DNA from: Flavobacteriia bacterium
GTDB lineage: Bacteria > Bacteroidota > Bacteroidia > Flavobacteriales > Weeksellaceae
Reading direction: 5' to 3'
Length of the DNA: 64,000 bases
Assembly: GCA_015999765.1 (NCBI GenBank)
Contig: JAECQR010000010.1
Span: forward strand, 3,048-67,047
Under the pieces are notes generated by a model that ran no database searches, was not told the DNA's origin, and worked only from the letters and a program-made list of their open reading frames with translations. A program made the translations under genes and the position numbers. Positions 1-64,000 of the stretch are shown here, in pieces (position 1 is the stretch's first letter; every line of letters starts with the position of its first letter).

Positions 1-1
1 G

Positions 2-709
2 TAAAGGAACGCCTGCGGCAGAATGAGAAAGGGGGTATTGGGTATATTCGTAATTCTTCACCGCAGTAATGGAAGCGTCAGTGTTGATAAGGGCCGAAAC
101 TTCTACATCATCAATGACAAGAATAAATTTGTCGGTAGAATTGTTCCTGAATGCAATTCTGAAGGTTTTGTTTCTGTAATCATTAAGGCTTAGGCTTCGG
201 GCCGTCCAGGCAGTGTTTTCAGCAGGAGTGCTGAATAACTGCACCGAGGAGGTAAGCTGATTGCCCATCACTCCAGGTCCGCCGGTAGGCTCTGTAGGAT
301 CCACCATAATTCTCACCTCATATCCATCCGCATATGCTGGATCATAGGCTTTGGCATTCCACTTTAAGACTACATCGGCACCGGTATCGGGTACCGTGAT
401 TTTTGGGGTCCACATCCAGTCGTCTGCCTGTCCTGCCGGTTCGTAGTACGAGGTACTGAACGCTACGGAATCAATCATGCTGGTCTGAAAATCTTCCCTT
501 CTTTCCCACGCCTCATTCACATAGCCAACCTGGCTGAAGGGAGTTTTATTATCGACGTTCCGGAGCAGCCAGCCCGGAGGAAATTTATAGGTTCCGGCTC
601 CGCCGGCAGTAGATCCGCTGATGCCGTCGAAAGTTTCTTTGAAAATAACCTGCGAATAGCTGAAAATGCCCAGCATGATCAACAGGAAAACTGATAGTCG
701 TTTTTTCAT
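2..709 (-). CDS. Secreted protein with choice-of-anchor J/cleaved-adhesin-like domain, probable T9SS cargo; 3' part runs off the window
   Basis: Translated by hand from ATG at 709: MKKRLSVFLLIMLGIFSYSQVIFKETFDG...ADDWMWTPKI...LKWNAKAYDPAYADGYEV...FRIAFRNNSTDKFILVIDDV. Signal peptide and adhesin-type motifs present; open to the window edge. Absent from the ORF track because it is truncated. Confidence 0.8.
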   Translation of the reverse strand, partial: MKKRLSVFLLIMLGIFSYSQVIFKETFDGISGSTAGGAGTYKFPPGWLLRNVDNKTPFSQVGYVNEAWERREDFQTSMIDSVAFSTSYYEPAGQADDWMWTPKITVPDTGADVVLKWNAKAYDPAYADGYEVRIMVDPTEPTGGPGVMGNQLTSSVQLFSTPAENTAWTARSLSLNDYRNKTFRIAFRNNSTDKFILVIDDVEVSALINTDASITAVKNYEYTQYPLSHSAAGVPL

Positions 710-734
710 AGTGATTGTTTAAATAAATTAGGCT

Positions 735-766
735 CAAAAGTACAGTGGTGAACGGGCCACACCAAA
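735..766 (-). promoter_or_regulatory. Bacteroidota primary-sigma promoter (-33 TTTG / -7 TAnnTTTG)
   Basis: Minus strand TTTG (766-763), 20 nt gap, TACTTTTG (742-735), 25 nt upstream of the ATG at 709. Confidence 0.65.
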
Positions 767-776
767 AACAGAGGGT

Positions 777-827
777 GGACAAATAGGGGACAAAGTGTTT
801 ATACAAATCAGTGATACTGGTAATCAG
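777..827 (-). promoter_or_regulatory. Tandem GGACAAA direct repeat plus TAATCAG, candidate regulator site (copy 1)
   Basis: GGACAAA at 777-783 and 788-794, TAATCAG at 821-827; same arrangement at 2523-2573. Confidence 0.55.
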
Positions 828-1338
828 TCATTTAGCTGGTATTTGCACCTATTAAATGAAGGCCTTTACACACCGGACTGGCTGACCACGATATTCGACA
901 GCTTCAGAAGACAGCGATGAATTTCCGGATCACTCCCACGGTACTTGCTGTTTGGATAACCCTTTATAGTACAGCCTGTGTCAATTTGAAGCCTCAACAG
1001 AAGATGTCAATCACTACCACTACTCAGGTTAAATAAAATCATTTATTCTAAAAACGAGACACCGAGATGCTAACAGCGGGAAAAACGCTGTGTTGATCAT
1101 TATCTTTTTATTGCAGAACCCGACCTGTTTAACCTCTTTCCTGAGTTATATCTTTTCCGCCTACAAAAAAACCTCCTTTAAATTGCTTTAAAAGAGGTGT
1201 TGTAGTGTTAGATTTCGTATTGATAACAAAAAACTGACCGTCATAAAGCCGCATTAAGCCGCGCTTTAGCTTGATCTTTTCGTGGTATCAATGTCTGGTA
1301 TTCCTATTTTATAAGCGGTAATAAAGAGGTTTCTTTAT

Positions 1339-2355
1339 TTACAGCTTAATCAGTTTGGTAATCTTCGGACTTTCGTTGCTGTTAATTTTTACCAGATAAT
1401 TTCCTTTTGGAAGATCAGAAACCTGATATTCATCAGCGCTTTTCAGTACTTTTACAGTTCTTCCGCCGGCATCCATTATTTCTACTGAACTGATCGCCAG
1501 TTTTCCCGGATTACTGATTCTAAAATGGTCATTCACGGGATTAGTGTACACTTTTATTCTGTTATCATACTGCATTACTGCATCGGTCCCTAAATTACCC
1601 GTGGTAAAGGTGATGACAAAGGGCATATCCAAAGAATAATCCGGTGCCGCAGTAGGATTTCCTGAGTCGATGATAGAAGTCCACATTCCATCGATGGCAT
1701 TGTATTGCTTGGCATTAAAGTCGGGTAACCCTCTTGTTCCTGCAATGGTAACCGGAGGTAAAAAGCCGGCATTAGCGGTAACAGCATTCTGTAACTGATA
1801 CTTCATCCAATAGGTTCCGGATGGTAAACTAACTGGAGTATTGGCTGTAACCTTCCATATTTTTCGGTTCGTTGAGGGAGTTGAAGCAACCGGAATTGTA
1901 CTGTGACCGGTTCTGTACATATCAGCATCCACACTCGAAAGAAACCGATTGGTGGTATCGTCTCCAAAAACACTTACTGCACCCGTCACAGAAGGATCAG
2001 AACTGAATATATTAACTCGTACGGTATTGAAAGGAGAAGCAGTTCCGGTATAATTAGTCTGGTACGCAAAAAAATCGATACGGGTAATATTCCATTGTGT
2101 ATCGGCTGGAACAGTAAAATCGTCTGCAAGAAAATAGCTTGTAGTAGCAGAACTGTACGTACCACCCAACCCCAGGCTGGTGTTAGCTTCCGCACTATTT
2201 CCTGTATTATTCTGAAGTTCAGACCAGGTATAGCCTGCAGGAGCAGCAACACCGCTTTTTGAGGTAGCTCCTGTACTCAAACCTCCGTTATCATAGGTTT
2301 GGCCCAAGGTAAATGATGCTGCTAAAACTGCAGCGCTAAGTAAAAATTTTGTCAT
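1339..2355 (-). CDS. T9SS type A sorting domain-containing secreted protein
   Basis: Signal peptide; C-terminal IKVYTNPVNDHFRI...LPKGNYLVKIN...TKLIKL typical of a T9SS CTD. Confidence 0.85.
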   Translation of the reverse strand: MTKFLLSAAVLAASFTLGQTYDNGGLSTGATSKSGVAAPAGYTWSELQNNTGNSAEANTSLGLGGTYSSATTSYFLADDFTVPADTQWNITRIDFFAYQTNYTGTASPFNTVRVNIFSSDPSVTGAVSVFGDDTTNRFLSSVDADMYRTGHSTIPVASTPSTNRKIWKVTANTPVSLPSGTYWMKYQLQNAVTANAGFLPPVTIAGTRGLPDFNAKQYNAIDGMWTSIIDSGNPTAAPDYSLDMPFVITFTTGNLGTDAVMQYDNRIKVYTNPVNDHFRISNPGKLAISSVEIMDAGGRTVKVLKSADEYQVSDLPKGNYLVKINSNESPKITKLIKL

Positions 2356-2522
2356 AGTGTAGTATTTAGGTTATTTTTCTTTTTCAGTGAGTAATGCAGG
2401 ACAGCTCCTTTGACCGTTTTCCTGCAGATGGATCCTGTTAATTCATCTGTTTAAAACAGGGTTGGGAATTAATTGGACACAAAATAAAGTAAGTTATCTC
2501 ACAGTACGCATAAGGTATGGGG

Positions 2523-2573
2523 GGACAAATGGGGGGACAAATGTGCCTGTCGGTGTAACCTTCAGATAATCAG
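2523..2573 (-). promoter_or_regulatory. Tandem GGACAAA direct repeat plus TAATCAG, candidate regulator site (copy 2)
   Basis: GGACAAA at 2523-2529 and 2535-2541, TAATCAG at 2567-2573. Confidence 0.55.
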
Positions 2574-2786
2574 GTGTTATGTTTTGGCTTTTTACTTCTC
2601 TTTATTACAGCCATGGTTGTGCACTTTCTTACAGATATCGCTTTTCACTCCCCCGAATTACAGGATTTTGTACCTTAGTCCTGCCCTTTGATTGCGAAAT
2701 TGACTTTTAAAAAGTGCGAAGATGGAGCACAGTAAAACCGCCACGTCTGCGAAGACCGGGTGTGGAAATCATTAAAAAATGCTGAG

Positions 2787-3359
2787 ATGAGAAAAATAAT
2801 TGCTGCGGTGAATACCACTGTTGAAGGAGTCCTTGACCATACCGCGGGTCTGCCCGATGAAGAACTGCATCTGCATTATACCAACCTGCTGAACAGTGCA
2901 GGCCTCATCCTCTACGGAAGAAAAACGTACGAACTCATGCAGTACTGGCAAACCCTGCTGCAGCATCCTTCCGGGATAAAGGAACAGGATGACTTTGCAA
3001 AGGCCATCGACCGTATTCCGAAAATCGTTTTCTCCCGCCATCTTAAACAGACCCATTGGGACACCGCCGAATTAGCCTCCCGGCCGCCAGAAATCCTGGT
3101 GACCAATTTAAAGCAGGAATCCGGAGGCGATATCCTCATCGGCAGTCCGGGTTTAATCATCCAACTTCTCAACCTGGAGGTCATCGACGAGCTGCAGCTC
3201 TGTATACATCCTGTAATTGCCGGGAAAGGAAGACTTTTATTTGAAGAACTGAAAGACAGAACTGTTTTTAAACTTTTGAAAACCAAACAGCTGACCAGCG
3301 GGGCGCTAATACTGTATTATAAACCCCTTTCCCGCAATCACGGAACCGCTGTCGGATAG
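2787..3359 (+). CDS. Dihydrofolate reductase family / RibD C-terminal domain protein
   Basis: MRKII...TVEG, LYGRKTYE, KIVFSR, ILIGSPGLI, IDELQLCIHPVIAGKG.LF; start moved to ATG 2787. Confidence 0.85.
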   Translation: MRKIIAAVNTTVEGVLDHTAGLPDEELHLHYTNLLNSAGLILYGRKTYELMQYWQTLLQHPSGIKEQDDFAKAIDRIPKIVFSRHLKQTHWDTAELASRPPEILVTNLKQESGGDILIGSPGLIIQLLNLEVIDELQLCIHPVIAGKGRLLFEELKDRTVFKLLKTKQLTSGALILYYKPLSRNHGTAVG

Positions 3360-3441
3360 AAGGACCCCGGAAGAACAGAGGTCAGATTAAACAGCAGGCG
3401 GTGTGCCGATCCGCATTTAAACATTTGCATTCAACTTTAAA

Positions 3442-3927
3442 ATGACAGCCATGAAATCTGAAAATTTACTGAGGATGGACAATACAGGTATTGTGGTGGA
3501 ATCGCTGGATGCTGCCATTGAGTTTTTTGTGGAACTGGGTATGAGCCTCGAAGGAAGAATGATGATTGAAGGAGAGTGGGCGGGCCGCGTAACCGGTCTG
3601 GGGAACCAGGCTGTAGAAATTGCCATGCTGGTAACCCCCGACGGGCACAGCCGGCTGGAACTTTCAAGGTTGGTCCGCCCTGCAACGGTTGCCGACCACC
3701 GTGAAGCACCCGTGAATGCTTTGGGGTATCTGCGGGTGATGTTTACCGTAGCGGATCTCGGGGCCACACTCGGGCGGCTTTACCCACTGGGCGCAAAGCT
3801 GGTAGGCGAAGTGGTGAGGTATGAGGATTCCTATAAACTCTGTTATATCCGCGGACCGGAAGGTATTTTAATCGGCCTCGCAGAACCGCTTTCAGCCATC
3901 ACTACTCCGGACTGGCCAGCATCGTAA
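3442..3927 (+). CDS. VOC (glyoxalase/bleomycin resistance) family protein
   Basis: MDNTGIVVESLDAAIEFFVELG, SRLELSR, GYLRVMFTV, LCYIRGPEGILIGLAE. Confidence 0.85.
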   Translation: MTAMKSENLLRMDNTGIVVESLDAAIEFFVELGMSLEGRMMIEGEWAGRVTGLGNQAVEIAMLVTPDGHSRLELSRLVRPATVADHREAPVNALGYLRVMFTVADLGATLGRLYPLGAKLVGEVVRYEDSYKLCYIRGPEGILIGLAEPLSAITTPDWPAS

Positions 3928-3952
3928 CTCCGGGTGGAAATTTGATGTATAT

Positions 3953-4987
3953 TTGAATGAAACTCATCCCGTAAAATCTGCTTATATGCTTACCACCACC
4001 GCCGAACTGCTGACTAAACTGCAGCCTCCCAGAAGTAACACTGCCGTTATCTCTTCCATGGTCAATGCCATTATAAAATGTGGTGGAGAAAGCGACGCCC
4101 ATGCGCTTCTGAGCCAATATCTCACCCATCCAAATGATTTCACCCATTCCTATCTGCTTCCCATCTTCAAAAAATGGGGTAACCTGTCGGTTGCGGAAGC
4201 ACTTTTCGGTGTGGCTGTTGAGGGCGACCGTCTGAAAGAGGATGCCGATCCCGAAATTCTGGAAGTGCTTGGTCATTTAAAGTACGCACCGGTCATGCCC
4301 ATTCTGGCAGACTGCCTTTTTAAAGAGAAGACCACTGATTATTATATTTCTGCCTATGCAGCATTGGGATTGCTCCATTTCGACTGCAGCGGTCTTCAGA
4401 AAGAAATCAAAGAATCCATTGAAGACTGTTATGGCAAAAACCTGTTTCCCGAGTTTGTACCGGCACTGGTCTGCAAACTCAACGACCGGCAGCAGGTTCT
4501 CGAAAATCTCTATGAACTCGGAAATACCACTGCCTCCACCGACTGCAATGCCGGAATAATTCTGGGCTTTTCGTTGTGTGCAGAGGAGGGCAGACCTTAT
4601 TTCATGAAAATTCTGTTTGACCCCGCTTGGGAAACCGGTTCTTCCGCCACAGGTACGGTGCAGTATGTTTATAAAGGCTTAAAGAATCTTGAGATTTCAT
4701 TTAAAACGGTTTATGAGTACATGATTTCAGCTTCCGACAGCGTCAATGAAAGCCTGGACGTTTTCTTTGCCTTGCTAAGAAAAAGAATCAATGACGCAGA
4801 CCTGCATCACCCGGAATCATTCGCCGACCTGTACACCCTGCTCTTTACGATAACTACCGGGAGCCAAAACAGTGCGCTCACCGATCTGGCAGAACACGCA
4901 GGCAAAGGAGGAGAGGCTGATGAATTGGAGAACCTCCTGCTTCTTAAAGTGAATGAAGAGGTACTGCTGAAAAATTTCATTCAGTAG
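3953..4987 (+). CDS. Hypothetical protein, predicted helical (HEAT-like)
   Basis: 344-aa ORF with protein-like composition; no recognised family. Confidence 0.65.
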   Translation: MNETHPVKSAYMLTTTAELLTKLQPPRSNTAVISSMVNAIIKCGGESDAHALLSQYLTHPNDFTHSYLLPIFKKWGNLSVAEALFGVAVEGDRLKEDADPEILEVLGHLKYAPVMPILADCLFKEKTTDYYISAYAALGLLHFDCSGLQKEIKESIEDCYGKNLFPEFVPALVCKLNDRQQVLENLYELGNTTASTDCNAGIILGFSLCAEEGRPYFMKILFDPAWETGSSATGTVQYVYKGLKNLEISFKTVYEYMISASDSVNESLDVFFALLRKRINDADLHHPESFADLYTLLFTITTGSQNSALTDLAEHAGKGGEADELENLLLLKVNEEVLLKNFIQ

Positions 4988-5047
4988 AGGTTTTAAACAT
5001 CGGCCTCTGCGGCAAAAAAGAATGCTGGACTTTTCCCTGTCATCTGA

Positions 5048-5920
5048 TCAGAACAGCAGTGGAGCGCCTTCAGGAATAATCATGAGCGGCATCTGAACCT
5101 TACGGGCCAGCGTTGCACTGTGGCTTCCCGTTGTGACTCTTTCGAAAAAACTTTTGCGCTCATGTCCCATCACCACCAGATCCACGTCCTTATATCTCAG
5201 TACCCCGAGACCGGTATTGACTCCAACCACTTCAATGGGCAGATAAGTGACTTTTCCGTCGATATTCTTGATAAACTCCTCTTTTTTGTGGAGATAGGCT
5301 TTTTCATCAATCAGGTCGGAAAATCCGGTGACATAGCTGACCATCAGTTCGGCATCGAAATATTTCGCAAACCTCGCGACGGACCGGGCGGTTTTTTGAT
5401 CCCGCCTGTTGAGGTCTGTAGCGAACGCAATTTTCTCCATCTTTCTGTACCGGTGATGATGGGGAACGATCAGAAGCGGATATTTGCTTTCATTAATCAT
5501 TTTAAGACTGCTGCTTCCAAACAGAAGTCTGTTCAGTTTTCCGCTACCGGTCATACCCATCACCACCAGCATCGCCTTGGTTTCTTTTGCCTTGTCATCA
5601 ATAAGGCTCACCAGATCCTTTTGTTCCGCAGACCAGGTAATAGCAGGCTTGAAAAGGCCGGGATTATCACCCTGTATAATGTTTTCTTTCGTTTCTAAAG
5701 CTTTTGCCAGTTTCTTCAATGCTTTTTCTGCATCTTTCTTTACATCAGGAAGTTCCAGTAATGTCCATGGAACTTCGCTTATTATGGGGCTTTCAACAGG
5801 ATCATGATACGCATGACACAGGTGCAGATCAGCTTTCAGCCCAATAGCTAGGTTGAGCGCGAAACGTGCAGCGTTTTTGGAGGGATTCGAGAAATCGGTA
5901 GGGACAATAACAGTTCTCAT
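5048..5920 (-). CDS. Universal stress protein (tandem UspA domains)
   Basis: MRTVIVPTDFS, VVMGMTGSG...LFGSS, IAFATD, LVVMGH; start moved to ATG 5920. Confidence 0.9.
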   Translation of the reverse strand: MRTVIVPTDFSNPSKNAARFALNLAIGLKADLHLCHAYHDPVESPIISEVPWTLLELPDVKKDAEKALKKLAKALETKENIIQGDNPGLFKPAITWSAEQKDLVSLIDDKAKETKAMLVVMGMTGSGKLNRLLFGSSSLKMINESKYPLLIVPHHHRYRKMEKIAFATDLNRRDQKTARSVARFAKYFDAELMVSYVTGFSDLIDEKAYLHKKEEFIKNIDGKVTYLPIEVVGVNTGLGVLRYKDVDLVVMGHERKSFFERVTTGSHSATLARKVQMPLMIIPEGAPLLF

Positions 5921-6237
5921 AACAGGTGTTTTTAGTAATTCAGTAACTCCCAACCTCGTGTCTTGCCGCAGATTTGAACAGCGCAGAGAAAAGAACAGAA
6001 AGACAAGAGATTGCCTTCATCATCATTTATACAGTAAAGTTACGAAAATTTATGGGGTTAACCTGCTGATAGAAACTATTTATCAGTTGATTTACAGGCG
6101 AATATCAACGGTGCTTCCGTTTCACCGTAAATATTGACAGATGATTTGTGATTAAAGTTTTTAAAAAAAATATATCATGGTATTTACATTTATCGTAATA
6201 TTGCAATATTAAAACATGATCAAAAAATTTAACCGTT

Positions 6238-6570
6238 ATGGGACTTACCAAAACAGAGCATTTTACCGATGAACAGAATGAAATGGCGGTACTGCTGAAA
6301 GCCATGGCACATCCTGCCAGGATTGCCATTATTGAATATCTGCTCACCACCAACACCTGCATCTGCAATGATATTGTGGAGGTATTGCCTCTGGCGCAAC
6401 CTACGGTTTCGCAACACCTTAGGGAACTGAAAAATGCCGGAATTATTCAGGGAAGCATCGATGGCAAAGCCATTAATTACTGCATCAATAAGGAAACGAT
6501 TCAAAAGTTCGACTCCTTCATCAACCATATTTTCCATAAAATGGATTCCCTCGAAAACAACAGATGTTAA
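6238..6570 (+). CDS. arsR: ArsR/SmtB family transcriptional repressor
   Basis: KAMAHPARIAI, TCICND, LAQPTVSQHLRELK; first gene of the ars cluster. Confidence 0.92.
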   Translation: MGLTKTEHFTDEQNEMAVLLKAMAHPARIAIIEYLLTTNTCICNDIVEVLPLAQPTVSQHLRELKNAGIIQGSIDGKAINYCINKETIQKFDSFINHIFHKMDSLENNRC

Positions 6571-6596
6571 AATAATAACCTTCAAAACCATTCATT

Positions 6597-7061
6597 ATGA
6601 GACTTTCAGAAATCAAGAACATTCTTACCAACCTGCAGGAACTGCATTTTGTATTAGAAAACGGCGAACAGGTTCCAGACCATTTCCACGTGACCGAAGT
6701 GGGGCAGATCAATAAAAAATTTATCGACTGTGGCGGTGTGATCCGCGACGAAAAAGCCATCAACTTCCAGCTTTGGTTTTCTACCGATAACGACCACCGC
6801 CTGGAAGCTGAGAAACTCAAAAAGATCATTGCCCTTTCCGAAGATAAACTCGGCCTGGAGGACGTAGAGATCGAAGTGGAATACCAGCAGTCGACCATCG
6901 GGAAATTCGGTTTGGATTTTAATGGAAAAGAGTTTGTGCTTACGACTAAAACCACGGCCTGTCTGGCTCAGGATGCGTGTGGAATTCCTCAGGAAAAACC
7001 GAGAGTAAAACTTTCAGAACTTCAATCCGCCAGCTGTGCTCCGGGCTCCGGCTGCTGCTAG
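6597..7061 (+). CDS. DUF6428 family protein with Cys-rich C-terminus
   Basis: VPDHFHVTEVG...FIDCGG...EIEVEYQ...TACLAQDACG...SCAPGSGCC; typical second gene of flavobacterial ars operons. Confidence 0.8.
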   Translation: MRLSEIKNILTNLQELHFVLENGEQVPDHFHVTEVGQINKKFIDCGGVIRDEKAINFQLWFSTDNDHRLEAEKLKKIIALSEDKLGLEDVEIEVEYQQSTIGKFGLDFNGKEFVLTTKTTACLAQDACGIPQEKPRVKLSELQSASCAPGSGCC

Positions 7062-7117
7062 GCTTTTAGATCCTTTAAACAGTATAATCTCCTGATCATC
7101 TTATAAAAAGTAAAACC

Positions 7118-7726
7118 ATGTTCAAAAACCTAAGAGAAAGCATTGAAGTCATTTCCATCATGCCCGTTTCCGACGAAAGAAAGGAAATTCTGCAGCCTCT
7201 GACTGAGTTCATTCAGAAGAAAGCGGAGGCCGATGAAAGAATCAACCTGAACTTCATCTGCACCCACAATTCCCGCAGAAGTCATCTTTCCCAGATCTGG
7301 GCTCAGGTGATGGCTGAATATTTTAACATTAGAAATGTGTATTGCTATTCCGGCGGAACTGAAGCGACAGCAATGTTTCCCAAAGTAGCGGAAACGCTTC
7401 AGAAACAGGGCTTTCATATTCAGAAACTTTCCGATAACGGGAATCCGGTGTATGCGGTAAAATATGCAGAAAATGCGCATCCCGTTATCTGCTTCTCCAA
7501 AAAGTTTGATGATGCCTTCAATCCGGGCTCCGGTTTTGCCGCGGTGATGACCTGCTCCAATGCCGACGCAGGTTGCCCGTTTATCGCGGGTGCCGAAAAG
7601 CGCGTGGCGGTAAAATTTGAAGACCCAAAATCCAGCGACGGAACTCATGAGATGGACCGCACCTATTATGAAAGAAGTCTGGAGATCGCTGCCGAAATGT
7701 ATTATGTGATGAGCCTTATCAGATAA
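7118..7726 (+). CDS. arsC: Arsenate reductase / LMW protein-tyrosine-phosphatase fold
   Basis: CX5R P-loop NFICTHNSRRS; VMTCSNADAGCPFIAGAEKR; FEDP. Confidence 0.85.
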   Translation: MFKNLRESIEVISIMPVSDERKEILQPLTEFIQKKAEADERINLNFICTHNSRRSHLSQIWAQVMAEYFNIRNVYCYSGGTEATAMFPKVAETLQKQGFHIQKLSDNGNPVYAVKYAENAHPVICFSKKFDDAFNPGSGFAAVMTCSNADAGCPFIAGAEKRVAVKFEDPKSSDGTHEMDRTYYERSLEIAAEMYYVMSLIR

Positions 7727-7761
7727 ATCACTTTAATTTTTTCAACATCAAAAAAGAAGTC

Positions 7762-9534
7762 ATGATCACAACTCCCTATCTCTTTTTTACCGGAAAAGGC
7801 GGAGTAGGCAAAACCACCATTGCCTGCGCCACCGCGATACAGCTTGCCGATGAAGGCAAACGTGTGCTGCTGGTCTGTACAGACCCCGCCTCTAACCTGG
7901 CTGAAGTCCTGGAAAGCGAAGTAAGCGAACATATCAATCCCGTAAAGGGCATCAATAATCTTTTTGCGGTGAATATTGATCCCGAGGTGGCTGCAGAAGA
8001 TTACCGCACGCGGGTTACCGGCCCGCTTCAGGGTTCGCTTACAGAAGAGGAAATCAGTACGATCCGGGAGCAGCTCTCAGGAGCGTGTACTACAGAAATT
8101 TCGGCTTTCGATGAGTTTTCGCGCTTTATTTCCGGTGAATATGAGGGCGAGCGTTATGATGTGATTATTTTTGATACTGCGCCAACTGGACATACGCTGA
8201 GACTTCTTGAACTTCCGGCGGCATGGTCTTCCTTCACTGCAGAAAATCCTGACGGAGCGTCGTGTCTGGGTCCTTCATCGGCGCTAAAAAGCAGCCGTGA
8301 GCGTTACCAGACGGTTGTTGAAAGGCTCAGGGACGCTACACAAACCACGTTCAACATCGTAGCAAGGCCAGAGCAAGCTTCCCTTAGTGAAGCGTCGCGT
8401 ACCAGCAATGAACTTCGGGAACTTGGGATGATGAATCAGGAACTATATCTGAACGGCATCTTTTCTGCAGTAGACCGCAACGATTCCGTAGCCCTGAAAA
8501 TGGAAAACCTTGCAAAAGAACAGTTGGATCATCTCCCCGGTAATCTGGCGGGGTTACCTCAGCATGTTTATCCTCTGCTTCCGTATAATATCCTGGGACC
8601 GGACAAACTCCGGTCGATTTTCCGGACGGAACTTCGGACTCAATACGCAACTTGCGATGTGCAGATCGCTGCGAATCTGAATCTTAATGGTTTGGACTCG
8701 TTGGTTGATGAACTCAGTGCCAGTCAGGATAACGGTCTGATTATGACGATGGGAAAAGGCGGTGTCGGAAAAACACTTACGGCTACCGCTATTGCTTTGC
8801 TTCTTGCAGAAAAGGGCTTTCCCGTACATCTCACCACTACTGATCCGGCCGCTCATATCCGGGATTTCCTGAGCCAGTTGCCTGAACTTCCTGAAAACCT
8901 TACCGTAGACCGCATCAACCCTAAAGAGGAAACACAGCGCTACACCGACAGGATCGTGCAGCAAAAAGGAAAAGACCTTGATCAGGAAGGAATTAAACTC
9001 CTGCTGGAAGACCTTAAGTCACCCTGTACTGAAGAAGTCGCCGTGTTCCATGCGTTCTCAAAGGCGATTAACGAAAGCCGCCGCAAGTTCGTCGTAATGG
9101 ATACTGCGCCAACAGGGCATACGCTTTTGCTTTTGGACACTGCAGGAAGCTATCACCGCGATATTATGCGCAATATGAGCAACACCCACGGTAAGATCCG
9201 AACTCCGTATATGACCTTACAGGACAGCAGTAAAGCAAAGATCTTACTCGTCTCTCTTCCGGAAACCACGCCGATGCAGGAGGCTACAGCACTTCAGGAA
9301 GACCTGAAAAGGGCGGGTATAAAGCCATATGCCTGGATTGTGAACCAAAGTCTCTCCATGATCAACGGGCTCACCGATCCGTTACTCAAAAGCCGCGCAG
9401 ATGCTGAAAAGGAAATCATTAAAAAAATTAAAGAGCATCTTTCCGAAAAGACCTTCGGAATTCCTTATCTCCCAGTTAAAAACCTGCTTCCTGAATTACT
9501 GAACAGTTTGCAGCATACTGCGGCGTCAGAATAA
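7762..9534 (+). CDS. arsA: Arsenical pump-driving ATPase
   Basis: Two GKGGVGKT Walker A motifs, two DTAPTGH signatures, Cys in GACTTE, SCLGP and SPCTEE. Confidence 0.95.
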   Translation: MITTPYLFFTGKGGVGKTTIACATAIQLADEGKRVLLVCTDPASNLAEVLESEVSEHINPVKGINNLFAVNIDPEVAAEDYRTRVTGPLQGSLTEEEISTIREQLSGACTTEISAFDEFSRFISGEYEGERYDVIIFDTAPTGHTLRLLELPAAWSSFTAENPDGASCLGPSSALKSSRERYQTVVERLRDATQTTFNIVARPEQASLSEASRTSNELRELGMMNQELYLNGIFSAVDRNDSVALKMENLAKEQLDHLPGNLAGLPQHVYPLLPYNILGPDKLRSIFRTELRTQYATCDVQIAANLNLNGLDSLVDELSASQDNGLIMTMGKGGVGKTLTATAIALLLAEKGFPVHLTTTDPAAHIRDFLSQLPELPENLTVDRINPKEETQRYTDRIVQQKGKDLDQEGIKLLLEDLKSPCTEEVAVFHAFSKAINESRRKFVVMDTAPTGHTLLLLDTAGSYHRDIMRNMSNTHGKIRTPYMTLQDSSKAKILLVSLPETTPMQEATALQEDLKRAGIKPYAWIVNQSLSMINGLTDPLLKSRADAEKEIIKKIKEHLSEKTFGIPYLPVKNLLPELLNSLQHTAASE

Positions 9535-9573
9535 TCAGTTGATAACTCCTTTTGAATTGAAATAAAATTAAAT

Positions 9574-10638
9574 ATGTCTGCAAACAACTGCGCACCACAC
9601 GAAAGAAAAAAACTTTCCTTCCTGGATAAAAACCTTACGCTCTGGATTTTTCTTGCCATGTTCCTGGGAGTGGGGATCGGTTATTTCTATCCGGATTCAT
9701 CAAAGATCATCAATGCATTTTCCTACGGCACCACCAATATTCCGCTGGCCATTGGTCTGATCCTTATGATGTATCCGCCTTTTACCAAAGTGCGGTACAG
9801 GGAACTTCCGAAGGTCTTTAAAAACACGAAAGTCCTGGGGATTTCGCTGCTCCTTAACTGGGTCATTGGCCCCGTTCTTATGTTTGCATTGGCCATCATT
9901 TTTCTGCACGATTATCCCGAATACATGATCGGGCTGATTCTGATCGGCCTTGCCCGCTGCATCGCTATGGTGATGGTGTGGAACGAGCTTGCCGAAGGAA
10001 ACCGCGAATATGCCGCCGGACTCGTGGCCATCAACAGTATTTTCCAGGTGATTTTTTATAGCATCTATGCATTCCTGTTTATTACGGTTTTGCCGCCATT
10101 ATTTGGTATCACGGGCTCCGAAGTCGATATTACCATCGCTCAGATTGCCGAAAGTGTGGCAATTTATCTGGGAATTCCATTTGTGCTCGGTTTCCTGACC
10201 CGGTATTTCCTGTTGAAAGCAAAAGGAGAAGAATGGTACAATACGGTTTTCATTCCTAAAGTTTCCCCAGTTACTCTAATTGCGCTGTTGTTCACCATTG
10301 TGGTTATGTTCAGCCTCAAAGGTGAAATGATCATACAGATTCCTTTTGATGTGCTGCGTATTGCGGTTCCTTTGGTCATTTATTTTGTTCTGATGTTCCT
10401 GGTAAGTTTCTTTCTGGGTAAAAAACTAGGAGCTGATTATTCGAAGAACGCAGCGATTTCCTTTACCGCGGCTGGCAATAACTTTGAGCTGGCCATTGCG
10501 GTTGCCATTGGGGTTTACGGCATTAATTCCGGACAGGCATTTGCAGGAGTGATCGGGCCGCTCGTGGAAGTTCCTGCACTTATTGCCCTTGTAAATGTGG
10601 CTTTCTGGCTGAAAAGAAAATGGTATCCGAACAGCTAA
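9574..10638 (+). CDS. acr3: ACR3 family arsenite efflux transporter
   Basis: [43 protein letters not shown]. Confidence 0.95.
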
Positions 10639-10661
10639 GCTGATCAATCTGATTTAAAGCA

Positions 10662-11150
10662 TCACTCCAGGTTCACCACCGTTGTACTCTTCACTTCCTT
10701 GATCATAAAAGACGAGTGGGTGCTGGCAATGTGCTGCAGGTTCGTAAGTTTGGTCACCATGAATTCGCGATACTCCTGAATGTCCTTTAAGGCGATTTTC
10801 AGGATGTAATCGTAATCACCGCTTACATGAAAGCATTCCAGCACTTCATGAAACTGTGTGATTTCCCGTTCGAACTGCGTAATATACTCCTTGCGGTGCT
10901 GCTCGAGTTTTACGTGGCAGAGTACCATGAAATCTTTCCGGATGAGTTTCCTGTCGACCAGCGCCACATATTTATCGATGACCTTAAGTTTTTCTAGTTT
11001 CTTGATGCGCTCGAATACAGCAGTAACTGATAAATCGAGGGCAGTGGCCATCGATTTGGTAGTTCTTTTGGAATCTTCCTGAAGCATGTGCAGGAGTTGG
11101 CGGTCTTTTGGATCAAGGTTCATCTGAAAAAAAGTTGGTAAAGGTTTCAA
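10662..11150 (-). CDS. Lrp/AsnC family transcriptional regulator
   Basis: LDPKDRQLLHMLQEDS, HTH, VLECFHVSGDYDYILK; divergent from the PLP lyase. Confidence 0.92.
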   Translation of the reverse strand: MKPLPTFFQMNLDPKDRQLLHMLQEDSKRTTKSMATALDLSVTAVFERIKKLEKLKVIDKYVALVDRKLIRKDFMVLCHVKLEQHRKEYITQFEREITQFHEVLECFHVSGDYDYILKIALKDIQEYREFMVTKLTNLQHIASTHSSFMIKEVKSTTVVNLE

Positions 11151-11282
11151 ATTCGTCCTCTAATTTAGAATTTAAATCTGAAAAACCGGCGTATTTGCTT
11201 TTTATTTTCGGTTCAATCATTATCTGCTTGTTTTATAATTGGAATACTGCCAATTTTAAACATCATAAAAACAATGATTACC

Positions 11283-12485
11283 ATGAAAAAATTCGACGCA
11301 GCTAATAATATTCAGGACCTGCAGTATTTCGGTGAGTTTGGCGGGGTGAACCCTTCCATCTCCGACAGTTCAACCTATACCTTCCTATCCGCAAAAACCA
11401 TGTTCGACACCTTCGAAGGCAATACGGAAGGATGTTATCTCTATTCACGGCATTCATCACCAAGCAATCTTTATCTTTCTGAAGCCCTGGCAAAAATGGA
11501 AGGGACAGAGAATGCCAACGTTACCGCCTCGGGCATGGGTGCAATAACTTCTGTCCTGCTGCAGCTCTGCAAATCGGGCGACCATATTGTATCGAGCCGA
11601 ACCATTTATGGCGGAACTTACGCTTTCATGAAGAATTTTCTGCCCGGTTTAAAGATTGAAACTTCCTTTGTAGATATTACCGACCTCGCAAAAGTGGAGG
11701 CCGCCATTAATGAAAACACCAAAGTCCTTTACTGCGAAACGGTGAGCAACCCGCTGCTTGAAATAGCTGACTTGAATGGCCTTTCCGAACTTGCTGAAAA
11801 ACACAGTCTTCAGTTGGTTGTCGACAACACCTTTTCTCCGCTGAGTATTTCGCCAAAACTTCTGGGCGCGGATGTGACCATTCACAGTTTAACCAAGTTC
11901 ATCAACGGCAGCAGTGACGCCGTGGGTGGAGTAGTGTGCGCTACCTCAGCATTCATCAATGACCTGAAAAACGTAAACAGTGGGGCCTGCATGCTTTTGG
12001 GGCCTACCATGGACAGTCTGCGGGCGGCAAGTATTCTGAAGAATTTGCGAACCCTGCACATCCGCATGAAAAAACACAGTGAAAATGCCCAGTATCTGGC
12101 GGAACGGTGGGAAAAAGACGGTCTTAACGTGAAATATCCGGGACTGAAAAGTCATCCTCAGCATAAACTCTTTACAGACATGATGCATGAGGAATATGGC
12201 TACGGCGGCCTGATCGCGCTGGATGTAAAAACCGTGGAAAAAGCCAATGAGCTGATGGAAATGATGCAGCATGAAAACCTCGGCTATCTTGCGGTGAGTC
12301 TGGGATTCTATAAAACGCTGTTTTCGGCCTCCGGAAGTTCAACCTCTTCTGAAATCCCGGAAGATGAACAGAAGGAGATGGGACTTTCGCCCGGCCTCAT
12401 CCGTTTTTCAATTGGTCTGGATCATGATATTGCAAGAACTTACGAAAAAATGCGGGAATGCATGGTGAAAACCGGTGTCCTGTAA
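11283..12485 (+). CDS. PLP-dependent Cys/Met metabolism lyase, plant-type methionine gamma-lyase-like
   Basis: YSRHSSP, ASGMGAI, IYGGT, ETVSNP, VVDNTF, HSLTKF (PLP lysine), LAVSLG. Confidence 0.88.
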   Translation: MKKFDAANNIQDLQYFGEFGGVNPSISDSSTYTFLSAKTMFDTFEGNTEGCYLYSRHSSPSNLYLSEALAKMEGTENANVTASGMGAITSVLLQLCKSGDHIVSSRTIYGGTYAFMKNFLPGLKIETSFVDITDLAKVEAAINENTKVLYCETVSNPLLEIADLNGLSELAEKHSLQLVVDNTFSPLSISPKLLGADVTIHSLTKFINGSSDAVGGVVCATSAFINDLKNVNSGACMLLGPTMDSLRAASILKNLRTLHIRMKKHSENAQYLAERWEKDGLNVKYPGLKSHPQHKLFTDMMHEEYGYGGLIALDVKTVEKANELMEMMQHENLGYLAVSLGFYKTLFSASGSSTSSEIPEDEQKEMGLSPGLIRFSIGLDHDIARTYEKMRECMVKTGVL

Positions 12486-12504
12486 TTTTATAAACCTATG
12501 TTGC

Positions 12505-12528
12505 AAAAGCTTCCGTCAGGAAGCTTTT
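12505..12528 (+). terminator. Rho-independent terminator
   Basis: AAAAGCTTCC-GTCA-GGAAGCTTTT just after the lyase stop. Confidence 0.75.
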
Positions 12529-12815
12529 TCTGTTAATCTGCATGGCGGAATTTGGGGGTACATATTAAATCTAACCCTCTGTTGTTGAGAAAAGAGGTAA
12601 AAAAGATTCAAAAGATAACTTTAATCATATTCCTACGTAATGGTTTAAACATCAATATGTTACCCTCTGTTTCATGCTTTTTATTTTACAAAACAGGGCG
12701 CATGAATAGAAATTCAGACTCAGTATGAGTTTGCCCGTTTGTCAGTTCATTTATAATGAGTACTTTAGCTGCCCCTTTGTCGGGAACTGTAGCCCGCACA
12801 AAAAGGTAAAGATTA

Positions 12816-13379
12816 ATGGTTATAAAAGGACAGCTTGTCGAAATCCCCGCAGATTCGCCGCTTTACACACAAGTGAAGCCGGAGTTCACTTCAAGGCTTG
12901 AAGAACTTCGCTGGGACTCCCGTACCCATCAGTATTCTTTGTTCGACGGCTTTCTGGTGGGCGGTCATCCCGGCGTGGAATACTTCCGCCCCGGACAGCG
13001 GAGAGGGATTGAGGTGGGTGGTAAAAAAGCTCCTCTTTATGTCATCGGCATTGACACTGCGGAAAACAGAATCTTTGTTGGAGAAGGCAAAAATCACCCC
13101 GGACTGTGGACGAAGGCGATCGCCTTTGACTCAGGAAGCATAAATTCGAATAAGGGCATTATCATGTCTGAAGAAGCGCTGCAGAAGGGTATTCCTGTTA
13201 GCGTACAGTCACCTTCACTTCCAACGGCGTTAAGCGCAACTTTAGTGGCTTTCGGTGCTGAGTTTTTTTTGACTGCAGAAGAACACTTTCCCATCACTGT
13301 AAAAGACGAAGACCTTACCCTTTATCACCGGAATCAACGCATCGCAACTATAAAAATTAACAATATCAATTTATTATGA
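12816..13379 (+). CDS. Stand-alone MnmA-like PRC-barrel/C-terminal domain protein (no catalytic domain)
   Basis: GGHPGVEYFRPGQRRGIEVGGKKAPLYVIGIDTAENRIFVGEGKNHPGL matches the MnmA central barrel; no SGGVDS PP-loop. Confidence 0.7.
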   Translation: MVIKGQLVEIPADSPLYTQVKPEFTSRLEELRWDSRTHQYSLFDGFLVGGHPGVEYFRPGQRRGIEVGGKKAPLYVIGIDTAENRIFVGEGKNHPGLWTKAIAFDSGSINSNKGIIMSEEALQKGIPVSVQSPSLPTALSATLVAFGAEFFLTAEEHFPITVKDEDLTLYHRNQRIATIKINNINLL

Positions 13380-15121
13380 AACTAAAATTATCATTTTTAG
13401 TAAGTATTTTTTCGTTCTTACTTTATGCGCAGAGCGCTCCGTCTTATTATTCCGGAGTTAATTTCAACAAAACCGGCAATGCCCTGAAAAGCGAACTGGC
13501 GTCTTTGATTACCACGACTCACACCAAAACAATTTCCTACAGCGAGCTGCAGACTCTGATGAAAACGAGTGATGTAGATCCTGACAAACCGGGAAATCTT
13601 CTTCTGATTTACGGCTCCCAGGCATCAGGAACTCACCAGAGAAGCCGTCCTGTAGGAGGAACCTGGAACCGCGAACACGTGTATGCAAAATCTAAAGGAA
13701 CCCCGAATCTTGGAACTTCAGGTCCCGGAGCTGACGGGCATCACCTGAGACCGGCAGACAATACCCTGAACAGTACCAGAGGCAGTCTTCTTTTTGATGA
13801 CGGCGCAGGTGCAACTGCCTATAAAACCAGCCGTGGCGGATGGTATCCGGGTGACGAATGGAAAGGTGATGTAGCCAGAATCCTGATGTATATGTATGTA
13901 AGATACAATACCAGATGTCTGCCGCTGAATATCACCATGAACCCGAATACCTATTCACAGGATTTCCCGGATATTTTGCTCAAATGGAATATTGAAGATC
14001 CTGTATCAGGTTTTGAAATCCAGAGAAACAATGTAGTAGCTCAAACCCAGAAAAACAGAAACCCGTTTATCGACAATCCTTATCTGGCTACTGTAATCTG
14101 GGGAGGTCCGGCAGCACAGAACAACTGGCCTGATACCTTCAGTGGAGGAACTGCCGGAGATACAGAAGCCCCGAGTGTTCCGATGAATCTTGCGGTTACA
14201 GCAGCTACCTCATCAAGTATCTCTCTGAGCTGGGATGCCTCAACTGACAATGTATCGGTAAGCAGTTATGACGTATACGTAAACGGTGCGTTCAAATCGA
14301 ATGTATTTGGAACCACAGCAACGGTTTCAGGATTGAATCCGTCTACGACTTACACTTTCCATGTGGTAGCGAAAGATTCTTCAGGAAACGCTTCGGGGAA
14401 CAGTACAGCGGTAGAAGGAACTACACAGGAAGGCAGCACCGGAGAGGGCACAACCTGCGGTACTGAAGATTTCGAAAATATGCCGGCGGTTTCTTCGTCG
14501 TATGCCGACAGAACCTGGTCTAATAAAGGAATTGTATGGACTGCTACTTATGCAAGAACTGATGCACAGGTTTATATTGACGGATCAAGCAGAGCGATCT
14601 GTCTTAGAAAAGGGTCACTGAAATCTTCTGTAATTTCAGGCGGTATCGGCTCATTTACTGTAACAACCTATCTTCCGTTCAGTGATTCTAATGGCAACTA
14701 TATCTTAAAGATCAATGGAGAAGTAAAAGGGCAGATTCCGTATTCAAAAACCAAAACTACCACTACCATCGAAGGTATCAATGTAGCAGGAAATGTAGTT
14801 ATTGAACTGATCGATGAGATCACCAGCAACCGTGTTTCTTTTGATAACCTCAGCTGGACCTGCTATTCGGCGATGGCAACTGATGATACTTCGGTTAGAA
14901 ACCAGAAACTTACGGTGTATCCTAACCCAGTAAAAAATCAGGAATTCTTCGTTACCGGAATCATCAAAAAGGAAACGGTGAAAATTTACAGTGTGACAGG
15001 ACAATTGCTTCAGACTCTTCCTAATGTAGGAAACAACGAAAGCCTGCAGCTGAAATCACTGCCGAAAGGACTGTATTTTATCACGACTTCAACCCAGTCT
15101 GCGAAGATGATCGTTGAATAG
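13376..15121 (+). CDS. Secreted endonuclease I family DNase with fibronectin type III and T9SS C-terminal domains
   Basis: WNREHVYAKS, DGHHLRPAD...NSTRGS, KGDVARILMYMYVRY, RNPFIDNP; FN3 DTEAPSVP...SLSWDASTDN; CTD VYPNP. Confidence 0.92.
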   Translation: MKLKLSFLVSIFSFLLYAQSAPSYYSGVNFNKTGNALKSELASLITTTHTKTISYSELQTLMKTSDVDPDKPGNLLLIYGSQASGTHQRSRPVGGTWNREHVYAKSKGTPNLGTSGPGADGHHLRPADNTLNSTRGSLLFDDGAGATAYKTSRGGWYPGDEWKGDVARILMYMYVRYNTRCLPLNITMNPNTYSQDFPDILLKWNIEDPVSGFEIQRNNVVAQTQKNRNPFIDNPYLATVIWGGPAAQNNWPDTFSGGTAGDTEAPSVPMNLAVTAATSSSISLSWDASTDNVSVSSYDVYVNGAFKSNVFGTTATVSGLNPSTTYTFHVVAKDSSGNASGNSTAVEGTTQEGSTGEGTTCGTEDFENMPAVSSSYADRTWSNKGIVWTATYARTDAQVYIDGSSRAICLRKGSLKSSVISGGIGSFTVTTYLPFSDSNGNYILKINGEVKGQIPYSKTKTTTTIEGINVAGNVVIELIDEITSNRVSFDNLSWTCYSAMATDDTSVRNQKLTVYPNPVKNQEFFVTGIIKKETVKIYSVTGQLLQTLPNVGNNESLQLKSLPKGLYFITTSTQSAKMIVE

Positions 15122-15149
15122 GGCATATACCGTAATTCATTTAAACAGC

Positions 15150-15179
15150 AAAGCCGGAAGATATTCTTCCGGCTTTTTT
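15150..15179 (+). terminator. Rho-independent terminator
   Basis: AAAGCCGGAAGA-TAT-TCTTCCGGCTTTTTT. Confidence 0.8.
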
Positions 15180-15412
15180 ATACCCTCGCTCGTGATATTC
15201 AGTCCATTTAAAAGACCATATTTCTACATCCCGGGAAGCGTGTATAAAACTGAAAAACATTTATATGAATACGGTTATACGGGTTAATTAATCAACATTT
15301 TATTAATAAGTTGTTAAACATATTCATTTTATTTCTGTTATTGTTGAATAAAATTAAAGTAGCTTTACATCGTGAAATTTCCGTGATTTATTATTCTTTA
15401 AAACCACAAGTC

Positions 15413-16072
15413 ATGAAAACCATAAAAGTTCTCCTCAGTCCCTTTCGTATGATCGTTCCTGCGCTGCTTGTCTCCATCAGCAGTATCGCACAAAATCTAA
15501 AACCCAGCCTCGATAAAATTGTTGAAACCAGTTTTGAAGTCAAAGATTTTGAGGTTTGGAAGCCGGTGTTTATGAAGGATTCATTAAGCCGCCGGAACAA
15601 TGGTGTAGAAATGATTGTCATCAGTTCTAAAATTGACCATCCAAAGCACATGATGTTTGTTGGGATGATTAAAGAAGTGGAGCAGGCCAAAAAGGCGTTG
15701 AAAAACACTGATTTTCTCGGTGGGTCTGAAGCTGGTGGGGATATTTCCAATTTAAAGTCTGAGTTTTATGAAGTTCTGCGGTTTAATCCCGATGCCAACG
15801 AACCTCAATGGCTTATTATGAACTTTAAAATCAAAGATTATATCCAATGGGTGAATGCTTTCGATGCCGGTCAGAAACTCCGTGCTGATGCGGCACTCAT
15901 GGATGTGTTAATTGCAAAGGATGTAGAACAGCCCCTTAAAATACAGGTCGTTCTCGATATTACAGATCTTAATAAGGCGAAAGCATTCATGACCTCTGAA
16001 ATCCTCAAAGAGAAGATGAAAAGTGCCGGCGTAATCGGTAAACCCGATGTCGAATACTACGAAGGACGCTGA
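15413..16072 (+). CDS. Exported hypothetical protein with two tandem ferredoxin-like (DUF3764/ABM-like) repeats
   Basis: Start moved to MKTIKVLL (15413); repeats FEVKDFEVWKPVF...EQAKKAL and FKIKDYIQWVNAF...NKAKAFM. Confidence 0.65.
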   Translation: MKTIKVLLSPFRMIVPALLVSISSIAQNLKPSLDKIVETSFEVKDFEVWKPVFMKDSLSRRNNGVEMIVISSKIDHPKHMMFVGMIKEVEQAKKALKNTDFLGGSEAGGDISNLKSEFYEVLRFNPDANEPQWLIMNFKIKDYIQWVNAFDAGQKLRADAALMDVLIAKDVEQPLKIQVVLDITDLNKAKAFMTSEILKEKMKSAGVIGKPDVEYYEGR

Positions 16073-16092
16073 AAGTTCTCAAAAACAAAGAA

Positions 16093-16578
16093 CTAGAAGG
16101 CTTTCAATAGCTCACCGATAATTTTCTGGGTATATAACTTCTGATTTTCAGACAGGGTTTTTTCCGCTTCGCCCTTTATTCTTTTTGAAACGATAATTTT
16201 ACCTTTTTTGCTTACCGCAATATAGGCGTAACAGTTTGTTATCCCTTTTTCGGGCACAGGTTGTGCGTACCCTGTAATCGCAATACCTGCTTCAGCATTA
16301 AACTTTCCTGCCGCCGACAACGACATTTGTTCCGCAATCTCTTTTGAAACCGAATCACACGCCTCTGCCATAATAGGGTTGACGTCAAGATGCATGGCTT
16401 TCTGCCCTGCATTATACACCGTGATGCCGCCCTGAAAAAAAGACATTGCATCCGGAGCCTGAGATAAGGTAAGTTGAATCATTCCGGAAGTGCAGCTTTC
16501 AGCAACAGCCACCGTTATGTGGTTTTTTATGAATAATTGGGAAACCAAGGCAAGGTTTTTGTTATCAATAGTTTGCAT
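16093..16578 (-). CDS. cinA: CinA C-terminal (NMN deamidase PncC-like) protein
   Basis: VAVAESCTSG, FQGGITVYNA, VSKEIAEQM, GIAITGYA. Confidence 0.85.
   Translation of the reverse strand: MQTIDNKNLALVSQLFIKNHITVAVAESCTSGMIQLTLSQAPDAMSFFQGGITVYNAGQKAMHLDVNPIMAEACDSVSKEIAEQMSLSAAGKFNAEAGIAITGYAQPVPEKGITNCYAYIAVSKKGKIIVSKRIKGEAEKTLSENQKLYTQKIIGELLKAF
16548..16561 (+). promoter_or_regulatory. Sigma-54-like -24/-12 motif for the FAD/Rieske operon
   Basis: AGGCAAGGTTTTTG, about 120 nt upstream of ATG 16683, lying inside the 5' end of cinA. Confidence 0.45.
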
Positions 16579-16667
16579 TTTTCTGTTTATTTTTAAAATA
16601 TCCTTTTTATTTTACGGTTATTAATACATTATATATAATAAGTGAACATTTCATCTTATCCGGGAAA

Positions 16668-16681
16668 CAAAAATAATTCCA
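16668..16681 (-). promoter_or_regulatory. Sigma-54-like motif for cinA
   Basis: Minus strand TGGAATTATTTTTG, about 90 nt upstream of ATG 16578. Confidence 0.4.
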
Positions 16682-16682
16682 A

Positions 16683-18194
16683 ATGAAAAGAGACGGCACA
16701 AACAAAAGCATCTGGCAAAACGATTCATCATTCCTGCAGAATACCACAGAAATGCCGGACACGGTCGATACAATAATTGTGGGTGCGGGGCTCACCGGTA
16801 TAAGTCTGGCATATGAACTTCAGAAGCGCGGGCAGCGGTGTCTGGTTATCGAACAGCACGATATCGGGTCCGGAACGACCGGAGGTACCACTGCGCATAT
16901 CAATAATTTTTTTGATGTATCTTATGATCAGCTGATCAGCCGTTTTGGTTTGGATGCCGCCACCGTGGTAGGTGAAAATGCCGGAAAGGTAGCTGACAGG
17001 ATAGCTGAAAACATTCAGGAATGCGGAATTTCCTGCGATTTCGACCGCTGCAGTTTCTATCTTATAAGTACGGAAGAAAAGCATGATAAGCAGCTCTCAG
17101 ATATTTTTTCCGCTCATCAGGAATTGGGAATTCCCGGACGGCAGGTGACGGAGATTCCCTTTACAGTGCCTTTCCGTGAAGCGATTGAAATTGAAGGACA
17201 GGCACAGTTTCATCCTCTCAGATATATTACCGCTCTTGCCCATGAATTCGAGGTGAGAGGTGGAGCAATATTGCTCAACACTCGGATCAGCAGTCATCAA
17301 TCCAGCGCTGACAGCGTAGAGGTTTTTACCGAATTCGGAAGAAAATTCACTGCTAAGAATTTGGTTTGGGCCACTCATATTCCTCCCGGAATCACCCGCT
17401 TCAGCACGATGAATGCACCGTACCGCAGCTATGCCCTTGCAGCGAAACTTGATAGTCCGCCACCGAAGCTCGCGCAGGGAGCAGATTTATACGATCCCTA
17501 TCATTATTTCCGCTATCATGAGATTGACGGTCTATGGCATCTGATCATTGGTGGGTTCGACCATAAAACAGGACATGAACAGGATACGGAGAGACCTTTT
17601 GGAGCATTGAAGGCTTACGCGCAGGATCACTTTGTTTTTACTGAAATCGTTGAACAGTGGTCTGCGCAGTATTATGTGCCCGTGGACGGTTTGCCGTACA
17701 TCGGTAGAATGCCTGGTGAAGATCATGTCTTTATCGCAACAGGATATAACGGTAACGGAATGACCTGGGGAACCCTGGCGGCGGATATTATTGCAGATCT
17801 GATAGACGGTCTGGAAAACGGACTTGCGGAAACCGTATCTCCCTCCCGTTTGGAATTCACTGCCAGTGCACGGGAGTTTGTGAAGGAAAATGTTGATGTC
17901 GTATTTCATCTGATCAAAGACCGTTTTGCAGCTGATAAAAAGGCTGAGCTCGATTCGCTTGAAAACGGGGAAGGAAAAGTAATTGTCTTTGAAGGAAAAA
18001 ATGTGGCCGCGTACCGCGATGAGCAGGGTGCGGTAAAACTTCTTTCTGCTGCATGCCCTCACATGGGTTGCACAGTGAATTTCAATACCTCCGAAAAAAC
18101 CTGGGACTGTCCTTGCCACGGTTCGAGATTCGATACAGACGGTAATCTTCTTACAGCACCGGCTACCGAGAATCTTAAACCGATTAACCTCTAA
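16683..18194 (+). CDS. FAD-dependent oxidoreductase with C-terminal Rieske 2Fe-2S domain (YhfW-like)
   Basis: IVGAGLTG, GSGTTGGTTAH, ATGYNGNGMTWG; Rieske CPHMGC...WDCPCHGSRF. Confidence 0.92.
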   Translation: MKRDGTNKSIWQNDSSFLQNTTEMPDTVDTIIVGAGLTGISLAYELQKRGQRCLVIEQHDIGSGTTGGTTAHINNFFDVSYDQLISRFGLDAATVVGENAGKVADRIAENIQECGISCDFDRCSFYLISTEEKHDKQLSDIFSAHQELGIPGRQVTEIPFTVPFREAIEIEGQAQFHPLRYITALAHEFEVRGGAILLNTRISSHQSSADSVEVFTEFGRKFTAKNLVWATHIPPGITRFSTMNAPYRSYALAAKLDSPPPKLAQGADLYDPYHYFRYHEIDGLWHLIIGGFDHKTGHEQDTERPFGALKAYAQDHFVFTEIVEQWSAQYYVPVDGLPYIGRMPGEDHVFIATGYNGNGMTWGTLAADIIADLIDGLENGLAETVSPSRLEFTASAREFVKENVDVVFHLIKDRFAADKKAELDSLENGEGKVIVFEGKNVAAYRDEQGAVKLLSAACPHMGCTVNFNTSEKTWDCPCHGSRFDTDGNLLTAPATENLKPINL

Positions 18195-18437
18195 ATGAAG
18201 TACATAATGGAAGCATCAAATCCTGTAACTCCCCGCGGAACTGCCGTGACGATCCCGGGTGAGACCACAAGAATCCAGCATAACCTGGGAACCACAGATA
18301 TTATAGTCGCCCTGTATAATGTCGCTACCGGAAACGAGCTCAACAGTGGCATTACCATTATCGATAAAGATTCGGTGATGATTACTACCGCCAGCGGTGC
18401 ACCTGAACAAATAAGGGTGGTAATCGTTGGTCTCTGA
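18195..18437 (+). CDS. Small hypothetical beta-rich protein with HNLGT motif
   Basis: 80-aa ORF abutting the upstream stop; IQHNLGTTDIIVALY. Confidence 0.6.
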   Translation: MKYIMEASNPVTPRGTAVTIPGETTRIQHNLGTTDIIVALYNVATGNELNSGITIIDKDSVMITTASGAPEQIRVVIVGL

Positions 18438-18483
18438 TTTCCTGTTTAATGAAGCACATCATCTGAATTTTAAAATAATCAAA

Positions 18484-19494
18484 ATGGATAAAACATTTGA
18501 CATACATTCCCTGAACGGGAAAACGGTCGTAATTACCGGAGCCAGCAGTGGAATAGGGCGTGCGGCAGCAGAGGCCTTTGCCATCGAAGGATGTTCCGTC
18601 GTGTTGGCTGCACGCGGTGAGCCTGCGCTGGAAGAGATCCTCGAGTTGTGCCGCGGTTTGGGTGCCAGTGCAGTAGCAGTACCTACTGACGTATCGGATC
18701 CCGTGCAGGTAAAGCATCTTGCAGAGCAGGCCCTGCAGTTCAACGGCCGTATCGATATCTGGATCAACAATGCCGGAGTTATGGCTACCGGTAAATTAGA
18801 AGAAATGCCGGTGGAAGTAGTGGAACAGGTGGTGAAGACCAATCTGCTGGGCTATCTTTTTGCTGCCCATACTGTTCTTCCGATTTTTAAAAAACAGGAA
18901 GAAGGAGTGCTTATCAATAACATATCCATTGGCGGTTGGATGCCCGCGCCTTACGGCGCAGCATACTCTGCCTCGAAATATGGTGCAAGGGGAATGGTAG
19001 AAGCACTTCAGGGCGAGGTGTCAGATTTTCCCAATATCCACGTCTGTGCACTTTATCCCGGCATTCAGCGTTCAACAGGCAATATGCATTCGGCAAAATA
19101 CTCAGGTTTTTCCTCTAAAATACCTCCGCTTTCCTTCGATCCGCGCGAACTCGCCGCAAAGATGGTGAAGACGGCGAAGCATCCGAAAAAAACGAATTAT
19201 ACCGACTGGACTTCCTTCTTGTTGAAAAATCTTTACGGGGTTTTTCCGAAAGTAATGGTTAACAGTATGTCCGCGGGAATGAGGCTGATGATGAAGAATT
19301 CTGATCCATCTGAAACCAACGGAAACGTATTGGTTCCCTCTGGTGAACCGCACCGGATTTATGGGGAAACCATGATTCCGCCGCCTTCTCCCACCACTAA
19401 AAAACTGATGTTTGCAGCATCTTTGGCAGCAGCAGCAGTAATGCTCTTCAGGCATTCGAAAGAACCCAACACTAAACCTAAACATTTAAAATAA
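18484..19494 (+). CDS. SDR family oxidoreductase
   Basis: VVITGASSGIG, WINNAG, YSASK; start moved to ATG 18484. Confidence 0.92.
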   Translation: MDKTFDIHSLNGKTVVITGASSGIGRAAAEAFAIEGCSVVLAARGEPALEEILELCRGLGASAVAVPTDVSDPVQVKHLAEQALQFNGRIDIWINNAGVMATGKLEEMPVEVVEQVVKTNLLGYLFAAHTVLPIFKKQEEGVLINNISIGGWMPAPYGAAYSASKYGARGMVEALQGEVSDFPNIHVCALYPGIQRSTGNMHSAKYSGFSSKIPPLSFDPRELAAKMVKTAKHPKKTNYTDWTSFLLKNLYGVFPKVMVNSMSAGMRLMMKNSDPSETNGNVLVPSGEPHRIYGETMIPPPSPTTKKLMFAASLAAAAVMLFRHSKEPNTKPKHLK

Positions 19495-19499
19495 AAAAT

Positions 19500-20666
19500 A
19501 TGAAAGCAGCCGTATTTCACAGTCCCGGGAAAATAACCTGCGACGAAACAGAAGACCCGAAAATAGAAGCTCAGGATGATGTAATTCTGAAAGTAACTTC
19601 CACTGCCATCTGCGGTAGTGATCTCCACATGTATTCCGGTGGTATTCCCCAGGCCCGTCCTATGGTGATGGGACATGAATTTATGGGGATCGTAGAAGAG
19701 ACAGGAAGTAATGTCCACGGTTTGAAAGTAGGTGACCGTGTTGTGGTACCTTTCCCAATCGCCTGTGGGGGGTGTTTTTTCTGCGACCACGATCTTCCGG
19801 GTCACTGTGAAAACAGCAATCCGGATATGTATGGACCCGAAGGCGGAATCCTGACTGAAAAGGGTGGAGGCATGTTTGGCTACAGCGATCTGTACGGAGG
19901 TTACAACGGCGGGCAGGCCCAGTATGTCCGTGTCCCTTTCGCCAATACAGGACCACGAAAAGTGCCGGACCATCTTACCGATTCTCAGGTTCTCTTTCTC
20001 ACTGATATTTTCCCTACGGGCTATACCGGAGTAATGTGGGGCGAACTGAAAGGAGGGGAGACCGTTGCTGTTTTCGGTGCCGGACCTGTAGGAGTGATGG
20101 CAGCAAAAAGTGCGGTACTTCACAATGCTTCAAAAATAATTGTAATCGATACGCTGCAGTACCGTCTTGACCGGGTTAGAGCCCAGACCGGCTGCGAAAC
20201 CGTGCTGTGGAAAAATGCCAAGGACACCATAGAGGAAATCCGCCATCTGACTCAGGGTCGCGGTGCGGATCTCTGTATTGATGCAGTAGGTTTTGAGCCG
20301 GAGCGCAATATTGTAGACCGGGTAAAAGCCACGGTAAATTTCGAGAAGGGAAGCATAAAGGTATTGGATGCCTGCTTCAGTGCTGCAAGAAGGGGAGGAA
20401 GAATTTCCATCCTCGGGGTTTATCCGGTAAATTATGACAACTTCCGTTTGGGGCAGATTTTTGATAAAGGGCTCACTGTAAAAGCTGGGCAGGCTCCGGT
20501 TCATGCTGTTATCGATAAACTTTTGGGTTACGTTGCAGAAGGAAAAGTAGTCCTTGATGATCTGATTACTCACAGGATGTCGCTTACCGATGTCGCTAAA
20601 GGGTATGAGATCTTCGATAAAAAAGAGGACGGTTGCGTCAAAGTGGTGCTTGACCCATGGAAATAA
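19500..20666 (+). CDS. Zinc-dependent alcohol dehydrogenase (glutathione-independent formaldehyde dehydrogenase-like)
   Basis: AICGSDLH, MGHEFMG, CGGCFFC...GHC, VFGAGPVG. Confidence 0.92.
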   Translation: MKAAVFHSPGKITCDETEDPKIEAQDDVILKVTSTAICGSDLHMYSGGIPQARPMVMGHEFMGIVEETGSNVHGLKVGDRVVVPFPIACGGCFFCDHDLPGHCENSNPDMYGPEGGILTEKGGGMFGYSDLYGGYNGGQAQYVRVPFANTGPRKVPDHLTDSQVLFLTDIFPTGYTGVMWGELKGGETVAVFGAGPVGVMAAKSAVLHNASKIIVIDTLQYRLDRVRAQTGCETVLWKNAKDTIEEIRHLTQGRGADLCIDAVGFEPERNIVDRVKATVNFEKGSIKVLDACFSAARRGGRISILGVYPVNYDNFRLGQIFDKGLTVKAGQAPVHAVIDKLLGYVAEGKVVLDDLITHRMSLTDVAKGYEIFDKKEDGCVKVVLDPWK

Positions 20667-20857
20667 CTTCCCAATCTTTCATAAAATATTTTCCGCGCAT
20701 ACAAAAAAAATCAATAATTTTAGAATAACAATTCATCCTGCAGGTTCTGCTGGGTGAAGCTCTTTTATTAATTTCAAAATAAGGTGAAATTTCCGCGAGG
20801 GGCTGGGAGAACAGGTGGGAGGAAAATCCAACTGACGTTTTTAAAATATTTACAGAG

Positions 20858-21597
20858 ATGCCCAGTAAAAACCAACAGATCCGGGAACTCAGTTTTCACA
20901 TTGAACTTCTGGAGAATTATTTCAGAAATACAATTATTCCGCAGCTCTTTATTGATGGTACGCTGCGGCTTCAGAAATTTTCTCTTCCCGCGATGAAGCA
21001 GTTCAGTCTTGCAGATTCAGATATCGGCAGGCCGATTGAAGAGATTAAGGATAATTTCCGGTTTCCTTCCATCATTGATAATATTAAGAAGGTAACCGAT
21101 ACCGGTGAGATACTCGAAAAAGAAATTCAGACCTTGGACCGGCGGTGGTATCAGATGAATATTTTTCCTTATATCCTCCTTCAGGCCAAGAAGACAGAGG
21201 GGGTAATTGTTACTTTTGTGGAAATTACTGCGATGATCGAAGAGCTAAGGGTGCAGAAGAAACTGGTTGCTGACTACGAAATTCTGATACGATTTGTCAC
21301 GACATTAAAAATCCCCTAACCAATCTCGTATTGGCTGTAGGGCTGCTTAAAAAAACTAAACCTGTCGAAACCAAAAAATATAATTCTCTGCTTGAAACTG
21401 TCGATAATGCCTTATGTAAAATGCATGCGCTGATTAATGATCTTGCCGCTGAAAGAAAAAACTGCTATGATATATTCGGAGGGGAAGAACTTCTCAGTAT
21501 TGAAAATATACTGGAAGATGTCCACAGTATTCTCAGCGATAATATAACTGAGACCGGGGCTATGATTCAAACTAATATTAATGTTCGGGAGAATTGA
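20858..21597 (+). pseudogene. PAS-domain sensor histidine kinase, frameshifted and lacking the HATPase domain
   Basis: PAS fragment (20858-21319). A 1-nt frameshift near 21285 puts D-T-I-C-H-D-I-K-N-P-L (H-box) in the frame of ORF 21331-21597, which stops before any N/G boxes. Confidence 0.8.
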
Positions 21598-22179
21598 AAG
21601 CACGATGATGGCGAATATCGACAGAAATTCGCTTTGCCAGTTTTGGAATGATTCAAACCAAAGCCGCGAGTCTGTAAGTTACTCGCCGACCTGCTGTATT
21701 GGTTTCGCTTCGAGTCTGTTCTGAGTATTGGCGTCCTGAAGACTTCCGTAAACATGAAGTACAAAAGACGCAGCAGCCAGCAGAAAAAGCGAGATGGTAA
21801 GCGAGTTTTTGTACAGTTTGAGCCATATACCGCCTTTTCTGAGCGGCCAGGGCGCTCCTTTACGTTCGGCAGAGGGCGTGCAGTCTACTTCATTGGGTTT
21901 TTCAATGTCCTTAGATCGGAAGAACCTTTCTGCCGCATAAAAAATCGTAAACCACACCAATAAACCCATCTGTAAAAACTCGCTTTCCCAGTTTTCGAAA
22001 GTGGCTTCAATGAAATGTCCGGAATGTAAGTATTGGTAAAAATTTACGGTTTCTCCGCCCCATTCCTGAAGGTCTTTATTATATTCCAGCAGTCCGAAAT
22101 AAATCTGTCCGCCTAAGCCCAGTAAAAACAAAAGCAGAAATACAGCAGAAAGACTGTTGTTATAAAGCCATTTTTTCAT
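21592..22179 (-). pseudogene. DUF6766 family membrane protein, nonsense-interrupted and 3'-truncated
   Basis: FENWESEFLQ motif; in-frame TAA at 21681-21679, after which LTDSRLWFESFQNWQSEFLSIFAIIVLSI continues to 21592, where it meets the kinase remnant. Confidence 0.75.
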
Positions 22180-22219
22180 TTCTATATGAAGTTACTTTGG
22201 TAAAATGAAGGGTTGGTTA

Positions 22220-22693
22220 TCATTTTTGAAGTTCCAGCGTGTTTTGCCGCTGTACTTTCACTTTAGAACTTTCGTTCCGGTATACTTCTTTGCGCAGATT
22301 GGTGCTCGAAAAACGGTGATGCCGTTCATTGAAATAAAGAACGATATTCTGTTCTTCACAGAATTTTCGGCCTGTAAAGTTTTTGTCCCTGTATTCCACG
22401 CCTATAATTCTTACATCAACGGAATACAGTTTCAAAATGTCTTCCAGATCCTGCTCTGTTGCGTAGGGAATAATTTCATCCACATATTTGCAGGCTTTAA
22501 GCTGAATATATCTTTCAACCACGGTTTGCACAGGTTTGTTTTTTTCCGGCCTGTCAATTGTGGGATCCGTCTGTAAACCTACAATAAGGTGATCGCACTG
22601 CGCTTTTGCTTCCGCAAGCATGCGGATATGTCCTGCATGCAGCAGATCAAAACAACTGAAGGTAATTCCGGTAATTTTTTTATTGGTATCCAT
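22220..22693 (-). CDS. Glycerol-3-phosphate cytidylyltransferase-like (TagD family)
   Basis: FSCFDLLHAGH (HxGH), LIVGLQTDP, YVDEIIPY, RHHRFSST. Confidence 0.88.
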   Translation of the reverse strand: MDTNKKITGITFSCFDLLHAGHIRMLAEAKAQCDHLIVGLQTDPTIDRPEKNKPVQTVVERYIQLKACKYVDEIIPYATEQDLEDILKLYSVDVRIIGVEYRDKNFTGRKFCEEQNIVLYFNERHHRFSSTNLRKEVYRNESSKVKVQRQNTLELQK

Positions 22694-22702
22694 AATAGTT
22701 GG

Positions 22703-23827
22703 TTAAATGTTTAATTCCTCTATTTCCTCAATGAATTCAGAGTGTTTATAAATTGAAAGAACGTATGCAGGATCGGGTATCCGGTTTTTTTCTTCGTCGA
22801 GATCAAAAATTCCGCACCGGCTGTAAACGCAGAGGTTGTCCCAATCGGGCCTGTCCGTAACAGGATAGATGCAGATGCCGTGAAAATCGACTCCTTCATG
22901 TGCCGCGATAATGCATTCTGCAGCAACTTCATCCAGCCATTCAGCACGGCTGTCTTCGAAATGCCCGGTTTCGGAAAGAAACATGGGTTTTTTATACCGC
23001 TGATATGCGTTGAGCAAAAGCTGATGTAAAGGTATTCTCTCGTTAGCATGATCCGGCCAGCAAAGGCTTTCGGCATCAGCTTTCCACTGGCAGTTCCAGT
23101 AATAATTGAACCCTAGAATCTCAAGATAACTTTCGTCACCTCCGAGTTCCGGACATCTTCTTCCGGCAATAATATCCATGGCTTCGAACTGGTATTCGTT
23201 GCGGATAGAAATTTCATCGGAATCGGGACCGTGTACTTTAACCAGCGGTTCCACGAGTACGATTTTACACTCGGGATCTTCCTGTTTCATTGCACGGATT
23301 CCCTGAAGTGCTGCTTTGCAAAGGTGGTATTTGATATCCCAGCCGCTGTTCACCGCAAAAGGAACAGTGCCTCTGTCGTCGCCTGAAAGCCAGGACAGAA
23401 AACTGATCTCGTTGATCGGAACTACGTATAGTATTTCGCTGCTGTGTTTCCTGAAAAACCTTACAAAAGCCCGGCAGAGTTTCTCGAACCGGTCAGCAAA
23501 ATGCGGATGGGTAGGGAAGAGCCCGTCAGGATACCCGAAATGGATAAGGTCCCAAATCTGCTGAATGCCAGTTTCTCGGGCCGCACGGATTCGGTTAAGC
23601 ACCTCGGAAAAATCATATTCTCCTTCTGTTTTCTCCACTTCGCTCCAGCATATTCCTTCGCGGACGGTATAGATGTCGAGCGAAGTCAGCAGTCTGTAAT
23701 CTCCGTGTACACGGAGATCGTGCTGGGTTTCTTTCAGGAGGTTTACTCTTTGGCCATGGCGGTTGATGTGATCAGCACATTCAAAACCACCCATCAGATA
23801 ACTTTTAAAGAACGGTGAGCTTTTCAT
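22703..23827 (-). CDS. Glycoside hydrolase, GH1-like clan GH-A TIM barrel
   Basis: MGGFECAD, WDLIHFGYP, PINEISF (acid/base), FLSETG (nucleophile); start moved to MKSSPFF 23827. Confidence 0.75.
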   Translation of the reverse strand: MKSSPFFKSYLMGGFECADHINRHGQRVNLLKETQHDLRVHGDYRLLTSLDIYTVREGICWSEVEKTEGEYDFSEVLNRIRAARETGIQQIWDLIHFGYPDGLFPTHPHFADRFEKLCRAFVRFFRKHSSEILYVVPINEISFLSWLSGDDRGTVPFAVNSGWDIKYHLCKAALQGIRAMKQEDPECKIVLVEPLVKVHGPDSDEISIRNEYQFEAMDIIAGRRCPELGGDESYLEILGFNYYWNCQWKADAESLCWPDHANERIPLHQLLLNAYQRYKKPMFLSETGHFEDSRAEWLDEVAAECIIAAHEGVDFHGICIYPVTDRPDWDNLCVYSRCGIFDLDEEKNRIPDPAYVLSIYKHSEFIEEIEELNI

Positions 23828-24950
23828 GATCTTCGCATTTTTCGGTCTCCAGAGTGGCAAATAAATCCAGTGCGTTTTTAAAAGCCTGGTCCATATTGAA
23901 ATATTTGTAATTGGCGAGTCTGCCTACAAAATAAATATCCTTCAGCTGATCTGCATGCTTTTTATATTCTTTGTAGATGCGTTGGTTTTTCTCGTTTGGT
24001 ACAGGGTAATACGGTTCGCCTTCATCCACCGTATATTCTTTCACGATGCTTGTTTTGGGTGATTTCTGATTTCCGAAATGTTTGTATTCGACAATTCTGG
24101 TGAAATCCACATCCTGTCCGGGATAGTTAACCACAGAGTTTTCCTGGAAATATTCCTGATCCAGATGTTCGGTGACAAAATTAATGGAGCGGTATTCCAG
24201 TTTTTCCGGCATCCGGTCTTTAAACTCAAAGAAACGGTCAACCGGTCCTGTATAGAATAATTTCCCGAAATCTTCCAGCTGATCTTTGATATCGAAATAA
24301 TCGGTGTTCAGCAATACCGTGATATTGGGATGGTCGAGCATTTTCTCAAACATTTGGGTATATCCACCCTTTGGCAATGCCTGATATCGGTCTGAAAAAT
24401 AACGGTCGTCATGATTGTACCGCACAGGAATTCTCTCCAGAACTGAGGCGTGAAGCTCTTCAGGAAATTTATCCCACTGTTTTTTGGTGTAGTGCTTAAA
24501 CATTTTTTCGTACAGCACGGGACCTACTCGGTTAAGCACGGCTTCTTCACCGTTTTTGGCTCTTTCAAAAGGAATTCGGTTTTCAGCAAGCCAGGTCTGC
24601 ATTTCTTCTTCGGTTTCAAGGTTCTGGTCAAACAGAATATTTACGGTTCGGATATTCACCGGAATTGGGACGGTTTTGTCGTCAACGCGGGCGATAACCC
24701 GGTGTTCCCAGGGATACCATTCAGAGAAACGGTTCACGTATTTCCATACTTCTTCGTCATTGGTATGAAAAAGATGAGCGCCATATTTTGACACCAGAAT
24801 TCCGTTTTCGTCATATTCATCATAACAGTTACCGGCGATATGGTCTCTTTTTTCGATAACCAAAACTTTTTTTCCGGCAGAAGCGTAACGTTCAGCCAGT
24901 GTTGCGCCGGAAATTCCGGCACCTATAATGAGGATATCTATCTTTTTCAT
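23805..24950 (-). CDS. glf: UDP-galactopyranose mutase
   Basis: IIGAGISG, RDHIAGNCYD, KYGAHLFHT, TKKQW, EPYYPV, GRLANYKYFNMDQ. Confidence 0.96.
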   Translation of the reverse strand: MKKIDILIIGAGISGATLAERYASAGKKVLVIEKRDHIAGNCYDEYDENGILVSKYGAHLFHTNDEEVWKYVNRFSEWYPWEHRVIARVDDKTVPIPVNIRTVNILFDQNLETEEEMQTWLAENRIPFERAKNGEEAVLNRVGPVLYEKMFKHYTKKQWDKFPEELHASVLERIPVRYNHDDRYFSDRYQALPKGGYTQMFEKMLDHPNITVLLNTDYFDIKDQLEDFGKLFYTGPVDRFFEFKDRMPEKLEYRSINFVTEHLDQEYFQENSVVNYPGQDVDFTRIVEYKHFGNQKSPKTSIVKEYTVDEGEPYYPVPNEKNQRIYKEYKKHADQLKDIYFVGRLANYKYFNMDQAFKNALDLFATLETEKCEDHEKLTVL

Positions 24951-26032
24951 GCGATGGTTTTTTGAATGATAGCGTCCATATGGGCAGCAGTATTGTCCCA
25001 GGATGTCTTTTCGAGAATTTCAGTATAAGCTTTCTTAAAATTCTTTGCAGGACTTGTAATTGCCTTTTGGAAGTCGGTTTCATTCTCCACCAGCATAATG
25101 CAGTGACTGTAGTCGCGGACTACATCTTTTATCTTTGTGGAAATAATCGGTTTCATGGCCGACATGTATTCCAGGGTCTTGGTGGGACTGATGAAACGGG
25201 TGGAATCATTCAGTGCAAAGGGCATCATTGCCATATCAAAGCAGTGCAGGTAATCGGGGAGCTCGTCATACGATTTCATCCCCAGATAATGGATGTTATC
25301 AGCTTTTGGGAGATCCTCTTCGGAAATTTTGCACAGCGGTCCGATCATTACAAATGAAGCATCAGGAGTCCTTTCTGCGGTCCGTTTTAAAAGCTCAAGA
25401 TCAATTCTTTCGTCGATCACTCCGTAATAACCGACGATAGGTGCAGGAATATTGCGCATATCAGCCGGTTTGGTAATTTTTCGGGGTGTAGCAAAATGTT
25501 CTACGTCTACGGAACTCGGGAAGCAGAATACATTATGATGTTTTTTTGCTTTGGATTCGTAAAGTGATTTTCCTCCGGTATAAACCATATCCGCAAATGA
25601 CAGAAGAGTGTTTTCCTGTTCCAGCAGATGAGGTGATGCTCCTTTAAAAAGGGTGAGTTCATCCATGCAGTCGTAAACAACGGTTTCAAAATCAAGCTCA
25701 TTAAGCACTTCCACAAACGCCGGCGAGTAAAACCAACCTACGGTAAAAGAGGTATTGTTTAATTTTTTGCGCAGATAGGGACCGATGTCTTTCATATCAG
25801 AAACTGGCGGCTGGCATACGTGAATATTCGGATTGATCTCTTTAATCTGAAAGGGGCCTGATCCGTTGAGCCGGGTCTGTACTGGCTCTTCAACTACCAA
25901 AATGCGGTAATCGCGGGATAGGCGGGTAATCAAATGTTGCGGTCTCTGGAACACGAAGTCCCAACGGAGATGACAAAAGACGATCATGTCGTAATGGTGC
26001 GATCCTTCGTTTTGTGACGGTACGTTTTTCAT
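24947..26032 (-). CDS. Glycosyltransferase (GT-B, GT4-like)
   Basis: HLRWDFVFQRPQHL, VYDCMDEL, GYYGVIDERID, ISPTKTLEYM; start moved to 26032; ATGA overlap with glf. Confidence 0.88.
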   Translation of the reverse strand: MKNVPSQNEGSHHYDMIVFCHLRWDFVFQRPQHLITRLSRDYRILVVEEPVQTRLNGSGPFQIKEINPNIHVCQPPVSDMKDIGPYLRKKLNNTSFTVGWFYSPAFVEVLNELDFETVVYDCMDELTLFKGASPHLLEQENTLLSFADMVYTGGKSLYESKAKKHHNVFCFPSSVDVEHFATPRKITKPADMRNIPAPIVGYYGVIDERIDLELLKRTAERTPDASFVMIGPLCKISEEDLPKADNIHYLGMKSYDELPDYLHCFDMAMMPFALNDSTRFISPTKTLEYMSAMKPIISTKIKDVVRDYSHCIMLVENETDFQKAITSPAKNFKKAYTEILEKTSWDNTAAHMDAIIQKTIA

Positions 26033-26105
26033 AATAGTATATTTTAATGTTGAGTAGTCGGAACCGATGTCCCTGTGAATGGTCTGTTCTCGCAAAAAAA
26101 TATAA

Positions 26106-26126
26106 TATCACTAGAGCGTAGTGATA
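26106..26126. promoter_or_regulatory. Perfect 8-bp inverted repeat in the GT leader
   Basis: TATCACTA-GAGCG-TAGTGATA. Confidence 0.4.
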
Positions 26127-26202
26127 AAAGATATTAGATGGTAAAACCGGAGAGGCATTTAAAAGTAAAAATCCTGCCGCTATCTAATTGCCGAATAATC
26201 AA

Positions 26203-26216
26203 CAAAAAAGGTGCCA
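26203..26216 (-). promoter_or_regulatory. Sigma-54-like -24/-12 promoter for the GT-glf operon
   Basis: Minus strand TGGCACCTTTTTTG (TGGCAC-N5-TTG). Confidence 0.6.
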
Positions 26217-26360
26217 ATAAATATTTGATATAACGAAAAAAGGATATGACTTCTTAAGTCCTAATAAATGCGCTTTTATGTTGTTTATTTATAATTCGCA
26301 ATGATAGTTTTACACCTGCAGAGAGTTTACAGGTGTAAGTATTTTTAATAAATCGGGAAT

Positions 26361-26591
26361 CTAATTTTCTAAACCCGATTGGTTAGTATTTTCCTTCTTC
26401 GTCTGCTGTGGCGGCATAGCCGTTGAGGCGTTGATGCTGTCGCCCATAATCGAATCCCTTTCGCGGTTCTGAATCAGGTCACGTTCTGTCTCCGCATAGT
26501 CGGCGGGGGCGGTATTCTGGGGTTTATCGTTTTGTGAGCATGCAGAGAGAAAGACGATTCCCAGTGCTGCCATAACTGTTGGATATTTCAT
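26361..26591 (-). CDS. Small lipoprotein
   Basis: MKYPTVMAALGIVFLSAC lipobox; polar low-complexity tail. Confidence 0.75.
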   Translation of the reverse strand: MKYPTVMAALGIVFLSACSQNDKPQNTAPADYAETERDLIQNRERDSIMGDSINASTAMPPQQTKKENTNQSGLEN

Positions 26592-26678
26592 ATATTATTT
26601 TTTAAATGTTTAATGTTATAAATGATTACAGGTACAAAACTTGGATAGGGTTAGCATATTTATTATTGGATAGCAGGT

Positions 26679-26707
26679 AAAAAAAAAGCAAGCAAAGTGC
26701 TTGCTTT
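26679..26707 (-). terminator. Rho-independent terminator after DUF892
   Basis: AAAGCAAGCA/TGCTTGCTTT hairpin with a U tract on the minus strand. Confidence 0.7.
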
Positions 26708-26719
26708 ATCATGTTATAA

Positions 26720-27409
26720 TTAATCCATATCATCATCCTCATCCTCCTCTTCGTCGTCTTCCTCGTCCGCAGCACGGAAATTAATTGAAGATTCAGCAAT
26801 GTCGGTAAGATCGAGATCGGTTTCTTCCTCTTCTTCCAGCGTCTGGTGCAGCAGATCCGCAGCTCTGTCTAACTGCAGGGTTTCTGCTAATGCTACCAGC
26901 CCTCCATATGACGCAATTTCATAATGTTCTACTTTCTGAGCGGCGATGATTAGCGCTGCATCTCTGGTCATGGTTCCTTCCTCGGTTTCTTTGATGATGT
27001 TTTCACCCTCTTTTACGATACCGATGATGGCATCACATTTTTTGGCTTCCGGACTTTCTCCGATTGATTTAAATACTTTTTCAAGCCTTGAAACCTGTTT
27101 CTGGGTGACCAAATGATGGTCTTCGAAAGCATCCTGAAGATCCTCGGTGGTTGCAGCTTCCTTCATTTTCGGCAATGCTTCGAGGATGTGTTTTTCCGCG
27201 AAATACATATCTTTCAGTCCGTCGAGAAAAAATTTGTAAAGGGCACCTTCTTTAGTTGCTTCCTGGCTGTAATCACGGTTTCCGGAACTGTTGCCCGTCA
27301 TTCCGTTTTGACTGGTGGTTGTCCGGGATCCCGCAGTACTTTTCTTAACTGCTGTTTTCGTTGCTTCTGCAGTGGAAGTTCCCACTGCTTTTGTTTTATC
27401 TGATTCCAT
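26720..27409 (-). CDS. Ferritin-like DUF892 (YciE/YciF) protein, with N-terminal extension and acidic tail
   Basis: FFLDGLKDMYFAEKHI, AAQKVEHYEIASYG, TLEEEEETD; start moved to MESDK 27409. Confidence 0.92.
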   Translation of the reverse strand: MESDKTKAVGTSTAEATKTAVKKSTAGSRTTTSQNGMTGNSSGNRDYSQEATKEGALYKFFLDGLKDMYFAEKHILEALPKMKEAATTEDLQDAFEDHHLVTQKQVSRLEKVFKSIGESPEAKKCDAIIGIVKEGENIIKETEEGTMTRDAALIIAAQKVEHYEIASYGGLVALAETLQLDRAADLLHQTLEEEEETDLDLTDIAESSINFRAADEEDDEEEDEDDDMD

Positions 27410-27473
27410 AATATTTCTATTTAATGTGGTAAGGAAAAAGGACCGACCATAAAAGCCGGCCCTTATTAGTTTA

Positions 27474-28295
27474 TTAAGAATTTCTTCCGCCCCGGCTTCC
27501 GAAACCGCCTCTACGGCCGGATCCGCCACGTGCACTTCTTCCGTCGGAAGTAAACCTGCCCTGGCTGTCCCTCATTTGGTTAGTGTTTCCTCTTCCGCCA
27601 CCGCGGGAAGAACCACCACCCTGGCTTCCGCCTCTTAAAGAACTTCCTCCAGAGCGACCACTCTGTGAACCTCTGGAAGAACCTCCGCCGGAGCGTGATC
27701 TTCCGCTGCCAGTTGTGTACTGATTTCCGAAAAACGGATGTCCTTCGCGGGCACCTCTTCTGTCGCTTCCGCCACGGTTACTTCCCTGTGAGCCTCCTGA
27801 AGAATTTCCCCGGCCTCCTCTTGAAGATCCGCTGCCTGAGCCTGAAGATCTTGAAGAACCGCCCTGGTTTCCTCCTCTGGAAGAACCACCTCTTGAACCT
27901 GCCTGAGAACCTCCTCTAGAGCCGCTGCGTGAAGAACCTCCTCTGGAGCCTGACGAGCTGAATCTGCCCTGACTGTCCCGTCTTTGGTTACCGGTATTTC
28001 TTCTACCGTCGTCGTCATCATCATCGTCATCCTCTTCGTCATCATAATCGTCGTCGTTATCGTCATCATCGTCATCGTCATAATCATCATAGAATTCCTG
28101 ATAACTGTCTTCGTAGTCATCATCATAGTCTTCGTCGGCCTGGGCATCTGCATAACCGTCTTCGTAACCGTCTTCGTACGCCTGTTGGAAGATTTCTTCC
28201 AAGTCGAAATCTTCTTGCTGGTTTCTGCCTCTTGAGTTTCCTCTGCCGGAGGAAGAATTTGATCTTCCTGAGCCGGAATTTTGTCTTGTAGCCAT
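27474..28295 (-). CDS. Intrinsically disordered protein with Asp-rich block and Gly/Ser/Arg-rich block
   Basis: 273 aa; long D/E/Y tract then SSRGG repeats; RDSQGRF twice; GHPFFGNQY. Confidence 0.8.
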   Translation of the reverse strand: MATRQNSGSGRSNSSSGRGNSRGRNQQEDFDLEEIFQQAYEDGYEDGYADAQADEDYDDDYEDSYQEFYDDYDDDDDDDNDDDYDDEEDDDDDDDDGRRNTGNQRRDSQGRFSSSGSRGGSSRSGSRGGSQAGSRGGSSRGGNQGGSSRSSGSGSGSSRGGRGNSSGGSQGSNRGGSDRRGAREGHPFFGNQYTTGSGRSRSGGGSSRGSQSGRSGGSSLRGGSQGGGSSRGGGRGNTNQMRDSQGRFTSDGRSARGGSGRRGGFGSRGGRNS

Positions 28296-28330
28296 AATAA
28301 TAAATGTTTTTTGGTTGTATATTATGTTAA

Positions 28331-28344
28331 CTAAAACTATACCG
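28331..28344 (-). promoter_or_regulatory. Degenerate sigma-54-like motif upstream of the disordered protein
   Basis: Minus strand CGGTATAGTTTTAG, 35 nt upstream of the ATG. Confidence 0.35.
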
Positions 28345-28685
28345 ACATAAAATCTAAAACGTTAATTATCCGTTAATTAACAGTTAAAAAGTTATAAATT
28401 GATTTAACTTTTACTCCTTATTTATATATACGAAAAAGGGTGTTTTTAATGCTTTGAGTTGGCTGTAGAAACGATCGTTTTTATGACTAGATGTTAACGA
28501 TCGTATTCAGAAATTGAAGATTTAAGCGCAGGAAAATTCCCCGCGCGTTTTAAAGGTGAATTTTCGCTGAGTGAGAAGCAGTGGGGGTATAATTTAAGAG
28601 ATTTGCGGATGATGCATCAACCTTTTAAAAAGTGAAAAAGGTCGACTATTTCACTGTACGGACTACAAGAAATAAGAATGTTGGT

Positions 28686-29447
28686 TTAGTCAGGAATTTT
28701 AACACTTGACCAGTTTTCTCCGCTTTTAATCCGCCAGACCTGCATTTCTGAGATTCCGAACTGTTTTGCAATCTGTTTGGATGGTTTGTTCCGCCTCAAC
28801 AGCAGTTTGATGTGGATCACCTGGGTGGACGTGAGCTTCATTCCGTTTGCACGGGGTTTCGGATTGTATTTGCGCCATTTCTTTTCCTCAATAACCTTTG
28901 GGTTTTTGCTTTGATGGAGCGTATTTTCCTCCTGACTCATCCATCTTAGGTTGGTCACCGTATTGTCGAGCTTATTGTAATTAAGGTGCCCAACAATGGT
29001 CTGTTCCGGTTTTGGTGGCGGCAGAAAACAGGTGGCGACCAGCCGGTGAACCATAAAATGATGGTTAACAGTTCGTTTTTTCAGATTGCGGGCCAGTTTC
29101 TTACTCAGCTGCGCTTTCTTTTTTTCGATGTGATTTGTAGTAACTTCAATGCTTGCAGGAGTGCTGTGGTGCTGCTTTTTCAGTCTCCTGAGTTTATACA
29201 GTTCAGAGATTTCGGTCTTTAGTTCATCAAACAGGATCTGGTCTTTTTCATCTCTGGGTTTATAGAGTTTCAGCCGGATTACTTTGAAGCCTTCCGTAAG
29301 TGATCCGTTCAGAATGCGGCCATCAGAAACTTTATTAAAACTTCTGAAATTTCCAAGGTTAGAGATTTCAAAACGGGTCTTGTTGGTGAACTCAAAATCA
29401 AATTCTACCGCTTTCCACTGTTCTTTTAAAATTTTAGATTTAATCAT
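28686..29447 (-). CDS. NUMOD4 + HNH endonuclease-like protein with C-terminal HTH
   Basis: WKAV...FEISNLGNFRS (NUMOD4); VHRLVATCF...VGHLNYNKLDN..TNLRWMSQEEN (HNH_3-like); IAKQFGISEMQVWRIKSGENW. Confidence 0.8.
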   Translation of the reverse strand: MIKSKILKEQWKAVEFDFEFTNKTRFEISNLGNFRSFNKVSDGRILNGSLTEGFKVIRLKLYKPRDEKDQILFDELKTEISELYKLRRLKKQHHSTPASIEVTTNHIEKKKAQLSKKLARNLKKRTVNHHFMVHRLVATCFLPPPKPEQTIVGHLNYNKLDNTVTNLRWMSQEENTLHQSKNPKVIEEKKWRKYNPKPRANGMKLTSTQVIHIKLLLRRNKPSKQIAKQFGISEMQVWRIKSGENWSSVKIPD

Positions 29448-29488
29448 TGTAGTGTTTCAAAAAGGATTCAACAATAAAAACCGCCTCT

Positions 29489-30472
29489 TTAAAATGGCAG
29501 CGAGATCGATTCCGGGTCCACAAATTCCTGTGTATAAGGATTCTCTAGAAAACTTAGGAACGGCTTCTGGAATTTAATGATATCTTCCTTCTGTATTCCG
29601 TAAACCTGCCAGTAATTTGCGAGCAGCTGGGCAAAGAGATCCTGATCCCAAAATCCGAAAAGGGGCCGGCCGGCATTGGCAGTCATAGGCAAAGATTCTA
29701 TGGTAACAGAATTTGTTTCACTCTTAATTTTATATTCAGGTTTATACTGTAAAATGTAATCGGAATAATGGAATCTTGCATACAGTTCTTCAAACTGTAC
29801 GGGATGCAAAATGTGGCCTTTCATTTTCTCGAGAATTTCCTGTTGTTTTTCGCCAATTACACCGTTATCCTGTAAGCAGGCGATGTATCCGAAGCCATTA
29901 ACGCCAAATGAGAAGAGCAGATTCACGGCATCATCACGGTAGCTGAAGATGTCTGCAGAATATTTAAGCGGGAACACCGCGATACTCCATGGTTTTTTCC
30001 CAACAAAGGCGACCGGCTCCACAATCGACTGCAGCATAAGATGGAAATTCCCAAACCTTTCTCTAAGCATTGGCGAAAGGTTAAAATCCCTGCCCATCTT
30101 CAGCATTCTGTTGCTTTCGTACTGCATTTCGTAATAGAGTAATCCGTAAACCATTCTTCCGGTCCAGAGAAACAGAAGCTGCTCATCCAGCGCAGACATG
30201 CCTTCGTAGCCTTTATCGTAGGCTTCTTTAATTTTTACATCAAGTTCTTCAAAAGCTTTTTTTACGCGGGGTGTGCAGGGAAGATGAAGATCTGCATAGA
30301 CATAGGTTTTAGACTTATCCATCATTTCAATACGGTCGGTATCAAATTTAAAATGCTGCATCAGCCACTTCGGGAAAACCGTCATTTTTTCGGTCGTGAG
30401 TTCTCCGGTAAGAAAGCAGAACTGTTCACCGAAAATTAAATCTTCAAAAGGGTTAAAAAGCGTAAGTGCCAT
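29489..30472 (-). CDS. Hypothetical protein (degenerate HNH-like N-terminus)
   Basis: 327-aa ORF; CFLTGE...VFPKWL resembles CxxCG...EHVxPxWL without the His or second Cys. Confidence 0.7.
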   Translation of the reverse strand: MALTLFNPFEDLIFGEQFCFLTGELTTEKMTVFPKWLMQHFKFDTDRIEMMDKSKTYVYADLHLPCTPRVKKAFEELDVKIKEAYDKGYEGMSALDEQLLFLWTGRMVYGLLYYEMQYESNRMLKMGRDFNLSPMLRERFGNFHLMLQSIVEPVAFVGKKPWSIAVFPLKYSADIFSYRDDAVNLLFSFGVNGFGYIACLQDNGVIGEKQQEILEKMKGHILHPVQFEELYARFHYSDYILQYKPEYKIKSETNSVTIESLPMTANAGRPLFGFWDQDLFAQLLANYWQVYGIQKEDIIKFQKPFLSFLENPYTQEFVDPESISLPF

Positions 30473-30507
30473 AAAAAAGTGAGGGCTATATTTATTAAAC
30501 GGAAATG

Positions 30508-30515
30508 CAAAGATA
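30508..30515 (-). promoter_or_regulatory. -7 element TAnnTTTG
   Basis: Minus strand TATCTTTG upstream of ATG 30472. Confidence 0.55.
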
Positions 30516-30636
30516 ATGATTAACGCTGACCTGATTTTCAGACTGCAAAAAAAATATCTTCGGTTGACACCTGTAATTGCTGCGTTAAGTTTTCTTAAAG
30601 ATGGGCTTTACATTTCGGTTTGCAGATTGTTTGATG

Positions 30637-30644
30637 TATTTTTG
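30637..30644 (+). promoter_or_regulatory. -7 element TAnnTTTG for dedA
   Basis: TATTTTTG; supports the start at 30670. Confidence 0.55.
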
Positions 30645-30669
30645 CGGGCCAATAAATTTATTTGAAACT

Positions 30670-31347
30670 ATGGAGTTTGTACAAACTGTTCTCGATTTTT
30701 TTCTGAACCTCGATCAGCACCTTTTTACGATGATCGTGGATTATGGAGTGTGGATTTACCTCATTCTTTTCCTCATTATTTTTGTGGAAACCGGCCTGGT
30801 CGTAATGCCGTTTCTGCCAGGTGACTCACTGCTTTTTGCAGCCGGAACCTTTTGTGCGGGAGTGATTGGTGCATCTGGAGAAACTGCCCACCTTAATCTG
30901 TGGCTGATTCTGGGATTACTTACGGTAGCAGCAATTTTGGGTGACACCCTTAATTATGCGCTTGGTAAAAACATCGGACTGAAAATTCTGAACTGGAAAA
31001 TAGGAGAAAAGCAACTTGTAAACCCGAAATATATCGCGCAGACTCAGGAATTTTATGAAAAGAATGGTCCGAAAACCATCATTGTTGCACGGTTTGTTCC
31101 TATTGTCCGGACTTTTGCGCCGTTTGTTGCAGGGATTGGCTCCATGAACTATTCGACATTTATTAAATATAATGTGATTGGCGGCCTGGTTTGGGTATTC
31201 AGTTTGACCCTGTTGGGTTATTTCTTCGGGAATATGCCTATTGTACAGGAAAATTTTGAAACGGTAATCTTCGGAATTATCGGAATTTCAATCCTTCCAA
31301 TGGTTTGGGAATTTATAAATGCTAAATTTCTGAAGAAAAAAGATTAA
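30670..31347 (+). CDS. dedA: DedA family (VTT domain) membrane protein
   Basis: IIFVETGLVVMPFLPGDSLLFAAG, ARFVPIVRTFAPFVAG. Confidence 0.93.
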   Translation: MEFVQTVLDFFLNLDQHLFTMIVDYGVWIYLILFLIIFVETGLVVMPFLPGDSLLFAAGTFCAGVIGASGETAHLNLWLILGLLTVAAILGDTLNYALGKNIGLKILNWKIGEKQLVNPKYIAQTQEFYEKNGPKTIIVARFVPIVRTFAPFVAGIGSMNYSTFIKYNVIGGLVWVFSLTLLGYFFGNMPIVQENFETVIFGIIGISILPMVWEFINAKFLKKKD

Positions 31348-31368
31348 GACCCTGAACAGAATAAAAAC

Positions 31369-31400
31369 AAAAAGCCTTCTCTAAAAAAGAAGGCTTTTTT
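31369..31400. terminator. Bidirectional terminator between dedA and the tRNA
   Basis: AAAAAGCCTTCT-N7-AGAAGGCTTTTT. Confidence 0.75.
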
Positions 31401-31402
31401 TG

Positions 31403-31484
31403 TGCCCGGAACAGGACTCGAACCTGCAAGCTTGTGGGCACCCGCACCTGAAACGAGCGTGTCTACCAATTTCACCATCCGGGC
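31403..31484 (-). tRNA. tRNA-Leu (CAG), CCA not encoded
   Basis: GCCCGGATGGTGAAATTGGTAGACACG-CTCGT-TT-CAG-GT-GCGGG...GGTTCGAGTCC-TGT-TCCGGGCA; long variable arm; TATATTTG promoter at 31501-31494. Confidence 0.93.
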
Positions 31485-31649
31485 AGTGAGGTGCAAATAT
31501 ACAAATTCAGGTTTTATATCCTAATAGCTGTGCATATATTTTCTCGAACAGTCTGCAGTTATAAATTGGTGAAATCGATCATCTAAATCATTCAGAAAAG
31601 GGTTTAACAGGCGGATTGCTTACCTTTGTATCTCAAAATATTTAGCATT

Positions 31650-32363
31650 ATGAACTTAAAAGGAAAAAATGCCATTGTAACAGGTGGCGGAAGAGGTCTT
31701 GGTAAAGCCGTAGCAATTGCCCTGGCAAATGAAGGAGTAAATATAGGCCTTACAGGAAGAAATGAAGAAAATCTTAAAAGTACCACTGAAGAATTAAAAG
31801 GTCTTGGTGTAAAGGCTGCTTATTCAGCTTTCAGTATGGATGATGAACAAGCTGTTCAGGTAGGTATTTCAGCACTGGCTAGTAAACTGGGCGGAATTGA
31901 TATTCTCATCAACAATGCCGGAATTGGTGATTTCGGGTCGATTGCAGAAATGCCATCGGAAACTTGGGAACAGGTGATAAAAACTAATCTTTTTGGGGTG
32001 TACTACGCTGCAAAAGCAGCTTATCCGTTTCTGAAGGAGAAAGGGGAAGGCGATATCGTGAACGTAGCTTCAACAGCAGGATTGAAAGGTGGCCCGAATA
32101 TGTCGGCTTACGCCGCATCTAAAGCTGCGGTAGTTTCCCTGTCTCAATCCATGATGGCGGAATGGAGAAAGCAAAACATCAGGGTAATTACGCTAACTCC
32201 GAGTACAATCGCTTCTGATATGTCCATCCAGGGCGGACTTACGGATGGTAATCCTGATAAAGTGCTTCAGCCGGAAGATTTTGCAGAATGGGTGAGGGAT
32301 ATCCTGAAGATGAACAGAAGAGCAATGATTGCGAACGGTTCAATTTTTTCAACCAATCCATAG
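31650..32363 (+). CDS. 3-ketoacyl-ACP reductase-like SDR
   Basis: TGGGRGLG, NNAG, YAASK; start moved to ATG 31650. Confidence 0.9.
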   Translation: MNLKGKNAIVTGGGRGLGKAVAIALANEGVNIGLTGRNEENLKSTTEELKGLGVKAAYSAFSMDDEQAVQVGISALASKLGGIDILINNAGIGDFGSIAEMPSETWEQVIKTNLFGVYYAAKAAYPFLKEKGEGDIVNVASTAGLKGGPNMSAYAASKAAVVSLSQSMMAEWRKQNIRVITLTPSTIASDMSIQGGLTDGNPDKVLQPEDFAEWVRDILKMNRRAMIANGSIFSTNP

Positions 32364-32398
32364 TCTGTTTATTTAAACAGTACATTTTATAAAATCAT

Positions 32399-32432
32399 AA
32401 AACCGTGTTGGAAATCTACCAGCACGGTTTTT
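32399..32432 (+). terminator. Rho-independent terminator
   Basis: AAAACCGTGTTGG-N7-CCAGCACGGTTTTTT. Confidence 0.75.
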
Positions 32433-32611
32433 TACTTTGTTAAGGAGCTTTAAAATGATTCTGGTGATTGATATAAATAGCAATGAACTGGATCAGTAAT
32501 TTTGTTTCTGAGCCTCAGTAAATTGAGCGCTTCTGAAGATTCAGTATTCCTGATTAAACTTCAGTCCTGGTTAAAAATTATTATGTTAAACAATGTTAAA
32601 TCGCCGATAGA

Positions 32612-32625
32612 TGGCACCGTTATTG
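32612..32625 (+). promoter_or_regulatory. Sigma-54-like -24/-12 promoter
   Basis: TGGCACCGTTATTG, about 50 nt upstream of ATG 32678. Confidence 0.6.
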
Positions 32626-32677
32626 AATTTTACCAAAAACCTTAAACAAAATATTAACTTAAAATTTTTTTACTATT

Positions 32678-33217
32678 ATGGAAAATTCAAATTACAAACC
32701 AGAATTCAGAAACGATTATGTATCAAGAGTATTCAGAACCAGAGAAGAGGCCGACAGTGCTTTCGAGGATCTGCACGGTAGAGGATATTCTAAAGATGAT
32801 GTAAACGTAATGATGTCCGACAGTACACGTGACCGTTATTTTACAAACAGTGATGCAGATTCTGAATTAGGAGATAAAGTAGCTGAAAATGCCGGAAAGG
32901 GATCATTAATCGGTGGTGGAATCGGTGCAGTAGTGGGTGCAGTAGCCGCAATTGGTTCTAATGTTTTATTACCTGGATTAGGTTTGGTAATTGCAGGACC
33001 TTTAGCAGCCGGATTGGCAGGAGCCGGTGCCGGAGCTGCAACAGGAGGACTTGTTGGCGCATTAACCGGAACGGGTGTTCCTGAAGATGAAGCAAGAAGA
33101 TACGAAGACGAAATTAAGAACGGTGGAATCTATATGGGCTACAAACCAAGAAACGAAGAAGATGCCCGCACAACTTATGACAGATGGTATAATGACGATA
33201 CAGAATCAAGACTGTAA
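32678..33217 (+). CDS. General stress protein with glycine-zipper (YflT/YsnF-like)
   Basis: VFRTREEADSAFEDLHGRGY..DDVNVMM; GGGIGAVVGAVAAIG...GPLAAGLAGAG; GVPEDEARRYE. Confidence 0.8.
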   Translation: MENSNYKPEFRNDYVSRVFRTREEADSAFEDLHGRGYSKDDVNVMMSDSTRDRYFTNSDADSELGDKVAENAGKGSLIGGGIGAVVGAVAAIGSNVLLPGLGLVIAGPLAAGLAGAGAGAATGGLVGALTGTGVPEDEARRYEDEIKNGGIYMGYKPRNEEDARTTYDRWYNDDTESRL

Positions 33218-33239
33218 TCATTTGTTTTCATAAAAATTA

Positions 33240-33271
33240 AAAAAGTACATTGCTGATGCAGTGTACTTTTT
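33240..33271. terminator. Bidirectional terminator
   Basis: AAAAAGTACATTGC-TGAT-GCAGTGTACTTTTT between convergent genes. Confidence 0.75.
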
Positions 33272-33324
33272 TATTGATGAGTTAATAACTGTGATCAGGA
33301 TCGCGCTATTAACTGTAATTACGA

Positions 33325-33825
33325 TTAATGTCCGGCGTTCCCGTCGATGCCGTGCGCATGACCATGAGCCAGTTCCTCTTCGGTTGCGGGACGGGTTGCT
33401 ACAACTTCGATATCGAAATGAAGAGTTTTTCCTGCCATTGGATGATTCAGATCTACGGTTACCGCTTCCGGAGTCACTTCCAGAACAATGGCGTTTATAT
33501 GATTTCCTTCCGGATCCTGTAAAGGTAAAATTGCGCCAACCGGCGGCATTCCAGACTGTTCAAACATCGCAGCAGGCAATTGCGTAGTGGCATCTTCCTG
33601 CTTTTCGCCGTAGCCTTCCTCGGCAGTAATGGTAAATGATTTCTGTTCGCCAGCGCTCATTCCGTGAAGTTCCTCTTCGAATCTAGGAAGCATCATTCCC
33701 ACTCCGTAAAGAAAAGTAAAAGGATTGTCAGCATCCGTTTTTTCGATAAATGATTTTTCTCCGTTTGCTTCCAGAGCGTTCAGCGTGTAATGCACCGCTA
33801 CTACGTGATTTTTTTCTATAGTCAT
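33325..33825 (-). CDS. slyD: FKBP-type peptidyl-prolyl isomerase
   Basis: VVAVHYTL, EEGYGE, VDLNHPMAGKTLHF, His-rich tail HGHAHG; start moved to MTIEK 33825; TACCTTTG promoter at 33909-33902. Confidence 0.9.
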   Translation of the reverse strand: MTIEKNHVVAVHYTLNALEANGEKSFIEKTDADNPFTFLYGVGMMLPRFEEELHGMSAGEQKSFTITAEEGYGEKQEDATTQLPAAMFEQSGMPPVGAILPLQDPEGNHINAIVLEVTPEAVTVDLNHPMAGKTLHFDIEVVATRPATEEELAHGHAHGIDGNAGH

Positions 33826-33954
33826 ATGATTGAGGTTGTGAGGAATCTTAATGCATCCTCTAATTAAAGTTGGTTTTTTAAGTAGGTAAGCCAATCTTTC
33901 GCAAAGGTAAGATTTTGAAAATAATGCTGTGGATTTATAAAATGGTTTAAGTTT

Positions 33955-36069
33955 TTATTCCGCCGTCAGTTCTGCTAAAAAATTTTCAGAAAGTCTCAGC
34001 ACGCCTTCATTAAGTTGATCCGGATGTTCGCTAAATCCTTTAAGTTTTGATGACTTCCCTTTTATGATCACATCATGAATCTGTTTTTCAGTGATTTTTT
34101 TTCCGAAAAGGATGTAGGGCACTTTGAAACCGCAGCCTTTGAAATTCGTACAGCCAACTGCAGTTTTTCCTTTCATCAGTTTGTTTTCCCGGCATTTCGG
34201 GCAGGTTTCATTTTCCCAAACAAGTGCAGCAGTTTTTCTTACCGGTTTTTCTTTTTCTGCGGGCACCGATTCATCTTTAAATGATATGATTTTTGGTTTC
34301 TCATTGATGACTTTTCGGGTAAGTTCTGTGACCATGGTTACGAGTTCGTCTTTAAACTGATTGGCTTCGTACTCGCCGCGCTCAATTTTTCTGAGTTTGA
34401 ATTCCCACTCTCCTGTAAGTTCAGGGCTTTTGAGCAGTTCGTCGTTAATGGTATCAATGAGTTCGACGCCGGTGGTTGTTGCCAGTATATTTTTCTTTTT
34501 CCTTTCGATATATTTCCTTTTGAAGAGCGTTTCAATAATATTTGCACGGGTTGAAGGTCTGCCGATTCCATTATTTTTCATCATTTCCCGCAGTTCTTCA
34601 TCATCCACCTGTTTCCCGGCAGTTTCCATGGCACGGAGCAGGGTAGCTTCGGTATAAGGCTTTGGCGGACTGGTTTTTCCCTGATGAATCAAGGGTTTGT
34701 GTGGTCCTTTTTCACCTGCTTTAAATTCCGGAATGGTTTGCTCCTCGTCTTTATCTTTTTTTTCGGAATCACTTTTCTTATCGGTCGCATAAACTTCGCG
34801 CCAGCCGGCTTCCAGAATCTGTTTGCCGCAAGCTTTAAACGGAATGGTTCCGACCTGACCTTCCACCAAGGTATTGGAAATCTTACATTCAGGATAGAAA
34901 ACAGCGATGAAACGCTTAGCCACCAGATCATAAATAAGCTTTTCTTCTTTTGATAAGCTTGATGAAGGAGGGATTTCCGTCGGAATAATCGCGTGGTGAT
35001 CGGTTACCTTTGAATCATCAAAAACCGATTTTAATTTCGGTATTGCCTGCGCGAGCAACGGTGCGGTAAACTGTGCGTAAAAATTCATCGAACGAAGTAT
35101 TCCTTCAATTTTGGGATGTAGATTTTCCGAAAGGTAAGTAGTGTCTACACGCGGATACGTCGTATGTTTTTTCTCGTAGAGACTTTGGATATATTTAAGT
35201 GTATTTTCTGCAGAATAGCCGTATTTCCGGTTGGCTTCAACCTGAAGCGCTGTTAAATCAAAAAGTCTTGGATTCTTTTCTTTTCCTTCTTTAATTTCAA
35301 AAGCGATAATTTCAAATTCATGCTGTTTCAGATACTCCAGGCCTTTTTCTGCTTTTTCTTTGGTCTTCAACCGGTCAATTGCCGCAGTAAAAAGCACCTC
35401 GCGGTATTTGGTTTTCAGTTCCCAATATTCTTCCGTGTTAAAGGCGTGTATTTCTTTCTGCCGCTGCACAATCATGGCAAGGGTAGGAGTCTGCACGCGC
35501 CCAATGGAAAGCACCCCTTTGTTTCCTCCGAATTTGCGGGTAAAAAGCCGGGTGGCATTAATCCCAAGCAGCCAGTCTCCAATAGCTCTGGCGTTTCCTG
35601 CCAGATACAGATTTCGGTAATTTTCTGCAGGTTTCAGATTCGCAAAACCTTCGCGGATCGCGTCTTCTGTAAGGGAAGAGATCCAGAGTCTCTTCATGGG
35701 TTTTTTACACTTTGCTTTCTGAAGTACCCAGCGCTGTATCAGTTCACCTTCCTGGCCGGCATCACCACAGTTAATGACTTCCGCACATTCATCCACTAAT
35801 TTTTCAATCGTTTTAAACTGCTTTTCAACGCCCGCATTCGGAATGAGCTTGATGCCGAAATTTTGCGGAATAATTGGCAGAAAAATCAGATCCCATGATT
35901 TGTAATGCGGGCTGTAATCGTGAGGTTCCTTCAGTGTACAGAGATGCCCGAAAGTCCAGGTTACCCAAAAACCGTTACCCTCGAAATAGCCTTGTTTAGG
36001 CATGTTGGCGCCCAAAACTTTAGCAATATCTCTGGCAACACTTGGTTTTTCGGCAATACATAATTTCAT
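33955..36069 (-). CDS. topB: DNA topoisomerase III (type IA)
   Basis: IAEKPSVA, WTFGHL, DAGQEGELI, IGRVQTPTL, TYPRVD, GIGRPSTRA. Confidence 0.95.
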   Translation of the reverse strand: MKLCIAEKPSVARDIAKVLGANMPKQGYFEGNGFWVTWTFGHLCTLKEPHDYSPHYKSWDLIFLPIIPQNFGIKLIPNAGVEKQFKTIEKLVDECAEVINCGDAGQEGELIQRWVLQKAKCKKPMKRLWISSLTEDAIREGFANLKPAENYRNLYLAGNARAIGDWLLGINATRLFTRKFGGNKGVLSIGRVQTPTLAMIVQRQKEIHAFNTEEYWELKTKYREVLFTAAIDRLKTKEKAEKGLEYLKQHEFEIIAFEIKEGKEKNPRLFDLTALQVEANRKYGYSAENTLKYIQSLYEKKHTTYPRVDTTYLSENLHPKIEGILRSMNFYAQFTAPLLAQAIPKLKSVFDDSKVTDHHAIIPTEIPPSSSLSKEEKLIYDLVAKRFIAVFYPECKISNTLVEGQVGTIPFKACGKQILEAGWREVYATDKKSDSEKKDKDEEQTIPEFKAGEKGPHKPLIHQGKTSPPKPYTEATLLRAMETAGKQVDDEELREMMKNNGIGRPSTRANIIETLFKRKYIERKKKNILATTTGVELIDTINDELLKSPELTGEWEFKLRKIERGEYEANQFKDELVTMVTELTRKVINEKPKIISFKDESVPAEKEKPVRKTAALVWENETCPKCRENKLMKGKTAVGCTNFKGCGFKVPYILFGKKITEKQIHDVIIKGKSSKLKGFSEHPDQLNEGVLRLSENFLAELTAE

Positions 36070-36288
36070 GGTACAACTTCATTTTTAGGACGGGCTGCAA
36101 ATTACCGTAATTTTTCTGAAAAAAAGTTTTTTAAATCCGAAGAAGAATATTCCTGACTGTTTTTGTCTTCAGTTAAAATAATTCCGGAAGCAGTTTATCG
36201 GTTTGAAAATGTGATCATTAAATATTTATTTCAGCTTATTAATCACTAACTTTATCTTAAGTTTCGACATTCAATAATACCTCAGAAT

Positions 36289-36987
36289 ATGAAAGAAAGC
36301 TATATCAGCAATAAGAAAATTTGCGAAGGAGAAGAAATCAAAGGACAGGACATCCGGACCGGAGTTTTTAATCTGATTCACAAAGAACATCCGGGTCTTT
36401 CTAAAGATCACTTTATTTCATTAGGTGAACTGAACCGTTACCGGCGGCTTTATCTCACTTCATTAATCACTGAGGAAAAAGGAGAACTTGCGGTTATCGA
36501 TCTTGATGTGATGGATGCGATTAAAAACAATTCCATTCTTTCGGAAAATATTAAGGATGATCTCGACGCGGAATTGACAGTGAGTGAAAAGCTGGCCGAC
36601 CGTGTTGCGATGTTCGGCGGAAGCTGGCGGTTTATTATTACTTTTTTTGCATTTATCATACTATGGATGCTTGCCAATATCTGGATTTTAGCTGCAAAAC
36701 CTTTAGATCCGTTTCCTTTTATTCTGCTTAATCTCATTCTGTCGTGCATCGCGGCGATACAGGCTCCAATCATCATGATGAGCCAAAACCGCCAGGAACA
36801 GAAAGACAGAATTCGCGGTGAACACGATTATAAAATCAATCTGAAAGCCGAACTCGAAATTAAGTTGCTGAGCGAGAAAATTGACCATCTGCTCGTGAAT
36901 CAGAATAAAAAGCTCCTCGAAATACAGGAAGTGCAGACAGATTATCTGGAAGATCTGATGAAAATTATCCGGAACAGAAATATCTAA
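36289..36987 (+). CDS. DUF1003 domain membrane protein
   Basis: LADRVAMFGGSW, DPFPFILLNL, IQAPIIMMSQNRQ. Confidence 0.92.
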   Translation: MKESYISNKKICEGEEIKGQDIRTGVFNLIHKEHPGLSKDHFISLGELNRYRRLYLTSLITEEKGELAVIDLDVMDAIKNNSILSENIKDDLDAELTVSEKLADRVAMFGGSWRFIITFFAFIILWMLANIWILAAKPLDPFPFILLNLILSCIAAIQAPIIMMSQNRQEQKDRIRGEHDYKINLKAELEIKLLSEKIDHLLVNQNKKLLEIQEVQTDYLEDLMKIIRNRNI

Positions 36988-37003
36988 TCCTGAAAAATCT
37001 TTT

Positions 37004-37028
37004 ATTCAATTCAATTCAATTCAATTCA
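37004..37028. repeat. Pentanucleotide tandem repeat (ATTCA)x5
   Basis: ATTCAATTCAATTCAATTCAATTCA, intergenic. Confidence 0.9.
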
Positions 37029-37227
37029 AATCCTGAGTAGTGATTATGCTGAAGAGTGAATGTTTTCTGGTGATTTCGTCATTAAAAACACCCCAAATCC
37101 ATTCCCGGGATTTATAAAAACATTTGATTAATTTTGCAAGCCGGAAATCTGTGCATCAACTAATGTTATTTCAGTCGATTTACTACACGGTTTCAGGATT
37201 ATTTTGAGTTGTAAAAAATAAAAATTT

Positions 37228-37791
37228 ATGATAGAATTTCTTCAGCAGCCCTGGCCGTGGTATGTCGCGGGACCTTTGATCGGACTGACCGTTCCGGCGC
37301 TACTAGTACTTGGAAATAAATCTTTCGGGATCTCCTCTTCTTTACGACATATCTGCGCATCTTGTCTGCCTGCAAATATTCCTTTCTTTCAGTATAACTG
37401 GAGAAAGGAGGTTTGGAATTTATTCTTTGTTTTCGGAATTTTTGTTGGAGGTATTATAACCTCGGTTCTGTTGACGGGTTCGGATCCTGTTGTGGTTCAT
37501 CCTGCTTTAGCTGAGGAACTGGCAGGTTATGGGATCACCGATTATAACAGTCTGGTTCCTACTCAGCTTATGAACTGGGATGCACTTTTTACTTTACGGG
37601 GTTTAGTGATGATGGTAGGCGGCGGATTCCTCGTAGGATTCGGAACGCGTTATGCAGGCGGATGTACAAGCGGACATTCGATCATGGGAATTGCTAACCT
37701 GCAGCTTCCAAGTCTTATCGCTACGGTCTGTTTTATGATTGGGGGCTTTCTGATGGCCAATGTATTACTTCCGATTATTCTTTCACTTTAA
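37228..37791 (+). CDS. YeeE/YedE family (sulfur-compound transport) membrane protein
   Basis: [37 protein letters not shown]. Confidence 0.88.
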
Positions 37792-37800
37792 ACCAAAAAA

Positions 37801-38301
37801 ATGCAACAAAACAATACTACAAAAGATGATCTGGAAATAAGATCTTTGGATACCATGTGTGTGAATGAAAGCAAACTGGAGCACCGCGGGTATCATAATT
37901 TAAAATATCTTTTGCTCGGAATTTTCTTCGGGATTGTATTTACAAAAGCCGAAGTGATCAGTTGGTTCCGGATTCAGGAAATGTTCAGACTGCAGTCTTT
38001 TCACATGTACGGAATCATTGGAAGTGCCATTTTGGTGGCCATGGTTTCAATATGGCTTATCAAGAAATTCAACATAAAAACAATTTATGGAGAAGAAATC
38101 GTTTTCCACAAAAAAGAATTTAACAAAGGCCAGATTTATGGCGGACTGATATTCGGTTTCGGTTGGGCAGTAACCGGTGCGTGTCCCGGACCGCTTTTCG
38201 CACAGATTGGGACAGGTGCCACTGCTATAGTGGTAACCCTGCTGAGTGCAATTGCGGGAACATGGGTTTACGGGTACTTCAGAGAAAAATTGCCACACTA
38301 A
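37801..38301 (+). CDS. YeeE/YedE-like (DUF6691) partner membrane protein
   Basis: KAEVISWFRIQEMF, IFGFGWAVTGACPGP. Confidence 0.85.
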   Translation: MQQNNTTKDDLEIRSLDTMCVNESKLEHRGYHNLKYLLLGIFFGIVFTKAEVISWFRIQEMFRLQSFHMYGIIGSAILVAMVSIWLIKKFNIKTIYGEEIVFHKKEFNKGQIYGGLIFGFGWAVTGACPGPLFAQIGTGATAIVVTLLSAIAGTWVYGYFREKLPH

Positions 38302-38347
38302 AATTTAAATCCGCGATATAATCGGGTGATTAACCAGGATTTCAAAT

Positions 38348-38374
38348 AAAAAAACAGCAATTTGCTGTTTTTTT
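38348..38374. terminator. Bidirectional terminator
   Basis: AAAAAAACAGCAA-T-TTGCTGTTTTTTT. Confidence 0.75.
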
Positions 38375-38384
38375 ATGCTGCAGC

Positions 38385-38651
38385 CTATGATTGCTGATCC
38401 AGATTGTTGTACAAATGATGTTCTGAAAGGAAGAGTATCAGATTTGCATCTACCTGCTCTTTGTTCATCATATAGAATTTTTGTGGGTCCGTAAAATCTG
38501 CGCCAGTTCCATTGTGTCCCAGAATAATATCTCTCTCAAATTCTTTGCCCTGTATTTCGAAGGTTACTTTGCGCATGATTACGCCATTTTCTTCAAAAGC
38601 AGTGCCTAATTGAACGATGGTAATTTCGTTTTCCTGAAGTTCTATTTTCAT
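38385..38651 (-). CDS. Hypothetical protein
   Basis: 88-aa ATG ORF directly downstream of and co-oriented with topoisomerase IB. Confidence 0.7.
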   Translation of the reverse strand: MKIELQENEITIVQLGTAFEENGVIMRKVTFEIQGKEFERDIILGHNGTGADFTDPQKFYMMNKEQVDANLILFLSEHHLYNNLDQQS

Positions 38652-38679
38652 GATTTCTGATTTAGAGGTTAATTTTAGT

Positions 38680-39783
38680 TTAAAGCTTTTCGTTTTCCAG
38701 GATTTTCATCACAATATGTTCTTCTTTAGTAAGTCCCGAACTTCCGTCATCGATTTCTATCGCGTCCAGTTCATCCAGATATTTCTTAATCGAACGGTTT
38801 TCATAAAGGTTAATGACTAGCGGATGAACATAATATTTACGGCAGACAGTCGCAGTGTTTCCCAGATTTTCGGCAACCATTTCAAGAGCTTCTTTTACTT
38901 TTGATTTATAACCTGAATCGTTTTCTGCTTCACCGATTTCTTTAAAAGCGATGAGTGCGTTTACGGTGCCAGACCAGGTCCGGAAATCTTTTGCTGTAAA
39001 ATCATCACCGCTGATTTCTTTGATATATTCATTTACCATCCCGGAATCGATTGCATGCCTGCTGCCGTCACTATCGTAATATTGAAAAAGTTCCTTCCCC
39101 GGGATATCTTTGCAGTTCTGTACCGCTTTGGCAAGTTTAGCGTTTTTCAGATCGATATCGTGATAAATTCCTTTTTTTCCCTTGAAGGAAAAATTAATTT
39201 TCTGCCCTTTAATATTGACATGTTTATCTTTTAAAGTCGTTAATCCGAAAGATCCGTAAAGTTTTTCATAAACATTGTTTCCGATACGGATATTGGTTCT
39301 TTCCATAAGACTGACAACAACCGCTAGAACTTTCCTTTTTTCTAAGGTCTTCAGAGAAAGATCCTGTTCCAAATGAAGCCGGATTTGGGGCAGTGCGTAA
39401 CCAAACTGCAGCATTCTGTAAAATTTCGTGTGGTTGCGGAGCGCATTCCAAACAGGATGATATCTGTACTGTTTTCTGCGTTTCGCATCAATACCGGTCG
39501 CCTGAAGATGGCCATTCTGCAAGCCGCAAATCCAGACGTTTTCCCACGCGGGCGGAATCGCAAGTTTATTGATCCGTTGGATTTCATCGTGATCTTTTAT
39601 CTTCTCGCCACCGTTATAATAGACAAATTTCTTACCCCACTTCCGCCGTATAATTCCGTCTGCTTCGCGGTCACTGGTATAAACTAAACTTACCGCTTTA
39701 GCAGATTTTACAGGATCCTTCATGATTTTTACAATCTTCGAGGGACTCAGGGAAATTACAATGTCTGTCTCGGGGTTTTTCAT
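38680..39783 (-). CDS. DNA topoisomerase IB (bacterial/poxvirus type)
   Basis: IPPAWENVWI, QATGIDAKRRKQYRYH, IRIGN, FKGKKG, TAKDFRTW, LGNTATVCRKYYVHP. Confidence 0.95.
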   Translation of the reverse strand: MKNPETDIVISLSPSKIVKIMKDPVKSAKAVSLVYTSDREADGIIRRKWGKKFVYYNGGEKIKDHDEIQRINKLAIPPAWENVWICGLQNGHLQATGIDAKRRKQYRYHPVWNALRNHTKFYRMLQFGYALPQIRLHLEQDLSLKTLEKRKVLAVVVSLMERTNIRIGNNVYEKLYGSFGLTTLKDKHVNIKGQKINFSFKGKKGIYHDIDLKNAKLAKAVQNCKDIPGKELFQYYDSDGSRHAIDSGMVNEYIKEISGDDFTAKDFRTWSGTVNALIAFKEIGEAENDSGYKSKVKEALEMVAENLGNTATVCRKYYVHPLVINLYENRSIKKYLDELDAIEIDDGSSGLTKEEHIVMKILENEKL

Positions 39784-39798
39784 ATCATTATCAGTGTT

Positions 39799-40656
39799 TT
39801 AACCGTTTACAATTTCGCCGCCGTTGGGGTGAAGTACCTGACCGGTCATGTACGAAGAATCATCGCTTGCGAGGAAGAGAAAGCAGGTTGCTACTTCATT
39901 GGGTTCACCTGCACGTTTCATGGGCGTATCACTTCCAAATTCGGAAACTGCTTTTTTAGATAAGGTAGAGGCGATAAGTGGCGTCCATATTGGTCCGGGA
40001 GCAACTGCATTTACCCGAATTCCTTTTTCTGCAAGATTGGCGGACAAACTTCTTGTGAAAGATAATATCGCCCCTTTGGTGGCAGCATAGTCGATCAGGT
40101 GGTCACTTCCGCGGTACGCTGTTACAGAAGTCGTATTGATAATGCAGCTTCCTTTTTTTAAATGTTTCATTGCATATTTAGTGAGCCAGAACAGCGAAAA
40201 AAAATTGGAATGAAAGGTCGTCATCAGCTGTTCCGTACTGATATCCTCAATGCTTTCAGTTTCCCAATGATTAGCTGCGTTGTTTACAAGAATATCAAGT
40301 TTTCCAAACTCAGAAATGGTTTTGCTGATCACTTTTTTACAGTGATTCTCTTTACCGAGATCACCTTTAATAAGAAGGCATTTTCTGCCCAATTCTTCAA
40401 TTTTCTTCCGGGTTTCTTTTGCATCAACGGTTTCACTGAGATAAGGAATTACGATATCTGCACCCTGCGCCGCAAAAATCAATGCAGTCGCTTTGCCGAT
40501 TCCGCTGTCGCCTCCGGTGATAATGGCGGTTTTGCCTTTAAGCTTTTGCTCCTGCTGAACGGGTTCACTTTCTGGAGCGGGATAAAGTTTTTTCTCGAGT
40601 CCCGGTTTGTTCTGTTTCTGCGGAGGCCGGATTTTGGTTTTTGATTTCTTCTGCAT
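39799..40656 (-). CDS. General-stress SDR oxidoreductase (YdaD/YhxC-like)
   Basis: PPQKQNKPG, ITGGDSGIG, DYAATKGAI, VAPGPIWTPLI, GQVLHPNGG. Confidence 0.92.
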   Translation of the reverse strand: MQKKSKTKIRPPQKQNKPGLEKKLYPAPESEPVQQEQKLKGKTAIITGGDSGIGKATALIFAAQGADIVIPYLSETVDAKETRKKIEELGRKCLLIKGDLGKENHCKKVISKTISEFGKLDILVNNAANHWETESIEDISTEQLMTTFHSNFFSLFWLTKYAMKHLKKGSCIINTTSVTAYRGSDHLIDYAATKGAILSFTRSLSANLAEKGIRVNAVAPGPIWTPLIASTLSKKAVSEFGSDTPMKRAGEPNEVATCFLFLASDDSSYMTGQVLHPNGGEIVNG

Positions 40657-40675
40657 ACTCGTTAAATAAGTTTAA

Positions 40676-40840
40676 TTATTTCCTGCCCCGGGAAAACAGC
40701 CAGAAAATGAGACCGATAACTGCAGCGACTAAAATGAACCCCCACCACATACCCGCTTTAAAAATGGTTTCAATGGCGTCGCAGCCGGTTAGGGTAAACA
40801 TTGCTAATAATGCCAGACTTAATAATGTGAATTTTTTCAT
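40676..40840 (-). CDS. 54-aa lipoprotein/membrane peptide (below ORF-track cutoff)
   Basis: Translated by hand: MKKFTLLSLALLAMFTLTGCDAIETIFKAGMWWGFILVAAVIGLIFWLFSRGRK; LTGC lipobox and a second TM helix. Confidence 0.8.
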   Translation of the reverse strand: MKKFTLLSLALLAMFTLTGCDAIETIFKAGMWWGFILVAAVIGLIFWLFSRGRK

Positions 40841-40884
40841 AACAGTGATTTTTAGTGTTTGTATTTATTTTTAGTAATGTGTAT

Positions 40885-41322
40885 CTAAACTCTTTGAAAA
40901 TCAGGATTCCATCCCGTGATGGACTTTTTAATCGTATCACCGGAAAGATTTTTACTCAGCGTGCGCTGCAGTAATATTTTAAACTCATCATCGTGGGTAA
41001 AACGCAAAGCGGCAATCTGATCGAAACTTAACTTCTCCGCTACTTCATCGGATCTTTTTCCAAAAAGTTCAAAATACCTTTGTTTGAATTCAAGAATTAT
41101 AATTCTGTTTTGATTTCCGAGTGCATAGTGTTGCCTGAGCATGATTGCCAGAAATAACAGCAGGAAAATTACGAGGGAAAACAACTGCCAAACCAACGGG
41201 TTCTGCTCATCACTGAAGCTTTTCCATACTCCTAAAACCTGAAGCACCGCCAGAAGCGGTAAATAGACGAAGTGATGCGGCGGATAATATCGTTTATGAT
41301 TGGTGTAATTTTGACTTTCCAT
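40885..41322 (-). CDS. DUF6526 family membrane protein
   Basis: QNYTNHKRYYPPHHF, QNRIIILE, IAALRF, IKKSITGWNPD..RV. Confidence 0.8.
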   Translation of the reverse strand: MESQNYTNHKRYYPPHHFVYLPLLAVLQVLGVWKSFSDEQNPLVWQLFSLVIFLLLFLAIMLRQHYALGNQNRIIILEFKQRYFELFGKRSDEVAEKLSFDQIAALRFTHDDEFKILLQRTLSKNLSGDTIKKSITGWNPDFQRV

Positions 41323-41335
41323 GAAATGGGTCTAT

Positions 41336-41349
41336 CAAATATGTAACCA
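41336..41349 (-). promoter_or_regulatory. Sigma-54-like motif upstream of DUF6526
   Basis: Minus strand TGGTTACATATTTG. Confidence 0.4.
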
Positions 41350-41367
41350 AATCTGCCTGGCCTGCTG

Positions 41368-43908
41368 TTATTCCGTTTCTAAAAGTGAAATTGCCTTCAG
41401 CATATCAAAACCTTTGCCCAGTACCGGTTTGAAGAGATCGCCTTTTTCCTCAATTCTTGCCAATGCGTTTTCAATGTTGAAATCAGTAGGTTTGAGGCCG
41501 ATTTTCAGTTCGTCCCATTCAATGGGCATGGAAACCGGTGCGCCGTTTTTAGGACGGAGGCTGTATACGCTGGCAAGGGTTTGTCCGCGGCGGTTCTGGA
41601 GGTAATCAAGATAAATTTTTCCTTTGTCCCGTTTCTGTAAGGTGCGTTCGAGCGTTGTGATATCCGGAAGTTCTTTCTGCACCATCTGCATCATGATATG
41701 GGCAAAATTTTTAACCTGTTCAAAAGAATACTGTGCGCCCGCCGGGATATAAATGTGGATTCCTGAACTGCCCGATGTTTTGCAGTATCCTTTCATTTTA
41801 GCTTTATCCATTACCTTTTTCACGGTTTGCGCGGTAAGAATTACGTCTTCAAATGTATTGTTGTCTGAAGGATCGAGATCCAGCACCAGGTAATCCGGTT
41901 TATCGGTTGTTTCTTTCCGGCTTGTCCAGACATTAAGCTCGATGCAGCCCAAATTATTAAGATAAGCAATCGTTGCCTTATCGTTGCAGAGGATGTAATT
42001 GATGTATTTATCGGTGGACTCCGAAAATACTTTCTGGGTTTCAATCCAGTCCGGGATTTCGTCTGAGGCGTCTTTCTGATAGAAGCTCATCCCATCTATT
42101 CCATTAGGAAATCGGTTCATCGACTGAGGCCTGTCTTTCAGGTGAGGCAGAATATATTTTGCAACGCTTTGGTAATAAGCAATCACGTCGCCTTTGGTAA
42201 CCTGATCTTTCGGGAAATAAATTTTATTCTGGTTGGTGAGTTTCACTTCCTGCTTTCCAAATTTCTGCAGCTGCTCATTTTCTCTTTTCATAACTGATTT
42301 TTTTAATGGTACTGGATCAGCGACATATTTTTCTTCATCTTTCTTGAAATTAAGATCTTTGGGATTAAGATCCTCTCTGAGCCTTAGAAAAACAGGATGT
42401 CGGAAGATATGGTCACTTGTAAGTTCCGTGAATTTAATTTCAGCAATAAGTTCAGGTTTGAGCCAGGTCGGTTTATCGTTGGTCTTCGGTGTTGTCGCAA
42501 AAGGTGGCTTATCTGTAATCAGCGGTTCCATTTTTTCGTAGAGCTCTACAAGGCCTTTATCACTGAAGCCGGTACCGGTATGTCCGCAAAAAATAAGTTC
42601 ATCACCATCATAACGGCCGAGAACTAGTGATCCAAATTTCTTGCGGCTGCCTTTGGGAGCGGTAAATCCACAGATAAGGACTTCTTCGGTCTTCTGGCTT
42701 TTAATTTTCAGCCAGTCGCCATTTCGGATGCCGCGGTGGTAAGTGCTGTCTATTTTCTTCGCGATCATGCCTTCCAGTTCCATTTTTTCTACCAGCCGGA
42801 AAAATTTTTCTCCGTTTTCCAGGACATGATCATGGTATTTGATGTATTCGGTTTCTACCAAAGCGTCTTTCAGAAGTTCCTTCCTTTGGATGAGACTAAG
42901 GTTTTCGGTGGAATGACCGTTGAGCCATAAGAGGTCAAAAACCTGATAAATCACGTTTAGGTTGGGATTATCGCCAATCCGCTGCAACCACTGGAAATTC
43001 GGCTTTCCCTGATCATCATACGCAACAAGTTCGCCGTCCAGAATCATTTCGTGTTCCTGAAACTTTAGTGAATTACTCACTTTCTTAAACTTTTCGACAT
43101 ACGACAGCCCGTTTCTGGAATACAGCTGAATATCTTTCCTGAGGTCTGCTACAGCCCGGTAGCCATCCCATTTTATTTCAAAAGCCCAGGCGGGTGAGGT
43201 GAAAGGTTTATCAGTTGTACCCGCGAGCATCGGATTGATGAACCTGGTAAGTTTTTTCTCGCCGCTCAGTGCTGGAGTATAGTTTCGGTAAGCTTTTACA
43301 ACCTCAGGCTTTTTCTCAACTTTTTTTACTTTTTTTTTTGAATTTAAGTAAGCGGTTACTTTCGAATCTTCGGTGGTGTTTTCTTCAGCGTCATAATGGT
43401 CTGTCGCAAATTTATCCCTGTGTTTAATCAGGAGCCAGGGCTCTCCGCTGTCAGAATTTTTAATTTTTACCAGTGCAAATTCGCCTTTCAGTTTTTTACC
43501 GTGAAGGATGAATTTCAGAGAACCTTTATGCAATTCTGCCTGCATAAGCAGATCATCGGTTTTACCTTTCACTTTTTCCAGAGGTTCGTAGGTTCCTTCG
43601 TCCCAGATTTCTACTTCGCCGGCGCCGTAATTTCCCTCAGGTATGCTTCCTTCAAAACTGCGGTAAGCAAAAGGATGGTCTTCAACCATCATCGCCAGGC
43701 GTTTGTCCTCCGGATTTAAGGAAGGTCCTTTCGGGACAGCCCAACTTTTCAGCACGCCATCCATCTCGAGGCGGAAATCATAATGTAACCTGCTGGCGGC
43801 ATGACGCTGAATCACAAATTTCAGTTTTCCTTTGCTGCTCTGGGATTTTCCTTTGGGTTCTGCCGTCTGTTTGAAATCCCGTTTTTCGTTGTATTTCTCT
43901 AATGGCAT
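41368..43908 (-). CDS. ligD: NHEJ DNA ligase D (phosphoesterase-ligase-polymerase)
   Basis: FVIQRHAASRLHYDFRLE (PE); FEIKWDGYR, EGMIAK, WLKIK (ligase); LDLDPS, KTSGSSGIHI, DYLQN (polymerase). Confidence 0.96.
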   Translation of the reverse strand: MPLEKYNEKRDFKQTAEPKGKSQSSKGKLKFVIQRHAASRLHYDFRLEMDGVLKSWAVPKGPSLNPEDKRLAMMVEDHPFAYRSFEGSIPEGNYGAGEVEIWDEGTYEPLEKVKGKTDDLLMQAELHKGSLKFILHGKKLKGEFALVKIKNSDSGEPWLLIKHRDKFATDHYDAEENTTEDSKVTAYLNSKKKVKKVEKKPEVVKAYRNYTPALSGEKKLTRFINPMLAGTTDKPFTSPAWAFEIKWDGYRAVADLRKDIQLYSRNGLSYVEKFKKVSNSLKFQEHEMILDGELVAYDDQGKPNFQWLQRIGDNPNLNVIYQVFDLLWLNGHSTENLSLIQRKELLKDALVETEYIKYHDHVLENGEKFFRLVEKMELEGMIAKKIDSTYHRGIRNGDWLKIKSQKTEEVLICGFTAPKGSRKKFGSLVLGRYDGDELIFCGHTGTGFSDKGLVELYEKMEPLITDKPPFATTPKTNDKPTWLKPELIAEIKFTELTSDHIFRHPVFLRLREDLNPKDLNFKKDEEKYVADPVPLKKSVMKRENEQLQKFGKQEVKLTNQNKIYFPKDQVTKGDVIAYYQSVAKYILPHLKDRPQSMNRFPNGIDGMSFYQKDASDEIPDWIETQKVFSESTDKYINYILCNDKATIAYLNNLGCIELNVWTSRKETTDKPDYLVLDLDPSDNNTFEDVILTAQTVKKVMDKAKMKGYCKTSGSSGIHIYIPAGAQYSFEQVKNFAHIMMQMVQKELPDITTLERTLQKRDKGKIYLDYLQNRRGQTLASVYSLRPKNGAPVSMPIEWDELKIGLKPTDFNIENALARIEEKGDLFKPVLGKGFDMLKAISLLETE
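43330..43339 (-). repeat. A10 homopolymer in the ligD PE-ligase linker
   Basis: Coding strand TCA AAA AAA AAA GTA AAA AAA GTT GAG. Confidence 0.9.
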
Positions 43909-43935
43909 GTTCTGAAAGTTTTATTACGTTATTAT

Positions 43936-44715
43936 TTAGCCGGCCTTGGCTTTTCCGGCTTCCAGACTTGCTTTCAACTGTGCCATTAGGTCGGTTGCTT
44001 TTGCGGAAACCTCCTCTTTGGTCTCGGTTTTTTTCACTTTTCCTTTTGATTTAGCTTTGATGATGGCCATTAAATCATCATTATAAGTGTTTTTATATTT
44101 CGCAGGATCAAATTTTGTCGCGCGCTGTTTGATGAGTGATTCCGCCATTTCCAGTTCGTCAGCTTTGGGATTTTTAGCGCTAGGAATTTTCAGGTCTTCA
44201 AAACTTCTGAGTTCTTCCGGATAGCGCATCCTGTTAACCATGAGGATTTTGTCTTCGTAAGGCCGCACAAGACAAAGAATTTCTTTTTCTCGGAGGATGA
44301 AAGTTCCTATACCTGCCATTTTAGTTTTTAAAAGTGCTTTCAACAGCAGTTTATATGCTTCTTCACCGTTCTTTTGTGGTTCCAGAAAGTAGGAGGACTC
44401 AAAATAAGCACTGTCAATTTCGTGAACGTCTACAAACTGTTTAATGTTCAGGATTTTCGATTTTTCGGGATTTACTTCGTCGAAATCTTCTTTTGTGAGG
44501 ACCACGTAGCTGTCTTCGAGTTTATAACCTTTTACAATATTTTCCCATTTTACTTCCTTTCCGGTTGTCGCATTTACTCTCTTAAAATTAATATTGGAAA
44601 GATCGTCCTTGTCCAGCATGTCGAGATCGAGGTTGCTTTCCCCGGTCGCGGAATAAAGTTTGATGGGAATATTAACGAGCCCGAATCCGATGGCTCCGTT
44701 CCAGATTGCTCTCAT
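43936..44715 (-). CDS. ku: NHEJ Ku protein
   Basis: MRAIWNGAIGFGLVNIPIKLY, IVKGY, YFLEP, DLMAQLKASL; start moved to 44715. Confidence 0.96.
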   Translation of the reverse strand: MRAIWNGAIGFGLVNIPIKLYSATGESNLDLDMLDKDDLSNINFKRVNATTGKEVKWENIVKGYKLEDSYVVLTKEDFDEVNPEKSKILNIKQFVDVHEIDSAYFESSYFLEPQKNGEEAYKLLLKALLKTKMAGIGTFILREKEILCLVRPYEDKILMVNRMRYPEELRSFEDLKIPSAKNPKADELEMAESLIKQRATKFDPAKYKNTYNDDLMAIIKAKSKGKVKKTETKEEVSAKATDLMAQLKASLEAGKAKAG

Positions 44716-44741
44716 AAAAGTTGGTTTTGATTTTAGACCAT

Positions 44742-44755
44742 CAAAAATGCGTCCA
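44742..44755 (-). promoter_or_regulatory. Sigma-54-like motif upstream of ku
   Basis: Minus strand TGGACGCATTTTTG, 27 nt upstream of the ATG. Confidence 0.45.
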
Positions 44756-44795
44756 ATCAAACGCGGAGTTTTTAACTTTGATATCATTAGAACCT

Positions 44796-45569
44796 ATGAA
44801 AATTGCAACCTATAATGTAAACGGCGTAAATGGCCGCCTGCCTATACTGCTGAAATGGCTGAAAGAAAAAGCGCCGGATGTCGTATGTCTCCAGGAACTT
44901 AAAGCACCTCAGGAAAAATTTCCGGAAGCTGAAATCCTTGATGCCGGATATCACGCAGTGTGGCTCGGACAGAAAAGCTGGAATGGAGTAGCAGTGCTCT
45001 CCAGAAAGGGTAAACCGGAGATTTCCCGTAAAAAACTGCCTGGAGATGATGACGACGATGCAAGCCGCTATCTGGAGGTGAAGATTGATGATTTAATTAT
45101 TGCATGCATTTATCTGCCTAATGGAAACCCGGTTCCCGGTCCAAAGTTTGATTATAAAATGAAGTGGTTTGAACGCCTCGATGCCCATGCTGAAATGCTT
45201 GTGACTTCAAATAAGAAAGTGCTTTTGATAGGAGATTTCAACGTGATACCAACAGAGAAGGACGTATATAAACCTGAGAAGTTTGCTAAAGATGCGCTTT
45301 TTCTGCCGGAAGTGCGAGAGGCTTTTAAAAATTTGGTCGATCAGGGTTGGACTGATGCTTTGAGATACCTGTACCCGGATGAAACCATCTATACCTTCTG
45401 GGATTATTTCCGTAATGCTTATGAAAGAAATGCGGGTTTAAGAATTGATCATTTTTTACTGTCAAGCGAAGTGCTTCCTCATCTAAAAAAAGCCGGTGTC
45501 GACAAAGAAGTGCGGGGTTGGGAAAAATCAAGCGATCATGCGCCGGTCTGGATTGAACTTGGTAAATAA
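44796..45569 (+). CDS. xth: Exodeoxyribonuclease III
   Basis: MKIATYNVNG, LQELK, YLPNG, GDFN, RIDH, SDHAPV; TAACTTTG promoter at 44773-44780 supports the start at 44796. Confidence 0.95.
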   Translation: MKIATYNVNGVNGRLPILLKWLKEKAPDVVCLQELKAPQEKFPEAEILDAGYHAVWLGQKSWNGVAVLSRKGKPEISRKKLPGDDDDDASRYLEVKIDDLIIACIYLPNGNPVPGPKFDYKMKWFERLDAHAEMLVTSNKKVLLIGDFNVIPTEKDVYKPEKFAKDALFLPEVREAFKNLVDQGWTDALRYLYPDETIYTFWDYFRNAYERNAGLRIDHFLLSSEVLPHLKKAGVDKEVRGWEKSSDHAPVWIELGK

Positions 45570-45571
45570 AA

Positions 45572-45597
45572 AAACGTTCAGCTTTTACTGAACGTTT
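45572..45597. terminator. Terminator between convergent xth and peptidase genes
   Basis: AAACGTTCAG-N6-CTGAACGTTT. Confidence 0.65.
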
Positions 45598-45617
45598 CCG
45601 TATATGAAGGTATGAAA

Positions 45618-47168
45618 TTAGTCCAGACCTCCTTTTCTTGTTGGTTCCTTTACTTCAGGCCATTTCATCTGTTCACCGGTTCTTTCGTTAACAGGAAGTT
45701 TAATTCTTTCTGCAGAAGTTTTTTCCGGATCTTCGCTGGCCATATAAGTCATAATAGCGATTAAAGCAACATTGCTTTTTACATCATCAAAAACGATTTT
45801 GTCATAAGTATCACGATTGGTATGCCAGGTGTAATTTCCGTAGCTCCAGTTCAAAGAGCCTAACATGAAGGCTGGAACACCTGCCGCAACAAATGATGCA
45901 TGGTCGGATCCGCCACCGCCAGGAGTCCCGGGGAACGTAGTTTTGATGTCTTTCGTAAGTTCCTTTGGTACGGCAGCAAGCCATCTTCCCAAATAATCAT
46001 ATGAATTCAGGAATCCCTGTCCGCTGATGTTTGCGATACGTCCCGTTCCGTTGTCCTGGTTGAACAGCGCCTGTATTTTTGGCATCTGGTCTTTATGTGC
46101 AGAAACGTAACCGCGTGATCCGTTCAGTCCCTGTTCTTCGCTTCCCCAAAGGCCTACGATGATGGTTCTTTTGGGATTAGGATATAATTTTTTCAGGATT
46201 CTTGCAACTTCCATCATGGTAATGGTTCCAGTTCCGTTATCGGTTGCACCGGTGCCGCCATCCCAGGAATCGAGGTGTGCTGATAGTATAATATATTCAT
46301 CAGGTTTTTCTGAACCTTTGATTTCGGCCACGGTATTGAAGGTTGGTGCCATTCCTTTGTCTTTGGAATTGGCTGTGATTTTCAGTTTTGGTGTAGTTCC
46401 GTTTTTCAGCATTCTGTAAAGCTGTCCGTAATCTTCAAGAGAAACATCCATTACCGGAATTTTTTTAGTTCCTGCCGAAAATATTTTGTTAACACCGAAG
46501 CCTCGGGACCAGTTTGAAGAAATGATTCCGGCTGCACCGGCTGCTTCAAGCTTTGCATTCAACGTACGTGAAGATTCTCCTGAAGCTTTAATTGAATTCT
46601 GCCATACTTCAGATGCGGCCTTAGACTCAGCCTGCATTTTTTCGAAAGATTCTGGCGTAGCAAATTCCTTCCAATTGTATTCCGGTCGTCCGGAGGCCTG
46701 ATATTGGGAAACCATAACCAGTTTTCCCTTTACTGATGAAAGAAATTTGGTGAAATCTTCTTTGCTGTTGAAGGTCGGAAGCATCACCACATCTGCAGTT
46801 AAACCTTTAGCCGGAGTTGCCGGGCTGAATGCGAGCTGCATCCCTTCAAGGGATTTCGCATAAGGATATACCATTTCGAGAGAAGAAGTTCCTCTTTCCC
46901 ACGATTTCCATTCGCCCCACTGTTCGTTGCGGGCATCGATTCCCCAACTTTTGAATTGGTTTACCGCCCAGTCGTGAGACTGCTGCATTTTTGGACTTCC
47001 CACCAGTCTTGGACCGATTCCATCGAGCAATTCGTAGGCGAGCTTTTCAAGTTGGGAATTGTTGTAAGTTTCATCCATGATGGATTTTGTCATTTGGTCC
47101 TGCGTTTGGGCATTGAGTCCCGCTGCAAACACCGTCGAAAGCATTAAAGCTTTAGCATAGTTCTTCAT
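45618..47168 (-). CDS. M28 family metallopeptidase (M20/M25/M40 superfamily)
   Basis: IGPRLVGS, SAHLDSWD, GATDNGTG, WGSEEQGL, SDHASF, WHTNRDT; start moved to MKNYAK 47168. Confidence 0.92.
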   Translation of the reverse strand: MKNYAKALMLSTVFAAGLNAQTQDQMTKSIMDETYNNSQLEKLAYELLDGIGPRLVGSPKMQQSHDWAVNQFKSWGIDARNEQWGEWKSWERGTSSLEMVYPYAKSLEGMQLAFSPATPAKGLTADVVMLPTFNSKEDFTKFLSSVKGKLVMVSQYQASGRPEYNWKEFATPESFEKMQAESKAASEVWQNSIKASGESSRTLNAKLEAAGAAGIISSNWSRGFGVNKIFSAGTKKIPVMDVSLEDYGQLYRMLKNGTTPKLKITANSKDKGMAPTFNTVAEIKGSEKPDEYIILSAHLDSWDGGTGATDNGTGTITMMEVARILKKLYPNPKRTIIVGLWGSEEQGLNGSRGYVSAHKDQMPKIQALFNQDNGTGRIANISGQGFLNSYDYLGRWLAAVPKELTKDIKTTFPGTPGGGGSDHASFVAAGVPAFMLGSLNWSYGNYTWHTNRDTYDKIVFDDVKSNVALIAIMTYMASEDPEKTSAERIKLPVNERTGEQMKWPEVKEPTRKGGLD

Positions 47169-47307
47169 TCTATATAACTTTTGGTGCTGAAGATAATATT
47201 TTTTGCGAAGAGAGAAAAATTTAACTGCTGATTGGGTTTCAGATTTCGTAAAAATTTTCATCAATAGAAAAATAATAATCAACAAAACTGGCTGATAATA
47301 CGTAAGT

Positions 47308-47321
47308 TGGCAAAAAACTTG
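47308..47321 (+). promoter_or_regulatory. Sigma-54-like motif upstream of DUF2147 and the 4-TM gene
   Basis: TGGCAAAAAACTTG. Confidence 0.45.
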
Positions 47322-47325
47322 TATA

Positions 47326-47802
47326 GTGAAAGCCATGCTTATAAAAAATCTCGTTTTAATCCTCTATTTTTGTTTTTTGAATTTAAATGCCCAGTCAAAG
47401 GCAGATCACGTGCTTGGCAAATGGCTCGCAACCGATCACAGTGTCGCCGTAGAGGTGTACAAGCTGAAAGGCGAGTATAAGGCCAAAGTGATTTGGTTCG
47501 ACGAGAGCAAAGGCAGCGGAAAACCGATGCATACCCGTACCGATTTCGAAAATCCTGATCCCAATCTCCGGAACAGAAAAATATTGGGAATGGAGGTTTT
47601 AGATGGTTTAGTTTACAATGCAAAAACCAAGGAATGGGAGCACGGCAAAATCTATGATGCGAGTTCGGGCAGGTTATGGGATTCCTCTGCACATATCACG
47701 GAAAACGGACTTCTGAAAGTACGTGGTTACTGGAAATTTAAATGGATTGGCAAAAGCATGACTTTTAAGAAAACTAATTACTCAACCTTAACTAAACTAT
47801 AA
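47326..47802 (+). CDS. DUF2147 domain protein
   Basis: LGKW, WEHGKIYDASSG, LKVRGY; start could be ATG 47335. Confidence 0.88.
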   Translation: MKAMLIKNLVLILYFCFLNLNAQSKADHVLGKWLATDHSVAVEVYKLKGEYKAKVIWFDESKGSGKPMHTRTDFENPDPNLRNRKILGMEVLDGLVYNAKTKEWEHGKIYDASSGRLWDSSAHITENGLLKVRGYWKFKWIGKSMTFKKTNYSTLTKL

Positions 47803-47813
47803 ATCTATAAACT

Positions 47814-48158
47814 ATGAATTTAATCATCCGACTTCTCGTTACCGCAGTGGTGGCATTTTTTCTCACCAAGATTCTTTCAGGCGTACATTTCGATGGGTTT
47901 TCCACGGCAATTGTGTTTGCAATCGTTCTGGGCATTCTAAACCTGATTGTTTCGCCCATTCTGAAAATCCTCGGTCTACCTCTTACCATTATTACTTTGG
48001 GACTTTTCTCGCTGGTCATCAATGCTCTGGTTATTCTGATTGCAGATTATTTTATTGACGGGATGACGATTGACGGGTTCTGGTGGGCATTTATTTTCAG
48101 CATTGCATTGTCACTTATTACTTCACTGTTGAACGGGATTTTTACTTCTTCGGAATAG
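47814..48158 (+). CDS. 4-TM phage-holin-family (YvlD-like) membrane protein
   Basis: LNLIVSPILKILGLPLTIITLGLFSLVINA. Confidence 0.88.
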   Translation: MNLIIRLLVTAVVAFFLTKILSGVHFDGFSTAIVFAIVLGILNLIVSPILKILGLPLTIITLGLFSLVINALVILIADYFIDGMTIDGFWWAFIFSIALSLITSLLNGIFTSSE

Positions 48159-48184
48159 TAACTTAAAATTAAAACAAAACTCAG

Positions 48185-48209
48185 ATCACCGCGACCGGCG
48201 GTGATTTTT
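48185..48209 (+). terminator. Rho-independent terminator
   Basis: ATCACCGC-N5-GCGGTGAT followed by a T run. Confidence 0.7.
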
Positions 48210-48332
48210 GTTTTACAGGTAATATTTGGATGGAGCTTAACCAGAATCTTTAAGCACAGCAAATCATCATAAATTTCTATATTTGTAAACACAGTTGCAG
48301 TCTGCATCTGTAATGATCAAAATTGATTTTTT

Positions 48333-50327
48333 ATGAAGTTAAAACACACCATTCTCTCAGTAGCTGCGCCTTTTCTTATGAATGCACAAAATGTGATGAC
48401 GCCCGAAATCCTCTGGACATTAAATAAAATTGGCGTTTCGGCAGTTTCACCTGATCAGTCGTCTTTAATTTATACCATTGGGAAAACCGATCTGAAAACT
48501 GAAAAAAACAACAAGAAAACCTATTTTTTTAATATCAAAAATGCTGAAGCTGCTAATCTTGACTTAGGTAAAAAAGCCCTGATCCAATGGGATAAAAACG
48601 GCATCTACGCACAGGAAGGCGATAAAATTTACCTTTCGAAAGATGCAGGAAAAACCTGGGCAGAATTTTACACGATTGGCGAAGTCGATAATATTGTGAT
48701 TTCACCCGACGGAAAAAAGATTGCCTTCAGTAAGCAGGTTTTGGTTGAAAAAGTGATGGGTAAAGACAAATATCAGGATGTTCCGAAATCTTCCGCTCAC
48801 ATTTATACCGACCTGAACCACCGCCATTGGGATTATTTCAGCGAAGGGAAATACAATCACGTTTTTGTGGTGAATGTTGCTGATAAAGTGGACAATGCTA
48901 AAGATTTGTTGGAAGGTAAAATGTGGGATTCCCCGCAGCGCCCTTTTGGCGGAACTGAAGATTTTGTGTGGAGCCCGAATTCTGCCCAGCTTTTATACGT
49001 TACAAAGCCGTTGAGCGGCGCGGAATACGCCCAATCAACCAATACCGATATTTTCGCTTACGATTTAGCAGCCGGTACAACAACCAATCTTACTGAAAGC
49101 AATAAAGGTTATGATGTTGCTCCGAAATTTTCTCCCGACGGAAAGGCTTTGCTGTGGATGTCGATGGAAAGAGACGGTTACGAAGCAGACAAAAACGATA
49201 TCAAATTGATGGACTGGAAATCCCGAAAGGTGAGTAACCTTACCAAAGATTGGGATGAAAGTGTAGTTGGCGATGTCTTCTGGACTCAGGATTCAAAAAC
49301 AATCTATTTTACTACAGCCTTTCGCGGAACAAAACAGCTGTTTTCTCTGAATCCCAGGAATGCTAAAATTCAGCAGGTAACGAAAGGTGATTTTGATGTG
49401 AATGAGATTTATGCTCAAAACAAAAACCAGCTTTTGGTTTCCAGAAACGACATCAATCATAATCCTGACCTGTTTTCAGTAGATGTAAAATCCGGGACAA
49501 TGACTCAGGTAACAGAGGTTAATAAAGCGAATTATGCCAAATTAACGCCGGGAAAATCTGAACTGAAAATGGTAAAAACTACCGACGGTAAAGAAATGGG
49601 TGTGTGGTTTCATTATCCTCCAGACTTCGATCCGAATAAGAAATATCCAACTCTTCTTTACTGTCAGGGCGGTCCGCAGTCAGCATTAACTCAGTATTTC
49701 AGCACCCGCTGGAATTTCGCGCTGATGGCTGCCAACGGTTATATTGTAGTTGCTCCAAACCGACGCGGAATGCCAGGCTGGGGAACACAATGGAACGAAC
49801 AAATTTCGAAAGACTGGGGCGGACAGGTAATGGATGATTATTTAACAGCAACCGATTACGCCAAAACTTTGCCATACGTTGATGCAGACAGAATTGGTGC
49901 AGTAGGAGCTAGTTACGGCGGATACAGCGTTTTTATGCTGGCCGGAATCCATGAAAACAGATTTAAAACTTTTATTGCTCACGACGGACTTTTTGATATG
50001 AAATCCTGGTACGGAACTACGGAAGAACTGTTTTTTGCTAACTGGGATTTAGGAAAGCCTACAGATCAGCCGTTACCTAAAGCGTATACCGAATTTAATC
50101 CATCAAATTTTGTTGATAAATGGAACAAACCAATCATGATCATTCAGGGTGGAATTGATTTCCGCGTAGGATATGAGCAGGGCCAGCAGGCTTTTCAGGC
50201 AGCAAGACTTCACGGTTTGAAATCTAAATTTCTGTATTTTCCAAACGAAAATCACTGGGTACTGAAGCCACAGAACGGCTTGGTATGGCAGCTCGAATTT
50301 TTCGAATGGTTGAGAGAGACGCTATAG
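48333..50327 (+). CDS. S9 family peptidase (dipeptidyl-peptidase 5-like)
   Basis: Beta-propeller repeats; QGGPQ, GASYGG nucleophile, GGIDFRV, ENHW. Confidence 0.93.
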   Translation: MKLKHTILSVAAPFLMNAQNVMTPEILWTLNKIGVSAVSPDQSSLIYTIGKTDLKTEKNNKKTYFFNIKNAEAANLDLGKKALIQWDKNGIYAQEGDKIYLSKDAGKTWAEFYTIGEVDNIVISPDGKKIAFSKQVLVEKVMGKDKYQDVPKSSAHIYTDLNHRHWDYFSEGKYNHVFVVNVADKVDNAKDLLEGKMWDSPQRPFGGTEDFVWSPNSAQLLYVTKPLSGAEYAQSTNTDIFAYDLAAGTTTNLTESNKGYDVAPKFSPDGKALLWMSMERDGYEADKNDIKLMDWKSRKVSNLTKDWDESVVGDVFWTQDSKTIYFTTAFRGTKQLFSLNPRNAKIQQVTKGDFDVNEIYAQNKNQLLVSRNDINHNPDLFSVDVKSGTMTQVTEVNKANYAKLTPGKSELKMVKTTDGKEMGVWFHYPPDFDPNKKYPTLLYCQGGPQSALTQYFSTRWNFALMAANGYIVVAPNRRGMPGWGTQWNEQISKDWGGQVMDDYLTATDYAKTLPYVDADRIGAVGASYGGYSVFMLAGIHENRFKTFIAHDGLFDMKSWYGTTEELFFANWDLGKPTDQPLPKAYTEFNPSNFVDKWNKPIMIIQGGIDFRVGYEQGQQAFQAARLHGLKSKFLYFPNENHWVLKPQNGLVWQLEFFEWLRETL

Positions 50328-50344
50328 AACAAAGAATCTAATAC

Positions 50345-50376
50345 AAAAAGCTTCTGATTATTTTCAGAAGCTTTTT
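50345..50376. terminator. Bidirectional terminator
   Basis: AAAAAGCTTCTGA-N6-TCAGAAGCTTTTT. Confidence 0.75.
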
Positions 50377-50397
50377 CTATTCTTGACCGTGTCAATT

Positions 50398-50946
50398 TTA
50401 TAACTGAACTTTTACTTTAAAACCCGTATTCATTTTCATTGTAATTTGGTCCGCAGTAGCGGCGTTCGCCTGAATTTCAAAGATTAAGGAATTCTGGCTT
50501 GTTTTAAAATAGTTGATCAGTTCCTCATCGGGCACCGTAAATGTAACTGTAGTAGGATTGGTATTATTCACCACTGTAGCGATTAGTTTTTCCGGCTGGT
50601 TGGGAGCTTTAATATAAACTCTTGCATTTTTAATAACATCAAGTTTTGTATCGACCGTTGAGCTGATAAAATCCATACTCAGGGTACTCATCTTTACCGA
50701 TTTCAGATTATTGATAGAATAATTTGGATTATTTTCTTTGATCTTCGCATCCAGATTTATATTCATTGGGATTTCTGGAGTTCTGGTGTATGTCGTGGTA
50801 CTTACGTTCACGAAAGGAACGGTTACTGTGGTAGTAAACGGAACATCAAAAGGAGGCAGCGCGTCTAAAACCGTATTCACAATATCTCTGCAGCTGGTTG
50901 TGATAAGCAGGATCAGCATTCCCATTAATAATGATAACTTTTTCAT
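50398..50946 (-). CDS. Hypothetical lipoprotein
   Basis: MKKLSLLMGMLILLITTSC lipobox; start moved to 50946. Confidence 0.8.
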   Translation of the reverse strand: MKKLSLLMGMLILLITTSCRDIVNTVLDALPPFDVPFTTTVTVPFVNVSTTTYTRTPEIPMNINLDAKIKENNPNYSINNLKSVKMSTLSMDFISSTVDTKLDVIKNARVYIKAPNQPEKLIATVVNNTNPTTVTFTVPDEELINYFKTSQNSLIFEIQANAATADQITMKMNTGFKVKVQL

Positions 50947-51016
50947 AACTGATTTTTTTAATATTTTTAATGATTGCATTAATCATTCCAATTTTTTAAA
51001 GTAAAACTTCCTGAAA

Positions 51017-51505
51017 ATGGCAGACCGAATTTCATCTTTTGCACCGATTATTTCTACAACTTCTAGAATCCTGATTTTAGGTTCGGTTCCTGGCGTTAAA
51101 TCCCTGGAAATGCAGCAATATTATGCGCATCCGCAAAACCAGTTTTGGAAGATTGTTTTTGAATTGATTGGTGAAGATTTTAGTAAAGATTACGAGACAA
51201 GAATTGAAACCATCAGAAAAAACAATATTGCGTTGTGGGACGTCATCGATACCTGCGAACGCGAGGGAAGCCTCGACACGAAGATCCGAAACGAGGAACA
51301 TAATGATATTACTAAAATTCTAAACGACCATCCTTCAATCAGCGTTATTTTCTGTAATGGTCAGAAATCATTTAAGAATTTAAAGAAAATTTTAGGCAAA
51401 GAATCAGAAATTCCTGTATTTGTTTTACCTTCGACAAGTCCGCTTCATACGATTTCGTTCGATAAAAAACTAAAAGAATGGGAAATTATAAAAACATTTT
51501 TATGA
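51017..51505 (+). CDS. DNA-deoxyinosine glycosylase (uracil-DNA glycosylase superfamily)
   Basis: ILILGSVPG, QYYAHPQNQFW, ALWDV, FCNG, LPSTSP. Confidence 0.9.
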   Translation: MADRISSFAPIISTTSRILILGSVPGVKSLEMQQYYAHPQNQFWKIVFELIGEDFSKDYETRIETIRKNNIALWDVIDTCEREGSLDTKIRNEEHNDITKILNDHPSISVIFCNGQKSFKNLKKILGKESEIPVFVLPSTSPLHTISFDKKLKEWEIIKTFL

Positions 51506-52149
51506 AGAAACTTAATTTGGTGGCCTTTAGTTTTGTGTTTGTATTGGGTTCTGCACAGACTTATTCTTTTGATACCGTCACAAAATATGTACTTAATAAC
51601 GCGAAGAAAAAGGGTATTAAAGAATCGGTTAATTATTTTAATTCCGATGATTTTAATTATTTCCTGAAGGTTACAAGAGTTCCGAAATACCTTAGTGCCA
51701 CACTCTTTGATTCCAAAACTGATCTTGCCCATCGTTTTAAAGTAAAAGAAAGTAAGTCAAACGGAAACATTTTTTTCGCTTTTGAATATGATTATTCTTA
51801 CAAGTTGAACACGAAACATTTAATTCATCAAAACCAGTATGTTACTTTTGGGGAAATATCAGAATCAACTCCAAAAAGGGTCTCAATGCAGGTTTTCAAT
51901 TCAAAAAAAGCAAAGAAACCTGTTGCTAATCATATTCTTACTCTGCAACCAGCCAGTAAAAATATGTTTCCAATGTTTGCGTTAAGCAGAAGTTATAATT
52001 ATACGATGCTGAATGATGCAAATTTACCGGGAAATTATATGGTGTTAAGGGATGATATCACCGAAAAAAAAATAAGTTGTGAATTTGTACTTGAAGATCA
52101 TAATGATGTAGAACTTAAATTAACGCTACCTAAATCCCTGAAATTCTAG
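51502..52149 (+). CDS. Exported hypothetical protein
   Basis: MKKLNLVAFSFVFVLGSAQ signal peptide; ATGA overlap with the glycosylase. Confidence 0.7.
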   Translation: MKKLNLVAFSFVFVLGSAQTYSFDTVTKYVLNNAKKKGIKESVNYFNSDDFNYFLKVTRVPKYLSATLFDSKTDLAHRFKVKESKSNGNIFFAFEYDYSYKLNTKHLIHQNQYVTFGEISESTPKRVSMQVFNSKKAKKPVANHILTLQPASKNMFPMFALSRSYNYTMLNDANLPGNYMVLRDDITEKKISCEFVLEDHNDVELKLTLPKSLKF

Positions 52150-52249
52150 ATAAATAGGCAAACACTTGACTTTGCCTTTTCAAAGCCGTATATTTGCAGT
52201 CCGAAAATCATTGGGTTTTTCGGCTAATTTTTAAACCGTAATTTAAAAA

Positions 52250-53299
52250 ATGAAAACATCTGATTTCAACTTCCATTTGCCGGAAGAACTACTGGCAGAG
52301 TATCCTGCAGAGCACAGAGACGACGCCAAACTCATGGTTCTTGACCGCAAAAAGCAGACAATCGAACATAAAACTTTTAAAGATGTTGTAGATTATTTCG
52401 ATGAAAAAGATCTTTTTATCTTCAATAATACCAAGGTTTTCCCGGCAAGATTGTATGGAAACAAAGAAAAAACCGGTGCCAAAATTGAAGTTTTCCTTTT
52501 AAGAGAACTCGATAAAGAAACCCGCGTTTGGGATGTTTTGGTTGATCCTGCAAGAAAGATAAGAATCGGAAACAAATTGTTCTTCACTGAAGACGAATCT
52601 TTGGTTGCCGAAGTAATCGATAATACGACTTCAAGAGGTAGAACCCTGAGATTTTTATATGACGGTTCTTACGAGGAATTCCGCTCGAAACTGAAAGAAC
52701 TGGGCGAAACTCCACTTCCGAAATATATCAAAAGAGCCGTAGAACCTGAAGACGCAGAGCGGTTCCAGACCATCTATGCCAAGCACGAAGGTGCCGTTGC
52801 AGCTCCTACAGCAGGTTTGCACTTCTCCAGACATTTGATGAAGAAACTCGAGATCAAAGGAATCGATTTCGCTGAAGTAACACTTCATGTTGGTTTGGGA
52901 ACTTTTAACCCGATTGAGGTTGAAGATTTAAGCAAACATAAAATGGAATCTGAGGAAGCTATCATTGATCAGAAAAACGCCGACATTATCAACAAAGCGG
53001 TTGCTGAACAGCGCAGAGTTTGTGCGGTAGGAACCACTACCATGAGAGCTTTGGAAACTTCGGTTTCATCCAATAAAAAGATCGGGCCTTACCATGGCTG
53101 GACGAATAAATTTATTTTCCCGCCACATGATTTCGGTGTTGCCAATGCGATGATTACCAACTTCCATACGCCAAAATCTACACTGTTAATGATGATCGCA
53201 GCGTTCGCCGGGAAAGATTTCCTGATGCAGGCCTACGAGGAAGCCATCAAAAACGAATACAAATTCTATTCTTACGGAGACGCAATGCTGATTCTTTAA
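52250..53299 (+). CDS. queA: tRNA preQ1(34) SAM ribosyltransferase-isomerase
   Basis: [57 protein letters not shown]; TATATTTG promoter at 52189-52196. Confidence 0.97.
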
Positions 53300-53320
53300 T
53301 ATAAATTAATTTTAAATATT

Positions 53321-53381
53321 TCTCGCAGATTTTGTTGATAACGCAGAAAGAGAATCTGCTGACTTTGATAAATCTGCGAGA
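53321..53381. repeat. Nested inverted repeat (REP-like, GCAGAT/ATCTGC core)
   Basis: TCTCGCAGATT...AATCTGCGAGA enclosing GCAGA-N7-TCTGC. Confidence 0.65.
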
Positions 53382-53387
53382 CTTTTT

Positions 53388-54422
53388 ATGAAAGATATAC
53401 GGACATTAAATTTAGAACAGCTCACTGATTATTTCAGAGAGATCGGCGAAAAACCCTTCCGTGCGAAGCAGGTTTATGACTGGCTGTGGAGTAAGAATCT
53501 GCATTCTATTGATGAAATGACCAATCTTTCTAAAGACCTCAGAGAGAAAATTTCTCAGGAATACATCATCAATCCCATTTCGGTTGACCAGCTTCAGAAA
53601 TCTACTGACGGAACTATTAAAAACGGCGTGAAACTACACGACGGACTTCTCGTAGAATCGGTTCTGATTCCTACAGAAACCCGTACTACAGCCTGTGTTT
53701 CGTCTCAGGTTGGCTGCTCCCTGAACTGTGAATTCTGCGCAACCGCCCGCCTGAAAAGGATGAGGAATCTGGAAGTTGCAGAAATCGTAGACCAGGTGGC
53801 ATTAATCGACAGACAAAGCAAACTTTATTTCGACAGACCGCTTTCAAACATCGTTTTCATGGGAATGGGCGAGCCGATGATGAATTACAAAAATGTGGTA
53901 GATGCGGTTAGAAAAATTACCCAGCCTGAAGGTTTGGGCATGTCGCCGCGGAGAATCACCGTGTCAACTTCAGGGATTCCTAAGATGATTAAAATGCTTG
54001 CCGATGAAGATCTGCGGGTAAAACTTGCGCTTTCTCTACATTCAGCTATCGAGTCGAAAAGGAATGAAATCATGCCTTTCTCCGATAAATTTCCGCTTAC
54101 CGATATCATGGATTCTTTAAAATACTGGTACGAAAAAACTGGAAATCCTATAACATTTGAATACTGCGTCTGGAAAGGAATCAATGATCAGGATGAAGAC
54201 ATCAAAGCGCTCATCCGTTACTGTAAGCAGGTTCCGAGTAAAGTGAACTTAATTCAGTATAATCCCATCGGCGACGGAAAATACGATAAATGCAATAAAG
54301 AAGCCGAGGAAAATTATGTACGCCAACTCGAAAACGCCGGAATTACTGTGCTGATCCGCCGAAGCCGGGGAGGAGATATTGATGCGGCCTGTGGTCAGCT
54401 TGCTAATAAATCCAGTGAGTAA
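53388..54422 (+). CDS. rlmN: 23S rRNA (adenine-2503-C2) methyltransferase
   Basis: CVSSQVGCSLNCEFCATA radical SAM motif, FMGMGEP, SLH, DIDAACGQL. Confidence 0.97.
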   Translation: MKDIRTLNLEQLTDYFREIGEKPFRAKQVYDWLWSKNLHSIDEMTNLSKDLREKISQEYIINPISVDQLQKSTDGTIKNGVKLHDGLLVESVLIPTETRTTACVSSQVGCSLNCEFCATARLKRMRNLEVAEIVDQVALIDRQSKLYFDRPLSNIVFMGMGEPMMNYKNVVDAVRKITQPEGLGMSPRRITVSTSGIPKMIKMLADEDLRVKLALSLHSAIESKRNEIMPFSDKFPLTDIMDSLKYWYEKTGNPITFEYCVWKGINDQDEDIKALIRYCKQVPSKVNLIQYNPIGDGKYDKCNKEAEENYVRQLENAGITVLIRRSRGGDIDAACGQLANKSSE

Positions 54423-55138
54423 TGTTCAGTCACAAAGGAAAAACCCGTACCGAAAAGCATAATCTTGGGATTGCCTCACTGCTGAGTTTCGTGGCTGGTT
54501 TGGTAAATGTGGTGGGATTTTTTTCGGTGCAGAAACTTACAACAAACGTTACAGGACATTTCGCTTACTTTGTAGATGAAGCTTTCAAGCAGGATTTCCG
54601 GAGTGCTTTTCACGTGGCACTTTATATCTTTTTCTTTTTTCTGGGTGCTTTCATTTCCAACTTTATGGTTGAAATTTATTCGCGAAGACGGGAAAATCTT
54701 ATTTATGTAGTCCCTACTATTACCGAGGCTGTAATCCTTGCAGGCATAGGAGTTACAGGAACATATCTTATTTCAGAAAATCCGGATTTGATCGCTTTCA
54801 GCCTTCTATTTGCGATGGGGATGCAGAATTCACTCGTAACAAGCATATCAAATGCGGTGGTCCGTACAACACATTTAACCGGACTGTTTACCGATATGGG
54901 TATCGAGTTTTCTCAACTTTTCTTTTATAAAGATCAGGCGCATAAAAAGAAGCTCATCAAATCAATAAAACTCCGTTTAATCATAATCTGGCTTTTTTTC
55001 GCAGGAGGTGTTTCAGGGGGAATTCTTTACACACATTTCGGCATCAGAACGCTTCTTTTCGGAAGTTTAATTTTGTTGCTGGGACTTCTCTATGATTTTG
55101 TAAAAATCCGCATCCTGCTGTTAAGACGTAAATTATAA
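54422..55138 (+). CDS. YoaK / DUF1275 family membrane protein
   Basis: LSFVAGLVN, TTNVTGH, AMGMQN, RTTHLTG. Confidence 0.9.
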   Translation: MFSHKGKTRTEKHNLGIASLLSFVAGLVNVVGFFSVQKLTTNVTGHFAYFVDEAFKQDFRSAFHVALYIFFFFLGAFISNFMVEIYSRRRENLIYVVPTITEAVILAGIGVTGTYLISENPDLIAFSLLFAMGMQNSLVTSISNAVVRTTHLTGLFTDMGIEFSQLFFYKDQAHKKKLIKSIKLRLIIIWLFFAGGVSGGILYTHFGIRTLLFGSLILLLGLLYDFVKIRILLLRRKL

Positions 55139-56001
55139 TGAACCGATTACTTTCCTTTTTTGTATTTTTTCTTTTTGCCAATGGCTTTGCGCAGCAGACA
55201 GATTTTTTAAAGATCGGCAAATACAGGGTTTCATATCTGAGCGATTCCTTGAAAGAAAATTCAGGGCTCAGTTTGCGAAAGGGTAAATTGTATACCATGA
55301 ATGATGGCGGTAATTCCTCTGAAATTTTTGAAATCGACAAATCCTCAGGTAAAATTTTAAAAACCATTGAAACCGGACTCACAAACATTGATTGGGAAGC
55401 CATCGCAAGTGATTCGCTGTATTTTTACATCGGCGATTTCGGAAATAATGCCGGAACCCGCAAAGACCTTAAAATTTATAAAATTCCGTACGATAATACT
55501 GCTGCATCAAAGGAAATTCCTTTCTTTTATCCGCAGCAGCAGGACTTCAGCAGAAAAATCATCAGTAACGATTTCGATGCTGAGGCAATGATTGTTTTAA
55601 ACGGAAAGATCCACGTCTTTACAAAAGAATGGGTATCGAAATCGACCACGCATTACGTACTGAATCCGGACCTTGCTGACAATCAGGCTGCAGAAAAAAC
55701 CGAAAGTTTCAGAACAGGATTTGTGGTCACCGACGCGGCTTACTTTGATGGAAAGCTTTATTTAATTGGTTACACAAAAAATACTGAGGTTTTTCTTTCG
55801 GTGTTTAGTGAATCCGAACCCGGTGTTTTCTTCAGCCTACAACCAAAAAAATATTACCTCGGTTCCTCGTTAAGCGTTGGCCAGATCGAAGGAATTGCTG
55901 TGGATGAAAGCGGTGTTTATATTTCCGGCGAAGAATTCCGCACACCTTTGGGAACAGCAAAACAGGCTTTCTATTTTATTCCGGCAGATAAAATCCGCTA
56001 A
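55138..56001 (+). CDS. Exported beta-propeller-like hypothetical protein
   Basis: Signal peptide; ENSGL, NDGG, DWEAI, YIGDFGNN, DAEA, QIEGI. Confidence 0.8.
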   Translation: MNRLLSFFVFFLFANGFAQQTDFLKIGKYRVSYLSDSLKENSGLSLRKGKLYTMNDGGNSSEIFEIDKSSGKILKTIETGLTNIDWEAIASDSLYFYIGDFGNNAGTRKDLKIYKIPYDNTAASKEIPFFYPQQQDFSRKIISNDFDAEAMIVLNGKIHVFTKEWVSKSTTHYVLNPDLADNQAAEKTESFRTGFVVTDAAYFDGKLYLIGYTKNTEVFLSVFSESEPGVFFSLQPKKYYLGSSLSVGQIEGIAVDESGVYISGEEFRTPLGTAKQAFYFIPADKIR

Positions 56002-56090
56002 GTATTTCAATCTGTAATAAACTTCGATTCTCCGGCAAATTTTAATTATATTTGTCGGTATTTAACTTTCAACATCTTTATTCATAGTAC

Positions 56091-57068
56091 GTGGCGAATA
56101 CCGTAGAAGAAATCAAAAAACCCATTTCCGGTGAAATGAAACTTTTCGAACAGAAGTTTTATGAATCCATGCAGAGCAACGTACCGCTTTTAGATAAAGT
56201 AACGCGGTTTATTGTTACAACCAAAGGCAAGCAGATGCGGCCTATGTTTGTTTTTCTATGTGCAAAACTCGTGGGTGAAGTGAACGAAAAAACGTTCCGC
56301 GGCGCATCGATGATTGAGCTTATTCACACTGCGACCTTGGTGCATGATGATGTAGTGGATGAGAGTTTTAAAAGACGTAATTTCTTCTCCATCAACGCTT
56401 TGTGGAAAAATAAAATTGCGGTTCTGGTAGGCGACTATCTGCTTTCTAAAGCCGTTCTGCTTTCAACAGATCATAAGGATTTTGATCTTCTTGCTGTAAT
56501 TTCCCGTACGATACGCGAAATGGCGGAAGGGGAGTTGCTTCAACTTGAAAAAGCCCGCAAACTTGATATTACTGAAGAAGTTTACTACGAAATTATACGC
56601 CAGAAAACAGCGACCTTAATTGCGGCGTGCTGCGAAATTGGCGTCGTATCCAACAGTGTAGATGACGCAATGGCCAAGAAAATGATGGAATTCGGTACGC
56701 TTACCGGAATGGCTTTTCAGATCAAAGACGATCTTTTCGATTATCTTACATCAAACATCATCGGTAAACCTGTAGGGATCGACATTAAGGAGCAGAAAAT
56801 GACGCTTCCACTCATACACACTTTGAAAACCGCAAGCGAGGCCGACAGAAAACATTATTTCAACACAATCAAACGGTATAATAATGATACCAAACGCGTC
56901 AAAGAACTGATTGCTTTTGTGAAAAGTTCAGGTGGACTGGATTACGCAATTTCTGTGATGAAAGATTACCAGCAGCGTGCGAAAAATATTCTAGATGATT
57001 TCCCTGATTCCGAAGCCAGACATTCGCTGAACCTGATGCTGGATTACGTGATCGAAAGAAAATTCTAA
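56091..57068 (+). CDS. Polyprenyl diphosphate synthase
   Basis: GKQMRP, LVHDDVVDES..RR (FARM), FQIKDDLFD (SARM); GTG start. Confidence 0.95.
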   Translation: MANTVEEIKKPISGEMKLFEQKFYESMQSNVPLLDKVTRFIVTTKGKQMRPMFVFLCAKLVGEVNEKTFRGASMIELIHTATLVHDDVVDESFKRRNFFSINALWKNKIAVLVGDYLLSKAVLLSTDHKDFDLLAVISRTIREMAEGELLQLEKARKLDITEEVYYEIIRQKTATLIAACCEIGVVSNSVDDAMAKKMMEFGTLTGMAFQIKDDLFDYLTSNIIGKPVGIDIKEQKMTLPLIHTLKTASEADRKHYFNTIKRYNNDTKRVKELIAFVKSSGGLDYAISVMKDYQQRAKNILDDFPDSEARHSLNLMLDYVIERKF

Positions 57069-57070
57069 AC

Positions 57071-57796
57071 TTATTCCAGGATTTTTTTCAGATAAAGCGC
57101 ATTCTTCAAAGCCGCTGTTCCCCACGTATTGTTGAAGAATATAAATACATCCTGTTTGGCTTTTTTAATTTCCTTTGCCAGTTTCTTTAATTCCTCTTCC
57201 GAATATTCAGATTTGAAAAGGACAGGCACACCGTGAAGTCTGTAATAAACCGATTTACTGTTGTTGATGATAAAATCATCAGGAATATTTTTCGGGAAAC
57301 TCACACCGGAAAACACAATGTTTCTCTTTTTTAAGGTTTCAAAAATTTCATCATTCCACCATGATCCATGGCGGAATTCAACAACATTTAGAAACCGGGA
57401 ATCTGCAGTTGCAATTAGCTGTTCCAGATGTTCTTCACTGTAATGAAAACTCGGCGGCATCTGAAAAAGAAATCCAGCCAGCTTTTCCTGTATTCCCTGA
57501 TGGATATGATTGCAGAAATCAGCAGTTTCTTCGGCAGTTTCTTTTAACCGCTTGATATGTGTGATTGTTTTCGGAATCTTGATGAATAATTTAAAATCTT
57601 CACCTGTCCTTTCATGCCAGTTGGCAAGCGTTTGGGGCCGCGGTCTCCGGTAAAAAGTGGAATTTATTTCGACCGTATTAAATTGCGTAGCGTAAAAGTT
57701 GAGCTGTTCTTTGGACGGAAGTTCTTCCGGAAAGAAAAAGCCTTTCCAGTCGCGGTTTGAAAATCCGGAACAGCCAATATAAATTTTATTCTTCAT
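57071..57796 (-). CDS. DUF72 domain protein
   Basis: IGCSGF...W, FNTVEINSTFY, LFQMPPSF, EFRHGSW, YYRLHG, FFNN. Confidence 0.93.
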   Translation of the reverse strand: MKNKIYIGCSGFSNRDWKGFFFPEELPSKEQLNFYATQFNTVEINSTFYRRPRPQTLANWHERTGEDFKLFIKIPKTITHIKRLKETAEETADFCNHIHQGIQEKLAGFLFQMPPSFHYSEEHLEQLIATADSRFLNVVEFRHGSWWNDEIFETLKKRNIVFSGVSFPKNIPDDFIINNSKSVYYRLHGVPVLFKSEYSEEELKKLAKEIKKAKQDVFIFFNNTWGTAALKNALYLKKILE

Positions 57797-58388
57797 ATTT
57801 AATAAGACCTTCTGTCAGCGATTTCCACTGGAATTTGCTTCCGGCAATCATTCCGCCAACCGCTACCAGACTGTTCCGGATTTTTTCAATAATGGTGAGA
57901 TCTTCGGTATTCGGTACTTCATTTCTGCCATGAACTTCCGCGGAAATTTTATTTCCCTCTCTTTTAATGAGGAAATTCGAAGTTGCCTTCGGATCGAAAA
58001 AATGCGCGGTTGTTTCGTCGGGTTTTGTGGGATCAGACGTTGGTCTGACTCTGATGTATACACACTCTGTGTTGTCTGAATATTCTTCTTCAAATTTTTC
58101 CACCTGCACCCAGTCATAACCGTCACCAGTGGGGTTATGAAGCCCCGGAACTTTAATTCTGAAATAATCACCGACTTTCGGTGGATCCAGTGATAATTCA
58201 CCTTGTTTGTCACGAAGAGAAAATTCCGCCTTTTCGGTACCTGCAAAAAGTTCCCAGGAATTTACATCAAGGAAGCGCCTTTTTACCGTATCGAAATGCT
58301 GTGTTGCAATTTGAACGGAATCCAGTTCAATTTCCGAAATGGTGTCGCTTTTGGCACCGGTTTTCTGTTGCGGAATTTTTTCTTTCAT
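57786..58388 (-). CDS. Conserved hypothetical protein (stress-cluster associated)
   Basis: 200-aa ORF overlapping the DUF72 start; GDYFRIKVPG, GYDWV, HFF, VHGRNE. Confidence 0.8.
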   Translation of the reverse strand: MKEKIPQQKTGAKSDTISEIELDSVQIATQHFDTVKRRFLDVNSWELFAGTEKAEFSLRDKQGELSLDPPKVGDYFRIKVPGLHNPTGDGYDWVQVEKFEEEYSDNTECVYIRVRPTSDPTKPDETTAHFFDPKATSNFLIKREGNKISAEVHGRNEVPNTEDLTIIEKIRNSLVAVGGMIAGSKFQWKSLTEGLIKYEE

Positions 58389-58408
58389 TGTGAGTGGTTT
58401 AATGAATT

Positions 58409-58945
58409 TTACTTGGCAAATTCTTCAATAATTCGTTGGTTGAAAGCAGGTAAATCTTCCGGTTTTCTGCTCGTCGTAAGATTTCCGTCAGTAACAACTT
58501 CTTCATCAACCCAATTAGCGCCGGCATTCTGCAGGTCTTTGGATATCGCTTTAAATGAAGTCATTTTAACCCCGCTCACAACTTCAGCATTAATTAAAGT
58601 TTGTGGACCGTGACAGATGGCTGCAACAGGTTTCTGAGAAGTGAAAAACTCTTTTACGAAAGCTACAGCATCTTTGTCAGCACGCACCGCATCTGGGTTT
58701 AATACGCCGCCAGGAAGTAGGAGCGCATCGTAGTCAGAAACCTGTGCATCGGACACAATTTTATCAACAGCCACAGAATTGCTCCATTCGTGGTCTTTCA
58801 TCGCTTTGATTTCTCCTGATTTCAGAGAGATGATTTCTACTGTAGCACCTTCTTTTTTCAGGGCTTCTACCGGACTTTCAAGCTCTGACTGTTCATAACC
58901 GTCCGCAGCAAGAACCGCAATTTTCTTATTATTTAAATTTGACAT
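58409..58945 (-). CDS. pfpI: PfpI/DJ-1 family type 1 glutamine amidotransferase-like protein
   Basis: DGYEQSEL, LLPGG, AAICHGP, WVDEEVV, TSRKPEDL. Confidence 0.93.
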   Translation of the reverse strand: MSNLNNKKIAVLAADGYEQSELESPVEALKKEGATVEIISLKSGEIKAMKDHEWSNSVAVDKIVSDAQVSDYDALLLPGGVLNPDAVRADKDAVAFVKEFFTSQKPVAAICHGPQTLINAEVVSGVKMTSFKAISKDLQNAGANWVDEEVVTDGNLTTSRKPEDLPAFNQRIIEEFAK

Positions 58946-58965
58946 GTTTTTTATATTAATGGGTT

Positions 58966-58991
58966 AAAAAAAGGCAACAATATATGTTGCC
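58966..58991 (-). terminator. Terminator-like hairpin between DUF892 and pfpI
   Basis: GGCAACA-ATATA-TGTTGCC with a U tract on the minus strand. Confidence 0.55.
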
Positions 58992-59017
58992 CGGGATGAA
59001 TAAATAACTTTTAAAAG

Positions 59018-59551
59018 TTATTTTGCTTTCAGATTGATTTCAGACTTTGCCAGTTTGGTTAAATCTTTATCTGTGGTTTTTTCCTCATTTAAAGTTTGAA
59101 GCATCAGATTAAGAACTTCTTTCTGGCCGAGTAATTTTGCATAAGTTGCAATGGTACCGTAAGAGGCGATTTCATAATGTTCAACTTTTTGTGCTGCTGC
59201 AATAATTGCTGCATCGCGCACTGCGCCCGGTTCAGTTTCTTCCAGAATGCCTTCAGCTTCTTTAATGAGACCGTCCATCGCGTCGCATTTTACGGCTTCG
59301 GGTTTAAGTTTTAGAGCTTTAAAGGCATCTTCAAGTCTTTTAACCTGATTTTTTGTTTCTGCCAAATGTCCGTTCACCGCATCTTTCAGTTTTTTGGAAG
59401 TTGCATTTTTCGCCATTTTCGGAAGATTTTTCACTAATGCTTTTTCAGCCCAGTAAAGGTCTTTCATTCCGTCGACCATAAAATCCTTAAGTTTGTCTGC
59501 CGCGTCTGCTTTAGGAGCGACCTTACCGCCTGTAGTGGTTTTCTTTGCCAT
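59018..59551 (-). CDS. Ferritin-like DUF892 (YciE/YciF) protein, second paralog
   Basis: MKDLYWAEKAL, AAQKVEHYEIASYG, TLNEEK.TD. Confidence 0.93.
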   Translation of the reverse strand: MAKKTTTGGKVAPKADAADKLKDFMVDGMKDLYWAEKALVKNLPKMAKNATSKKLKDAVNGHLAETKNQVKRLEDAFKALKLKPEAVKCDAMDGLIKEAEGILEETEPGAVRDAAIIAAAQKVEHYEIASYGTIATYAKLLGQKEVLNLMLQTLNEEKTTDKDLTKLAKSEINLKAK

Positions 59552-59637
59552 AATACTATATTTTAATGTTTGGTTTCGATTTAATTCCGTTGAATCTTTA
59601 ATCTTTACCTCATAAAAATGATGGCTCCGAATAAAGA

Positions 59638-62163
59638 TCAGCTTTTGGGAATGTTTAAATTTACCCTGTTTAACCTCAGCGAATTCAGGATTACAGACAC
59701 CGAGCTGAAACTCATTGCTGCGGCTGCAATCATCGGACTGAGGAGAATTCCGAAGAACGGATACAGTAATCCTGCAGCAAGCGGAATGCCAAACACGTTA
59801 TAAATAAATGCGAAAAAAAGATTCTGTTTAATGTTTTTGAGCAGATTTTCGCTTAAAATCTTGGCTTTAGCGACTCCTAAAATGTCGCCTTTCAGCAGCG
59901 TAATTTCAGAGCTTTCAATCGCCACATCGGTTCCGGTACCCATCGCAATCCCTACGTTAGACTGGGCAAGCGCAGGTGCATCGTTGATTCCGTCACCGGT
60001 CATCGCCACGATATTTCCTGCTGCCTGAAGCCTCTTGATTTCTTCCAGTTTGTCCTGTGGAAGTTGGCCCGCAAAATATTTTTTGATTCCAAGGGATTGG
60101 GCAACGGCTTTTGCGGTATGTTCATTGTCGCCGGTCATCATTATCACTTCCACATTATTTTTCTGAAGATATTCGATTGCCTGCTTTGAAGTTGTTTTAA
60201 TTCGATCTGAAAAGCTCAGAAATCCAAGTGCTTGATCTCCCGCCGAGAGATAAGATACCGTTTTTGCTTCATCCTGTTTTTGTGTGACTCTATTTTTAAG
60301 TTCTTCAGGAATGCTGATGCTGAACTGATTCAGCAACGCTTCATTTCCAAGAAGGACAGTGGCTCCATTGATGATTCCTTTAATACCTTTTCCGGAAATA
60401 TTCTCGAAGTCTTCCACTTTTTCAAACTCAGAATTCGCTTTTTTAAATTCATGTAAAACCGCGCTTGATAAGGGATGTTCTGAATTCTGATTCAGTGCTG
60501 CCGCCAATTTCAGGATTTCGTTTTTATCAGCATTTTCTGTCATGGAGATTTCATCCAGACTTGGTTTTCCTTCGGTCAAAGTTCCAGTTTTATCTGTAAT
60601 CAGAATATTGACTTTCTGCATCTGTTCCAGCGCTTCAGCGTTTTTAATGAGTATTCCGTTTTTGGCGCCTTTACCGATTCCTACCATCAGACTCATCGGC
60701 GTGGCAAGACCCAAAGCACATGGACAGGCAATTATGAGCACTGCAACCGCATTGATAAAAGCAAAAACCAGCCGGTTTTCACCGCCTAAAATATACCATA
60801 GAATAAAAGTAATTACTGCCGCAACAATTACTGTTGGGACAAAAATTTTCGAGACCTTGTCTGCAAGTTTCTGGATTGGTGCTCTGCTTCTGCTGGCCTC
60901 ATTTACCATTTTTATAATCTGGGAAAGCAGGGTTTGGTCGCCCACCTTTTCCGCTTTCATGATGAAAACACCATTGCCGTTGATGGTTCCGGAAGTGACG
61001 TAATCATCCGTTTTCTTCTCCACTGGAATCGGTTCGCCGGTGATCATACTTTCATCGATACTGGAGTTTCCTTCGGTTATTTTACCGTCCACGGGAATTT
61101 TTTCGCCCGGTTTTACGCGTAACAGATCCCCAATTTTCACTTCGGAAAGTGAAACTGTTTCTTCTTTTCCGTCAGTGATTAAATGAGCTTCATCCGGTGA
61201 AAGATTCATGAGTTCTTTAATTGCATTTCCGGTTCTTTTATGTGCGCCGGCTTCCATCAACTGTCCTAAAATCACCAAGGTGAGTATCACACTCACGGCT
61301 TCAAAATAGAGTGGAATCTTTCCGACGTGAACCATCTCATGAGGAAAGATTTGCGGAAAGAACAGCGCGGCAATACTGAAAAGAAATGCAGCCGCAACAC
61401 CCAGCGCAATAAGTGAAAACATATTCAGATTCCACGTTTTAAAGGATATCCAGCCGCGTTTCATTAAAAACCAGCCGGCATAAAACAGTACCGGAAGCGT
61501 TAAGACCAATTCTAGAATTCCCCGGACCTCATGCGAAAACGGGAAGGTAAAAAACATACCGCCCATGGAAAGTATGAAGACCGGAACCGTGAAGACCAGC
61601 GCCGTAATAAACTTCTTTTTAAGAATATTAAAGTTTTCATCTTCGCCGTCATTGTCCTTCCCCGGAATCTGTACGAGATCCATTCCGCAGACGGGGCAGC
61701 CTACATTTGAATCATAAACTTTGTCGCCTTCACAAAACATTGGACAGTAATATTTTCCCGCCTGGCTGTCAGAATGTTCAGGCACATCATGGGAATGTAT
61801 GTGTGAATGTACCTGATGCGAAGCGTTATTGATTAAATCCTCTGTAATTTCGTCAAGATGCATGTGGCAAACGGGGCAACCGGTATCAGAATCATAGGTT
61901 TTGTCACTTTCGCAGAACATCGGGCAGAAATATTCGCCAACTTTATCTTTAAAGTTTTCGGGGAGATTTGTTTTGGAGAAAGTCGCGGGCTTATTTTTGT
62001 AATCTTCTCTTTCCTCGATGGGAACCAGGAACATATTGCAGACCGGGCATCGTTTCCCGGGTGTGAAATATACTTTTTCCCCCTCGCATTCCATGGGGCA
62101 GTAATACACGGAGCTGGGCGATATTTTTTCTGAAGGATGAGTATGATGATTTTCCATATGCAA
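59638..62163 (-). CDS. copA: Copper-translocating P1B-type ATPase with three N-terminal Cys-rich heavy-metal-binding domains
   Basis: YxCPMxCExxKxY...CPVCxMxL three times; TGE; [12 protein letters not shown]; DKTGT; SEHP; GDGINDAP; YN and MSFSS Cu motifs. Confidence 0.92.
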
Positions 62164-62233
62164 ATTTTATTGTTCAAATTTCTTAAAATGAAACCTAACA
62201 CTGTTATAAATATAGGGAAGAATCTTATACAAT

Positions 62234-62794
62234 TCAGATTTTATCGAGGGGGATACGGTTTTTTACTTTTAGTTTTTTAAATCCGGAAGGGGTAAATCCC
62301 GTTACATTTTTAAATTGCGAAGATAAATGCTGAACACTTTTATAGCCGAGTTTGCCGGATATCTCGGTTAAAGAGAATTCATCATACAACAACATCTCTT
62401 TTACTCTTTCAATCTTCTGCAGAATAAAATACTGCTCCAGCGTCACGTTTTCTTTCTGTGAAAACAGTTTTGAAACTGCACTGTAATCGCGGTTCAGTTT
62501 TTCCGAGATCCATTTAGAAAGGATGAAGTCTTCGGGAATATCCAGACCATCGACGAGTATAATTACCTCATTTTTCACTTTCTCAATGAGCTGCTGAGCG
62601 GAATCTTCTAAAATCTGAAAACCCGATTCCCTTAAAGATTCGTCCAGTTTACGAAGTTCAGTGGAATTTAAATCCTCAGCGGTCTCAACTTCCCCAAGCG
62701 CAACGGTAGTGATTTCGAGGTTTAAATCCTTAAAGACTTTTTCCACCGCAGCGATGCAGCGGTTACAAACCATGTTTTTGATATAAAGTTTCAT
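62234..62794 (-). CDS. AraC family regulator with N-terminal HMA (CxxC) domain
   Basis: MKLYIKNMVCNRC; C-terminal SLTEISGKLGYKSVQHLSSQFKNVTGFTPS. Confidence 0.9.
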   Translation of the reverse strand: MKLYIKNMVCNRCIAAVEKVFKDLNLEITTVALGEVETAEDLNSTELRKLDESLRESGFQILEDSAQQLIEKVKNEVIILVDGLDIPEDFILSKWISEKLNRDYSAVSKLFSQKENVTLEQYFILQKIERVKEMLLYDEFSLTEISGKLGYKSVQHLSSQFKNVTGFTPSGFKKLKVKNRIPLDKI

Positions 62795-63186
62795 TCGATG
62801 CTTTTCAGCCGGTCAGCAATGAATTCGATCTTTGTTTTTCCGTGTTTCGTCGGTTTTCCTTCATCATCTACACCTACGAAAATAATTTTATCAATGGTGA
62901 TAATGGTTTGGCGGGTCATCATATTTCTCACGTCGCAGGTTAAAGTGATCGAGGTGTTACCGAAATCTGTCGCTTCAATACCTATTTCAATAATATCGCC
63001 CTGTTTTGCAGAGCTGATAAAGTTGATCTCAGAAATATATTTGGTTACACATCGGGGTGTTTCAAGCTGAACGATGGCGTACAGAGCGGCTTCTTCATCA
63101 ATCCACTGCAACAGTCGTCCGCCGAAAAGTGTATGATTGGGATTTAAATCTTCAGGTTTAATCCATTTTCTGGTATGATAGTTCAT
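62791..63186 (-). CDS. Acyl-CoA thioesterase (hotdog fold)
   Basis: PEDLNPNHTLFGGRLLQWIDE, INF, GNTSI, FVGVD..GKP. Confidence 0.92.
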   Translation of the reverse strand: MNYHTRKWIKPEDLNPNHTLFGGRLLQWIDEEAALYAIVQLETPRCVTKYISEINFISSAKQGDIIEIGIEATDFGNTSITLTCDVRNMMTRQTIITIDKIIFVGVDDEGKPTKHGKTKIEFIADRLKSIE

Positions 63187-63207
63187 CTTTATAAATTTTA
63201 TGTTAAA

Positions 63208-63966
63208 TTATCTGGTGAAAACCAGTTTTGTTTTGGTAGAAAGTTTTTCATCAATACGGTAGCCTTCAAGATTGAAGCCTTTCACTTCATTCAGTGTTTT
63301 TGCCTGGATTTCAGCGCAGTAGCGCACCACTAAACCGCGAGCATGTTTGGTGTATACAACGACGGTTTTTGGCTTTCCTTCTTTCAGTTCATAGAATTCA
63401 AAATCGATAACGGGAGCTTTCAGCTGCGTTTTATCTAGGACTTTGAAATATTCATTGCTGGCAAGATTCAGGATAAGGTCTTTCGATTTCAGTTCGCTGT
63501 TAAGCTGTTCCGTAATCTTTTCGCGCCAGAACTCGTAGAGATTTTTGTAGTGGTCGAATTTAAAATTCCTGCCCATTTCCAGACGGTAAAGCATCACTTT
63601 ATCGGAAGGTTTCAATAAACCATACAACCCGGAAAGAATCCGGTAATTCTTCTGAAGATAATTGACTGCTTTTTTATCCAGCGTTTTCGCATCTAATCCA
63701 CGGTATACTTCACCGGTAAAGGCAAACATAGCGGGTGCCGACTCTTTTGTTTTTGGTTTTGCGTTCCATTTCTGGTTTCTCTGCCAGTTTTCATCGGCGA
63801 GTCTGCTGGAAATTTCCATTAAATCAGCCAGATATTTCGGTGTTTTTTCTTTTAAATGGGAGTGAATAAATGTCGCTTCCTCAATAAATCCCGGAGTAGT
63901 AGACTTCAGAAATTCCGTAGAATTTTCAATATTCATGAGTTTGGCGGGGGAAGTAATAATTTTCAT
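63208..63966 (-). CDS. yaaA: Peroxide stress protein YaaA (DUF328)
   Basis: ITSPAK, FTGEVY, ILSGLYG, YRLEMG, NLASNEY, KHARG. Confidence 0.95.
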   Translation of the reverse strand: MKIITSPAKLMNIENSTEFLKSTTPGFIEEATFIHSHLKEKTPKYLADLMEISSRLADENWQRNQKWNAKPKTKESAPAMFAFTGEVYRGLDAKTLDKKAVNYLQKNYRILSGLYGLLKPSDKVMLYRLEMGRNFKFDHYKNLYEFWREKITEQLNSELKSKDLILNLASNEYFKVLDKTQLKAPVIDFEFYELKEGKPKTVVVYTKHARGLVVRYCAEIQAKTLNEVKGFNLEGYRIDEKLSTKTKLVFTR

Positions 63967-64000
63967 AAGGTGGATGTTCGGAAGGATGAGTTCAAAACTC

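Follow-up and report, generated by a model that had tools for sequence, protein, structure and literature searches.

Sigma-54-type promoter elements before ku-ligD and other stress-type genes of a Weeksellaceae bacterium

Which factor switches on the protective genes of Bacteroidota? These bacteria possess numerous ECF sigma factors and a primary sigma factor of unusual type; to our knowledge they lack a counterpart of RpoS, SigB or EcfG/PhyR, and we know of no general stress response regulator in them. The 64-kb stretch of DNA analysed here (the window), from a Chryseobacterium/Kaistella-like member of the Weeksellaceae, raises this question, as its gene content includes families common to known general stress regulons: Ku, LigD, a YflT-like protein, a YdaD-like SDR, CinA, DUF6526 and DUF2147. 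A first-pass annotation of the window had proposed that a GG-N8-TTG motif with sigma-54 -24/-12 spacing heads such genes, and that the lineage runs its general stress response through RpoN.

Results

An extended -24/-12 motif is enriched upstream of genes

The ten strings listed in the first-pass annotation all occur where, and on the strands on which, it had placed them. The bare GG-N8-TTG pattern is nevertheless not over-represented, with 114 matches in the window against 145 ± 12 in shuffles; it is the extended motif that rises above chance. A position weight matrix (PWM) trained solely on ku-upstream sites from other genomes and scanned over the window (128 kb of strand) gave its four best matches at 26200-26217 (-), 32611-32628 (+), 16665-16682 (-) and 44739-44756 (-), all four intergenic and oriented toward a gene. 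With ku excluded, the oriented upstream DNA (7 kb) contained three matches of at least 14 bits, where 1000 dinucleotide shuffles led us to expect 0.09. Across 116 Weeksellaceae loci, matches of at least 12 bits numbered 5.2 per 10 kb of oriented upstream DNA and 0.4 in coding or other DNA, a 12-fold difference that was still about 5-fold without ku and the YflT-like gene. One 15-bit match lies antisense within a coding region (54290-54307). The candidate elements are:

16548-16561, plus strand: sigma-54-type element AGGCAAGGTTTTTG, oriented to the DAO-Rieske operon (16683-20666), within cinA codons 6-10
16668-16681, minus strand: sigma-54-type element TGGAATTATTTTTG, oriented to cinA/pncC (16093-16578)
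26203-26216, minus strand: sigma-54-type element TGGCACCTTTTTTG, 170 nt upstream of the GT operon
28331-28344, minus strand: weak candidate CGGTATAGTTTTAG whose -12 reads TAG, upstream of a disordered protein (27474-28295) and DUF892 (26720-27409)
32612-32625, plus strand: sigma-54-type element TGGCACCGTTATTG, predicted start near 32638, 40-nt leader to the YflT-like gene
41336-41349, minus strand: internal sigma-54-type element TGGTTACATATTTG, in the 45-nt ligD-DUF6526 gap
44742-44755, minus strand: sigma-54-type element TGGACGCATTTTTG, predicted start near 44729, 11 nt before the ku ATG
47308-47321, plus strand: sigma-54-type element TGGCAAAAAACTTG, 13 nt from TTG to the ATG of DUF2147

The spacing is kept in orthologous loci while the surroundings have diverged: N8 was found in 66 of 78 ku, 24 of 29 YflT-like and 16 of 16 DUF6526 distinct orthologous upstream regions, with N7 or N9 in 0-2, although orthologous sites are often phylogenetically non-independent, so that such counts overstate the number of events. 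Across families, T precedes GG in 73%, C, A or T follows it in 48, 23 and 27%, and the next base is A in 75%. In the -12 GC doublet, C is present in about 27% and is absent from every window site, where TTGT or TTGA stands instead; the -12 element is relaxed, as had been claimed. The extended consensus TGGCAC-N5-TTGCW is complete before Chryseobacterium ku (GGCAYRTTAATTGCT) and in one further locus (L216, CTGGCACTTTAATTGCTG), and AG or TG replaces the -24 GG in some orthologous promoters (the SDR in Epilithonimonas, clpB in L099). Housekeeping genes carry TAnnTTTG, as the annotation had said, and we confirmed this for nine of them including queA, xth and an FKBP gene; among the sites such a box is found only at cinA, where it overlaps the element. 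Together these comparisons support the extended motif as a genuine, conserved element of sigma-54 type before ku-ligD and several stress-type genes.

ku-ligD and the YflT-like gene

43936-44718, minus strand: ku
41368-43908, minus strand: ligD, 27 nt after ku (unit 41368-44718)
32678-33217, plus strand: YflT-domain-like small stress protein, 179 aa
32584-32599, plus strand: direct repeat TGTTAAACAATGTTAA, candidate regulator site 12 nt upstream of the -24 element

ku, whose true start is MRAIWNG at 44718 (Pfam Ku, 2.9e-48), and ligD (Pfam LigD_Prim-Pol, 3.4e-89; LigD_N; DNA_ligase_A_M/C) are likely one operon. The flanks of the ku site diverge among the Weeksellaceae regions that keep it; in Chryseobacterium it takes the canonical form TGGCAC-N5-TTGC, and the Chryseobacterium and Epilithonimonas versions (AATTGC, TATTGC) are free of TAnnTTTG. 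A TTGTCA-N3-TGACAA sequence also lies upstream of Chryseobacterium ku.

The YflT-like protein matches Pfam YflT at E=1e-4 and 23.2 bits, under the 26.2-bit cut-off, and has no match in NCBIfam. Its promoter, the second-best match of the independent PWM, reads tGGCAY-N5-ATTGaa in the Weeksellaceae orthologous regions that keep it, at a constant distance from the gene. The direct repeat is kept in about 15 orthologous promoters and is the sole match in the window even with up to 3 mismatches.

Two predicted promoters at a fixed distance from the start codon

38385-41322, minus strand: cluster downstream of the DUF6526 element, gaps of 15-44 nt (Pfam, NCBIfam)
40885-41322, minus strand: DUF6526 (Pfam/NCBIfam)
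40676-40840, minus strand: 54-aa lipoprotein/TM ORF
39799-40656, minus strand: YdaD-like SDR
38680-39783, minus strand: topoisomerase IB
38385-38651, minus strand: 88-aa ORF
47335-47802, plus strand: DUF2147 (Pfam)
47814-48158, plus strand: 4-TM PF04020 protein, downstream of DUF2147 (Pfam)

The DUF6526 site reads TTGGT-N7-TTTG(A/C)T in all the orthologous regions and lies at a distance from the ATG that varies by 1-2 nt at most, and the DUF2147 site reads TGGCA-N6-CTTG(T/C)AT at the same distance in 5/5 orthologs. TTG and ATG are thus 13 nt apart at two unrelated genes, a distance kept in the orthologs of both. This geometry is compatible with a sigma-54 start 11-13 nt downstream of the -12 element: at both genes transcription would begin at the ATG or 1 nt before it, and leaderless mRNAs are predicted for both. 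In close relatives, the DNA upstream of the SDR and topoisomerase IB genes has no conserved sites.

cinA, the DAO-Rieske operon and the glycosyltransferase operon

21679-26032, minus strand: GT operon (Pfam)
24947-26032, minus strand: GT1-family glycosyltransferase
23805-24950, minus strand: UDP-galactopyranose mutase
22703-23827, minus strand: 374-aa protein of no assigned function
22220-22693, minus strand: cytidylyltransferase-like protein
21679-22179, minus strand: DUF6766, possible last member of the operon

The cinA site abuts the DAO ATG and is 17/18 identical in one locus (L087) where the remaining intergenic region has diverged; few loci are informative here, and a distant homologue (L028) has TTGGCAGAAGAATTGTTT. 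Since the site contains a full TAnnTTTG box (TATTTTTG), it may also serve as a sigma-A -7 box. The opposing DAO-Rieske site, with a PWM2 score of 13.0, forms a 15/15-nt island of identity in a single informative ortholog (also L087) whose surrounding cinA is about 55% identical. The GT-glf site is the best window match of both PWMs and precedes 7 of 8 Weeksellaceae GT operons at variable distance; it was not found in Flavobacterium or other orders. The four-gene operon also occurs in loci L216-L219, with the GLF domain in the second gene.

The proposed sites at 16548(+), 16681(-), 26216(-), 32612(+), 41349(-), 44755(-) and 47308(+) are all supported by orthologous sequence. This does not hold for the lipoprotein site proposed at 50990(-) (50977-50990, TGGAATGATTAATG), which is GG-N8-ATG, overlaps the start codon, is absent from all 8 orthologous upstream regions and was rejected.

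A weak candidate before the disordered protein

28471-28504: two AACGATCGT palindromes 26 bp apart, candidate enhancer 125-160 nt upstream of the weak site

The 28344(-) candidate scores 9.2 bits, and its conservation could be compared with one same-species locus, no close ortholog being available; more distant disordered-protein homologues have GGCAY or GGTAT sites with TTG or TTT at -12. The ACGATCGT sequence has only the two palindromic copies in the window, against 0.55 expected. Differences in upstream elements between promoters are in themselves neutral on whether there is a single master regulator. A copy at 26630(+) was taken as chance; its reverse complement lies 39-52 nt upstream of a 76-aa lipoprotein ORF.

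The probable sigma-54 reading and its candidate activators

The sigma-54 reading of the motif is well supported. Kaistella treverensis grpE has the same motif as the window sites (TTGGCTAAATCTTTGCGA), and in Flavobacterium psychrophilum grpE-dnaJ has been mapped as a target of sigma-54 (SM4) (PMC9723704). An RpoN-box search found no rpoN in the window, 40 kb of same-species DNA or 3.8 Mb of compared loci; we assume its presence in this genome from the sigma-54-interaction-domain proteins of Kaistella and Chryseobacterium and from F. psychrophilum. As the annotation had noted, the window encodes no enhancer-binding protein, nor do the 40 kb of same-species DNA.

A 394-aa Weeksellaceae protein has REC, Sigma54_activat and AAA_lid domains with a GSFTGA loop and no HTH or HTH_8 DNA-binding domain. 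It is always 394 aa, is 87-100% identical in Chryseobacterium, Kaistella, Planobacterium and Cruoricaptor, and has its own upstream site, GG-N8-TTGCTGCA, kept in 4 genomes. In Chitinophagaceae, a module of CHASE3 kinase, REC protein and NtrC-like activator (REC-AAA+-HTH_8 with GAFTGA) adjoins the disordered-protein-DUF892 pair, TopIB, DUF2383 and small ORFs, all preceded by TGGCAY-N5-TTT(G/C).

We consider it probable that the sites are sigma-54 (RpoN) promoters heading at least seven units, a candidate stress/dormancy set with the 394-aa protein as the likely activator. Sigma-54 RNA polymerase would bind GG at -24 and TTG(C/A/T) at -12 as a closed complex that fires only upon ATP hydrolysis by an AAA+ activator. 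The units would be ku-ligD, DUF6526-SDR-topoisomerase IB, the YflT-like gene, the DUF2147/4-TM pair, the glycosyltransferase/UDP-galactopyranose mutase operon, cinA and, probably, the DAO-Rieske oxidoreductase operon. The likely activator in the family is of response-regulator type and would be expressed from its own sigma-54-type promoter; as it has no DNA-binding domain, it could act from solution, without enhancers, on compact promoters. We infer three steps: recognition of the motif by sigma-54, the action of this activator on it, and membership of the whole set in one general stress/dormancy regulon. Of the claim that the general stress response runs through RpoN, the conserved sigma-54-type motif before stress-type genes stands, whereas the "general stress" label, and with it the idea of one response under one regulator, is read from gene content only.

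Alternative explanations

Might a short pattern simply have matched by chance in AT-rich intergenic DNA? The unenriched bare pattern, the 15-bit antisense match and the random look of 50990(-) and 26630(+) would allow it, but the conservation of seven sites across genomes with diverged flanks contradicts this explanation for the main sites, and with the shuffle tests and the bias in orientation and location it becomes exceedingly improbable. The motif could instead be the operator of a DNA-binding regulator or a variant box of a sigma-A/sigma-70-family factor, its -24/-12 likeness being coincidental. Its 3' half, TTTTG, is indeed similar to the TTTG that ends the Bacteroidota -7 box TAnnTTTG, and the cinA copy contains the complete box; the -12 C is poorly conserved, and the AG/TG variants at -24 count against sigma-54, since it should not tolerate non-GG. 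However, the motif is asymmetric, GG lies invariantly N8 from TTG, the AATTGC and TATTGC forms are without TAnnTTTG, and no properly spaced -33 TTG is found; the fixed 13 nt before two start codons suits an element that sets the start site, not an operator, the same motif stands before grpE and the activator's own gene, and sigma-54 activators are encoded beside the target families. We regard an operator or sigma-A box as improbable.

A different matter is whether the sigma-54 promoters are split among several circuits that differ in activator and signal (for example envelope/glycan, DNA repair and small stress proteins). The conserved upstream elements differ, TGTTAA repeats occurring only at 32584, the palindromes only at 28471/28497 and TTGTCA-N3-TGACAA upstream of Chryseobacterium ku; the activator beside the genes in Chitinophagaceae is a DNA-binding, NtrC-like one; and in F. 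psychrophilum, which has three activators, the sigma-54 promoters fall into at least two groups by co-expression (PMC9723704). Yet the promoters in gaps of 45 to 75 nt (DUF6526, DUF2147) leave scant room for enhancers, the most conserved activator seen in the family is autoregulated and without a DNA-binding domain, and the gene families co-occur repeatedly in two classes. Separate circuits seem to us rather unlikely.

Relation to known regulons

The families found here belong to sigma-B (Bacillus), sigma-S (Escherichia coli) and EcfG/RpoE2 (Alphaproteobacteria) regulons, NHEJ genes being under RpoE2 in Sinorhizobium; the overlap comprises Ku/LigD, DUF892 (YciE/YciF type), YflT-like, YdaD-like SDR, CinA, DJ-1/PfpI, catalase neighbours and small hydrophilic proteins. 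Those regulators are sigma-70-family factors under anti-sigma, partner-switching or proteolysis control, whereas a sigma-54 promoter class would require an ATP-dependent activator and give a tight off/on response. FlgR (Helicobacter/Campylobacter) and CtcC (Chlamydia) are sigma-54 activators known to lack a DNA-binding domain. The 394-aa protein resembles them in its predicted REC, sigma-54 interaction domain and AAA lid without HTH_8, but they control flagellar or developmental genes, and its role at the present promoters is putative.

The SM4 regulon of F. psychrophilum, mapped by 5'-end RNA-seq, is of the same phylum and class, with a -24/-12 motif distinct from TAnnTTTG and several activators (PMC9723704). 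The genes it controls serve protein quality control, the envelope and gliding, the stress targets being groESL, dnaK, grpE-dnaJ, htpG, lon, clpB and skp; they do not include ku, ligD, DUF892, DUF2383, YflT-like genes, cinA, TopIB or a GT-glf operon (PMC9723704). The present sites further differ in a -12 of TTG(A/T/C) and in two promoters placed for leaderless mRNAs. A survey of sigma-54 regulons across phyla, based on PSSM prediction of -24/-12 elements, found chaperones and proteases enriched in Flavobacteriia, with Ku, LigD and DUF892-type orthologous groups unmentioned (PMC12316311). We found no earlier description in the literature of sigma-54-type promoters on ku-ligD/stress genes, which would widen the Flavobacteriia sigma-54 regulon past chaperones and envelope genes.

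If sigma-54 does govern NHEJ and a conserved protective gene set, it becomes a concrete, testable candidate for the missing Bacteroidota stress regulator. This would also account for how ku-ligD is shut off when not required, since a sigma-54 promoter shows very low basal activity, and would give a physiological context to many families of unassigned function: DUF892, DUF2383, DUF6526, DUF2147, DUF937, the disordered protein and the GT-glf operon.

Candidate members in related genomes

These comparisons point to sigma-54, rather than a factor of the sigma-S/sigma-B kind, as what may switch on a general protective programme in Bacteroidota. More tentatively, and with doubt prevailing, the programme might be phylum-wide and serve stress, desiccation and dormancy, combining NHEJ, topoisomerase IB, DUF892/DUF2383, disordered and small membrane proteins with a dedicated activator. 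Its switch would be the CHASE3-kinase/REC/NtrC-like module in Chitinophagaceae and, in Weeksellaceae, the autoregulated activator that lacks a DNA-binding domain; DUF892/DUF2383 would be ferritin-like and the disordered proteins hydrophilin-like, and some members would be made from leaderless mRNAs. In one locus (L244) an activator gene is followed by the disordered-protein and DUF892 pair, and sites precede DUF892, DUF2383, DUF937, MscS, DJ-1 and lipocalin genes in related genomes. Within the window, DUF892 at 59551 and DJ-1, expected members of such a regulon, have no good site, as the annotation had conceded for the former. The motif is present at DUF892 genes elsewhere in Weeksellaceae and on many low-GC soil contigs, and among metagenomic DUF892 genes a sense-oriented TGG[CT]A[CT] lies upstream of 32 of 74, against 7.5 in shuffles.

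Genes and candidate sites

The source of the window is a bacterium of the Weeksellaceae (Flavobacteriales). Its Ku shares 99% identity with the Chryseobacterium sp. HSC-36S06 protein, with Kaistella species as the next relatives, and the GC content of the window is 38-46%. The gene calls of the first-pass annotation agree with Pfam and NCBIfam; the genes that bear on the candidate GG-N8-TTG promoters are listed here.

Genes considered, by window position (P, assigned by Pfam/NCBIfam)
16093-16578: CinA, PncC-type (P)
16683-18194: DAO-Rieske protein (P)
22220-26032: GT operon of four genes, for a glycosyltransferase, UDP-galactopyranose mutase, an unknown protein and a cytidylyltransferase-like protein
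26720-27409 (-) and 59018-59551: two DUF892 genes (P)
27474-28295 (-): disordered protein, Gly/Ser/Arg- and Asp/Glu-rich (89% G/S/R/N/Q/D/E/Y)
32678-33217: YflT-like protein (weak Pfam match, under cut-off)
38680-39783: topoisomerase IB, TopIB (P)
39799-40656: YdaD-like SDR (P)
40885-41322: DUF6526 (P)
41368-43908: LigD (P)
43936-44718: Ku, with true start MRAIWNG, not the longer ORF (P)
47335-47802: DUF2147, then a 4-TM PF04020 protein at 47814-48158 (P)

The longest ORF of an M28 peptidase gene (45618-47336, -) overlaps the DUF2147 promoter; its true start is probably a Met 25 codons downstream, at ~47261. An Rfam search of the window returned tRNA-Leu only.

The motif exceeds chance upstream of genes

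All strings quoted for the candidate sites lie where they were reported, but the bare GG-N8-TTG pattern that was to mark the regulon is not enriched, with 114 matches in the window against 145 expected. We therefore tested the motif as a matrix and by conservation, independently of the window's own sites. GG-N8-TTG stands 20-55 nt 5' of ku in 80 ku loci from other genomes whose flanks have wholly diverged; the site reads TTGGACGCATTTTTGATG in Kaistella, ATGGAATATTTATTGCA in Epilithonimonas, and CGGCAYRTTAATTGCT or CGGCACAATCATTGTA in Chryseobacterium. When both window strands were scanned with a matrix of 44 distinct ku sites, window excluded, the top four matches were 26200-26217(-), 32611-32628(+), 16665-16682(-) and the ku site, all intergenic and each oriented toward a gene. 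Dinucleotide shuffles (n=1000) show enrichment: 7 kb of oriented upstream DNA holds three non-ku matches of at least 14 bits, where 0.09 are expected. Across 116 Weeksellaceae loci, matches of at least 12 bits reach a density of 5.2 per 10 kb in upstream DNA of matching orientation versus 0.4 elsewhere, and the upstream density stays at ~2.0 per 10 kb without ku and the YflT-like gene; these counts include related genomes, many matches being orthologous repeats of each other.

A second matrix, which drew on every site outside the window, placed seven of the proposed sites within the window's top eight. The remaining match, TCGGCTTCTTTATTGCAT at 54290-54307 (-), scores 15 bits, lies antisense within the coding region 53388-54422 and is probably a chance false positive.

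Conservation of individual sites

Conservation bears out the ku site at 44755(-), whose N8 form is present in 66 of 78 distinct upstream regions, and the YflT-like site at 32612(+), which recurs as tGGCAY-N5-ATTGaa at constant distance in 24 of 29. The DUF6526 site at 41349(-), within a 45-nt gap 3' of ligD, is kept as TTGGT-N7-TTTG(A/C)T in all 16 regions, and the DUF2147 site at 47308(+) in five of five orthologs. At the GT operon (26216(-)), seven of eight Weeksellaceae operons carry a site (CTGGCACTTTAATTGCTG in locus L216), with sequence and distance varying between genomes; none was found in Flavobacterium, Cytophagia or other orders. For this operon, a single-protein scan returned the same species only, and an alignment-based scan gave mostly other phyla among the matches listed and at least three Weeksellaceae loci, individual homologues being added by look-up.

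For 16681(-) and 16548(+), upstream of cinA and the DAO-Rieske gene, the single informative ortholog (L087, proteins 61-66% identical) shows two islands of identity that coincide with both sites, the remaining intergenic DNA having diverged; a distant cinA homologue has its own site, TTGGCAGAAGAATTGTTT. Both are less firmly supported because the cinA copy doubles as a sigma-A box, TATTTTTG, and the DAO-Rieske copy falls within cinA codons. If both are active, the two promoters face each other and their transcripts overlap by ~80 nt (16574-16655). The site at 28344(-), upstream of the disordered-protein gene, stays a weak candidate, with comparison limited to one same-species locus; in homologous disordered-protein genes of other genomes the site begins GGCAY or GGTAT and its -12 element is TTG or TTT.

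Other candidates fell away. The weak copy at 50990(-) is in fact GG-N8-ATG and is absent in 8 orthologs, and the wrongly oriented 26630(+), the reverse complement of sequence 5' of a small lipoprotein ORF, was judged chance. Apparent matches for the SDR, TopIB and an 88-aa gene in close relatives fall within a small ORF that lies upstream, and the window lacks them. As cautioned in the first-pass annotation, no site precedes the DUF892 gene at 59551, where we found only GG-N8-TTT; GGCAACATATATTGTTGCC upstream of DJ-1 is the DUF892 terminator, with N9 spacing, rather than a promoter.

Proposed assignment to sigma-54

Spacing within the motif is rigid, N8 being dominant and N7 and N9 essentially absent, as is characteristic of -24/-12 promoters. 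In Chryseobacterium the ku versions match the canonical TGGCAC-N5-TTGC. As had been noticed, TAnnTTTG, the Bacteroidota sigma-A (-7) box, stands in front of the window's housekeeping genes and is missing from the stress genes, the cinA copy excepted; judged by sequence, the motif is distinct from that box. Experimentally mapped sigma-54 promoters precede grpE-dnaJ in Flavobacterium psychrophilum (PMC9723704), and Kaistella treverensis grpE carries TTGGCTAAATCTTTGCGA 43 nt upstream. For DUF6526 and DUF2147, the distance from TTG to ATG is exactly 13 nt in window and orthologs alike; counting the G as -13 would put the transcription start on the ATG or one base ahead of it, and the mRNAs would be leaderless, a class that makes up 5.5% of mRNAs in F. 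psychrophilum (PMC9723704). An operator would not need this fixed geometry. The -12 C is missing from the window's sites, and AG or TG replaces the -24 GG at the Epilithonimonas SDR and at clpB of L099, variants that classical sigma-54 recognition leaves unexplained. We infer that sigma-54 recognizes the sites.

The conserved AG/TG-type element WWGCACATTATTTGTAA lies 5' of SDR orthologs in 11 Epilithonimonas-type genomes (L021-L040, L059), and TTAGAACATGTTTTGCAG, of the same type, upstream of clpB at L099 5585-5602. That clpB gene was unusable as a second reference sigma-54 target, offering only TAGAACATGTTTTGCAG, with AG for GG. In a Gemmatimonadaceae locus (L131) and a gammaproteobacterial MAG (L132), cGGCATGGACSGTGCATA 5' of a YflT-like homologue reads as a canonical sigma-54 promoter; because their flanks are related, the two count as one event.

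Candidate activators

Neither rpoN nor an activator was found in the window and the ku loci. Repeated over all loci, the activator search returned only L096, L220-222, L240, L244 and three non-Bacteroidota loci. In Chryseobacterium lacus (L096), 7 kb from the YflT-like gene, lies a gene whose 394-aa product combines a receiver domain, a sigma-54-interaction domain with a GSFTGA loop and an AAA lid, and lacks an HTH; its orthologs from Chryseobacterium, Kaistella, Planobacterium and Cruoricaptor share 87-100% identity and all have the same length of 394 aa. GG-N8-TTGCTGCA is kept 53 nt 5' of this gene in four genomes, from which the activator is probably autoregulated. In two of the four, ~3 kb separate it from a block of catalase / DJ-1 / 200-aa / DUF72 genes, in which DJ-1 carries GTGGCAATATTCTTGTTG; in the window this block adjoins DUF892.

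Metagenomes scanned with DUF892 from the window as query gave 74 usable homologues, 32 of which have TGG[CT]A[CT] in sense orientation within 150 nt upstream, versus 7.5 in shuffles, and on two of the contigs an NtrC-like activator lies directly upstream. The order in L244 is receiver gene, activator (REC-AAA+-HTH_8), 14-nt inverted repeat, aGGCACagagtTTGt, disordered protein (MATRNRS...) and DUF892, the last two being the same gene pair as 27474-28295 / 26720-27409; this activator family belongs to Chitinophagaceae. Three further genomes have it in a CHASE3-kinase / receiver / activator module, with genes for TopIB, DUF2383, a pyridoxamine-oxidase-like protein and small ORFs on either side; upstream of these genes stands TGGCAY-N5-TTT(G/C) or TTGGTATCACATTTGAC, which is kept from one genome to another. 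Sigma-54-type promoters of stress families are physically linked to an activator in Chitinophagaceae, and the association thereby reaches a second Bacteroidota class.

At these promoters the sigma-54 holoenzyme would wait in a closed complex that a phosphorylated response-regulator activator would remodel. In Weeksellaceae, the remodeller may be the autoregulated activator that lacks a DNA-binding domain, working from solution, which would suit promoters confined to 45- to 75-nt gaps; we infer both which activator acts and that the units form a single regulon. That sigma-54 controls chaperone and envelope genes in Flavobacteriia is already published (PMC9723704, PMC12316311). We found no paper, these two included, tying sigma-54 to Ku/LigD, DUF892/DUF2383, TopIB or any of the remaining families, and literature searches for such a tie to Ku, LigD or DUF892 within Bacteroidota returned none. 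The promoter machinery is ordinary; the content of the proposed regulon and its possible physiological role are undescribed.

Accessory elements and leaders

The direct repeat TGTTAAACAATGTTAA (32584-32599), 12 nt 5' of the YflT-like -24 element and conserved in ~15 orthologous promoters, is a candidate regulator-binding site; as a shared enhancer the TGTTAA repeat was rejected, its only match in the window being the promoter of the 32678 gene. Two ACGATCGT palindromes (28471-28478 and 28497-28504), 26 bp apart and the only two in 64 kb, lie 5' of the disordered-protein gene, and they and TGTTAAACAATGTTAA may bind further regulators. At the equivalent position in L244, the 14-nt inverted repeat has TGATCA cores. 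Chryseobacterium (L043-L080) also keeps an inverted repeat, TTGTCAtttGACAA, together with a TACCACA element, 20-60 nt 5' of the sigma-54-type ku site; they may be genus-specific binding sites for a regulator.

Within the 170 nt between site and start of the GT operon (26033-26202, -), a hairpin then a U-run, ATCACTAcgctcTAGTGAT and TATATTTTTTT (~26124-26094), may form an attenuator or small RNA; its folding beats shuffles (z = -2.5), it has no Rfam match, and the L216 leader holds a similar terminator-like element. A strong terminator-like hairpin (27464-27438) separates the disordered-protein gene from DUF892 (26720-27409), leaving ~25 nt before the DUF892 ATG; this gene pair also occurs on Chitinophagaceae metagenome contigs.

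Follow-up and report, generated by a model that had tools for sequence, protein, structure and literature searches.

Positions 22220-26032 of the 64,000-nucleotide stretch of DNA analysed here (the window) are read, with a probability of about one in two, as an operon encoding a cytoplasmic glycosylation module dependent on UDP-galactofuranose (UDP-Galf) in a Kaistella-type bacterium. Four co-directional minus-strand genes in the ORF listing, for a glycosyltransferase (GT), a UDP-galactopyranose mutase (Glf), a glycosidase (GH) and a nucleotidyltransferase (CT), make up the cassette, which is accompanied by two upstream elements and one downstream gene:

26202..26216, minus strand: sigma-54-like -24/-12 element TGGCAC-N5-TTGT, TGGCACCTTTTTTGT (pattern search)
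26043..26050, minus strand: conserved ACATTAAA in the GT 5' leader, 11-18 nt before the GT ATG
24947..26032, minus strand: GT, GT-B glycosyltransferase, TuaH-like/GT4-like, 361 aa (PF13692, 37.4 bits; AF2/Foldseek)
23805..24950, minus strand: Glf, UDP-galactopyranose mutase, 381 aa (TIGR00031 and PF03275)
22703..23827, minus strand: GH, GH1-like clan GH-A (β/α)8 glycosidase/transglycosidase, 374 aa (AF2/Foldseek and catalytic motifs)
22220..22693, minus strand: CT, cytidylyl/adenylyltransferase-family enzyme, 157 aa (PF01467)
21679..22179, minus strand: DUF6766 membrane protein (PF20554, 7.4e-48, profile positions 1-167 of 221)

Organisation and conservation of the gene cluster

The tight coupling of the four genes claimed in a preliminary description is seen at all three junctions: GT overlaps Glf by 4 nt (ATGA), Glf overlaps GH by 23 nt, and 9 nt separate GH from CT. 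Two start codons differ from the ORF listing: GT, listed as 24947-26095 from a TTG, is assigned the ATG at 26032, because an identical 361-aa protein is on record and homologues span 357-363 aa, and GH, listed as 22703-23860 from a TTG, is assigned the ATG at 23827, because its homologues span 373-380 aa. Signal peptides, already reported as lacking, and membrane segments are both absent from the four proteins, so the enzymes are predicted to be cytoplasmic. A DUF6766 gene 40 nt downstream of CT is possibly a fifth co-transcribed gene; its product has a hydrophobic segment and is a shortened copy (166 aa, against 218-229 aa in the related loci L003 and L056, where DUF6766 also adjoins or sits near the cassette).

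The same gene order is found in dozens of genomes, an arrangement that is, on this comparison, far beyond chance. Among the 28 loci with a GH sharing 55% identity or more with that of the window, 24 keep GT-Glf-GH in synteny, and four further loci have the same order; more widely, GT lies next to GH in 40/75 loci and Glf in 34/75, although the 80 compared loci share descent and such counts overstate independence. Linkage of GT or Glf to GH spans Flavobacteriales, Sphingobacteriales, Chitinophagales and Cytophagales, together with one Verrucomicrobia MAG. Of 79 related loci in which a GH gene is detectable, 11 have CT directly downstream of GH, as the window does; the carriers of CT are Kaistella, Chryseobacterium, Halpernia and some Flavobacterium. 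On synteny, the conserved core is thus GT-Glf-GH, and CT is a lineage-specific accessory outside it; the premise that the gene set co-occurs elsewhere stands for the core, which recurs in many bacteria, and for CT in a minority of loci.

Gene fusions also link the core enzymes. Of 150 cluster representatives, at least 21 fuse GH to GT, with either domain first and two GT-B types involved, and the fused GT is homologous to that of the window; P0206, P0217 and P0222 are fusions of GH, GT and a flavoprotein. In P0206, from Polaromonas glacialis, the matches of the flavoprotein domain are to UDP-galactopyranose mutases of the eukaryote type (4dsg, 6e-47; 3ute, 1e-46), which implies that a non-orthologous mutase has been recruited to the same GH and GT partners; by this fusion, it is almost certain that GT, Glf and GH belong to a single UDP-Galf pathway. 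Counting against UDP-Galf as the donor of GT are seven loci where GT and GH occur without an adjacent Glf.

The encoded enzymes

Judged by profile scores, Glf is a bona fide UDP-galactopyranose mutase: it scores 377.6 bits against TIGR00031, above the equivalog cut-off of 303.75, matches PF03275 over its full length (profile positions 1-203 of 203, 7.5e-79), and carries an N-terminal PF13450 match (68.7 bits) with the FAD-binding Rossmann GxGxxG as IIGAGISG at residues 7-14. With the co-occurrence, and elsewhere fusion, of GT, Glf and GH, this bears out the original designation of a galactofuranose cassette.

A C-terminal Glycos_transf_1-type domain is present in GT (PF13692, cut-off 27), with PF00534 below its cut-off (23.3 versus 26.4 bits). 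Its best curated match is TuaH, at 81.6 bits so far under the cut-off of 550 that assignment as a TuaH equivalog is rejected; the GT4-type E-x7-E motif was likewise sought, and only the second glutamate is found (E288 in LEYMSAMKP), the residue eight positions earlier not being acidic. A family profile search found no relative of solved structure. The AF2 model (pLDDT 87.8) matches GT-B enzymes in Foldseek (TM 0.64-0.70), the best being MshA, sucrose-phosphate synthase, OtsA, BshA and GlgM, and also the inverting GumK; at only 10-14% identity, and with one inverting enzyme among them, these matches carry little information on the acceptor.

GH matches no Pfam family at E<=0.01; the PF00232 threshold is not reached, a faint PF00232 match appears in few homologues only, and sequence-level GH1 matches are weak (6kdc, 1.3e-3). 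The earlier proposal of a clan GH-A barrel with two catalytic glutamates is confirmed by residue conservation and by the AF2 model (pLDDT 87.7): N139-E140 ('NEI') and E286-T287-G ('SETG') are invariant or near-invariant across 13-42 diverse homologues, N139-E140 follows the barrel strand 134-136, and E286 lies within strand 282-288, giving the clan signature of N-E after strand 4 and a nucleophile E on strand 7. The best Foldseek matches are GH1 β-glucosidases (E 1e-17, TM 0.74), and GH shares with GH1 β-glycosidases the fold and the placement of acid/base and nucleophile; unlike them, it is ~75 residues shorter, with 16% identity and no Pfam GH1 match, and D328-W329 stands where GH1 enzymes have their glycone-binding E-W pair, W329 being kept and the acidic position, among distant members, being G, T or N. 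Known β-D-galactofuranosidase families comprise GH2, GH5_13, GH43 subfamilies, GH117-distant and GH159 (PMC12290620); GH has no Pfam match to GH2, GH5 or GH43, and placement in these is rejected. The GH family counts 1367 representatives at 50% identity and, like the GT family, appears to lack characterised members.

The label of CDP-polyol synthase given to CT is not borne out. CT scores 60.5 bits against PF01467 (cut-off 21), and reaches only 64.7 bits against the TagD equivalog TIGR01518 (cut-off 165.4) and 73.0 bits against rfaE_dom_II (cut-off 181.5), the latter still above its TagD score; its best PDB match is ethanolamine-phosphate cytidylyltransferase (3elb, 2.9e-23), followed by TagD (1coz, 4e-14) and 5x9q (3e-6). 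The translation contains FDLLHAGH (HxGH), KxK and RFSSTNL (a C-terminal RxxSST resembling RTEGISTT), of which the HxGH and RTEGISTT-type motifs are common to the whole superfamily and do not define substrate. CT thus shares fold family and motifs with TagD, ethanolamine-phosphate cytidylyltransferase and RfaE domain II/HldC, but differs from TagD and RfaE-II in falling well below every equivalog cut-off and in having no glycerophosphotransferase partner in the cassette.

Proposed pathway, precedents and alternatives

The stress association first proposed for the cassette recurs among its relatives: DUF892 lies within 7 kb in 15/75 loci, and genes for large catalase, LigD, Ku, CinA, YetF and OsmC are also recurrent nearby, the window itself holding DUF892, YflT-like, DUF1003, Ku+LigD and Topo IB genes. 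Flippase, polymerase and LPS genes, whose absence had been remarked on, are found neither in the window nor recurrently in ~85 related loci, nor are ABC exporter, priming transferase or glycerophosphotransferase genes; the search covered the window and recurrent neighbours, and export genes could lie in other parts of the genome. The product is likely to be a protective compound containing Galf, in the form of a glycoside, a short oligosaccharide or a membrane glycolipid, and not a surface polysaccharide. Glf, firmly identified as an enzyme, would turn UDP-Galp into UDP-Galf, from which the soluble GT-B enzyme would pass the sugar to a non-exported acceptor; GH, with its complete retaining catalytic pair, would then trim, transglycosylate or later hydrolyse the product, and in the lineages that have gained CT, this enzyme would presumably activate a phospho-alcohol or sugar phosphate with which the product is primed or decorated. 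As the preliminary description had it, no characterised product of this gene set was found, nor any close characterised relative.

Clan GH-A enzymes cleave β-D or α-L linkages. Were GT a retaining enzyme, as its best structural matches are, α-Galf linkages would result, and GH might not act on the direct product of GT.

Two kinds of known system offer partial parallels. The mycobacterial galactan system combines Glf and GlfT1/GlfT2 with an endogenous exo-β-D-galactofuranosidase, GlfH1 (GH5_13), so that there, too, cytoplasmic transferases draw on UDP-Galf from a mutase, in an organism that also encodes a product-remodelling clan GH-A galactofuranosidase (PMC12290620). It differs from the cassette in that GlfT1/GlfT2 have a GT-A fold (GT2) and act on an exported lipid-linked cell-wall precursor, and GlfH1 belongs to GH5_13, whereas the cassette has a GT-B enzyme, a GH1-like GH, no linked carrier or export genes, and a stress-gene context. 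The pathways of OtsA (trehalose-6-P synthase), sucrose-phosphate synthase, MshA and BshA resemble the cassette in being soluble, cytoplasmic, free of an export step and stress-associated; such compatible-solute and small-molecule glycoside pathways also often pair a synthase gene with a dedicated hydrolase gene, and their retaining GT-B enzymes are the best structural matches of GT. Set against this are the 10-14% identity, the lack of a phosphatase partner, the presumed furanose-nucleotide donor and, unlike usual synthase/hydrolase pairs, the frequent fusion of cassette-type GT and GH; no report of a Galf-based solute was found in the literature. Tentatively, GH could found a new clan GH-A family of cytoplasmic, galactofuranoside-specific hydrolases/transglycosylases that, with a new GT-B family and the mutase, makes a novel furanose-based stress protectant. 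If so, the protectant would be a Galf-glycoside or a linear or cyclic oligo-galactofuranoside, and the pathway would be widespread in Bacteroidota, with single-polypeptide fusions in Pseudomonadota.

It is unlikely that the cassette serves instead a branch of a cell-envelope glycan (LPS O-antigen, capsule, teichoic- or teichuronic-like polymer, or glycoprotein glycan), its Galf unit built on a lipid carrier in the cytoplasm and exported by machinery encoded elsewhere, with GH acting like the glycosidases that many exopolysaccharide systems need. Glf usually feeds surface glycans in known systems, TuaH is a teichuronic acid enzyme (if far below cut-off as a match to GT), CT resembles TagD, and a set of GT2, PIG-L, methyltransferase and acyl-CoA-dehydrogenase-like genes adjoins the cassette in seven loci; however, export, polymerase and priming genes are missing from the window and its recurrent neighbours, which are stress rather than envelope genes, the enzymes have no membrane segments, GH included, whereas exopolysaccharide-processing glycosidases are normally periplasmic, and the GH+GT+mutase fusions contain no membrane or export domain recognisable in Pfam.

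Within the cytoplasmic, UDP-Galf-dependent reading, the earlier suggestion that the cassette 'builds and recycles' its product survives as one option; the frequent GH-GT fusions and a separate GH2 protein in some loci suggest that GH may act on the product by processing or transglycosylation and not just by breaking it down. A stronger version, in which GH would be biosynthetic and not recycling, a transglycosylase that acts in the direction of GT and elongates, branches, cyclises or releases an intracellular oligo-galactofuranoside, is more doubtful again. Its precedent is cyclic β-1,2-glucan synthase (Cgs), where a glycosyltransferase is fused to GH-like domains that transglycosylate or control the length of the nascent chain, as GT is covalently fused to glycoside-hydrolase-like domains in relatives of the cassette; Cgs differs in its families (GT84, GH94-type), its sugar, its large membrane protein and its periplasmic product. 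Frequent fusion typifies consecutive steps more than a synthesis opposed by degradation, the catalytic pair required for retaining transglycosylation is intact, and degradation could fall to the GH2 protein, which lies without a signal peptide beside GH in L057, L031 and L073 and has a β-D-galactofuranosidase as its best solved match (9j6n, 3e-28). Retaining GH-A enzymes are, on the other hand, overwhelmingly hydrolases, and many genomes carry GH without an adjacent GT (e.g. the Hymenobacter block).

Salvage of imported Galf-glycosides, where GH would free Galf, CT re-activate the sugar phosphate and Glf run from UDP-Galf to UDP-Galp, would suit the Glf equilibrium, which favours the pyranose, and the slightly better score of CT against RfaE-II (a sugar-phosphate adenylyltransferase model) than against TagD, but is highly improbable, as kinase, transporter and SusC/SusD-type uptake genes are absent from the cassette and its recurrent neighbours, CT is missing from most loci, and the linked or fused glycosyltransferase is left without explanation.

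Upstream elements

The sigma-54-like element lies ~170-184 nt upstream of the GT start codon, with a perfect -24 box, the right spacing, and TTGT at -12 in place of the canonical TTGC. The string alone is not above chance (0.77 matches expected in the window); TGGYAY-N5-TTG is, however, found upstream of GT in six of eight Kaistella/Chryseobacterium-clade loci (the window, L001, L003, L004, L083 and L084) against a background of 0.007 per 330 nt, L083 holding the canonical form, TGGCACtttaaTTGC, so that conservation in relatives is, by this count, above chance and the site initially noted before the cassette is upheld comparatively. The pattern is absent upstream of GT in Flavobacterium and the other orders compared, and no gene for an AAA+ activator (enhancer-binding protein) was found among the window proteins scanned. 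Given the stress/dormancy gene neighbourhood and the -24/-12 element conserved in the Kaistella/Chryseobacterium clade, the operon would probably be induced under stress or nutrient limitation; a search of RNA runs found none containing the locus. Exact TGGCAC-N5-TTG occurs just once more in the window, 66 nt upstream of the YflT-like stress gene. Closer to GT, ACATTAAA stands at a similar distance from the gene in the window, L001, L003, L004, L007, L083 and L084, between flanks that have diverged.

Cassette composition and conserved core

The ORF listing of the window places four co-directional minus-strand genes at 22220-26095, encoding a glycosyltransferase (GT), a UDP-galactopyranose mutase (Glf), a GH1-like clan GH-A protein (GH) and a cytidylyltransferase-like nucleotidyltransferase (CT), with a GC content equal to that of the flanks. 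Going by database protein names, the window falls in Kaistella, near K. soli. Once the GT and GH starts were set as listed below, the junctions matched those of the preliminary description exactly: an ATGA overlap between GT and Glf, a 23-nt overlap between Glf and GH, and a 9-nt gap between GH and CT. Its reading of the proteins as lacking evident signal peptides also holds, with no signal peptide or hydrophobic segment predicted in any of the four.

Features of the cassette and its surroundings in the window
26202-26216, minus strand: sigma-54-like string upstream of GT
26043-26050, minus strand: ACATTAAA, also in related loci L001, L003, L004, L007, L083 and L084
26032, minus strand: ATG start of GT (361 aa), set from the lengths of homologues and an identical protein in the database
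23827, minus strand: ATG start of GH (374 aa)
21679-22179, minus strand: truncated DUF6766 membrane-protein gene, 40 nt downstream of the cassette on the same strand
Around the cassette: DUF892, YflT-like and DUF1003 genes
Around the cassette: short-chain and zinc dehydrogenases, a DAO-Rieske oxidoreductase, topoisomerase IB, and Ku with LigD

The DUF6766 gene is C-terminally truncated (166 aa versus ~218) and convergent with a PAS_10 sensor gene (20858-21680, plus strand), which is frameshifted before its H-box, with HDIKNPL in another frame near 21300, and which stops at 21597, lacking an ATPase domain; this looks like a deletion between the convergent genes.

Conservation was assessed across 80 loci from a genome scan with a 13-sequence alignment, together with two earlier and four further loci, by searching their ORFs with the window proteins and clustering neighbouring genes. 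Where GH identity is 55% or more, 24 of 28 loci carry GT, Glf and GH together, tightly packed and nearly always in the same order. Across a 75-locus set spanning four Bacteroidota orders and one Verrucomicrobia MAG, GH has GT beside it in 40 loci and Glf beside it in 34; GT and GH stand without an adjacent Glf in seven loci. GH is found alone in a block of Hymenobacter-type genomes, where its neighbours (cation efflux, amino-acid permease, esterase, M4 protease) were rejected as functional context, since this synteny is particular to the lineage and bears no relation to function. CT is present in just 11 related loci (Kaistella, Chryseobacterium, Halpernia and some Flavobacterium), each time directly 3′ of GH. 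As judged from this recurrence, the core is therefore GT, Glf and GH, with CT an add-on outside it.

Many members of the GH family are 700-1280 aa long, and among 150 cluster representatives inspected at least 21 are GH-GT fusions with a GT homologous to that of the window, others being joined to classical GT4 domains, which may come before or after GH. Three representatives combine GH, GT and a flavoprotein; in the one from Polaromonas glacialis (WP_232229858), the flavoprotein domain resembles eukaryote-type UDP-galactopyranose mutases (1e-46). This fusion of a different, non-orthologous mutase to GH and GT is strong evidence that the mutase, GT and GH activities share one UDP-Galf-dependent pathway, and the natural two- and three-part fusions offer ready constructs for biochemistry.

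Enzymes of the cassette

Glf is a genuine UDP-galactopyranose mutase, scoring 377.6 bits against TIGR00031 (cut-off 303.75) and matching PF03275 over its full length. GT matches Glyco_trans_1_4 above threshold and bears a distant likeness to TuaH (81.6 bits; cut-off 550), with no relatives among solved structures found by single sequence or 30-sequence profile. Its AlphaFold model adopts a GT-B fold (pLDDT 87.8), for which the top Foldseek matches, at 10-14% identity, are MshA, sucrose-phosphate synthase, OtsA, BshA and GlgM, all retaining enzymes with small soluble acceptors; inverting GumK is, however, also among the matches, and the model gives only a weak hint of retaining, small-soluble-acceptor chemistry.

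GH yielded nothing usable from Pfam or NCBIfam, with no Pfam match, and falls outside GH1 by profile score. Its model is a (beta/alpha)8 barrel (pLDDT 87.7) whose best Foldseek matches are GH1 beta-glucosidases (E 1e-17, TM 0.74, 16% identity), with N139-E140 after strand 4 and E286 on strand 7 in the clan GH-A arrangement; the three residues are near-invariant in homologues down to 27% identity, bearing out the two catalytic glutamates proposed earlier. It departs from GH1 in the glycone-binding E-W pair as well, which aligns to D328-W329, its acidic position being variable. The family comprises 1840 matches in a 90%-identity collection and 1367 representatives at 50% identity. Galactofuranosidases are assigned in a 2025 review only to GH2, GH5_13, GH43 subfamilies, GH117-distant and GH159 (PMC12290620), and a literature search for GH1-like galactofuranosidases found nothing relevant. 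In three distant loci (L057, at 5076-6926; L031; L073), a GH2 protein without a signal peptide lies between or beside the GT and GH1-like genes, its top solved match being the beta-D-galactofuranosidase 9j6n (3e-28). Its presence strengthens the Galf link, and with it the GH1-like enzyme may be something other than the plain degradative galactofuranosidase.

The TagD-type CDP-polyol synthase once claimed for CT is not established: as a member of the cytidylyltransferase superfamily (PF01467), the protein scores far below both equivalog cut-offs (RfaE domain II, 73 versus 181.5; TagD, 64.7 versus 165.4) and has ethanolamine-phosphate cytidylyltransferase as its closest solved relative.

Possible promoter region and regulation

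By itself the sigma-54-like site of the window is not significant (one match versus 0.77 expected), yet a chance origin was rejected because the site is conserved in relatives: TGGYAY-N5-TTG lies upstream of GT in six of eight Kaistella/Chryseobacterium-clade loci (background 0.007 per 330 nt) between diverged flanks, with a canonical TGGCAC-N5-TTGC in L083. The sigma-54-like site originally proposed is conserved within this clade; Flavobacterium and other orders lack the motif. Exact TGGCAC-N5-TTG occurs just once more in the window (TGGCACCGTTATTG, 32612-32625, plus strand), 66 nt ahead of the YflT-like stress gene (32678-33217) and in the right orientation, and the two sites together hint at a small sigma-54-type stress regulon. 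No activator gene was found among the window proteins scanned, and sequencing runs with the locus are of metagenomic DNA only.

The ACATTAAA motif is conserved 11-25 nt ahead of the start of GT, in leaders whose remaining sequence has diverged. Rfam gave no RNA family for the GT 5′ leader, this motif included, and scans for sigma-70-type promoters and terminators did not rise over shuffled background. A perfect 9-nt inverted repeat, TTACACCTG ... CAGGTGTAA, with an 11-nt spacer (26310-26338, minus strand), directly follows a small lipoprotein gene (26361-26591), with the sigma-54-like site ~95 nt further downstream. The repeat may be a terminator that lacks a T-tract, or a site where an activator binds.

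Genomic context and interpretation

The suggested association with stress genes recurs beyond the window: DUF892 lies within 7 kb in 15 of 75 related loci, and large catalase, LigD, CinA, YetF and OsmC are recurring neighbours. Equally, no flippase, polymerase, ABC exporter or LPS genes were found in the window, as first described, and the genes that recur next to the cassette in related loci include no export gene.

The best reading of these sequences is a cytoplasmic UDP-Galf module with a non-exported product, in which UDP-Galf would be made, Galf passed to an acceptor that stays unexported, and the product processed by a retaining GH-A enzyme; in a single clade, the module would have been placed behind a sigma-54-type stress promoter and the nucleotidyltransferase added. 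The main rival, in which the cassette would be a branch of envelope-glycan synthesis and genes elsewhere would encode the export machinery, is less probable because export genes are consistently absent and the enzymes are all soluble. The cytoplasmic module may yield a soluble glycoside, an oligomer or a glycolipid, and GH may act by hydrolysis or transglycosylation.

To our knowledge, galactofuranose is absent from animals and known almost only in glycans on the surface of bacteria, fungi and protozoa; a conserved Galf pathway that lacks export and is tied to stress, if true, would imply an intracellular or membrane role for it. Such a pathway would also define two uncharacterised families, one GH1-like within clan GH-A (>1300 clusters at 50% identity) and one of GT-B type for which sequence searches detect no solved relative, and provide a marker of a stress/dormancy regulon in Flavobacteriia, whose stress regulation is, as far as we know, poorly known. 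All cassette parts fall in known superfamilies, no characterised or solved close relative was found for the GH and GT families, and the cassette is a good lead for enzyme discovery. Literature searches found nothing relevant on the gene combination or on Galf compatible solutes, in keeping with the earlier statement that no characterised product is known for this gene set; a Glf gene mentioned in one fitness study belongs to an ordinary polysaccharide cluster that includes a flippase.

Several further observations concern the neighbourhood. LigD (phosphoesterase, ligase and primase-polymerase) with Ku lies at 41368-44787 (minus strand), and a bacterial topoisomerase IB at 38680-39783 (minus strand); LigD also adjoins the cassette in L005, L009, L012 and L032. 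A 273-aa low-complexity ORF (27474-28295, minus strand), overlapping the DUF892 gene start by 62 nt, encodes a long disordered protein with Ser/Gly/Arg-rich arms (DSQGRF repeated) around a poly-Asp/Glu/Tyr core; Pfam gives no match for this possible hydrophilin-like stress protein. Amid the stress genes lies a homing-endonuclease-like protein with HNH_3, NUMOD4 and HTH domains (28686-29447, minus strand), and a tRNA gene is found at 31403-31484 (minus strand; Rfam RF00005, 46.5 bits). A recurrent set of GT2, PIG-L deacetylase, NodS-like methyltransferase and acyl-CoA-dehydrogenase-like protein flanks the cassette or GH in L007, L024, L025, L048, L074, L085 and L086, across several orders, and may represent a second small-molecule glycoside pathway.
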